Program-made: the position numbers and the translations under genes
In this document: in pieces, positions 1 through 33,806 of the stretch
How the letters are laid out: the number at the start of each line of letters is the position of its first letter
Numbering within the stretch: position 1 is the first letter of the stretch
Notes under the pieces: generated by a model
Databases searched by the model: none
Seen by the model: only the letters and a program-made list of their open reading frames with translations
What the model was told of the DNA's origin: nothing
From: Mobula hypostoma
Taxonomy: Eukaryota
DNA: 33,806 nucleotides
Assembly: GCF_963921235.1 (NCBI RefSeq)
Contig: NC_086109.1
Location: 12,338,001-12,371,806 of the forward strand
Reading direction: 5' to 3'

Positions 1-355
1 GCCTCTGAAGTTGAGAGAGTAGATTTTCAGTCAGCCTCATACAGCAATCTTTCTTAATATATAAAAACTCAAAGTCCCAAGAATCTTTCTGGGAAAACTT
101 TGCTGTAACTCAGTCCATTGTAAATATATGCAACATACATCGAAGTTGCTGGTGAACGCAGCAGGCCAAGCAGCATCTGTAGGAAGAGTTACAGTCGACG
201 GTTCAGGCCGAGACCCTGCATCAGGACTAACTGAAGGAAGAGTGAGTAAGGGATTTGAAAAAGGGATTGTAAATATATCCTTCCTTATATGGAAAAAAAC
301 AGAGCCATACAAAATGGTCCAGATGCAGTCTTAGTAAAGCTCTATATACTCGGAA
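1..355 (-). mobile_element. Old CR1 LINE fragments interrupted by a PLE terminus
   Basis: Reverse complement of ~290-350 resembles the CR1 RT 3' region (LVRPHLEY-like); strongly degraded. Confidence 0.35.
130..265 (-). mobile_element. Penelope-like element 3' terminal fragment with degenerate hammerhead
   Basis: Near-identical to 14590-14720; flanked by 13-bp direct repeat ATTGTAAATATAT (117-129, 266-278); hammerhead core mutated (CTGATGC...GAAC) at 193-228. Confidence 0.85.
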
Positions 356-498
356 CATGATAATCACTCTGTTAGTATTTAAATACCTGAAGGATATTAT
401 GATTGAGGAGCGGGTGGTGGGAGTGGGGTGTCAGAGTGGATATTGTAGAAGTCAGAGTAAGAGGCAAGAGCATTTTGACATTCGAAGATATGATCTAG

Positions 499-930
499 TC
501 TCTAAGAGGATCACAACCTTGTCGTGGTTTGAAGATTTGTGTGCCTCAATGACTCAAAGAGTTAATTTGGCTGGATTCAAGGCATTATGACTTGGCTCTT
601 GGTAGGGACACCCTTGCCACACAGTTCAAAGGGTAGAGGCCAGACTAAGAGTGGTCCATTGGTCCTCCAGGTTCAGAGTTCAGCAGTTCAGCCCAGGGCT
701 AACAACCCTGATAGGTAAAATAAAACTGTTGTGGTAACAGCAATAAGGAATCATTTTACATCCGAGTGTGATGCTATTCTTGAGCTTCAACTCACGACTT
801 GCACGATTAACAGTAGTGAAAACTGAAAGGATGCTAATGACATGATGAAGGGAGCCCTGAACACCAGCAGAAATGGAGGACCTTCTTTGCAGCCCCAAAC
901 GCCAGCGGTGTAACAGGCAGTAACACAGCG
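499..930 (+). mobile_element. Non-autonomous RTE derivative (5' UTR fused to 3' end)
   Basis: 5' part resembles 4520-4670 (ACCTTGTCGTGGT; GGTAGGGACACCC); 3' part has an RTE-type end (ATGGAGGACCTTC...GGCAGTAA); near-perfect 9-bp TSD ATGATCTAG (490-498) / ATGATCTGG (931-939). Confidence 0.7.
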
Positions 931-1069
931 ATGATCTGGACTTAGACCCTTACTGCCATTTGGTTATACTTGCTGATGAAGGAGAACTGGAAAGCTGGGT
1001 GTGTGGAAGAAGCATCTCAGAATCAGCTTGACAAAGTAATTATGTGGCTAGATTAAGGCAGAAGAGTTA

Positions 1070-1310
1070 CACTCAGTGACCACTTTTTTGGCTACACCTG
1101 TACACCTGCTTGTTAATTCGAATACCTAATCAGCCAAGCATGTGGCAGCAAATCAGTGTATAAAAGCATGCAGGTCTGGTCAAGAGGTTCAGTTGTTCAG
1201 ACGAAAGACTGGAATTGAGAAAAAATGTGACATAAGCAATTAACAAAAAGCATCCAGTGAGCGGCAGTTCTGTGCGTGCAAATGCCTTGTTAATGAGAGA
1301 GGTCAGATGT
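1070..1310 (+). mobile_element. Tc1-like transposon fragment, family A (left end)
   Basis: TA then CACTCAGTGACCACTTT terminus; similar to 11362-11907 and 26510-26750. Confidence 0.75.
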
Positions 1311-1537
1311 ATTGGAAACCACTGCCTTTTTAAAATAATACTTTTTATAAGGTTTGTACTTTTTAACAAACTCATGTACTTTTCACAGTACATGCTGGTT
1401 TATCCCCACTTACTGGCAAAAAGTGGTATAGCAGTTAAACTGATAATTTATCAGCTTTCTCACTTTTCATTGGCTAAATTTTAGGTCATTACTTACATGA
1501 GGTAATTGTTTTAGTGATGAAGCCTATTAACTAGTTA

Positions 1538-4442
1538 CATGGAACATAGAACATAGAACATAGAATAGCACGGTACAGCCCCTTCGGCCCACAATGTTGT
1601 GCCGATCCTCAAACCCTGCCTCCCATATAAGCCCCCACCTTAAATTCCTCCATATACCTGTCTAGTAGTCTCTTAAACTTCACTAGTGTATCTGCCTCCA
1701 CCACTGACTCAGGCAGTGCATTTCACGCACCAACCACTCTCTGAGTAAAAAACCTTCCTCTAATATCCCCCTTGAGCTTCCCACCCTTTACCTTAAAGCC
1801 ATGTCCTCTTGTATTGAGCAATGGTGCTCTGGGGAAGAGGCGCTGGCTATCCACTCTATCTATTCCTCTTATTATCTTGTACACCTCTATCATGTCTCCT
1901 CTCTCCAAAGAGTAAAGCCCTAGCTCCCTTAATCTCTGATCATAATGCATACTCTCTAAACCAGGCAGCATCCTGGTAAATCTCCTCTGTACCCTTTCCA
2001 ATGCTTCCACATCCTTCCTATAGTGAGGTGACCAGAACTGGACACAGTACTCCAAGTGTGACCTAACCAGAGTTTTATAGAGCTGCATCATTACATCGCG
2101 ACTCTTAAACTCTATCCCTCGATTTATGAAAGCTAACACCCCATAAGCTTTCTTAACTACCCTATCCACCTGTGAGGCAACTTTCAGGGATCTGTGGACA
2201 TGTACCCCAAGATCCCTCTGCTCCTCCACACTACCAGGTATCCTGCCATTTACTTTGTACTCTGCCTTGGAGTTTGTCCTTCCAAAGTGTACCACCTCAC
2301 ACTTCTTCGGGTTAAACTCCTTCTGCCACTTCTCAGCCCACTCCTGCATCCTATCAATGTCTCTCTGCAATTTTTGACAATCTTCTACACTATCTACAAC
2401 ACCACCAACGTTTGTGTCGTCTGCAAACTTGCCAACCCACCTTTCTACCCCCACATACAGGTCGTTAATAAAAATCACGAAAAGTAGAGGTTCCAGAACA
2501 GATCCTTGTGGGACACCACTAGTCACAATCCTCCAATCTGAATGTACTCCCTCCACCACCACCCTCTGCCTTCTGCAGGCAAGCCAATTCTGAATCCACC
2601 TGGCCAGACTTCCCTGGATCCCATGCCTTCTAACTTTCTGAATAAGCCTACTGTGTGGAACCTTGTCAAATGCCTTACTAAAATCCATATAGATCACATC
2701 CATCTATATGCCTGGTCACCTCCTCAAAGAACTCTATCAGGCTTGTTAGACACGATCTGCCCTTCACAAAGCCATGCTGATTTTCCCTGATCAGACCATG
2801 ATTCTCTAAATACCCATAGATCCTATCTCTAAGAATCTTTTCCAACAGCTTTCCCACCACAGACGTAAGGCTCACTGGTCTATAATTACCCGGACTATCC
2901 CTACTACCTTTTTTGAACAAGGAGACAACATTCGCCTCCCTCCAATCCTCCAGTACCATTCCCGTGGACAACGAGGACATAAAGATCCTAGCCAGAGGCT
3001 CAGCAATCTCTTCTCTCGCCTCGTGGAGCAGCCTAGGGAATATTCCGTCAGGCCCCGGGGACTTATCTGTCCTAATGTATTTTAACAACTCCAACACCTC
3101 CCCTCCCTTAATATCAGCATGCTCCAGAACATCAAACTCACTCATATTGTCCTCACCATCATCAAGTTCCCTCTCATCGGTGAATACCGAAGAGAAGTAT
3201 TCATTGAGGACCCGCTCACTTCCACAGCCTCTAGGCACATCTTCCCACCTTTATCTCTAATCGGTCCTACCTTCACTCCTGTCATCCTTTTTTTCTTCAC
3301 ATAATTGAAGAATGCCTTGGGGTTTTCCTTTACCCTACTCGCCAAAGCCTTCTCATGCCCCCTTCTTGCTCTTCTCAGCCCCTTCTTAAGCTCCTTTCTT
3401 GCTTCCCTATATTCGTCAATAGACCCATCTGATCCTTGCTTCCTAAAGCTCATATCTGCTGCCTTCTTCCACCTGACTAGATTTTCCACCTCACTTGTCA
3501 CCCATGGTTCCTTCACCCTACCATTCTTTGTCTTCCTCACAGGGACAAATTTATCCCTAACATCCCGTAAGAGATCTCTAGACATCGACCACATATCCAT
3601 AGTGCATTTCCCTTCAAAAACATCATCCCAATTCACACCCGCAAATTCTAGCCTTCTAGCCTCATAAGTTGCCTTTCCCCAATTAAACATTTTCCTGTCC
3701 TTTCTGATTCTATCCTTTTCCATGATAATCCTAAAGGCCAGGGAGCGGTGGTCACTGTCCCCCAGATGCTCACCCACTGAGAGATCTGTGACCTGACCCG
3801 GTTCATTACCTAGTACTAAATCTAGTATGGCATTCCCCCTGGTTGGCCTGCCCACATACTGTGACAGGAATCCGTCCTGGACACACTTAACAAATTCTGC
3901 CCCATCTAAACCCTTGGAACTAATCAGGTGCCAATCAATATTAGGAAAGTTAAAGTCACCCATGATAACAACCCTGTTATTTTTGCACCTTTCCAAAGTC
4001 TGCCTCCCAATCTGCTCCGCTGTATCTCTGCTGCTACCAAGGGCCTATAGAATACCCCCAGTAGAGTAACTGCTCCCTTCCTGTTCCTGACTTCCACCCA
4101 TATTGACTCAAAAGAGGATCCTGCTACCTTACCCACCCTTTCTGTAGCTGTAATAGTATCTCTGACCGGTAATGCCACCCCTCCTCCCCTTTTTCCGCCC
4201 TCTCTATCCCTTTTAAAGCACTGAAATCCAGGAATATTGAGAATCCATTCCTGCCCTGGTGCCAGCCAAGTCTCTGTAATGGCCACTACATCATAATTCC
4301 ATGTATGTATCCAAGCTCTCAGTTCATCACCTTTGTTCCTGATGCTTCTTGCATTGAGATACACGTATTTCAGCCCTTCTACCTTACTGTCTTTACACCA
4401 TTTATTCTGCTTCTCTTTCCTCAAAGCCTCTCTGTATGTTAG
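1538..4442 (-). mobile_element. CR1 LINE, 5'-truncated, near-complete frameshifted ORF2 (APE endonuclease + RT)
   Basis: ORFs 3924-4424, 3142-3996, 2678-3238 and 1723-2703 contain YLNARSIRNK, ITETWL, GDFNFP, SDH, NYRPVSLTS, DFSKAFDKVPH, GVPQGS and FADD; (TTCTATG)n tail at ~1540-1563. Confidence 0.97.
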
Positions 4443-4519
4443 TTTATTCCTATCGAAGCACCTTGCCTTATATTAATTATAAAAGTAATAAATGTTTCAG
4501 ATGTGCCATCTTTTTGTCT

Positions 4520-4576
4520 CTTCTCCGTGGATTGTCACCTTGTCGTGGTGGAGAGGCTTGTGTGGTCCTGTGATCC
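4520..4576 (+). ncRNA. Putative HDV-like self-cleaving ribozyme at RTE 5' end
   Basis: P1 CTTCTCC (4520-26)/GGAGAGG (4550-56); P3 ACC/GGT with L3 TTGTCGT; G4542-C4557 as P1.1; P2 GGATTGT/GTGATCC; J4/2 non-canonical. Confidence 0.55.
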
Positions 4577-5192
4577 CAAGAACAATGCTGTCTGGAGCTA
4601 TGCTCCTGGTAGGGTCACCCATGGCGGTAAGGTCGAGGGTGAGGTCCCTGACAAAGAACAATCCAACCAAGACCTCAATGGTGGAACAGGCGGACGAAGT
4701 TACTTCAGTCTCAATGGCTGTGAAGGCAGATGAAGGCTGCAACAAATCCATCAGCTCCAATCGTCATGGTTTCCATGCCATTGGTTGATTTGTGAAGTAT
4801 CCTGTGCTTCTTGGAGTGCAACATTAAGTACACATTAAACAAATACACACACGGGCATCTTCACTCTGTCGGCCACTTCTTCAAGTCTTCGCTGATCAAG
4901 GGAGGGCGACAGGAGCAGGCACTGTGATGGCTGGAGGCTCCTAGTCAAGAACCGGCACGAAAGCGGTGAATAATTCATTCAGTCGCTCAACTTTTGGGCA
5001 GAAGCAGGAAAGTTGTTCGGCAGCAGTATTCACATCTGAGCAGCCCTATTTAGGATCCACTCTGCTCACCCTGAACTGGGAAAGGGCTAGAAAAGGTGCC
5101 CTAAAAATAGTCTGCTTCACCCCATCCTGTCTGGAAAGCCGCGTTCAGAGGGATCACCATCATGCGGTCAAAAAACATCGAGAAGTGAAACT

Positions 5193-8100
5193 ATGAAATT
5201 TGGAACCTGGAATATATGAACTCTGATGGATAATCCAAACTCAGAAGGACCAGAGAGGAGAACTGCCTTTGTTGCCCAGGAACACCAAAAATTCAACTTT
5301 GACATTGTTGCTCTGAGTGAGACCCACAGAGCTGGAGAAGGACAACTGAAGGAAGAGCAAGGTCAATACACCTTTTTCTGGAAAGGACTTGATCCTGAAC
5401 AACCGAGGATCCATGGAGTAGGTTTTGCCATCTGAAACAGCCTACTTCAGAAGCTGACAGAACAACCATCGGGAATCAACGAACGTCTCATGACTCTGCG
5501 GATCCAACTTGTCGAGAACCAACACGCCACCATCATCAGCACCTATGCTCCAACTCTGGACGCTGAAGATGAAGTAAAGATGAACTTCTACGCCCAACTT
5601 GATCACGTCCTTTCCTCTGTTCCCAACAAAAACAAGATCATTCTCTTGGGAGACTGCAATGCCAGAGTCGGGAACAATCATAGGCTCTGGACTGGATAAT
5701 AAGCAAGGAAGGAGTTGGCAAGGTCAACGCCAATGGAACACTCGTCCTCACCAAATGTGCTGAACACAAGCTGGTGATTACAAACACCCTATTTCACCAG
5801 AAAAACAGGCACAAAGTCTCCTGGCAGCATCCACGCCCCAAACACTAGCACCTCATCGACTACATCATCGTACGATCTCGGGACCAACAAGATGTACTGA
5901 TAACAAGAGCTGTTACTGGTGCTGACGAGTGCTGGACAGACCCTCGACTCATCTCGTCCATCATGAGAATGTAGATTCAGCCCAAAAGGAAACACCAAAA
6001 TCAGAACACTTAAGAAATTTAATATTGACATCCTTCAAGACATCAGCCATGTACAGAAGTTCCAACAAAATCTTCAAGAACAACTGCCTCAACAAATCCC
6101 ACCATCTGTAGAAGAACACTGGAATCAATTGAAGAAGGCTATCATCACCTCCTGCAAAGAAACAATTGGGTTCAAGACGAAAAAACATCAGGATTGGTTC
6201 GATGATAACAACAAACTACTCCAACAACTCATCGACAAAAAGAGAAAAGCTTTCATTACCTTACAATACGACCAACAATCGGCTACCAAAAGGAAACACT
6301 ATCAGGAATGCAAGGCTGCAGTTCAGAAGAGCACCTGAAACCTGAAAAGCCAATGGTGGAGGAAGAAAGCTCAGGAAGTCCAACAACTAGCAGACGCCAA
6401 TGACAAGCGAGGCTTTTTCAACGCAACTAAAGCTATTTTTGGCCCATCCACTCATGGTCAAGCCCCTCTCAAAATCAAAGATGGTTCAACCATCCTGAAG
6501 AGCAATGCTGACATCAATTCTAGATGGAGGGAGAACGTTGAAGATCTTCTAAATCAAACTGTCTCATTTGACAGGAATGTGATTAACAACATTCCAAAAC
6601 AGCCTGTTGTCGACTCCCTAAGCAAAAAGCAACACTTGAAGAAGTCAAGGAAGCCATCAAAACCTTGAAAATCAACAAGGCCACTGGACTCGATGGAATA
6701 TCAGCCAAGGTCTACAAATTTGGAGGTAACCCGCTTCATTATCAACTGCATTAACTTCTCATCAAGATTTGGATAAATGAATATGTACCAGCAGACTTTA
6801 GAGACTCAGCAATGGTTATCATCTACAAAAGGAAAGGCAATCGATCCAAATGCAGAAACTATCATGGTATTTCCCTGTCAGCAACAGCAGGAAAGGTCCT
6901 CACCCGTATCATGAACAATCGGCTCAGGCCTTTAGCTGAGAAGATCCTTCCGGAGACACAAGCCGGTTTTAGACCACCACATGGAGCAATCGACATGATC
7001 TTCACAATGCGACAACTATAAGAAAAATGTCGTGAACAACTTCAACCTTTGTACTTGGCATTCAATGACCTCACCAAAGCTTTTGACTTGGTATCAAGGG
7101 AACTCCTATGGGATGTCCTATCCACCTTTGGATGCCCTGAAAAGTACATTTGAATCCTGAGACTCCTCCATGATGGCATGCTTGCCACAGTCATGGTCAT
7201 CAACAGTAACTGTGAGTCTTTTCAAGTTAGATCAGGAGTAAAACAGGGATGCATGATTGCTCCAACTTTGTTCACCATCTTCATTGCGACAATCATCCAC
7301 ATTATCAAGGACAACCTACCCTCAGGAATCGAAATCGTCTACAGAACAGATGGCAGACTTTTCAATCTTGCCTATCTCAAGTCCAAAACAAAGACATCTA
7401 CAAGTTCCCTCATTGAGTTCTAATACGCAGATGACAAGTTTTGCAGCTCTTTCAGAAAACCATCTACAACAGATTCTGACTGCCTTCAACTGTGCATACA
7501 TGAAACCTGAACTTACCATCAATTCCAAGAAGACTCAGATCATCTATCAACCGTCACTAATTGAGACAAATCGGATAGAACCCTCAATTCAATTTGGCGA
7601 AACAACCCTGGAAACCGTGGACCACTTTCCGTACCTTGGAAGTCACCTCTCCTCCAATGTCGACCTTAATGACGAGATCCAACATCGTATTAAATGTGCC
7701 GGAACAGCTTTTGGACATCTCCGAACAAGAGTCTTTCATGATCGTGACATCCGAGCAGACACCAAAATGTTACTGTACAAAGCAGTGGTAATCCCAACAC
7801 TCCTGTATGCATCAGAAACCTGGACATCATACCGACGACATCTGAAGGCACTTGAAAGGTTCCATCAACGCTGTTTTCGAAACATCTTAAATATCAGCTG
7901 GGAAGATAGAAGAACCAACATCAGTGTGCTAAATGAAGCAAAAGCACAAGCATTGAAGCCTACGTCATCAAGAACCAACTAAGATGGAGCGGTCATGTTG
8001 TTCGGATGAAAGACGAACGTCTGCCGAAACAAATCTTCTGCTCCCAGCTTAAAGAAGGCAAACGTAAAAGAGGCGGACAACAGAAGAGATTCAAAGATGT

Positions 8101-8371
8101 CTTAAAAGCCAACATGAAGAAATGTAACATTGACATCAACAATTGGGAAACCAATGCCAAGGACAGGAAACCCTGGCAAATCATCATCCGAGAAGGAACA
8201 GCAACTTTCAAAGCCAACAGATGTGCAGAATTAGAAGAAAAGAGAAGAAAACAGAAAGAGAGGCAGCAACAACCAAAGCCTGATCTGCCATCTGGAACTA
8301 CCTGCCCTGAATGCGGAAGAACTTTCAAAGCCAAGATTGGACTCATAAGCCACTTTAGAGCCCATAAGTAG
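5193..8371 (+). pseudogene. RTE ORF (APE endonuclease, RT, C-terminal C2H2 finger) with multiple stops and frameshifts
   Basis: MKFGTWN, ALSET, YAPT, GDCNARVG, NYHGISLS, GVKQGC, YADD-equivalent, FPYLGS, CPECGRTFKAKIGLISHFRAH. Confidence 0.93.
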
Positions 8372-8477
8372 ATCAACAGAATGAAAACCATCATCCTCGA
8401 CCTCGAGGGATAGCCACGATGACTTTTTGTCTTCACATTCTTTGCCACTTTGAAGAATAGTCACATAAAATATTATG

Positions 8478-8640
8478 GATAGGCTTAAGGAAAAGCTGGA
8501 TAAGCATGAGAGAAAGGGACAAATAACTGGAAGGATGTGCTGATGGGATTCAATGAGAGGAGTGTTCGGAAGTTTGTGTCCAATATTAATACTGGACTGG
8601 ACTAGTGGGGATGAATGACCTGTAAGCTCCAATGTAATCC
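8478..8640 (+). mobile_element. Old CR1 3' end fragment
   Basis: Resembles CR1 3' UTR (AAGGAAAAGCTGGATAAGCA...). Confidence 0.45.
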
Positions 8641-8691
8641 AATTGTTAAATATTCTGAAGTATTCAGATAATTTATACTTCATGTCCGTAC

Positions 8692-8738
8692 CTGGGTTTC
8701 ATTGTTGCCTTCTCCGCGAGATGTGTTGTGCTTGGATT
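8692..8738 (-). pseudogene. Candidate cytoplasmic exon of receptor pseudogene 1
   Basis: gtattttccag acceptor, CAG|gtacgg donor, 47 nt reading (E/K)SKHNTSRGEGNNETQ; same strand, downstream of the Ig exons. Confidence 0.45.
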
Positions 8739-8799
8739 CTGGAAAATACACAATTACTGCTAAAAATTCCACGGCCATTACAGACATAAATATTTATGA

Positions 8800-9042
8800 T
8801 GGTATTAAAGAGCTGTAGTCAATAAAAAGGAGCCTTATGTATGCGTCTTTATTCTCCAGGTGTTCTAAGGAGGAATGTAGAGCCAGAGAGATGGCATCTG
8901 CCATTGACCTGTTGCTCCGGTAGGCGGATTGCAAAGTGTCAAGGTTGACTGGTAGGCTGTGGTTGATGTATGCCATAACCAATCTCTTGAAGCACTTCAT
9001 AGCAATTGATGTCAGAGCCACAGGTCGATAGTCATTCAGGCA
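8800..9042 (-). mobile_element. Rex1/Babar LINE RT fragment
   Basis: ORF 8794-9021: [14 protein letters not shown]...QSAYRSNRS...DAISLALH...LFIDYSS. Confidence 0.85.
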
Positions 9043-9043
9043 A

Positions 9044-9067
9044 CTATCTATCTATCTATCTATCTAT
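9044..9067 (+). repeat. (CTAT)6 microsatellite
   Basis: Six exact tandem CTAT units. Confidence 0.95.
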
Positions 9068-9069
9068 CA

Positions 9070-9215
9070 TTCAAAGACAAAGTCAAAGTAAATAATTATT
9101 ATCGAGTACGTACATGTCACCACATCCTACCATGAGATTCTTTTTCTACCAGTATACTTAGCAAATTTATAGAACAGTAACTGTGAACAGGATCAATGGC
9201 CAAGAAACTATGCAA
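9070..9215 (-). mobile_element. Rex/Babar-type LINE 3' UTR fragment
   Basis: Similar to the starts of 25875-26165 and 31580-31845. Confidence 0.5.
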
Positions 9216-9239
9216 AGTTTGACTTCGAGTTTGACTTTA

Positions 9240-10045
9240 TTGTCCCCAAACTTGGCCACAAAGCCATCAATACTGTCATCCAAATCATTGAGATAAAATA
9301 TGAAAAGAAGCGGTCCTAACACAGACCACTACAGAACAGCACATGTCACTCTTAGGAAACAGAAGGCACCCTCTATTCACAGTCTTTGCCTCCTGCCAGT
9401 CAGCAAATCTTCTATCCACGCTAGAATTTTTCCAGTGATACAAAGGCTTCTTATCTTGTTTAGCAGCCTCATGTGTGGCACCATGTCAAAGGCCTTCTAA
9501 AAATCCAAGTCAACAATATCCACTGACTCGCCTTTGTTGATTCTGCTGGTAATTTCCTTAAAGAATTCCATCCGATTTTTCAAGCAATATTTGCCCATAA
9601 GGGAACCATATTTTGTCATGTGCCTTCAAGTATGAAATCTCCTGCTGTTTTGTCTATCTGGTCCTGGTGACTTATCTAACTTCCAAGCTCCTTCTCTACA
9701 GTAACAAATGCACTCACTTCTGATAATGCCTACTTTGTGTCATACTGCTTGTGTCTTCCTCAGTGAAAAAACTTTGCAAAATATTTATTGAGTGTGTCCT
9801 CTATTTCCTCGTCTGTCATTATTACTATCTCTCTAGCGTCGTTATCCAGTAATCTGATATCCATTGTTGCTTCGCTTTTACTCTTCATATGTCTGAAAAT
9901 ATTTTGGTCACGTCTTTTATATTATTGGCTTGTTTCCCTTTATATTTCATCTTTTCTCTCCTTATCGCTTTTCATGTAGCCTTCTGTTGGCTTTTAAAAG
10001 CTTCCCAATTCGCTGACTTCTCACTAAGTTTTACCATATATAGGA
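9240..10045 (-). mobile_element. Degraded, internally deleted CR1 fragment
   Basis: Contains rc of KAFDMVPH-, HGFLMG- and DKSPGPD-type segments; similar to 18430-19400. Confidence 0.8.
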
Positions 10046-10217
10046 CCTTCCTTTCACTTTTATGACAGTGTCACTGTCTCACAACTCAACACTTATTCTA
10101 GCATATTCAATACAGAAACCAGATGTATGAATGGAATGCTCTCAACTTGTCTGGATGTACAAGTCCGACAATTTTTGAGATGCTCAGCATCTTCCTGGAG
10201 GAGGTGACAGACTTAAC

Positions 10218-10266
10218 CATTCACTGCACTTTCTTTCTACCCCATGGAGGCTGCAATGTGTAGCTT
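10218..10266 (-). pseudogene. Candidate post-C2 stalk exon of receptor pseudogene 1
   Basis: Acceptor ttctttgcatttgtag; start AAGCTACACATTGC resembles start AATCTAGACATACCTGT of the gene 2 exon at 32570; donor uncertain. Confidence 0.4.
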
Positions 10267-10366
10267 CTACAAATGCAAAGAAATTCCTTACCCTCACTAT
10301 ACAGCAGCAGTAACAGAGTAACAAAAAAAAACATTTAAATGATCCTCCCTTAAAATTAGAACTTGC

Positions 10367-10651
10367 TGGTGCTATTGATTTCCGTCTCATATCTGCAGAT
10401 CTCTCTGTTGTTGAAGATTGCCACATTAACCGTTCTGTTGTGTTTTTCTCCAAGCCTATTTGAGACACTGCAGTGATTTGTGGGGGCTGGATGTCTAAGG
10501 ATTGACAGTGCAAAGCCAGTTCATTAGTATCTGAGATGTTCAGATGCTCGGATGAGGCTTGTTCATACCAAGTGTACCGAATGGGAAGAGATCTCTGGAG
10601 AGAGTTATAGGACACTGACACCGAGCCCTCGAGATGGGAGACATTTGCTGG
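10367..10651 (-). pseudogene. Ig C2-type exon (3' part) of receptor pseudogene 1
   Basis: PANVSHLEGSVSVSYNSLQRSLPIRYTWYEQ...LHCQS, frameshift near 10478, then HCSVSNRLGEKHNRTVNVAIFNNREICRYETEINST; expected first Cys is Tyr; donor is GCAAGT. Confidence 0.88.
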
Positions 10652-11285
10652 TGAAACCATTTGGTTTCCTCAGCTGTGTAAGTCTAGGAAAGACAATCTC
10701 CGGTCCAGCCAAACTCGTGACATTGAGGTAGGCTTGATCCCTCCCAAACCTCAGTTTGTGTGGATGTTGTGTCATTTGCTACCCTGTTACAAAGCAACAA
10801 AGTAACAGACAGTATATTGCATACGATTAAAGGAATTATAGTTATGAATCTTTACTGAAGTGTTAGGAAAGAATAACAAAAAGAAAGTCCCATTCCAATT
10901 AACCAGTCGAATGTGCACACATTGGAGCTCATCTTGAACTTCTCTGTCACTCATGCACTGAGCCCTCGGTCACGTGAAAGCACACACCACCTTCCGAACA
11001 TCGCTTGCAATCCATCTCGAACAAACAGGCCTCCCACCAGATTGTATGCTACGACCGGTTCTCCCCAACATCTTCTCTCTTCATCTCCTCTTGAACAAAA
11101 GCCCCAAGACCAACCTTTTGTCCCACATCAAAAAAACCTCCTGCTAATTGGATGGCACACACTCCACATCATCCCTTATCTTCAACAATAATCCAAACAG
11201 GCTGAAAGCAGAACAGCAGCTCTTATAGAGCTGCCAAATGAAATACGTACAGCAAAGCAGTAAAGATGTGAACCAGGGCATTACA
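10652..11285 (-). mobile_element. Solo LTR (634 bp) inserted in the C2 exon
   Basis: TG...CA termini (TGTAATG...GGTTTCA on minus); 4-bp TSD CCAG (11286-11289, 10648-10651); TATA-like CTATAAGAG near 11225. Confidence 0.85.
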
Positions 11286-11304
11286 CTGGTGACAGACACA
11301 GGTT
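11286..11304 (-). pseudogene. Ig C2-type exon (5' part) of receptor pseudogene 1
   Basis: Acceptor ttcctccccacag; joins phase 1 to the V exon giving QVFN-E-PVSV. Confidence 0.75.
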
Positions 11305-11361
11305 CTGTGGGGAGGAATTCAATTTTCAGACACTGAATGAACATTTGAAAATTAAACTCTG

Positions 11362-11907
11362 ATCTGCCACTTTATTAGGTACTCCTATTCATCTGTTCAT
11401 TAATTAAAATATTTAATTAGTCAATCATGTGGCTGCAACACAGTCGACATAAGCAGACAGATATAATCAAAAGATTCGGTTGTTGTTTAGGCAATCAGAA
11501 TAGAGAGGAAGTGTGATCTTAGTGACTTTGATTGTGGAATGATAGTTGATGCCAGACAGGGAGGCATGAGTACCCAAGAAACTGTTGATATTGTGGGATT
11601 TGCACATACAACAGTCTCTAGAGTTTGCAGAGAGTACTGCCTAAAACAAACAAGAGTCCAGTGAGCAGGAATTTTGTGAGAAAAATGGCTTGTTAATGAG
11701 AGAAGTCAGAGGGATATGGCCAGACTAATTCAGGCTGACAGAATGATGGCAAGAATTCAAATAACCACACGTTATGACAGTGCTGAAGAACATCTAAACA
11801 CACAATACATCGAAGCTTAAAGTGAGTGGGTCACAGCAGCAGAAGACCATGAAGATACAGTGGTCACTTTATTAGGCGTAGGAGGTACCTAATAAAGTTT
11901 TCAGTGG
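11362..11907 (+). mobile_element. Tc1 family A internal-deletion derivative
   Basis: Inverted ends CACTTTATTAGGTAC / TACCTAATAAAGT; decayed transposase N-terminus (CDLSDFD...GMIV). Confidence 0.8.
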
Positions 11908-12227
11908 CTTTGAGAGGAAAATGAAATTGTGACTAGGTTTAGTGTCCTGCCACAGACAGGGAAACACTTGACACTGATATTAATGCAGAGATACTGAGGG
12001 ATGGACAGGGTCTGGACAAAAATCTGGTACTCTATCCTGAGGCTGAGCAGGAGGAGGAAGAGATTGCTGTTCTTCAGACACATCCATGAGATGGACATCT
12101 ATCCATTCAGCAAGCTTAACCCTGGGATCAGCACATCGTCACTCCCCAGGACATCTAATGACCCTTCCCAGAGGAAACATGGATGAGACATTTAGTTCAT
12201 TGAAAAATTATTCACTAAGAAACCTAC

Positions 12228-12548
12228 CATTAAATACTTGTGGATGTACATTAAATATTGGATCATGACCTGTTGTTGAAATCCCATATCTATACCATCC
12301 TGTATCTCCAGAGTGAAGATCCTCCATGGTAACAGAAAATATTCCCCATTCTGGGTTATCTGTGACTAACACTCATCCACTCCATCCATGTTGCCCATTT
12401 GTTTCCACTATAGTTGCACAATGGTAAGTCCATCCATGGCACCAATACTTTGTGTGGAAGCGGTACTTTGCTTCATAGTTGCAATCAGTTGTGGTCACTC
12501 TTCCCACAACTCCTCTTACATATTTCTCTGCCCACAATGCACCTGAAA
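12228..12548 (-). pseudogene. Ig V-type exon of CD300/pIgR-like (MDIR-like) receptor pseudogene 1
   Basis: cttcctcag acceptor, G|gtaggt donor, phase 1-1; SGALWAEKYVRGVVGRVTTTDCNYEAKYRFHTKYWCHGWTYHCATIVETNGQHGWSG*VLVTDNPEWGIFSVTMEDLHSGDTGWYRYGISTTGHDPIFNVHPQVFN; stop at 12373-12375; F-strand Cys replaced by Tyr. Confidence 0.93.
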
Positions 12549-12751
12549 CTGAGGAAGGTATTTTCAGATTTGAGGGGAAAGGAACAACTTAATGCAAAAA
12601 AGTTATCTTTGAACATGACATTAAAAACCATGTCCAGGTCACATTCAGCATGTTGACCATGACACCACAGCCAATGATTTTGTTGTGAAGTGCAGTCAGA
12701 GCTGTTACTGTGTCAGCTGTGTCAGTGCTCTCTCCCCCGTGTCAGTACATT

Positions 12752-12800
12752 GTGGGTTCACTTCCCACTCCAGAGTCCCGAGCAGAAACCCAGGGCTCTC
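12752..12800 (+). mobile_element. Possible tRNA-derived SINE head fragment
   Basis: TGTGGGTTCACTTCCCACTCCAGAG resembles a B-box region; short and degraded. Confidence 0.3.
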
Positions 12801-12844
12801 TACCCTGTCTCATACCTCTCCCTCTCTCCTAATTACCCTATCTC

Positions 12845-12950
12845 CCTCTGATGCAAAGCCTTGACCCAAACCATTGATGTTTCCACTCCCCCTTACAGAT
12901 GTTGCTTGACCCACTGAGTTCCTCTAGAGTGTACTCTGAACTCCAGTTTT
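12845..12950 (+). mobile_element. Old PLE-terminus-derived short repeat
   Basis: CTGATGC...TTGACCCAAA...CAGATGTTGCTTGACCCACTGAGTTCCTC resembles 14164-14262. Confidence 0.55.
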
Positions 12951-13055
12951 CGATATCTTTCGTGTCTACAAGTATTCAAGCTCTGTTCTGGAAATGGTGT
13001 ACGATCCCCAAACCAATACTGATTATGCAAATGTCCAGCGCAAGTTGTCACTCAC

Positions 13056-13091
13056 TGGGCAGGAAACCACTAGAATCGAAGTCCACAGCAT
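13056..13091 (-). pseudogene. Signal-peptide exon of receptor pseudogene 1
   Basis: ATGCTGTGGACTTCGATTCTAGTGGTTTCCTGCCCA|gtgagt; 36 nt, one short of the 3n+1 needed; restoring one base gives MLWTSILxGFLP-ISGALWA. Confidence 0.75.
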
Positions 13092-13154
13092 TTTGTTCAC
13101 AGAAAATCAGCCATGACGCATCAGACCTCAGAGAGAAATAACAATGAAATAAAA

Positions 13155-13210
13155 ATGAGGAACAAGGCAGCAGGAGGTTTGATCAGAAAACCAAAGTGAC
13201 CAACTGTGGT
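13155..13210. promoter_or_regulatory. Candidate promoter motifs (PU.1/ETS-like, IRF-like, RUNX)
   Basis: GAGGAA 13157-62, GAAAACCAAAGTGA 13186-99 and TGTGGT 13205-10, 65-120 bp upstream of the leader ATG; motif match only. Confidence 0.3.
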
Positions 13211-13557
13211 ATGTGACAATCGAAACATTTTCAGTTATATTAGTAAGACAGAAACAATTAAATAATTCTCAACGACTGAACAAGATGGTGAGCAGAGTTG
13301 AGATATTGGACACAAGTAACAGCGTATGTTCTAATCTGAAGCAATGGTAAATGGTAATCTGAAATGTTGACTACTCTGCCTCCACAGATTCCACCGGATT
13401 CCTTCAGATCTTTTATTTTTTGCTTGATTAAAATGTTATCTGTGGTGTGTCACTGGGGAAAGTGTTCATGGTGAAAAGTTAATTGTGGAAAGGGAACAAG
13501 CTCATGTTGAGTTTTGTGAGTATGAGTAGAAAGTTACGTCACCCATAATCCAGCCCA

Positions 13558-13940
13558 CAGGAGCATTCGATGGCTCTGGGTCTGTTCCCACTGGAGATTA
13601 GAAGAATGGGGAGGGGGTCTCATTGAATATTGAAAGGCCTATATAGAGTGAATGTGGAGAGGATGTTTCCTGTAGTAAGGAAGTCTACAACTAGATGACA
13701 CAGCCTCAGAGTACAAGGCCATTCCTTTAGAACAGAGACGAGGAAGAATTTCTTCAGGCATATGGTGATGAATCTGTGAATCCACTTCAACAGATGGCAG
13801 TTCAGGCCAAGTCATTGGATATATTTGAAATGGAGGTTGATAGGTTCTTGATTATTGAAGGTGTCAAAAGTTATGGGAGAAGGCAGGTGAATGGGGTGGA
13901 GAGGGCCTAATTTTGCACCTATGCCTTTGGTCTTTTGGTC
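13558..13940 (+). mobile_element. CR1 3' fragment
   Basis: LGLFPLE-RR-G-LIE-like RT end and 3' UTR with TGGTC tail. Confidence 0.8.
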
Positions 13941-13947
13941 CTCTAAT

Positions 13948-14128
13948 ACAGGCACCAATTTGATGAATCTCTTCTGCAACATGAATTCTTGAATGTTCAA
14001 TGCTCATCCAATGACAGAAGCCCTCTTTACCACCTACTTTACCATCCCCCTCTGTTCCAAATCTCAGGGAGTTATGGACTTGCACCCCAAGATCCGTACA
14101 TCGTTCTGGACCTGCCTTGGTGACAATT
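13948..14128 (-). mobile_element. CR1 RT fragment
   Basis: rc resembles RDLGVQVH...VKRASV...GIE region. Confidence 0.6.
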
Positions 14129-14163
14129 CAAACAAACAAGAGACACAAGAAAGACATGACATG

Positions 14164-14262
14164 AGACCTGATGAATGGTCTTGGCCTGAAAGGTCGACTG
14201 TTTACTGTTTTCCATACATGCTGCCTGACCTGCTGAGTTCCTCCAGGTTTTTGCGTGTGTTG
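14164..14262 (+). mobile_element. PLE-terminus short repeat with degenerate hammerhead
   Basis: AGAC CTGATGA ATGGTCTTGGCCT GAAA GGTC GACT followed by ATGCTGCCTGACCTGCTGAGTTCCTCCAG...GTGTGTTG. Confidence 0.85.
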
Positions 14263-14589
14263 TGATCATTCTATCAAACCTGTTTTTGGGAACTTGCTGC
14301 TGAGGAAGGAGTAAAGTGGGAAATAGGTTTGATGTAGAAGGGGCTTTTCATGCAAACTCAGCAGACATACTTGGCTTCATTCCCTCTCCTCTCTGAAGGC
14401 TGATTCCACCATACGAAGCAATTTTTAAAGCTCACTTCTTCTGAATTCTATTCCATCTGTAGGTGCAATTTCAGGAGCTCTGATGGGATTTCACTTTGCT
14501 TCAGTTAGATGTGAGGGGAAACCAACTGAATGGAATTGCACATTCACAAAGGTAAAATCCACATCAGATCTGTTCTTAAACCAGATCAA

Positions 14590-15717
14590 GCAACACACAT
14601 CAAAGTTGCTGGTGAACGCAGCAGGCCAGGCAGCATCTCTAGGAAGAGGTACAGTCGACGTTTCAGGTCGAGATCCTTCGTCAGGACTAACTGAAGGAAG
14701 AGTTAGTAACAGATTTGAAAGTGGGAGGGGGAGGGGGAGATCCAAAATGATAGGAAAAGACAGGAGGGGGAGGGATGGAGCCAAGAGCTGGACAGGTGAT
14801 TGGCAAAGGGGATATGAGAGGATCGTGGGACAGGAGGCCCGGGGAGAAAGACAAGGGGGGGGGGAACCCAGAGGATGGGCAAGGGGTATAGTCAGAGGGA
14901 CAGAAGGAGAAAAAGGAGAGTGAGAGAAAGAATGTGTGTATAAAAATAAATAATGGATGGGGTACGAGGGGGAGGTGGGGCATTAGCAGAAGTTAGAGAA
15001 GTCAATGTTCATGCCATCAGGTTGGAGGCTACCCAGACGGAATATAAGGTGTTGTTCCTGCAACCTGAGTGTGGCTTCATCTTTACAGTAGAGGAGGCCG
15101 TGGATAGAATGTCAGAATGGGAATGGGATGTGGAAATAAAATGTGTGGCCACTGGGAGATCCTGCTTTCTCTGGTGGATAGAACGTGGGTGTTCAGCGCT
15201 CCCAGTCTGCGTCGGGTCTCTCCAATATATAGAAGGCCACATCGGGAGCACCGGACGCAGTATATCACCCCAGCCGACTCACAGGTGAAGTGTCGCCTCA
15301 TCTGGAAGGACTGTCTGGGGCCCTGAATGGTGGTAAGGGAGGAAGTATAAGGACATGTGTAGCATTTATTCCGCTTACAAGGATAAGTGCCAGGAGGAAG
15401 ATCAGTGGGGAGGGATGGGGGGTATGAACGGACAAGGGAGTCGCATAGGGAGCAATCCCTGTGGAAAGCAGGGGGGGGGAGGGAAAGGTGTGCTTAGTGG
15501 TGGGATCCCGTTGGAGGTGGCGGAAGTTGCGGAGAATAATATGTTGGACCCGGAGGCTGGTGGGGTGGTAGGTGAGGACCAGGGGAACCCTATTTCTAGT
15601 GGGGTGGCGGGAGGATGGAGTGAGAGCAGATGTGCGTGAAATGGGGGAGATGCGTTTGAGAGCAGAGTTGATGGTGGAGGAAGGGAAGCCCCTTTCTTTA
15701 AAAAAACAGATTTTTCA
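14590..15717 (-). mobile_element. Neptune-type Penelope-like element, 5'-truncated (linker, GIY-YIG endonuclease, 3' terminus)
   Basis: PCKRNKCYTCP Cys linker and HFTCESAGVIYCVRCSRCGLLYIGETRRRLG; 14-bp TSD TTAAACCAGATCAA (14576-14589, 15718-15731). Confidence 0.93.
14653..14688 (-). ncRNA. Minimal type I hammerhead ribozyme motif
   Basis: AGTC-CTGACGA-AGG(ATCTCGA)CCT-GAAAC-GTC-GACT: intact core, 4-bp stem I, 3-bp stem II, palindromic loopless stem III (ACGT). Confidence 0.8.
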
Positions 15718-16172
15718 TTAAACCAGATCAACACCATTTTGACAGGAAATGGTCTGTGTGAATAAACAACCCCTGTTGTTTCTATTTCCCATAGAATCAT
15801 AGGGCACAGTAAATGTATAGGTCATACTTGTCCAAGGAGAAGACATTTCTATCTTACCTATCTCACCCCAATGGTCTCCTTGACACCAGACCCTGTATAC
15901 CTTTGCTCATCTTCACCATTGCTAGTTTCCCAATATACCTGTGATGATGGTTAGATCTTCCAATGTTACTCAAAGTGTGATCTATCCAAATTCATACTGT
16001 GCGATTCCCTGGGGCAGATGAAGTCTGAGGAGAGCTTCAGTACAAGGCAGTACAACAGTTCTCACATGTCACACATATTGGAGAAGTAATGCAGAATCAG
16101 AATCAAAATCAGGTTTCATATCACCAACATAGTGTACATCATGAAATTAACTGTAGTGGTCCAAATTGTTCA

Positions 16173-16237
16173 CTATCTATTCTTTTCCATAGATGCTGCC
16201 TGACCTGCTGTGCTCCTCCAGCATTTTGTGTGTGTTG
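16173..16237 (+). mobile_element. PLE-terminus short repeat (3'-most part only)
   Basis: CATAGATGCTGCCTGACCTGCTGTGCTCCTCCAGCATTTTGTGTGTGTTG. Confidence 0.8.
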
Positions 16238-17204
16238 TTTCATTGTTCAATCATGATTTCATTGGAATGTGAGGGTTGAGGTGACCCAAGAATGTAGCTC
16301 ATTTATATTTTCCTGATTTTTTTGTTGCTGACTTTGCAATGGTTTATAAACACTTAATTTCACATTGTATATAAATAGACAAATGATAAAATAATTCATG
16401 ATACACGGACAGCCTTTGTTACTTTGGGTTTGTTACATTTGTTTTAGGGGAAAACAGTGCAGCGTACTATCCATGAATGTTATCTGCTTTAATGTTGTAC
16501 GTTGTGTAATATGAGTGCTAAATCCATTGCATCAACCACTCCCGTCATCTGTGTAATGTTCACCCTCAGCAACGGATGTGGTTAGAACCCCTGTCTTCTT
16601 TACTTGTCTTACCAAACAGAATATTGAGAAGTGCCAATGGATGCTACAAATAGTCAAATGTGGTCTCTTCCTGCATGGCCCTATCACTTTTTGGAAAACT
16701 TCTCAACAACCATGGTTCAATACGCTGATGTGAGCAAGTGCAGAGATACAAAACATCTTTGTGTCTTCTGGTCTTCTGGTCTATGGTGTTAAGAGATGGA
16801 GCAATGCAGGAAGAGGATGGAACAATTTGTTTGCATGAGCCATCCATTGGTCCTTCCCTAAATTCTGTTTTGTAAGTAAAGATACACAAGTTACAACCAT
16901 ATCCTTTTGGAATTGCTTTTGGATGTCCTCGGAAAGGGAAAGGGTCCCGTTCAGAGTCAGAATCAGATGTGAAGTTTGTTGTTTTGCAGCATAAATAAAG
17001 AAAGCAAGTTTCTTCCCTCGCACAATTAATTATCTCAGGTATAACAGGTCCTGATTCACAAGTGGGACCACAGCATCTGGAATTATCTCCAGCTATCCAC
17101 ACACATCAGGTAACCCTGACCCGAAGAACTCATGAGCTCTAAACAGACTCTGGTGTTATTGCTTCACATCCCCACATAGCAGGTGAAGGATATCATGTCA
17201 TATT

Positions 17205-19570
17205 CCATAAGACCGTAGATATAGGAACAGAATTAGGCCACTTGGCCCATCAAAACTGCTCCACCATTTCATCATGGTTGATCTAAATTTTCTCTCAGCC
17301 CCAATCTCCTACCTTTTCCCAGTATTTTTTCATGCCCTGATCGATCAAGAATCTATCAATCCTTGTCTTAAATACAGATAAAGGCTTGGACTCCACAGCT
17401 GCCTGTGGCAAAGAGTTCCACAGATTAACCGCCCTCTGTTGAAAGAAATCCTTCCTTGTCTATGTTCTGAAAGGACACCCCTACCCCTTATTCTTAGGTT
17501 GAGTCCACTGGTCTTTAATTCTTCTACCATAGGAAACATCTTCTCTACCTCTACTCTGTCAAGGCTTTACACCTTTCGATAGTTTTCAATTAGGTCATCC
17601 CTTATTCTTTTGAATTCTAATGAATACAGACCCAGAGCCAACAGACACTCTTCATATGAGAAGTCAATCAATCCTGTAAACATTTATGTGAACCTCCTTT
17701 GAACCCTCTCCAGCTGAGCACATCCTTTCTAAGATAAGGTGCCCAGACCTGCTCACAATACTCCAAGTAAGGCCTCACCAGCACTTTATAAAGTTTCAAC
17801 ATTACACCTTGTGTTTATATTCCAGTATTCTTGAAATGAAAATTAACATTGCATTTGCCTTTCTCACCAGAGACTCAAGCTGCAAATTAACCTTTGGGGA
17901 ATCCCACACAAGGACTCCCATGTTCCTTTGTGTCTCAGATATTTGTATTTATTCTCCATTTAGAAAATGGTCAACACTTTCATTTCTTCTACCAAAGTGC
18001 ATGACCATAAACTTCCCTACACTGTATTCCATCTGCCATTTCTTCAAACATTCTCCTAATCTGTTTAATTCCTTCTGTAGCCTCTCTACTTTCTCAAAAC
18101 TACCTGACCCTCCACCTATCTTCATATCGTCTGCAATCTTTGCAACAAAGACATCAATTCCATCATCCAAATCATTGACATACAAGGTAAAAAGAATTCA
18201 TCCCAACACAGACCCCTGTGTAACACCATTAACCATTGGCAGCCAACCAGAAAAGACTCCCTTTATCAACACACACAAAATGCTGGAGGAACTCAGCAGG
18301 CCAGGCAGCATCTATGGCAAAAAGCATAGTCAACATTTCGGGCCAAAACTCTTTTGCAGGACTGGAGAAAAAAGCTGAGGAGTACTCAGCTACTCATCTA
18401 CACATTATCTCTTGTTTGTGATATTAAGACTCCCTTTATTCCCACTCTTTGTGTCCTGTCAGTCTGCCACTGCTTTATCCATGCTAGAATCTTCCCTGGA
18501 ATACCATTGGCTCATAGCTTGTTAATCAGTCTCATGTGTGGCACCTTGTCAAAGGCCTTCTGAAAATCCACATACACAACACCAACTTTGTCTATCCTGC
18601 TTGTTATTTCTTCAAAGAATTCCAACAAATTTTTCAGGCAAGATATTCCCTTAAGGAAACCATGCTGACTATGGACTATTTTATCATGTGCCTCCAAGTA
18701 TTCTGAAACCACATCTTTAACAATCAACTCCAACGTCGTTCCAACCATTGAGGTCAGACTAACTGGCCTATAATTTCCTTTCTTCTGTCTCTCTCTCTTT
18801 TTGAAGAGTGGGGTGACATTTGAAACTTTCCATTCCTTCAGAACCATTCCTGAAGCAATTGATTCTTGAAAGATCACTACTTATGCCTCCACAATTTCTT
18901 CAGACGCCTCTTTCAGAACCTCATGTTATACCATCTGGTCCAGGTGATTTATTTACTTTCAGACCTTTCAGTTTCCCAAGAACTTTCTGCATAGTAATGG
19001 CAACTTCACACTCTTCTGCCCTCTGACCCACCTGAATTTCCAGCATACTGCAAATGTCTTTCACAGCAAAGACTGATGCAAAATACTTGTTCAGTTTATC
19101 CTCCATTTCCTTGTCACCCATTATATCTCTTCAGCATCATTTTCCAGCAGTCCAATATCCACTCTTGCCTCTCTTTTACACTTAATGTATCTGTAGAAAC
19201 TTTTGGTGTCCTCTTTAATGTTGTTGGCTATTCTACTTTTGTATTCCATCTTTATCTTCTTAATGACTTTTTTAGTTGTCTTCTGTTAATTTTTAAAAGC
19301 TTCGCCATCTTCTAAGTTCCCACTAATCTTTCCTCTATTATATGCCCTCTCTTTGGCTTTTATGTTGGCTTTGACTTCTCTTGTTCATGGTTGTGCATCT
19401 TTCATTTAGAATACTTCTTCCTCTTTGGTATGTAAATGTCTTGTGCCTTCTGAATTGCTTCCAGAAATTTCACCCATTGCTACTCTACTGCCATCCCTGC
19501 AGTGTTCTTTTCCAATCAATTCAGGCCAACTCCCCTCGCATGTCCGTATTTACCTTCACTACACTGTAAT
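17205..19570 (-). mobile_element. CR1 LINE fragment with nested PLE insertion
   Basis: ORFs 17949-18185, 18512-18877 and 18921-19121 (NYRPVSLTS, DFQKAFDKVPH, NKSPGPDG); CCATAAGACC tail at 17205. Confidence 0.93.
18267..18425 (-). mobile_element. PLE-terminus insertion with fold-back and filler
   Basis: 14-bp TSD AAGACTCCCTTTAT (18253-18266, 18426-18439); degenerate hammerhead 18328-18363. Confidence 0.88.
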
Positions 19571-19579
19571 ACAGATAGA

Positions 19580-20045
19580 ACGTTTGTGTCACCAGAAGAT
19601 TCACCCTGAGATTCATTTTCTTGCAGGCATTCATAGTAGTGCAAATGAATACAATAGCATCAATTAAAAACTACATACAGATATGTACAAACAACATGCA
19701 AAGGAAGACAAACTATGGAAATACAATGAATAAATAAGGATATAATATGGAGGAGATGAGATGTAGAATCTTTGAAAGTGATTCCATAGGCTGTGTTCAG
19801 TGATAATATCAGTGTTGAGGTGACTGAAGTTATCCTCCCTGGTTCAGGAGCCTGGTGGCTGCCCTGTTCCTGAACCTGTTAGTTCGGGAACTGAGCTCCA
19901 GTACCTCCTTCTGCTCGGCAGCAGCGAGAAGAGAGCATGTCTGGATGATGTGGGTCCTCGATGATGGATTCTGCTCTCTTGTGGCAGGTCTCCTTTGTAG
20001 ATGTGCTCACTGGTGGTCTAGGCTTTACCTATCAACTGATCAGGT
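19580..20045 (-). mobile_element. Rex/Babar-type LINE 3' fragment
   Basis: Shares the ACCCTGAGATTCATTTTCTTG...GAAGTTATCC segment with 25875-26165 and 31580-31845. Confidence 0.7.
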
Positions 20046-20274
20046 CAGTCTTAACCAACCTCCATACAGACCGTCCCTGAGGAATGAATGGGTCTGTTTT
20101 TACAGATACCTGTAAGTCAATTTTACCCTTATGTCAGAAAACACAACAGATATCACTCAATATGTTATCCATACTTACATACTATTGTAATGAAAGGCAA
20201 TAACTGCATATAAAACTGAGGTGAAAGAGTAATTTTGAAAAGTGGAAGGAAAGAAAACTCGTTCTGTTATTTAT

Positions 20275-20680
20275 AGGAACATAGAACAGCACAGTACAGG
20301 CCTTTTGGCACAGAATATTGTGCCAATCTATACTTCTTGATGAATCTAATCCTTCCCTCCTACACAGCACATAACCCTCCATATTCATACACATGACACA
20401 CCTTCTTTAACACCCTTTCAATTTGCACAGCAACTTTGAGGAATCTACGGACTTGCAACCCAATATCTCTCGGTTCCTCCACATTGCTCAGAATCCTGCC
20501 ATTAACCTTGTAATCTGCCTTCAAGTTCGATCATCCAAAGTGTATCACTTCACATTTTTCTGTGTTAAACTCCATCAATCACTTCTCCACCCAGCGCCAC
20601 ATCCTGTCTTTACCCTGTTGTAATTTGTGACAAGACTCTAGACCATCCACAATACCGACAATCTTTGTGTCACGTGCAAA
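20275..20680 (-). mobile_element. CR1-type 3' end plus CR1 RT fragment
   Basis: GAACATAGAAC tail; rc of FARDTKIVG...FNTEKCEVIHF-like segment. Confidence 0.65.
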
Positions 20681-20683
20681 CAT

Positions 20684-21038
20684 TACTGCAGAAGTCGTAG
20701 GCATGTATCAAAATATTCTGTAAAGTGAAGATGCTTTCAGAAATAATGAAATGAGAAGTAAACAGTAAAAACAAAACATTAAATCAATATTTGGTGAGAC
20801 TATCCTTTGCCTTTAAAACTGCATCAATCCTCTTAGCTGCACTGTTGTGCGGTTTTATAAGAAAATTATCTGGTAGGTTGCCACAGTTCTTCTCCAGACT
20901 TTGGCTGATGTGCTTGCCTCTGAACCTCCAGATAATCGCAAACAGCCTCACTGATGTTGAGATTAGGGCCCTGTGGAAGCCATAGCTTCTGAAACCATAT
21001 AAAAAATCTACAACGCCTGTGACTTTAACACAGTACTG
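20684..21038 (-). mobile_element. Tc1 family B internal-deletion derivative
   Basis: Ends resemble TACTGTGCAAAAGTC / ACACAGTACTG; ORF 20784-21041 resembles a Tc1 C-terminus; paralogous to 25368-25768. Confidence 0.75.
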
Positions 21039-21256
21039 CACATTGGAGTTTTGAATTCAGTCACATTACTAAGGCTCGTTCATTTGTAGAAGTGTCCATA
21101 AGTCAGATTGTCATAACTTGGGAATGAACTGTATTGTCTCTTATCCTACACAGCACTCCTCTGACTAGATCTGCTTTCTAAACCAACACTCGTCCACTTC
21201 TAAGCCGGATCTGAGGATGGATCCCTGAAGTGAAACTGTGTTTGATGAAAGGTCCT

Positions 21257-21496
21257 TGTTATGGTTTGTAGCTCCAAAACAGTAAAATACTTCAAAGGAA
21301 AGCCGAGAAATGTAAATCTTAGTTTCTGTTTTTACTTTAAGTGAGGTGCGCATGTATCATGTGTTGGTGTCATGATATATGCAATTCAAGTCTTTTACTT
21401 ATAATCTGTATTTAATTATTTAAACAAACAAGAGTACTTAATCAAACAATATGTACAATATTATTCAAATATTACTAAAATATTAAATACACAACA
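21257..21496 (-). mobile_element. Gypsy 3' LTR (240 bp)
   Basis: TGTTGTG...CCATAACA on minus, directly preceded by the polypurine tract. Confidence 0.75.
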
Positions 21497-21825
21497 CTCC
21501 TCCCTGCTTAGCGGTAAATTGCAACTCAATATGGTATGTATCTCAACCATATACAAAGTATGATATATCATGCAACTACTATTTGCAGATATCCATGGCA
21601 TAGTAAATTTTAATTTGTCCCATTCAGACCTAAAGAATTAATCGCTGTGAAGGATTTCCTGCTCTTATGGGACAACATTTTTTCTGACAAATCGGATTAC
21701 TCTGCCTGGCAGTTAAAACTTTTGGCTGTGAAATCTCAGGTTCCAGGGCCTCCTCTGTGGTGGTTACAGGAACTGACTCTAAACCTGCAGGAAGTGGTTC
21801 TGACAGCTCTGAACATTTTTCTTCT
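21497..21825 (-). mobile_element. Gypsy integrase C-terminal tail, 3' UTR and polypurine tract
   Basis: EEKCSELSEPLPAGLESVPVTTTEEALEPEISQP...PIRAGNPSQRLIL* (RxPxRL-type end); PPT TAAGCAGGGAGGAG at 21497-21510. Confidence 0.75.
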
Positions 21826-22366
21826 CCTTCCTTTTTCTTCTTTTAGTTTATGCATCTTGATGCTGGGAAGGTGCAATGAGTTCACTGAAGTATTCTCTTT
21901 TGAATCCCTCTATTTCTCCCATTACAATCTGATCTGTCCTTTTGGTTTTCTCATCCACATCATCATTTGGTGGATCCCCTGCTTTCGACTCTCCATTGAC
22001 TCCTTTCCATTTGACCTTCCATTAATCCAGCTGGGCGTCTATTTTTACAAGCAGCTTTTAGTCTCTTACTTGAAGTTCATGCAATAAACATAATGCACGC
22101 AGAGTAGATTCTTTGTATTCACAAAAGCCGAATGCTTGCAACTTTCTTGAAACTTCTTGAACTCTCTCCTAGCTTAAAACCAAGCCATATTTCACAGATA
22201 ACTGTCTGACTAACATGCCAGGAACTTTCACTGATATGTTGCCCACAAAAACCGTTGTAGTCAGACCAGTGCTTTCGTCACTTTCACACTTCTATTGAAA
22301 AGCATGGTCCTTCCTTGTTCCAATATGCTTTCCAACCAGAAGTACAGAGGTTGGCACCAACACTGG
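21820..22366 (-). pseudogene. RBM25: Intronless RBM25 fragment (RRM region) embedded in the Gypsy element
   Basis: One continuous frame with five stops: PVLVPTSVLLVGKHIGTRKDH...TTTVFVGNISVKVPGMLVRQLSVKYGLVLS*ERVQEVSRKLQAFGFCEYKESTLRALCLLHELQVRD*KLLVKIDAQLD*WK...REYFSELIAPSQ...KRKEKK; collinear with vertebrate RBM25 as recalled. Confidence 0.93.
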
Positions 22367-22407
22367 TTAGTTCTCTGTTAGGCAATGGTTCATGTTTTTC
22401 TGCATGG

Positions 22408-22679
22408 AGACAGTTGTGGCATCGTCCAGTACCTTTTTTAAATTTGTTTTCAGTTGGCTTCTTTGCAGGGGTTATGACATGCAAATTATTGAACGGATTT
22501 CCAACCAAGTAGTAGTTGTCAATGTGGCTTGTTGTTGTTGTTGTATTTCACAGTTACAAATGTCATTCCCACAGGAATTGCCTTTTCTCCTGGATAGGTT
22601 CTTAGTTGAATATCTGCAGGCTTCAGCTTGGAATCTTTGAAATGTTGCTCAAACTTATTTTGTGGAATGACTGAAACAG
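22408..22679 (-). mobile_element. Gypsy protease to pre-RT region
   Basis: SVIPQNKFEQHFKDSKLKPADIQLRTYPGEKAIPVGMTFVTVKY...LGWKSV...VLDDATTV; truncated just after the expected DTG motif. Confidence 0.8.
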
Positions 22680-23195
22680 GTGAATGATTTAAACCTTCTC
22701 CTGTGTTTATGGTCTTATGGTCCTGACTCCCTCAAGAAAATCCAGGAGCCCGAATGTGATCTGTTTGCCATGTATAAAGTTTTATTCTCATCTAAGCCTA
22801 AAGGATAAATGACTTATTAACACCAGCAGTTTATAAGCAAGTATCTTAACTGATAGCTTATTAATCATTGGAATATCTAACAGCAACGACCTCTGGCATT
22901 TAAATCCATAGAAGAGAGTTTAATAGAGTAAAATGGTCTTAAGCAGTTCACAGCTGTGACAGGGCTAAAAATAGTTGCTGTGGCAAAAAATAAAAGGTGC
23001 CACAATATTGAGATCAGTGGGGGTGACATGTTGGAAATGGAATGCTTAAAAATAATGTCTTGAAGTACGGTAACATTATTTTTTCACCTTCATGAAGTTA
23101 ATAATTTAATGACAAGAGAGGTTAATTTTTTCATAAATTGGGAAGAATATTTTATCTTGGTGCAAAATTCGAGCAGTCAGAAGCCTTCACTTTAC

Positions 23196-23234
23196 CTAAG
23201 GGACCAGGTTGTGAGGATCTGATACATTGCCACT
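23196..23234 (-). CDS. Candidate terminal cytoplasmic exon of receptor gene 2
   Basis: attgccttttgcag acceptor; SGNVSDPHNLVP* in phase 0 after the TM exon; TAG directly followed by gtaaag. Confidence 0.5.
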   Translation of the reverse strand, partial: SGNVSDPHNLVP

Positions 23235-23489
23235 CTGCAAAAGGCAATGGTCAAATCTTCAGACCCATCGACACTGGGAACTCTGCTATGCAGTTGTACC
23301 TGGAGCTTGGACTCCAATATATGTACATCAAACATTCTGCACACATACAGTGTGTCAACATCTTGTCAATATCATCTGCAAATATCTTTGTATTGATCAT
23401 TGGATAAGAAAAGGTCAATGTGTTTAAATGTCTTTCCTCAAATGATCAGTATATTTGAAAGCAAATTCCACTGATGTCCAGAAGCCTAC

Positions 23490-23580
23490 CTCAGTTTTCC
23501 TTGTGAACCATGTGACTGAAATCATGCAGATCATCAGCAGAGTGAAGAGCAGCCAACGGTCCACCTTCCATATTATGAAA
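23490..23580 (-). CDS. Transmembrane exon of receptor gene 2
   Basis: Strong acceptor tctcttcccctttactcag, GAG|gtaggc donor; FIIWKVDRWLLFTLLMICMISVTWFTRKTE, no stop. Confidence 0.8.
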
Positions 23581-23649
23581 CTGAGTAAAGGGGAAGAGAT
23601 ACAGAATTGATGAAATTAAGCAAGATGGCTTTGTGTTTGAAACATTTAC

Positions 23650-23668
23650 CTTCTGTTTCTTCTGTAAC
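23650..23668 (-). CDS. Candidate juxtamembrane micro-exon of gene 2
   Basis: AG|gtaaat donor in phase 2 matches the TM exon (YRRNR-S-FIIW); acceptor ambiguous (19-nt AAG or 12-nt CAG). Confidence 0.45.
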
Positions 23669-23907
23669 CTTAGTGGAGTGGAGTGAGGTAAGAAAGCAGA
23701 GCCATAGGAGTTCAACTAGAAGAGTAAACTGCTGTTGATTGAATGACAGGATGGGGGAAGGGGAACAACCTGTGATCACAAGTTACAGACACATAATCAC
23801 TGGGACTTGGTCACGTGCAAATGAGGTGTTTGAATTGAGAACTACACAGTGAAAATGGATTTAGGAAAAATAGAGAAGTTAGAATTGCAGAGGTGCCTTT
23901 ATGATAC

Positions 23908-23936
23908 TGAAATGTCATTGGAGGAAGTGGACACAG
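23908..23936 (-). CDS. Candidate Ser/Thr-rich stalk mini-exon of gene 2
   Basis: gtcccttacag acceptor; xVSTSSNDIS; weak donor gtatca. Confidence 0.25.
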
Positions 23937-23964
23937 CTGTAAGGGACATGTCACCCAGGACATA

Positions 23965-24246
23965 GTTTCTTCTCAATGCCACCATCAGGGAGAAGGTAGA
24001 GGAACATGATCATATACCCTCAATATTTTAGGAACAGATTCTTCCTCTCCACCATCAGATTTCTGAAGACAAAATAAACCAACCCATGAATACTACCTCA
24101 CAATATTTTGCTTTATTTTTGCACTACTTATGAATATATATTTATTTTTGTCATTTATAGTTTTTTATGTATTGCACTGTACTGCTGCCACAAAACAACA
24201 AATTTTATGATATGTGCCAGTGATATTATACCTGATTCCGATTCTG
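23965..24246 (+). mobile_element. Rex/Babar-type LINE 3' end
   Basis: RT-end remnant and 3' UTR ending CCTGATTCCGATTCTG. Confidence 0.7.
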
Positions 24247-25084
24247 TGAGGAAGACAGAAATTGAGACCATGTAGGTAGATTTGAAATATAATGAATGAT
24301 AGATGACTCAATATCGACCCAAGAAAAATAATCATGGGTTGATCAAAAGTATCTCTTTATTCCCTGGACAACAGTGGGAAAAGTGAATTTGAGTTCAACA
24401 GTTTCAAAAGGTCCCATGCAGAGCAGAAGAACTGAAATACCACCAAGGGACTTTGTAAGTTAGAGAAGCGATGGGGTAAATCAATCAGGGCAATGAAAAT
24501 GACCAGATTATAATGCACTTATGATGATAAGAAAGTAGGAGCCATGTAGGATTAAAAGCAAATTGGCTCAAGACAATGGTGTCATCTTTCATTGCTGCCA
24601 TTCCTTGATTCTATTATGGCTATTGGATTTACTGAGTATGCCGGCATGAAATCAAATCTCAGGGTTGTATATGGTGGTAAACGTATCTGAATTGGACTCC
24701 ATTTGCAATTCCTCAGCTCAAATACCCAGCTGATCAAGATCCTGTGTAATTCTTCAAAATGCTATTCACTGAAAAATTACCTGTTTGGGTGTTACCTGCA
24801 GCTTACACATTTTTTTTCTACAGTTACTGTCATTGAGACTTTGGCTAACACAGCAAGTTGTTACCTTATTGCTTAATGCTTTACCTGCAATCTCTGAGTC
24901 AATGTTATGTCAGGTAATATCACAGCAAGAGAAAGCTGCACCCTCAGGTTTGGCAAACACGTAAATGTGAGTCATCTCACACCGTGGGAGGAGGTTAGTG
25001 ACGGAGTAGTCATGGAGAATACTGCATGACAACCTTTGAATGCAGCAAATGATCCTAATTTCCAAAGGATAAACATTAGAAGAG

Positions 25085-25350
25085 ACTAGTCTTTCTTTTC
25101 ATTGAGCATTGGTTGTTAAGAGTGGATATGATTGAGGGATATATATTATGAGATGTACAGGTTGGATAGAGGACAGCAAACTTTCCCATTCTCAGAAGTG
25201 AATAAATCTAGATGACAGAGATTTAGAAGAGAGTTGAAGGGATTGTTTTTACCCTGAGAGTGGTGGAAACAGAGTCACAGTCAGTGTTTGTGAAGTGTCT
25301 GAATGCAGTCTTAAATCAACTGTCAATAAAAGCAGTGGGCCATGTGCTGG
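25085..25350 (+). mobile_element. Old CR1 3' fragment
   Basis: LFSLE...RVDMIE...FFTLRVV-like remnants. Confidence 0.5.
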
Positions 25351-25367
25351 AAGGTAGGCTTTATATA

Positions 25368-25768
25368 CAGTGCTGTGCAAAAGTCTTCTGCACATGTAAA
25401 ATAATTCTGTATAGTGAAGATGCTTTCAAAAACAATGAAATGAAATGTTTCTGAATAACAAGGAGCAAGAAACAATAGTAAAATTAAATGAAATCAATAT
25501 TTGGTGTGACCATCTTTTGCCTTTAAATCTTCATCAGTTCCTCTAGGGATCTTGTCATGCAATTCTATAAGAAAATCAGCTGGTGGGTTGTTCGAAGAAT
25601 ATTGGAGAACTTGCCACAGTTCGTCTGCAGACTTTGACTGTCTCACTTGTTTCTGCCTCTCCAGGTAATCCCAGACAGCCTCAATGATGTCGAGATCAGT
25701 ACTCTCTGGAGCCCATACCATCTGAAACAATAAAAATCTAGGGGGCATAAGATATTTGCACAGTACTG
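25368..25768 (-). mobile_element. Tc1 family B internal-deletion derivative
   Basis: TA TSD both sides; TIRs CAGTGCTGTGCAAA / TTTGCACAGTACTG; WAPESTDLDIIEAVWDYLE...GHTKY transposase C-terminus. Confidence 0.9.
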
Positions 25769-25874
25769 TAGATGGATGTGCAATGGAAAGCCACATGGTC
25801 TTTGTCTGTGCTATACGTCTCTGGGACTGTATGAATCTGTTACACAACAGGATGTGAACCCTGATTCTTATCAT

Positions 25875-26165
25875 TCAAGGTAGGTTTATTTTCAAAGTGC
25901 ATGTATATCACCATATAAAACTTGGATTTATTTTCCCATGGACATAATAAATCTACAGAATAATAACCACCACAGAATCAATGAAAGACCACCCAACTAG
26001 AGTGTTCAACCAGAGTGCAGAAGACACTTATGCAAACACAAAAATGAAGATATAAGTAAATATCAAGAACATAAGATGAAGAGTCCTTGAAAGTGAGTCC
26101 ATTGGTTGTGGGAACATTTCAATGTTGGGGCAAGTGAAGTTGAGTGAAGTTATCCCCGTTGGTTA
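25875..26165 (-). mobile_element. Rex/Babar-type LINE 3' UTR fragment
   Basis: Similar to 19580-19850 and 31580-31845. Confidence 0.7.
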
Positions 26166-26509
26166 TCCATTATCCATTCCAAGTATCTACTTCCAAAATA
26201 AAAATGAATATCATGTCTAAGTTATTACAGAATATTTGTAGAGATTAATTTATCTTGCAGTCTCAGGCCCAAAGCATGTAGAAGAACATTGGTTGTATTA
26301 CTGGTTGTGGAACTGAAGACAATAGTGCCGCTGCCATTCCGCCTGAGTAAATAAAATTGTAATTTCCCCCTTAATCATCTCGATGAGCCACATGGCCTAA
26401 TTCAGCTCCTATATCTTATGGTCCGATTTGGGAGCAAGGCCATCGTACTTCCCTCAAAAAATTCCACAGGTTTTTTAGGCAATATTTCCTCAGTGACAAA
26501 CAATTCATA

Positions 26510-26750
26510 ATAGCATGTAGACATGGTCAAGAGATTCGGTTGTTGGCCATGCCAAACATCAGAATGAAGAGCAAATGTGATCTTAGTGACTTTGACCATG
26601 GAATGATAATTGGTACCAGATGGGGAGGTTTGAGTATCTCAGAAACTGTTGATCTCCTGGATTTTCATGCACAACAGTCCCTAGAGCTTACAGAGAATGG
26701 TGTGAAAAACAAAAAAAAATCTACTGAGCAGAAGTTATGTAGCAAAGGTA
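26510..26750 (+). mobile_element. Tc1 family A fragment truncated at the Nimb 5' end
   Basis: CDLSDFDHGMIIGTRWGGLSISETVDLLDF HTH-type N-terminus. Confidence 0.85.
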
Positions 26751-27160
26751 CCTGTCGAAGAGGGGAGTATCTTCTTACTTTGTGTCAACAGTATTGTTTG
26801 AATTGCTTGAACGGGGGTTTTGCAAGTCTGCTGTGTTGTGAACCAAAGAGGAAAAGAGAGTGGGGAAGGAGAGGGAATTGCTAGTAGGGAGTTGCACGGG
26901 TAAAGTAATGACGGAAAAGACGAGGGGGGGGTTGAGTGAAAGAGAGTGGAGACGGAGAGGATAGCGATTTGGGATCAGAGGTAGGCAGCTGGGGAGAAAT
27001 GGATTATTGTGAAGGGAGAAATAAAGGGAATGAGGAGATAGTGAGGGGATGGATGATTGAAAACCGAGACAAAAGAAATAAAAGAATAAGAAATGACAGT
27101 GGATAGAGCTCTGAAAGTGAGGGAGATAAACAAGTTCAGAGACAAGGTGTTGTCATAATT

Positions 27161-28140
27161 ATGTTTAATGAGAAGGCTCAAGGAAATGTGAAGAAAATTA
27201 ACCTGTTTGGGCTAACAGCAACTCTGGCAAGTAAGATAGGGGAAATAGTATTTGCAGAAGTCCTTAATGATGGCAACCTATTGGTAAAATGTGCGAATGA
27301 GGATCAACTTGAGAAAGTACTCAAGCTAAAAGAGATAGGAAAATGCAAGGTGGAATACTCAAGGAGGGTGAGGGCACGAAATAGCAGTGTATGTAAAGGA
27401 GTGATCACGGGGGTACCAATAAGTATAAATATGGAGGAGTTAAAGAGAAATATCAAAGGAGGAAAAGTAATAAATGTTCAAAGATTGCAAACAAGAAAGG
27501 AAAGAATGAAAAAAGAAGGTGAAACAGTATCGATTGAATTTGAAGAAGAAAGAGTGCCAAGGAAGGTGTTCCTGGGTTTCATGAGTTACCCAGTAAGGGT
27601 GTATGTGCCAAAGCCATTGAGGTGCTATAATTGTCAAAGGTTTGGACACAAGCTAAAAACTGTAAAAGGCAGAGGAGATGTGCTAGATGTGGGGGTGATC
27701 ATGAATATGGAAAGTGCGGAACAGGAGTGCAACTAAAATGCTGCAATTGTGGAGGAGCTCATAATGTTGCATATAGTGGGTGTGAGGTTATGAGACGGGA
27801 GAATAAAATTCCAGAAATAAGAGTGAAAAGAAAGATCACTTATGCAGAAGCTGTAAGAATATCAAAAGAACAGAATAATGCTTCTAATGAACAGGGAGCA
27901 ATAGGGATGCAAGAGTTGCAACAAAGAACACATGACAGGATTTATGTAGACAAAAAGGCTCTAGTCACATTCATTGCAGGAGTGATTAATAGTACAGCTG
28001 AGGTAAAGTCAGAAAGTGATAAAATTCAGCTGGTGGTCAAAGCAGCAATGAACCATTTAGGGTTAATAGGACTGACATGGGAGGAAGTGAGGGAGAACCT
28101 CACTAATCAGTCAAGCCAGAAAGTGTCATGGGTTGGTTAA
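27161..28140 (+). pseudogene. Nimb ORF1 (one frameshift near 27650)
   Basis: CYNCQRFGH...C, CARCGGDH...C, CCNCGGAH...C. Confidence 0.88.
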
Positions 28141-28148
28141 TACTAATT

Positions 28149-29795
28149 ATGGTGATTCTTTTACAATGGAATGCAAGGAGCTTACTGGCCAATAGCCAGG
28201 AATTCAAGCACTTCATTAAAGAAATGGTTGTAAAACCAGATGTAGTATGTATTCAGGAAACTTGGTTGAAACCAACTTTAGACTTTGTGGTATATGGGTA
28301 TACAATGATAAGGAAAGAGAGAATTCTAGGGGGAGGAGGGGGTTGTGCAATGTTAATCAAACAAGGTATACCATATAGGATATTGGAAAAAGGAGATGAT
28401 CAGGAATACATAGTGGTGGGAGTGTGGGAAAGAGGGGAGGGAATGGTTATAATTAACTACTACAATCCATGTAAAATGTTGGATATGGACAGCCTATTAA
28501 GGATACAAAGACAAAACAGACATAAACTAGTGTGGTGTGCAGATTTCAATGCTCATAGCACAATATGGGGGATACGATTACAGATTCAAATGGAAAGGTA
28601 ATTGAAGATTTGATGGAAGAAAGGGATTTGGTGTGCATGAATGATGGTAGAGGAACAAGGATAAACTTAACAACAGGAACTGAGTCAGTATTAGATATTA
28701 CGTTGGTGTCTAATACGTTGGCTGGTGTTAGTAACTGGGGGGTTTGGACTGCTTCAGCAGTAGGCAATGATCACTACCCAGTTTTATGTTCAGTGGGTGA
28801 AATAATTGAAGTAAGACCAGGTGGTGGAATCCCAAAGTGGGTTGTCAAGCTGTAAAAAACAGAAATAGAGCATTCAGGCTAGTTAAAAGAACCCATAATA
28901 TGCAGCATTTGATTCAGTATAAGAAGGCACAGGCAGTGGTGAAAATAACTATACGTCAAGCTAAAAGGGCAAGTTGGAGGAGTTTTTGCAACAAAATAGG
29001 AAGAACAACACCTCTGGGAGAGGTATGGGGAATGATTAAGAGGATGGGGGGGGGAATATCCAGTAATGATATCGGAGGAGGAAACAGCAGTCTCCAGTAG
29101 GGATAAGGCTGAGATCATGGCCAAGTCGTTTGTACAGATACACGGTTCAGAAAATTTGTCTGAAGAAGGGAGAAGGAGAAGGGAAAGAACAATGGATCAA
29201 CACCTAGGTGTGTTAACAGGAGGGAAGAAACAGATGATCCATTTACGCTGGCAGAAATGGTGAGAGCAATAAAGACATCAAGACCAACCTCCCCAGGGAA
29301 AGATCTGATATGCTATGTTATACTGAAAAATCTAGGAGAAGGAGCACTCTTGAAGTTGCTGCATTTTTATAACAGAGTGTGGAAGGAGGACAGATTACCA
29401 AGTGCATGGAAAGAAGCAGTAGTAATTCCAATTAGGAAACCTGGCAAGGATCCGTCAAAACCCACTAGCTACAGATCAATAGCATTAACATCAAATATAT
29501 GTAAGATAATGGAAAGGATGATAACAGAAAGGTTATCGTATGCGGTTGAGAAGAGAGGAATGCTGGCAAGTTACCAGAGTGGTTTTAGGAAGGGAAGGAA
29601 TTCCATGGACTCAGTGATAAGGTTAGAGACTGAAATAAGAAAGGCCCAGGCAAATAAAGAGTCAGTAGTTGCAGTGTTTTTTGACATTGAAAAAGTCCAT
29701 GATATGATGTGGAAGGAAGGATTGTCAATTAAACTGCACAAGATGGGGGTTGTGGGAGAGTTTTTAATTGGATTAAAGACTTTTTGTTTGGTAGA
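28149..29795 (+). pseudogene. Nimb ORF2 remnant (APE, deleted linker, partial RT)
   Basis: ORFs 28128-28601, 28565-28855, 28837-29100, 29066-29263, 29257-29841. Confidence 0.88.
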
Positions 29796-30110
29796 CATGT
29801 CATTATCATCAAAACAGTCCCAATGTTTTCTGAACTTTTAACCAAGGATGTTTTTTTGCAGACATTGAGGAAGGTGGATTAAGTAAACAGTGTTTTTCGA
29901 TATCCTCTGGGTATTCCAGTTGGATGTTTTCCCTAAACGACGCCTGATGGTACTGTTGGGTGGCAGTGTCAACCAGGTGCTCAAGTCTTAGCCATGGACT
30001 GGTCTGCTTCTTGTGAACCCTCCTCTTTTTCATGAGCCTGATGGATGTGGTGCTATGGATTAGCTGATATCCGTCTCGCAGTCATCTATGTCTATCATGG
30101 CACTTGCGAT
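29796..30110 (-). mobile_element. Old RTE fragment (EN-RT linker)
   Basis: Frameshifted KKRR...PEDIEKHC...KFRKHWDCFDDND, collinear with 5930-6215 of the large RTE (KKHQDWFDDN). Confidence 0.7.
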
Positions 30111-30114
30111 AAAT

Positions 30115-30588
30115 GATTGCAGGATTGAATGGCTTAACATATGAAGAGTGTTTGATAGCTCTGAGCCTGTATTCACCAGAATTCAGAAGAAGGAGGGGTG
30201 ACCTCATTGAAACATATTGAATGTGAAAGGCCTCAATAGAGTGGATGTGGAGAGGAGGTTTCCTATGGTGGGAGGGTGTAAAACCAGAGGACACAGCCTC
30301 AGAACAGAGGGGCATCCTTTTAGAATGGAGATGAGGAGCAATTTCGTTAGCCAGAGAGTGGTGGATCTGCGGAATTCTTTGCGACATGCATCTGTGGAGG
30401 CCTAGTCTTTATGTATATTTAAGACAGAGGTTGATAGTTTCTTGATTGGTCAGGGCATGAAGGGATTCAGGGAGAAGGCAGGAAAAAGGGGCTGAGAGGA
30501 AAATTGGAGTAGCCATGATGAAATGGTGGAGCAACTCAATGGGCCAAAATGGCCTAAGTCTGCTCCTATATCTTAAGGTCTTATGGTT
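30115..30588 (+). mobile_element. CR1 3' fragment
   Basis: KGLNRVDVERRFP...TRGHSLR...SQRVVDL; TCTTATGG tail. Confidence 0.9.
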
Positions 30589-30934
30589 GTATGATAGACA
30601 TGACACTGCATTCCCTAGCTTGGACAATGACAGCATCAATGTGGTGACTCTGTTTGGATTGGGTATGCTGCCCAGATGCCGTGAATTTGTTTATCTGGTG
30701 CAACAGAGTATTTATGATTATAAGATTGTGCTCAGCACATGTGGGGAGTCATATTCTATTTGATTTTATTCAGTACCCAGCCTTACTTCCTACTGATCAT
30801 TGTCCTTAAGACCTTTGTACAATGAGAGTCCTTGTGCTCAAAGTGAATAACTTATTATAGTATTCTCTGTGTATTGCTATTCCTTAATATATCAGGAAAA
30901 CACACGCCTGTCTGAAATACAATTTGCAGATGAT

Positions 30935-31080
30935 AGAAATATTCAGTAGGTCGGGCAGCAACTACAAGGGAAATAACAAAGTTAATACTTCAGGTCAGCC
31001 TTTTTCAATAAAATCATTCTGATGGGATGTCATGATCTGAAGATTATTTGATTCTTTCTCCGAAGAGTTTCTAACTACTG
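30935..31080. mobile_element. Highly degraded inverted pair of PLE-terminus repeats
   Basis: GAAATATTCAGTAGGTCGGGCAGCA arm followed by opposite-orientation CTGATG...CTGAAG arm. Confidence 0.4.
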
Positions 31081-31579
31081 ACACCTTAAGGAAAATCTAG
31101 GACCCTGAATTCATGAGAGAAGTTTTATTCTGAACAATGCGAATGGATACATAGTTCATTGAAAATGGAACATTATGAAGAAGCATTTCTATTTATATAT
31201 TCATAGTTAATTACTCAAATAGACAACAGTAAAGCCAGTAATTTGAATCTGTAGAACAGATTTCAACATAGTAAAAAGATTTTGAGCAGTTCGTGATCAT
31301 GCAAAGAATAAAATTGATGCTGGAGTGATGCAGGAAATCTTGAGAAGATGTCACAATATTAAGATCAGCATGGGTGAACAGTTGCAGGTAGAATTCTATT
31401 AAATAAAGCCACTATCTTGAAGTGTGACAAGATTATTTTGTTTGATTTCACCTTCTAAGTCAATGTTGTAATAACAAGCAACATTAATTTTGTATTACAT
31501 CTCCACAAAGTAGGATAAATAATGAATAATGAAATGCTGAGGAGGTTTGACCCAAAATCGAGCAGTGGACCTACTTCTG

Positions 31580-31845
31580 ACAAAGTAAATTGAAAGTAAA
31601 TTTATTCTCAATGTACATCCTATACAACACTGAGATTCACTTTCTGTGGGCATTCTCAATAAATGTATAGAATAATGAAAATAACAAAATCAATATAAGT
31701 CTGCCAAACTTGGGAGTTCATCCAGAGTGCAGAAGACAGCAAACTGTGCAAATACAAAAAGAAAGAAATAATAATAAGTGAAAAAAAACAAACAATATTG
31801 AGAACATGAGATGGAGTCCTTGAAAATGAGAATGATGGCTGTGGA
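31580..31845 (-). mobile_element. Rex/Babar-type LINE 3' UTR fragment
   Basis: Similar to 25875-26165. Confidence 0.7.
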
Positions 31846-31854
31846 AAAAAGCCA

Positions 31855-32187
31855 AATAAAAAAGGTGCTGGCTATTCAATCTACTTATGTTTCCTACCAT
31901 TATTAACACCTTTCTCAAGTCACCAAGAGAAAAACCCGAGCTCACTCAACCTATCCTCATAAAACATGTTGTCGATACAGGGCATCATCCTGGTAAGTCT
32001 CTTCTAAAGCTACTGCATGCTTTCTATATTGAGGTGACTAGAACTGAACACAATACTCCAAGTGTGGACTAACCAGAGTTTTTCGAGCTGAAACGTTACC
32101 TCAAGGCTCTTGAATTCAATCCCCCGCCGAATGAAAGCCAACACACAACGTGCTTTGTTAGCCACCCTATCGACTTGCATGGCAAGT
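31855..32187 (-). mobile_element. CR1 RT fragment
   Basis: QVDRVANKARCVLAFIRRGIEFKS...LVHTWSIVFS. Confidence 0.85.
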
Positions 32188-32484
32188 TCCTGTTCATGTC
32201 TAGGCAAAGGTCTTTTAGTAGACCAAGACAAGACAGGGAGATAAACAAAATCTCGGGTGACATCTACTATTGGACTGTCTGAGCCGATTTGTCTTTTTAC
32301 TTTAACGTATCTCCAAGGTAACACCAGCAATTGAAAGTGGGTGCACCCCTTTCTCCCACCCTCTCCACCCTCCACAAGCCACCACCATCAATCACATCAC
32401 AGCAGTTATATTTCATGTGGCAGTAGTGTCAATCAAAACACTGGTATTGAGGACATTGTACCTCTCGATAGAACTGGATCTTAC

Positions 32485-32570
32485 AGTATCATTGAATCTT
32501 ATTTCTGAATTTTCAGAATGTGAAGTCCTTGTTGATTCTGTTGCAGAATTTTCACAGGTATGTCTAGATT
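32485..32570 (-). CDS. Post-C2 stalk exon of receptor gene 2
   Basis: Acceptor ttttaactctttattgctacag, ACT|gtaaga donor; (E)SRHTCENSATESTRTSHSENSEIRFNDT, open, Ser/Thr-rich with one Cys. Confidence 0.65.
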
Positions 32571-32639
32571 CTGTAGCAATAAAGAGTTAAAATTCAATTC
32601 CAGCAGCTTCTCTGTGCAACATGATGAGATTATAGCTGG

Positions 32640-33410
32640 CAGAATATTGACGGCGAGTCTATCGACGTTGTGTGCTTGGATTTCCAGAAGGCTTTTGATA
32701 AGGTTCTACATGAAAGATTAGCATGTAAAATTAAAGCAGGTGGGTTAGAAGACTGATATGGATAGAGAACCATCCGGCAGACAGAATTCAAATAGCAGGA
32801 ATGAACAGCTCTGCTTTTGACTGGCAGGGAGCTCATAGTGGAAAACTGATGTATTCAGTGCTAGAATCCCAACTAGTCTCATTGTATATTAATAACATAG
32901 TCCAGTGGGATTAAAAAATATCAAGTTTGCAGAGGGCACAAAGCCGGGTAGGAATATGTACAATGAGGAAGATCTTGACCGTCATTTGGGCCAATACAGC
33001 AAATGAATGGCAGATGCAGCATACTGTAGACGAATGTGAAACTATCCACTTCAGAGTGATCAATGGAAGGTTCTAGAAGAATGAAAAGCAACATCTTTCT
33101 CAAAGGACTGGAGAAATGAATTTGGTGAAAGATGTTCCCCTGTCTAAGGATATGGGGTAAGAGGTTCAAAACTGAGTTGTGGTGAAATTTCTTCACCCGG
33201 AGACTGGTGAATGAATCAAACTCTCCACCTCAGAAAACAGTTGAAGTGGAATTATTAAGTATATCCAGGGAGGAGCTGAAGGTATTTCTTAAGTATCGGA
33301 GATCGAAGGATAGGTGGGAGCTACAGACTGAATATGGAAGATAAGCTCTGATTACATTGAGTGGTGCCCCAGGTTCAAAGGGCCAAACGGTCTCCTCCAG
33401 CTTCTACTTT
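32640..33410 (+). mobile_element. Degraded CR1 RT/3' fragment
   Basis: VVCLDFQKAFDKVLH and KFAEGTKPG remnants, CR1 3' UTR. Confidence 0.8.
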
Positions 33411-33459
33411 CTCAGTGTGAATAGAAATGGGCTGTTGGGAGGAAAGTCGGCAGAGATTT

Positions 33460-33550
33460 TATTCTGATGAAGAGTCTGTGATGTAGAATGCTAACCGTTT
33501 CTCATTCTGCGGATGATGCCTGACCTGCTGAGATTGACCAGCAAATTATT
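33460..33550 (+). mobile_element. Old PLE-terminus short repeat
   Basis: CTGATGAAGAGTC...GATGATGCCTGACCTGCTGAG. Confidence 0.6.
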
Positions 33551-33622
33551 TATTGCAAGATACAGTGGGAAATAGTTTATATTAAAGATTTTTATTTGAT
33601 TTAAATGAGCTAATATTTAAGT

Positions 33623-33806
33623 TGTTACGAACTGTAACGTTTTAGCAGCACTAGACTACACATGGAGTCTGGTTTTGATGTTAAAACCATTACCTTTATT
33701 AGTAATTACTTATAATATAGTAATTTAAACCAAGATAAACAAAAGTTAATAGTGTTATGTGTATGTATGTGTATAAATATAACTCCCAAACTACGTTGAG
33801 CTTGGA
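33623..33806 (-). mobile_element. Possible LTR end running off the window
   Basis: ...CGTAACA terminus on minus with upstream AATAAA. Confidence 0.35.

Follow-up and report, generated by a model that had tools for sequence, protein, structure and literature searches.

The modular domain receptors of skates (MDIRs), known since 2006, are a family of innate immune receptors related to CD300 and pIgR. They are type I membrane receptors built of CD300/pIgR-type V and C2-type Ig domains and occur in paired forms: inhibitory receptors with an uncharged transmembrane (TM) segment and an ITIM tail, and activating receptors with an arginine in the TM segment and a short tail. One passage of a published account cites skate MDIRs as CD300-, TREM-, FCAR-, and pIgR-like multigene activating/inhibitory receptors (PMC3031540). 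We analysed a stretch of 33,806 nucleotides of Mobula hypostoma DNA (the window) in which two loci of this kind, designated gene 1 and gene 2, were recognised. Three proteins of the clearnose skate Rostroraja (Raja) eglanteria with the UniProt names MDIR3 (P0166), MDIR5 (P0173), and MDIR2 (P0227) were retrieved as homologues of the best match of the window (E-values from 2e-223 to 1e-89). All three align directly to the V exon (55–64% identity, E-values of 3e-39 to 5e-30) and the C2 exon (46–51%, 3e-13 to 5e-10) of gene 1, and MDIR5 also aligns to the TM exon of gene 2 (E = 1e-5). The skate receptors and the ray loci share the CD300/pIgR-type V domain (KYWC...C), the C2-type domain (PIxYxWYE...YYC), and the modular V/C2 order. 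Furthermore, gene 2 shares the activating TM motif WKVGRWLLF with MDIR5, and gene 1 shares the inhibitory TM/juxtamembrane exon (...NTSHGEENNEIQ) with MDIR3. They differ in species and paralogue; here gene 1 is a pseudogene, gene 2 is visible from the stalk onwards, and the S/T-rich stalk of gene 2 is of the kind found in Hemitrygon P0005 and P0035 and differs from those of skate MDIRs.

The nearest ray models are Mobula hypostoma XP_062921369.1 ("Fc receptor-like protein 5 isoform X3"), Mobula birostris XP_072133753.1, and Hemitrygon akajei XP_072886327.1 and XP_072886821.1 ("polymeric immunoglobulin receptor-like"). The ray NCBI models share the exon content and order of the window, with identities of 74% for the V exon (to XP_062921369.1, E = 8e-48; 215 proteins match), 68–70% for the C2 exon (to P0010, P0027, and P0152, E = 9e-27; 114 proteins), up to 82% for the TM exon of gene 2 (E = 1e-11; 44 proteins), and 70% for its stalk exon (to Hemitrygon akajei P0005 and P0035, E = 5e-6). 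They are paralogues or distant orthologues, and none is identical to the window. The mammalian CD300/CMRF35 (CLM) proteins and domain 1 of pIgR have the V type in common with the ray loci, as well as an F strand of the form DxGxYxCG, the additional disulfide, and the paired activating/inhibitory logic. However, the identity to the mammalian proteins is only ~30–45% (matched structures: pIgR, 2.7e-10; CLM-1, 1.7e-5), and the TM motifs of the ray genes are their own. In addition, mammalian CD300 is a single V domain without C2 and pIgR consists of five V-like domains, whereas the ray genes mix V and C2.

We consider it about 85% probable that the window holds a segment of a minus-strand ray MDIR cluster, in which gene 1 is a dead inhibitory V-C2 member and gene 2 most probably forms the 3' part of a live activating member. 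Gene 1 (13091 to 8692) is a pseudogene of what would have been an inhibitory-type V-C2 member, and gene 2 (32570 to 23196) lies upstream of it, with only its last three coding exons falling in the window. The features are listed in Table 1.

Table 1 Features of the two loci in window coordinates (slashes in sequences mark splice or codon boundaries).
Feature	Position	Strand	Length and phase	Reading or remarks
Gene 2 stalk exon	32462..32570	-	109 nt, phase 1 to 2	(E)SRHTCENSATESTRTSHSENSEIRFNDTVRSSSIE
Broken LINE	27161..30000	+		Zinc-knuckle, endonuclease, and reverse-transcriptase ORFs
Gene 2 TM exon	23490..23580	-	91 nt, phase 2 to 0	(S)FIIWKVDRWLLFTLLMICMISVTWFTRKTE
Gene 2 tail exon	23196..23234	-	Phase 0	Acceptor ccttttgcag; SGNVSDPHNLVP then TAG
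Gene 1 leader exon	13056..13091	-		ATG...MLWTSILVVSCP
Gene 1 V exon	12228..12542	-	315 nt, phase 1/1	Acceptor tttcag, donor G/gtaggt
V exon in-frame TGA	12373..12375	-		Column is Arg in 96% of homologue domains (GRVSITD motif)
V exon TAT (Tyr) for F-strand Cys	12286..12288	-		WYRYG vs WYSCG in homologues
Gene 1 C2-type Ig exon	10367..10683	-	317 nt; 318 nt before 1-nt deletion, giving phase 1/1	
C2 exon TAT (Tyr) for B-strand Cys	10607..10609	-		VSVSYNS vs VSVSCES in homologues
C2 exon 1-nt deletion, frameshift	10475..10478	-		CAA/AT/CAC TGC vs Q-Y-Y-C in homologues
Gene 1 TM + juxtamembrane remnant, inhibitory-type	8692..8793	-		IFMSVMAVEFLAVIVYFPESKHNTSRGEGNNETQ/gt

The exons of both loci lie on the minus strand throughout, where tblastn searches with homologues from rays and sharks place the V, C2, TM, and stalk matches colinearly, and the two genes are arranged head-to-tail in less than 24 kb in all. 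This bears out the same-strand pair proposed by the sequence-only reading, whose outer limits coincide exactly with exon boundaries: a GT donor follows directly after 8692, and an AG acceptor directly precedes 32570. Nine exons had been claimed. Homologue alignment (tblastn, ray and shark proteins) or scans scored against shuffled peptides confirmed seven of them, including the stalk, TM, and tail exons of gene 2, but not a separate stalk exon of gene 1 or a micro-exon of gene 2. Among 1.84 billion representative proteins searched, 194 matched, the best being all ray proteins, and over 200 annotated proteins of rays and sharks match exons of the window. From the broken pieces, Pfam gave only a weak V-set match (0.04) and nothing for the C2 ORF. 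The C2 ORF as originally listed also had no match in the PDB or in a word-indexed protein search because it leaves the true frame after 10478 and a length filter had removed full-length relatives, and the C2 exon was recognised only after aligning full-length homologues to the DNA. In intact homologues, the corresponding domain is assigned to Ig_3/Ig_2/Ig_C17orf99 above the Pfam cut-off. The domain combination characteristic of MDIRs is present, namely V followed by C2 on the same strand, as V-set plus Ig_3/Ig_2/Ig_C17orf99 in the intact homologues, and both exons are in phase 1/1.

The V exon shows the CD300/pIgR/TREM signature that had been noticed beforehand, with C-N-Y, KYWC-x6-C (the extra Cys pair), and DTGWY all seen. 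Its two halves matched solved structures of pIgR (2.7e-10 and 8.6e-6) and CD300/CMRF35 (7e-5 and 1.7e-5) in the correct colinear order, in support of the CD300/pIgR-like family assignment. Given that the window is mostly retroelement debris and that the leader, tail, and TM-remnant matches are weak taken singly, the matches might be regarded as open frames arisen by chance or as exon-like fragments within repeats. This idea has a negligible probability and is already refuted for the main exons by the E-values of the V, C2, and TM matches, the colinear exon order, and boundaries exactly at AG/GT with the Ig-typical phase 1/1. Moreover, among the contigs aligned to the gene 1 region, high-copy stretches fall in 10724-11970 and 12804-13011; on the C2 exon, by contrast, all listed contigs belong to the gene 1 locus itself.

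The leader of gene 1 scored 52 (shuffle maximum, 39) and aligns with the leaders of P0030 and P0034, and P0004 aligns across the 5'UTR and leader. Its sole consensus donor, GTGAGT at 13055-13050, gives phase 0, while the V exon requires phase 1. The V exon descends from a CD300/pIgR-type V domain but cannot fold as one because the F-strand Cys is replaced by Tyr and the frame contains a stop. The TGA is reproduced without any difference in a contig of organism A (record 6) and, in the simplest reading, would have arisen by CGA to TGA. The F-strand Cys is kept in 99% of homologue domains; at position 12287, paralogue contigs have C, giving a Cys codon, and T is found in the contigs from organisms A and B that belong to the locus itself.

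The C2 exon uses an acceptor at 10685-10684 and the donor GCAAGT at 10366. A further TGA (10672-10670) lies inside the exon only with this acceptor, and the alternative AG at 10670-10669 skips it. The B-strand Cys of the C2 domain is kept in 100% of homologue domains, and its Tyr codon in gene 1 is reproduced with 0 differences in a contig of organism A (record 2). With every homologue, the HSPs change frame between 10478 and 10475. In a second species, the sequence is one letter shorter than the window across 10377-10700, which covers most of the C2 exon; therefore, no insertion restores the frame there. The true C2 frame continues as "HCSVSNRLGEK...REICRYETEINST" with 58–64% identity to homologues. 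The S/T-rich reading past "...QPPQ" that had been taken as a stalk is probably the out-of-frame 3' half of the C2 exon, and scans of 8806-10368 for a separate stalk exon scored no higher than shuffled controls, with none found from 10367 down to 8806.

The TM and juxtamembrane remnant of gene 1 is matched by 17 proteins including skate MDIR3 (best E = 1.3e-4, with Mobula hypostoma P0195). Eight codons are missing from this exon, comprising the helix end and the basic stop-transfer segment CYLKRKNR. A TAA stands directly upstream of the remnant, and a reverse-transcriptase-like TE fragment (8794-9021) adjoins its 5' end. The inhibitory-type homologues that match it bear IVYADL, VYANV, and TYADI motifs, and scans of 1-8692 for ITIM or tail exons of gene 1 scored no higher than shuffled controls. 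Hence, the inhibitory type of gene 1 is suggested by the TM/juxtamembrane remnant.

To evaluate constraint, substitutions were counted at columns conserved in at least 90% of homologue domains. The V exon has changes at 6 of 33 such columns (homologue mean, 1.18), a count reached by only 2 of 76 homologue domains. The first part of the C2 exon has 4 changes in 23 columns (mean, 0.84), and the second part has 5 in 17 (mean, 0.47; reached by none of 34 domains). Gene 1 is a non-processed pseudogene, unable to make a folded receptor, because the V exon has a stop and a lost Cys, the C2 exon has a lost Cys and a frameshift, and the TM exon has a deletion. A functional receptor gene should have an uninterrupted frame, and that of gene 1 is broken by the stop, the frameshift, and the deletion.

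We consider it very unlikely that gene 1 is still productive, either by V skipping or an internal start that gives a C2-only or truncated receptor, or with lesions that are errors or private alleles. The well-formed V and C2 splice sites would suit this, as would the public Mobula birostris model P0152, whose first part is a V exon read out of frame, followed by C2 domains. However, a C2-only product would still carry the lost Cys and the frameshift, and the TM exon is without its stop-transfer region. Errors or private alleles are at odds with the identical lesions in the contigs of organism A and with the second species, which has the Tyr codon and no frame-restoring insertion over 10377-10700. 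The relaxed constraint at conserved columns also speaks against a productive gene. In three small probable-RNA runs of the same species, only paralogue-like contigs, ~89% alike, were found for the V exon, and no locus-specific gene 1 contig was seen.

In gene 2, the stalk exon is bounded by the acceptor ttgctacag and the donor GAG/gtacaa. The sequence-only reading had ended this exon at 32485 and proposed a micro-exon before the TM exon. A second candidate donor (ACT/gtaaga-type) does occur at 32485, but would give phase 0, and the stalk homology extends beyond it to 32473. The micro-exon was not found by peptide scans or among all 350 AG...GT segments with a length of 2 mod 3, none of which was homologue-like. 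It is also unnecessary because the stalk exon continues to the donor at 32462. A 12-nt AG/GT-bounded piece (23651-23640) was ruled out as the micro-exon because of its wrong phase. In the TM exon, all 44 homologues have W, R, W, L, and L without exception, and gene 2 keeps every one of these residues. None of its 10 conserved columns is changed, in comparison with 4–6 mismatches per exon in gene 1. The Asp encoded at 23561 is unusual, with Gly or Ile in homologues. The tail of 12 residues scored 46 against P0152 and 39 against P0151 (shuffle maxima, 39 and 35). From the Arg in the helix and the short tail, the TM exon would be of the activating type. Joined, the stalk, TM, and tail exons give 79 open codons to the TAG with matching phases, and the stalk begins in phase 1, as expected following an Ig exon.

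The most probable reading of gene 2 is that it represents the 3' end of a live activating-type member, with its leader and Ig exons beyond the right end of the window, because its exons are open, their phases match, and every invariant TM residue is kept. Homologue alignment detected no Ig exons of gene 2 in 32571-33806 or 13200-23400. An Ig-like match at 31850-31707 (P0004, E = 0.002) was judged spurious, being of low complexity and spanning what would be two exons. The "open" status refers to three short exons of 79 codons, and a young pseudogene could appear so by chance. The alternative is that both loci are dead, so that the window holds only relics of gene turnover, and that the gene 2 exons are either a stranded 3' piece or part of a young pseudogene. 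We regard this as possible but rather doubtful. It would fit the lack of Ig exons in the two searched intervals, the weak in-phase stalk donor GTACAA, the Asp where 44 homologues have Gly/Ile, the retroelement-laden introns, and the absence of the gene 2 TM/tail region from the three small probable-RNA runs. On the other hand, three open exons with compatible phases and good acceptors, the intact conserved TM columns as opposed to those of gene 1, and a stalk that starts in phase 1 argue for a live gene.

The in-frame donor GTACAA (32462) is weaker than the out-of-phase GTAAGA (32485), and the two may compete in a live activating MDIR, although we find this improbable. Use of 32462 would yield the membrane receptor with the Arg-containing TM segment, whereas use of 32485 would put the TM exon out of frame and yield a secreted, TM-less form ending ...FNDTFHNMEGGPLAALHSADDLHDFSHMVHKEN*. 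Out-of-frame readings of the TM exon occur in the public sawfish/stingray models P0029, P0021, and P0151, and the inhibitory-type TM exon is likewise read out of frame in the public models P0181 and P0182. If true, donor choice would be a conserved receptor/decoy switch of the MDIR family.

Both paired forms may be represented: gene 2 has an Arg TM segment and a 12-residue tail, and the exon to which the remnant of gene 1 corresponds is that found in homologues with an ITIM. The analogy of CD300, TREM, and KIR leads to the presumption that the activating form signals via an adaptor whose TM segment contains an acidic residue. Which gene is activating and which inhibitory, the pairing with an adaptor, and whether gene 2 is functional are predictions from sequence. 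The clustered multigene organisation is apparent from the two family genes and from contigs of paralogues, with a likeness of at least 88%, that align to the V exon. The dead copy beside an apparently open copy, as first described, holds, given the multiple inactivating lesions in gene 1 and a frame without interruption over the 79 codons of gene 2 that lie in the window. A decayed inhibitory-type copy adjoining an open activating-type copy directly shows birth-and-death turnover. Both genes are ordinary members of the already known MDIR family and represent no novel kind of receptor or mechanism. The MDIR family in a ray thereby gains one pseudogene and one partial activating-type gene. The exon assignments may also aid annotation, as automatic pipelines name the ray genes inconsistently (pIgR-like, FcRL5, CMRF35-like, and CXADR-like) and build chimeric models across tandem copies.

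Retroelement debris makes up most of the window and has swollen the introns of both genes. The broken LINE (Exo_endo_phos, 2.8e-12; RVT_1, 4e-12) lies antisense within the 8.9-kb intron between the stalk and TM exons of gene 2.

Gene 1 is a pseudogene of the modular domain immune-type receptor (MDIR) family of cartilaginous fishes. All features of genes 1 and 2 described here lie on the minus strand, and their exons were mapped by tblastn of 245 homologues against the window. The V exon was matched by 215 proteins with up to 74% identity (E=8e-48) and translates as GALWAEKYVRGVVGRVTTTDCNYEAKYRFHTKYWCHGWTYHCATIVETNGQHGWSG, a stop codon and VLVTDNPEWGIFSVTMEDLHSGDTGWYRYGISTTGHDPIFNVHPQVFN. Searched alone, the piece before the stop matched pIgR (2.7e-10) and CMRF35/CD300 (7e-5), and the piece after it matched pIgR D1 (8.6e-6) and CLM-1 (1.7e-5), at colinear domain positions. 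Among 1.84 billion representative proteins, the first piece matched 194, the best being ray proteins (Mobula, Hemitrygon, Narcine, and Rhinoraja). In a six-frame motif scan, the V-domain signature recognized in the sequence-only reading appeared exclusively on the minus strand (KYWC, 12450-12439; DTGWY, 12306-12292). The leader aligned to homologue leaders with a score of 52 (shuffle maximum, 39); its sole consensus donor leaves phase 0, and the V exon requires phase 1.

Features of genes 1 and 2, lesions of gene 1, and LINE reading frames in the window.
Feature	Position	Strand	Details
Gene 1 leader	ATG at 13091	minus	MLWTSILVVSCP; aligned to homologue leaders
Gene 1 V exon	12542-12228	minus	315 nt, phase 1/1; acceptor tttcag, donor G/gtaggt
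Gene 1 C2 exon	10683-10367	minus	counterpart of the domain after V in homologues
Gene 1 TM/juxtamembrane exon	donor at 8692	minus	reads IFMSVMAVEFLAVIVYFPESKHNTSRGEGNNETQ, then gt
Lesion, TGA in V	12375-12373	minus	Arg in 96% of homologue domains
Lesion, Tyr for F-strand Cys of V	12288-12286	minus	Cys in 99% of homologues
Lesion, Tyr for B-strand Cys of C2	10609-10607	minus	Cys in 100%
Lesion, 1-nt deletion in C2	near 10477	minus	
Lesion, damaged TM exon of gene 1			
Gene 2 stalk exon	32570-32462	minus	109 nt, phase 1 to 2; acceptor ttgctacag, donor GAG/gtacaa at 32462
Gene 2 TM exon	23580-23490	minus	91 nt, phase 2 to 0; acceptor ctttactcag, donor GAG/gtaggc
Gene 2 tail exon	23234-23196	minus	acceptor ccttttgcag; reads SGNVSDPHNLVP, then TAG
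LINE endonuclease and reverse-transcriptase ORFs	1723-4424	minus	
LINE endonuclease and reverse-transcriptase ORFs	5226-8371	plus	
LINE endonuclease and reverse-transcriptase ORFs	17949-19121	minus	
LINE endonuclease and reverse transcriptase	27161-30000	plus	near-complete but broken; antisense within the large intron of gene 2

The second Ig exon of gene 1 was matched by 114 proteins with 68-70% identity (E=9e-27) and is designated C2-type because the corresponding domain of intact homologues exceeds the Pfam thresholds for Ig_3, Ig_2 or Ig_C17orf99. Every alignment switches frame between 10478 and 10475, and the DNA (CAA-AT-CAC-TGC vs Q-Y-Y-C in homologues) indicates a 1-nt deletion. With the missing base put back, the exon has 318 nt and phase 1/1, which is normal for Ig exons. 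Since the deletion shifts the C2 frame, the S/T-rich peptide after "...QPPQ", previously taken for a stalk, is the old frame read past the frameshift; the in-frame continuation, HCSVSNRLGEKHNRTVNVAIFNNREICRYETEINST, is 58-64% identical to homologues. The left boundary proposed at 8692 coincides with the donor of the TM/juxtamembrane exon; the 17 proteins that matched this exon include MDIR3 of skate and ray proteins bearing ITIMs. Eight codons are missing from it (helix end and basic stop-transfer region), a TAA lies immediately upstream, and a reverse-transcriptase-like fragment (8794-9021) adjoins it. ITIM exons were sought further downstream of the remnant and none were found.

The lesions in V and C2 and the TM damage are graded as firm. 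At columns conserved in at least 90% of homologue domains, substitutions are far more numerous in gene 1 than in those domains: 6 of 33 in V (homologue mean 1.18; 2 of 76 domains reach this count), 4 of 23 in the first part of C2 (0.84; 2 of 152), and 5 of 17 in the second part (0.47; 0 of 34). Public runs of this species, whose sample may be the same individual, yielded contigs (records 2, 5, and 6) that reproduce both Ig exons with 0 differences; assembly error therefore does not account for the lesions. In a second species (contigs 98.5-99% alike), T at 12287, and thus the Tyr codon, is kept, as judged from depth (9.9/99.9 not "other"). Over 10377-10700, the sequence of this second species is one letter shorter than that of the window and therefore has no frame-restoring insertion there. 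A further set of contigs (at least 88% alike) has C at 12287 (Cys codon), indicating that close paralogues with the intact cysteine are present in the genome. In a probable-RNA run, the V exon had only contigs ~89% alike and the C2 exon had none; the paralogues may be expressed, and nothing in this run indicates the gene 1 locus. Gene 1 would be a descendant of an inhibitory-type V-C2 member, and it can no longer give rise to a protein that folds or is anchored.

The right boundary of gene 2 assigned in the sequence-only reading, 32570, is the first base past the stalk acceptor. The stalk exon is 70% identical to two Hemitrygon akajei homologues, P0005 and P0035 (E=5e-6). Its donor had been placed at 32485; the homology extends beyond it to 32473, and use of that donor would put the TM exon out of frame with a stop inside. 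The donor at 32462 fits the phase of the TM exon and makes the proposed micro-exon, which was sought and not found, unnecessary. The TM exon was matched by 44 proteins with up to 82% identity (E=1e-11) and keeps 10 of 10 strongly conserved columns, including an Arg invariant in 44/44 homologues; one residue is odd (Asp vs Gly or Ile in homologues). The tail resembles homologue tails (SDPHRLV and SDPHSLV), scoring over shuffled controls. Joined, stalk, TM, and tail read ESRHTCENSATESTRTSHSENSEIRFNDTVRSSSIESFIIWKVDRWLLFTLLMICMISVTWFTRKTESGNVSDPHNLVP followed by a stop. No Ig exon was found between 32571 and 33806, and the leader and Ig exons of gene 2, if they exist, therefore lie beyond the window. 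No RNA runs containing the TM/tail region were listed. An Ig-like stretch inside the gene 2 intron (31850-31707, minus) weakly matched the C2 end and V start of a Rhinoraja homologue, P0004 (E=0.002); it is of low complexity and was judged a chance match. Homology suggests that gene 2 would code for the membrane-proximal portion of a receptor of the activating type, whose TM helix contains an Arg and whose tail has 12 residues. Partnering with an adaptor that bears an acidic TM residue would be expected from the analogy with CD300, TREM, and KIR.

A search with the best homologue returned 119 chondrichthyan proteins, including the clearnose skate "Modular domain immune-type receptor" 3, 5, and 2. 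The earlier interpretation as CD300/pIgR-like, MDIR-like receptors is supported because these skate proteins align directly to the exons of the window (V, 55-64%; C2, 46-51%), with the TM of MDIR5 (SWKVGRWLLF...) aligning to the gene 2 TM exon and the TM/juxtamembrane region of MDIR3 to the gene 1 remnant. MDIR receptors were already recognized in the skate work, and many rays and sharks have annotated gene models for the family, to which the present locus adds one further member. Side by side, genes 1 and 2 offer a snapshot of birth-and-death evolution within a putative paired-receptor cluster.

Several public ray and sawfish models (P0029, P0021, P0151, P0181, and P0182) contain shifted-frame readings of TM exons like 23580-23490 and 8776-8702 (minus), namely LHDMECAALG... 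and GRVIVSSNVVFSRNEAQNFSQKRQQ, which serve as TM-less C-termini or as bridges to the next tandem gene. These models are likely chimeric or mis-spliced predictions; soluble isoforms produced via alternative donor use are a possible explanation. The N-terminus of P0152 ("Fc receptor-like protein 5" of Mobula birostris) is a V exon translated out of frame, 84% identical to the equally shifted frame of the window V exon (12389-12297, minus). Apparently, a paralogue with a misframed V domain underlies this model.

The window is retroelement-rich vertebrate DNA. The LINE in the gene 2 intron carries two CCHC zinc-knuckle motifs (CYNCQRFGH and CCNCGGAH). The V-C2 intron of gene 1 (10724-11970) and the stretch 12804-13011 are very high-copy repeats; their summed contig depth climbs as high as 10^4 across three ray species, and both also occur in the probable-RNA run. 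Two related ORF fragments (20784-21041 and 25494-25874, minus; ~74% alike in DNA; repeat families D7, D8, and D12) gave no Pfam match, and their ends resemble the C-terminus of Tc1/mariner transposase (...LKAKDGHTKY). Direct repeats at 130-266 and 14590-14726 (137 nt each, 89% alike), with a weaker third copy at 18289-18363, share a short ORF (HTSKLLVNAAGQAAS...) and are probably a SINE-like element.

What the first reader, a model, noticed from the sequence alone, without database searches (positions are those of the whole stretch)
21257..22679. Gypsy element whose RT-RNaseH-integrase core is replaced by a spliced RBM25 cDNA fragment
Seen on the minus strand in this order: Gypsy protease/pre-RT (22679-22408), an unassigned ~40-nt spacer, ~545 nt of RBM25-like coding sequence with the RRM in one unbroken frame and no introns (22366-21820), then integrase C-terminal tail, PPT and 3' LTR. 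No poly(A) tail or TSD flanks the insert. The 3' junction is a purine-rich overlap (AGAAGAAA) read as KEKK in the RBM25 frame and EEKC in the Gypsy frame. Established: vertebrate RBM25 encodes this region over several exons, and LTR elements can capture host mRNA by template switching. Inference: host splicing-factor mRNA was transduced into an LTR retrotransposon. The ORF track misses it because five stops break the frame.
Basis: partly seen in the sequence, partly recalled or inferred. Interest (0 to 1): 0.88.

Follow-up and report, generated by a model that had tools for sequence, protein, structure and literature searches.

The report
Retrotransposon copy carrying captured RBM25 exons
This is a decayed, front-truncated copy of a very abundant LTR-retrotransposon family whose polymerase genes were replaced by four spliced exons of the host splicing-factor gene RBM25, a large vertebrate example of a known process (gene capture by LTR elements).

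Summary
On the minus strand, 22363-21818 is one unbroken reading frame with six stops and no frameshift. It matches RBM25 in every one of 124 orthologues tested (best E 1e-55). It is colinear with four consecutive RBM25 exons, and three introns are missing; the yak and bowfin genes have identical intron positions.

It is flanked by a retropepsin-like remnant with its linker (22720-22364). On the other side lie a short pol tail, a polypurine tract and an LTR that starts with TG at 21496.

The locus is not a one-off. Public reads of its own species and two others lay thousands of diverged contigs on 21361-22720, and distinct contigs bridge both junctions. Flanking DNA is low-copy. The scan had already flagged the same chimera 26 times on other pieces of this genome; those notes are unchecked.

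This copy is old, 5'-truncated and dead.

The insert starts exactly at an exon's first base. It ends in a purine tract at or within about 12 nt of an exon's last base. So splicing of a chimeric read-through transcript rivals pure template switching as the capture route.

The Gypsy assignment rests only on weak evidence.

It is a new, unusually amplified member of the known class "LTR-mediated retroposition".

The parts
22522..22720 (-). Retropepsin-like (protease) remnant. It is the 5'-most part of the element kept at this locus; the copy is truncated just upstream of the N-T-G (D-T-G-like) motif.
   Evidence: Summed contig depth jumps from about 40 (22721-22821) to 15,000-21,000 (22620-22720) in run X1, and likewise in X2, X5 and X9. 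The nearest ESM-Atlas clusters are all retroviral aspartyl protease families (RVP_2, Asp_protease_2, gag-asp_proteas) at score 0.92, which is a lead only. Pfam and PDB gave nothing.
22364..22521 (-). It is in the same frame as the RBM25 part. This copy has a private deletion near 22537 and a 2-nt expansion at 22535.
   Evidence: Contigs of other copies continue through this stretch into the RBM25 part (table 8: X2 records 7 and 8; X21 15 and 16; X22 24; X23 28, 29, 31 and 32). At 22537, 224-270 contigs carry other sequence that reads as a protease motif (table 7). 2 nt are left out at 22535 in most depth (table 4).
21827..22363 (-). Captured RBM25 segment: exons b, c, d and e (about residues 53-240 of mammalian RBM25), without introns. 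Exon junctions lie at 22193|22192, 22135|22134 and 21992|21991. There are five internal stops.
   Evidence: tblastn E 7e-51 to 1e-55, single frame. Exon maps of yak L001 and bowfin L002. Nucleotide alignment.
22052..22252 (-). The RRM domain inside the captured segment.
   Evidence: Pfam RRM_1 covers residues 51-119 of P0004 and 89-157 of P0005, mapped through the tblastn alignment.
21812..21826 (-). 3' junction zone. This purine-rich stretch fits both the end of RBM25 exon e and the element's tail, so the breakpoint cannot be placed more finely.
   Evidence: In X2, 81 + 73 contigs share the window's sequence up to 21825/21826 and then carry other upstream sequence (table 7). RBM25 HSPs end at 21818, with some at 21812. 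The nucleotide alignment reaches the last base of exon e at 21815. The tract is 86% purine.
21633..21825 (-). C-terminal tail of the element's pol ORF (putative integrase tail), ending at stop 21632-21630. It is one base out of frame with the RBM25 part in this copy.
   Evidence: 70-codon open piece. High copy number. It is shared with copies that lack the RBM25 part (table 7). No family was recognised, so its identity as integrase is inferred from position only.
21497..21509 (-). Polypurine tract immediately upstream of the LTR.
   Evidence: Read directly from the sequence: a purine run followed by TG at 21496-21495.
21361..21496 (-). 3' LTR. The start is well supported. The end near 21361 is tentative and could extend towards 21208.
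   Evidence: 323-395 contigs per run match up to 21496 and then run on into mutually unlike sequence (agreement 0.34), as expected of 5' and solo LTRs (table 7). The 21408-21508 bin has the highest depth in the stretch. Depth falls within 21307-21407, and the exact-match unique contig ends at 21356. The termini read TG...CA. Against the short LTR: one contig of organism C spans 21208-21429 (record 25).

Best explanation
The locus is a dead, 5'-truncated copy (about 1.36 kb, minus strand, roughly 22720 to 21361) of a non-autonomous LTR-retrotransposon family. In that family the RT-RNaseH-integrase core is replaced by four spliced exons of host RBM25, comprising the RRM plus about 35 residues before it and 60 after it.

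Shown: the capture happened once at RNA level, because introns are absent and the same two junctions recur in many copies. The chimera then multiplied to hundreds or thousands of copies in at least three species.

Inferred: the family kept LTR, PPT and, in full copies, gag-protease. It was therefore copied and integrated by the RT and integrase of a related autonomous element supplied in trans.

Inferred, about 60:40 over pure template switching: the 5' junction was made by splicing. The element transcribed through into RBM25, and a donor ending ...CAG in the protease-RT linker was spliced to the acceptor of exon b. The 3' join back to the element's tail was made in a purine-rich tract at the very end of exon e. 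It arose either by splicing into a second element copy or by a microhomology-guided template switch during reverse transcription.

The RBM25 piece is most likely passive cargo.
For: RBM25 identity and single frame.

Intron loss at three positions conserved between a mammal and a holostean fish.

The insert is an internal mRNA fragment without poly(A).

High copy number. 14,768 (X1) to 18,027 (X2) contigs were laid on 3 kb at 80% or better. Summed depth is 1e3-6e4 on 21361-22720 against 30-200 on the flanks, in organisms A, B and C. More than 100 distinct contigs overlap single positions inside the RBM25 part (table 3).

Both junctions are bridged by distinct diverged contigs (table 8: 5' junction by X2 records 7 and 8, X21 15 and 16, X22 24, and X23 28, 29, 31 and 32; 3' junction by X2 record 1 and X23 record 25).

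Where most other copies differ from the window, their letter restores the RBM25 residue at 14 or more places and at two of the six stops, 22369 and 22024. The ancestor therefore had an open RBM25 frame, and this copy decayed.

The LTR start has random upstream flanks in hundreds of contigs.

Exon-boundary fit. RBM25 similarity begins at the first base of exon b, and 22363 is the modal HSP start for 57 of 124 proteins. It ends 0-12 nt from the last base of exon e.

A copy-rich class with another upstream sequence reads ...TTGTTAG just before the shared tail, which looks like an acceptor (table 7).
Against: No RT, RNase H, integrase, gag, PBS or second LTR lies in this window. So 'LTR retrotransposon' rests on the PPT, the LTR boundary and a weak protease lead.

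Pfam, PDB and word-based searches did not recognise the protease or the tail.

The host's own RBM25 gene and the autonomous partner were not available, so exon boundaries are borrowed from yak and bowfin, and the donor and acceptor ideas are untested.

The 3' breakpoint is ambiguous within a low-complexity tract.

The tool warns that summed contig depth is not a copy number.

In this copy the tail is out of frame with the insert.
Confidence: 0.8

Rival explanations
1. Same chimeric family, but both junctions were made by reverse-transcriptase template switching between a co-packaged RBM25 mRNA and the element's RNA. This is the LTR-mediated retroposition model of Tan et al. 2016. The match of the insert's ends to exon boundaries is then coincidence.
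For: The anatomy is what that model predicts: a partial mRNA replaces part of the internal ORFs, there is no poly(A) and no TSD around the insert, and there is microsimilarity at the 3' junction of up to 9-12 nt in the purine tract 21826-21815 (PMC5131818 read).
Against: No microsimilarity is evident at the 5' junction.

The 5' limit falls on the first base of an exon, and the 3' limit within about 12 nt of an exon end. With mean exon length 143 nt, my rough estimate is a chance of about 4% times 9%. The model says switch points can occur anywhere.
Confidence: 0.35
2. An ordinary LINE-made processed pseudogene of RBM25, primed internally on the A-rich lysine-codon tract, landed in one Gypsy copy and deleted its pol core. 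That damaged copy was later amplified.
For: The insert's 3' end lies in an A/G-rich tract that could mimic a poly(A) priming site. Active-looking LINEs are abundant in the window.
Against: The insert lacks the whole 3' two-thirds of the mRNA and any poly(A). No target-site duplication flanks it. It would need a simultaneous deletion of more than 3 kb. The 5' end at an exon start is not expected from random 5' truncation.
Confidence: 0.07
3. A single local accident: a chance nesting of an RBM25 pseudogene between two unrelated Gypsy scraps, or an assembly chimera, present only at this locus.
For: Only one copy and one LTR are present in the window.
Against: Thousands of diverged contigs from four DNA runs of three organisms cover the stretch, and several bridge each junction. 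Exact-match contigs from independent runs confirm the assembly (records 1, 3, 6, 9, 12, 14). There are 26 first-reader notes of the same chimera elsewhere in the genome (unchecked).
Confidence: 0.01

Closest known systems
LTR-mediated retroposition chimeras in animals (Tan et al. 2016, Genome Res 26:1663, PMC5131818)
   Same: A partial host mRNA copy replaces part of the internal ORFs of an LTR retrotransposon. There are no introns, no poly(A) and no TSD around the insert. There is short similarity at a fusion point. The chimera can behave as a non-autonomous element and be retroposed again.
   Different: Those cases are single or few-copy and young. Here the chimera reached hundreds to thousands of copies and is shared by several species. 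Here the insert's limits also match exon boundaries, which that model does not predict.
Maize Bs1 element (Jin and Bennetzen 1994; Elrouby and Bureau 2001, 2010; as cited in PMC5131818)
   Same: An LTR element that lost pol and carries spliced fragments of host genes downstream of gag. [quoted passage not shown]
   Different: Bs1 has 1-5 copies, carries pieces of three genes, and is a plant element. This family carries one gene's four exons and is massively amplified in a vertebrate.
Host mRNA capture by crocodilian endogenous retroviruses, KIT-ligand and nectin3 (Chong et al. 2014, PMC4299795)
   Same: A vertebrate LTR retroelement lineage carries a spliced host mRNA. The lineage multiplied after capture and predates speciation.
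   Different: Those are ERVs with a handful of copies and whole ORFs under purifying selection. Here only an internal fragment of the gene was taken, pol rather than env was replaced, and the copy studied is riddled with stops.
Acute transforming retroviruses (classical oncogene transduction model: read-through or spliced virus-host transcript, then recombination with helper RNA). Recalled from memory, not checked here.
   Same: A defective, helper-dependent element in which spliced host exons replace replicative genes. The 5' join can be a splice from a viral donor to a host exon acceptor. The 3' join is made by non-homologous or microhomology recombination during reverse transcription.
   Different: There is no evidence of infection, of selection for the captured gene's activity, or of any phenotype. 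This is an intragenomic retrotransposon.
LINE-generated processed pseudogenes
   Same: An intronless copy of a host mRNA that decays with stops.
   Different: There is no poly(A), no TSD and no mRNA 3' end. The insert is embedded at fixed junctions in a mobile element and is multiplied with it.

Membership tests
RBM25-derived sequence | Significant similarity to RBM25 over the RRM and over the non-domain flanks specific to RBM25 | tested here: met
   phmmer returned only RBM25 hits. tblastn gave E 7e-51 to 1e-55 for 124 of 124 orthologues, as a single HSP.
RBM25-derived sequence | Presence of the ER-rich region and the C-terminal PWI domain (a full-length gene copy) | tested here: not met
   Only about residues 53-240 are present. 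PWI maps to residues 518-583 of P0005 and has no match in the window.
Retrocopy of spliced mRNA | Colinear with consecutive exons, with introns absent at conserved intron positions | tested here: met
   Intron positions are identical in yak and bowfin. The junctions map to adjacent bases in the window. The host's own gene was not available.
LINE-mediated processed pseudogene | 3' end of the mRNA with a poly(A) tail, flanked by a target-site duplication | tested here: not met
   The insert ends inside the coding region in a purine tract. There is no poly(A) and no direct repeat at its edges.
LTR retrotransposon | Polypurine tract abutting an LTR that starts with TG, with the LTR start recurring with unrelated upstream flanks | tested here: met
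   Sequence at 21509-21495. 323-395 contigs per run diverge at 21496 with agreement 0.34.
LTR retrotransposon | Two LTRs in direct orientation, a PBS, and a TSD at the element ends | tested here: not met
   There is no second LTR or other copy in the window. This copy is truncated at about 22720, so the PBS and TSD cannot exist here. Full copies were not retrievable with these tools.
Ty3/Gypsy superfamily | Gypsy-type protease, and the RT-RNaseH-integrase order with Gypsy-clade RT | tested here: inconclusive
   The protease piece has nearest Atlas clusters RVP_2, Asp_protease_2 and gag-asp_proteas at 0.92 with only 151-158 shared features. There were no Pfam or PDB hits. The AF2 model had pLDDT 57 and was unusable. 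RT, RNase H and integrase are absent by construction.
LTR-mediated retroposition chimera (Tan et al. 2016) | A partial mRNA replaces internal element ORFs and is flanked by discontinuous parts of one LTR element | tested here: met
   Protease/linker, then RBM25 exons, then pol tail/PPT/LTR, all on one strand.
LTR-mediated retroposition chimera (Tan et al. 2016) | Microsimilarity between mRNA and element at both switch points | tested here: inconclusive
   At the 3' junction up to 9-12 nt fit both partners, but in a low-complexity tract. The 5' junction could not be tested without the autonomous element.
Mobilised (non-autonomous) family | Many copies with identical junctions at different genomic places | tested here: met
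   Distinct diverged contigs bridge both junctions in three organisms, and depth is 10-1000 times that of the flanks. Different flanks of individual full copies were not directly seen.

The most novel reading that the evidence does not exclude
The captured piece is not mere cargo. In intact copies the gag-protease-linker frame runs straight into a complete RBM25 RRM, and this RNA-binding fusion protein helped the defective family outcompete its autonomous parent, for example by binding its own RNA or by disturbing RBM25-dependent splicing. Alternatively, the thousands of RBM25-homologous copies feed small-RNA silencing that cross-targets the essential host gene, creating a transposon-host conflict of the kind proposed for maize.
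Probability: 0.1. Interest if true: 0.85.

Novelty: new member of a known kind. Interest (0 to 1): 0.58.

Why it matters
Gene capture by LTR elements is documented mostly as single or few-copy events: fly, zebrafish, chicken and mouse retrocopies, maize Bs1, and crocodilian ERVs.

Here a captured fragment of an essential splicing factor has been carried to hundreds or thousands of copies and across species boundaries in a vertebrate lineage. That gives a natural experiment on three points:
- How defective chimeric elements parasitise autonomous ones.
- Whether capture goes through splicing of read-through transcripts or through template switching. The whole-exon limits make this directly testable once the host gene and the partner element are in hand.
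- Whether massive dispersal of host-gene sequence has consequences for that gene, through small RNAs, ectopic recombination, or annotation artefacts such as spurious 'RBM25-like' genes.

For this particular locus the practical message is that it is a dead repeat copy, not a gene.

Tried and rejected
Pfam on eight stop-free pieces gave nothing relevant; the pieces are too short and decayed.

PDB sequence search with the RRM piece and the protease piece gave only chance hits.

Word-indexed protein search with the protease piece and with the 57-aa RBM25 piece found no candidates. So no Gypsy polyprotein could be fetched to define the element-side breakpoints.

The Atlas did not recognise the pol tail.

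AlphaFold on the 70-aa protease piece alone gave pLDDT 57, so no fold search was run.

Repeat search and blastn found no second LTR, no other copy of the element and no TSD in the window.

There were no Rfam hits in the window.

The bacterial promoter/terminator scan is irrelevant here.

I first took the window's 6-nt loss (the missing Pro-Glu codons at 22112) for a family-wide marker separating the family from the host gene. I rejected this because 92 X2 contigs read through with those codons (table 7), so the loss is private or subfamily.

I considered the 40-nt 'spacer' as a retained end of the RBM25 intron. I rejected this because it is purine-rich rather than pyrimidine-rich, and it continues the element's open frame in other copies.

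I considered a circular-RNA template. I rejected this because the exons are in linear order without a back-splice junction.

High-depth contigs in the RNA-labelled runs (depth 100-360) probably come from the real RBM25 mRNA. They could not be separated from family transcripts, so I make no claim on expression.

Literature searches found no report of RBM25 capture.

Full report
WHAT IS AT THE LOCUS. All coordinates below are read on the minus strand. Three-frame translation of 22760-21200 shows the following, in order:
- A protease-like stretch, 22731-22522.
- A linker, 22521-22364.
- A long stretch in one frame that reads like RBM25.
- A 70-codon open tail ending at stop 21632-21630.
- A purine run, then TG at 21496.

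The stop-free pieces are too short for Pfam or PDB.

RBM25 IDENTITY. I sent the 40-aa piece 22172-22291(-) to the 1.84-billion-protein representative library. It returned five hits, all RBM25 fragments. One is named RNA-binding protein 25 of Bos mutus and carries RRM_1 plus PWI.

Local tblastn of these proteins against the window gives one HSP in one frame: 22381..21818, 54% identity over 197 aa, E 7e-51. A further search gave 469 relatives, and the 120 listed are all named RBM25 or are unnamed equivalents. All 124 proteins held hit the window exactly once. The best E is 1e-55, and the commonest limits are 22363..21818, in 57 of 124.

The frame holds six stops (22369, 22294, 22171, 22060, 22024, 21850) and no frameshift. 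Only about residues 53-240 are present. These cover the whole RRM (22252-22052) and its flanks, but not the ER-rich region or PWI.

SPLICED ORIGIN. I fetched the yak RBM25 gene (L001) and the bowfin gene (L002) and mapped their exons. Intron positions are identical in the two:
- Exon b starts with the Val codon of VLVPT, right after the acceptor AG.
- Exon b ends after ...LLA.
- Exon c ends one base into the Ala codon of AFGF.
- Exon d ends after ...SNG.
- Exon e ends after ...KKEKKED.

The concatenated bowfin exons b-e (573 nt) align to the window at 69.7% identity over 22357-21815. The three exon junctions fall on adjacent window bases: 22193|22192, 22135|22134 and 21992|21991. Three introns (4.4, 2.7 and 6.3 kb in yak) are therefore absent.

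That the host's gene has the same introns is an inference from conservation between a mammal and a holostean fish.

NOT A LINE-TYPE PSEUDOGENE. The insert is an internal piece of the mRNA. There is no poly(A), no mRNA 3' end and no direct repeat at its edges.

A HIGH-COPY FAMILY, NOT A ONE-OFF. Public runs that hold the stretch were found for the window's species (organism A, share of words 0.6-0.68), a close relative (B, 0.25-0.28) and more distant ones (C to I, 0.04-0.10).

Contigs of A, B and C were laid on 20600-23600 at 80% likeness or better. This gave 13,700-18,000 contigs per run. Summed depth was 1e3-6e4 on about 21361-22720, against 30-200 on 22721-23600 and 21105-21306. Exact-match contigs confirm the assembly (records 1, 3, 6, 9, 12, 14).

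Distinct contigs, 12-19% different from the window, bridge both junctions with at least 31 nt on each side (table 8):
- 5' junction: X2 records 7 and 8; X21 records 15 and 16; X22 record 24; X23 records 28, 29, 31 and 32.
- 3' junction: X2 record 1; X23 record 25.

I divided the summed depth by the depth of exact single-copy contigs, about 13-20 in X2. This suggests some hundreds to a few thousand copies. The figure is a rough inference, and the tool warns that depth is not a copy number.

Organism B has contigs about 95% identical to the locus (records 17 and 19). The insertion therefore probably predates the A-B split.

The scan's first readers had independently flagged the same chimera 26 times on other pieces of this genome. 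Some of those notes describe gag-protease in frame and lengths up to 5.6 kb. The notes are unchecked leads, but they agree with the read evidence.

DECAY OF THIS COPY. At 40 listed positions nearly all other copies carry a different letter. In the RBM25 frame that letter restores the RBM25 residue at 14 or more places, for example SELNAPSQ, REYSSEL, KRRDQ, SGKLQ, KASDML, MLIRQ, RALRLL and LDEW. It turns two of the six stops (22369, 22024) into sense codons.

The window also has:
- A private or subfamily 6-nt loss at 22112; 92 X2 contigs read EYKEPEST there.
- A loss of the KTK codons at 22038.
- A deletion near 22537.
- A 2-nt expansion at 22535.

The ancestor thus had an open RBM25 frame continuous with the linker. 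In other copies the junction reads through without the stop (tables 5c and 7).

ELEMENT PARTS. The LTR start is well supported. Hundreds of contigs per run match up to 21496 and then continue into mutually unlike sequence (agreement 0.34), as 5' and solo LTRs would. A purine tract abuts the TG.

The LTR end is tentative, at about 21361. It rests on the depth drop, the end of the unique contig at 21356, and the TG...CA termini. One organism-C contig spans 21208-21429, so the LTR could be longer.

The 5' limit of family homology is about 22720, inside the protease just before an N-T-G motif. A tandem 8-mer sits there. Nothing upstream in the window belongs to the element, and there is no second LTR.

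The protease call rests on my reading of motifs and on an Atlas lead. All nearest named clusters are retropepsin families at score 0.92, but with few shared features. The tail was not recognised by anything. 'Gypsy' is therefore plausible but untested.

THE JUNCTIONS.

5' junction: RBM25 similarity begins at 22363, which is the first base of exon b in both reference genes. The preceding element sequence ends ...AAACAG in most copies.

3' junction: 154 X2 contigs in two classes share the tail up to 21825/21826 and then carry other upstream sequence. One class ends ...TTGTTAG before the shared part (table 7). RBM25 similarity runs to 21818, and at nucleotide level can be carried to the last base of exon e at 21815. 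The overlap lies in an 86% purine tract, so the breakpoint is ambiguous over about 12 nt.

Both ends of the insert thus coincide, within resolution, with exon boundaries. With a mean exon length of 143 nt, I estimate the chance at roughly 4% for the 5' end and 9% for the 3' end. This is an inference, not a formal test.

MECHANISM. The anatomy is that of LTR-mediated retroposition (PMC5131818). In that class a partial mRNA replaces internal ORFs, there is no poly(A) or TSD, there is microsimilarity at a fusion point, and the chimera is re-mobilised as a pseudo-element. That model places switch points anywhere.

The whole-exon limits here fit better with a chimeric read-through transcript. In that route a donor in the element was spliced to the acceptor of exon b, as in the classical retroviral transduction model (recalled from memory). 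The 3' join would then be either a splice from the exon e donor into a second element copy or a template switch in the purine tract.

I put about 60% on splicing at the 5' junction. For the 3' junction I give no preference.

Amplification must have been in trans, because RT and integrase are missing. That is an inference. There is no evidence that the RBM25 part does anything.

COMPARISON AND NOVELTY. The closest known cases are:
- The animal LTR-retroposition chimeras and maize Bs1, which has 1-5 copies with the same switch points (PMC5131818).
- The crocodilian ERVs carrying KIT-ligand or nectin3 (PMC4299795).

Full-text searches found nothing on RBM25 capture. I file this as a new member of a known kind. 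It is unusual for its copy number, its spread over species and its exon-exact limits.

LIMITS. I could not retrieve full copies, the autonomous partner or the host's RBM25 gene. Contigs spanning the 5' junction occur in three runs labelled RNA. Those labels are guesses, so I make no claim on transcription.

Noticed in passing
window 20687-21038 and 25376-25874 (both minus strand): Two diverged copies (about 68-79% alike) of the 3' part of a Tc1/mariner-like transposase, in the same orientation 4.7 kb apart. The first abuts the low-copy stretch downstream of the LTR. The 20701-20902 bins are themselves very high copy in all runs.
   Followed up: partly
window 1723-4424 (minus strand): Long open frames of a non-LTR retrotransposon: an endonuclease-like ORF, then an RT with the FADD motif. 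It looks young. A second RT fragment of the same kind lies at 18512-19121 and 32010-32375.
   Followed up: no
window 27161-29841 (plus strand): Another non-LTR element with an ORF1 carrying CCHC zinc knuckles, followed by an AP-endonuclease-like ORF and an RT ORF.
   Followed up: no
window 14171-14263, 16146-16238, 18267-18363, 33512-33543: Copies, in both orientations, of a SINE-like core (GATGCTGCCTGACCTGCTGAG..TCCTCCAGC).
   Followed up: no
window 22721-23109 and 20957-21360: Both flanks of the element fragment are themselves low-copy repeats: 5-20 contigs at about 85%. One contig (records 5 and 13) spans 22535-23098 at 88%. So the truncated element plus its upstream flank exists at a second place, which suggests a later segmental duplication of this neighbourhood.
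   Followed up: partly
window 22288-22401: A joint skipping these 114 nt (the junction plus the first 25 codons of exon b) is seen in contigs of all three RNA-labelled runs (depth up to 96) but not in DNA run X2. Its ends are not GT..AG on either strand. It may be an expressed deletion variant. Unexplained.
   Followed up: no
window 22707-22722: A perfect tandem 8-mer (GACCATAA twice on the minus strand) sits exactly at the point where homology to the family stops. It may be a microhomology footprint of the truncation.
   Followed up: no
window 21647-22087 (plus strand): The longest ORF of the region (146 aa) lies antisense to the RBM25 insert. It has no support and is most likely a by-product of the purine-rich sense strand.
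   Followed up: no
window 8006-8371 (plus strand): A 121-aa ORF ending in a C2H2 zinc-finger motif, just downstream of an RT C-terminal fragment (7257-7982). It is probably the tail of another retroelement.
   Followed up: no
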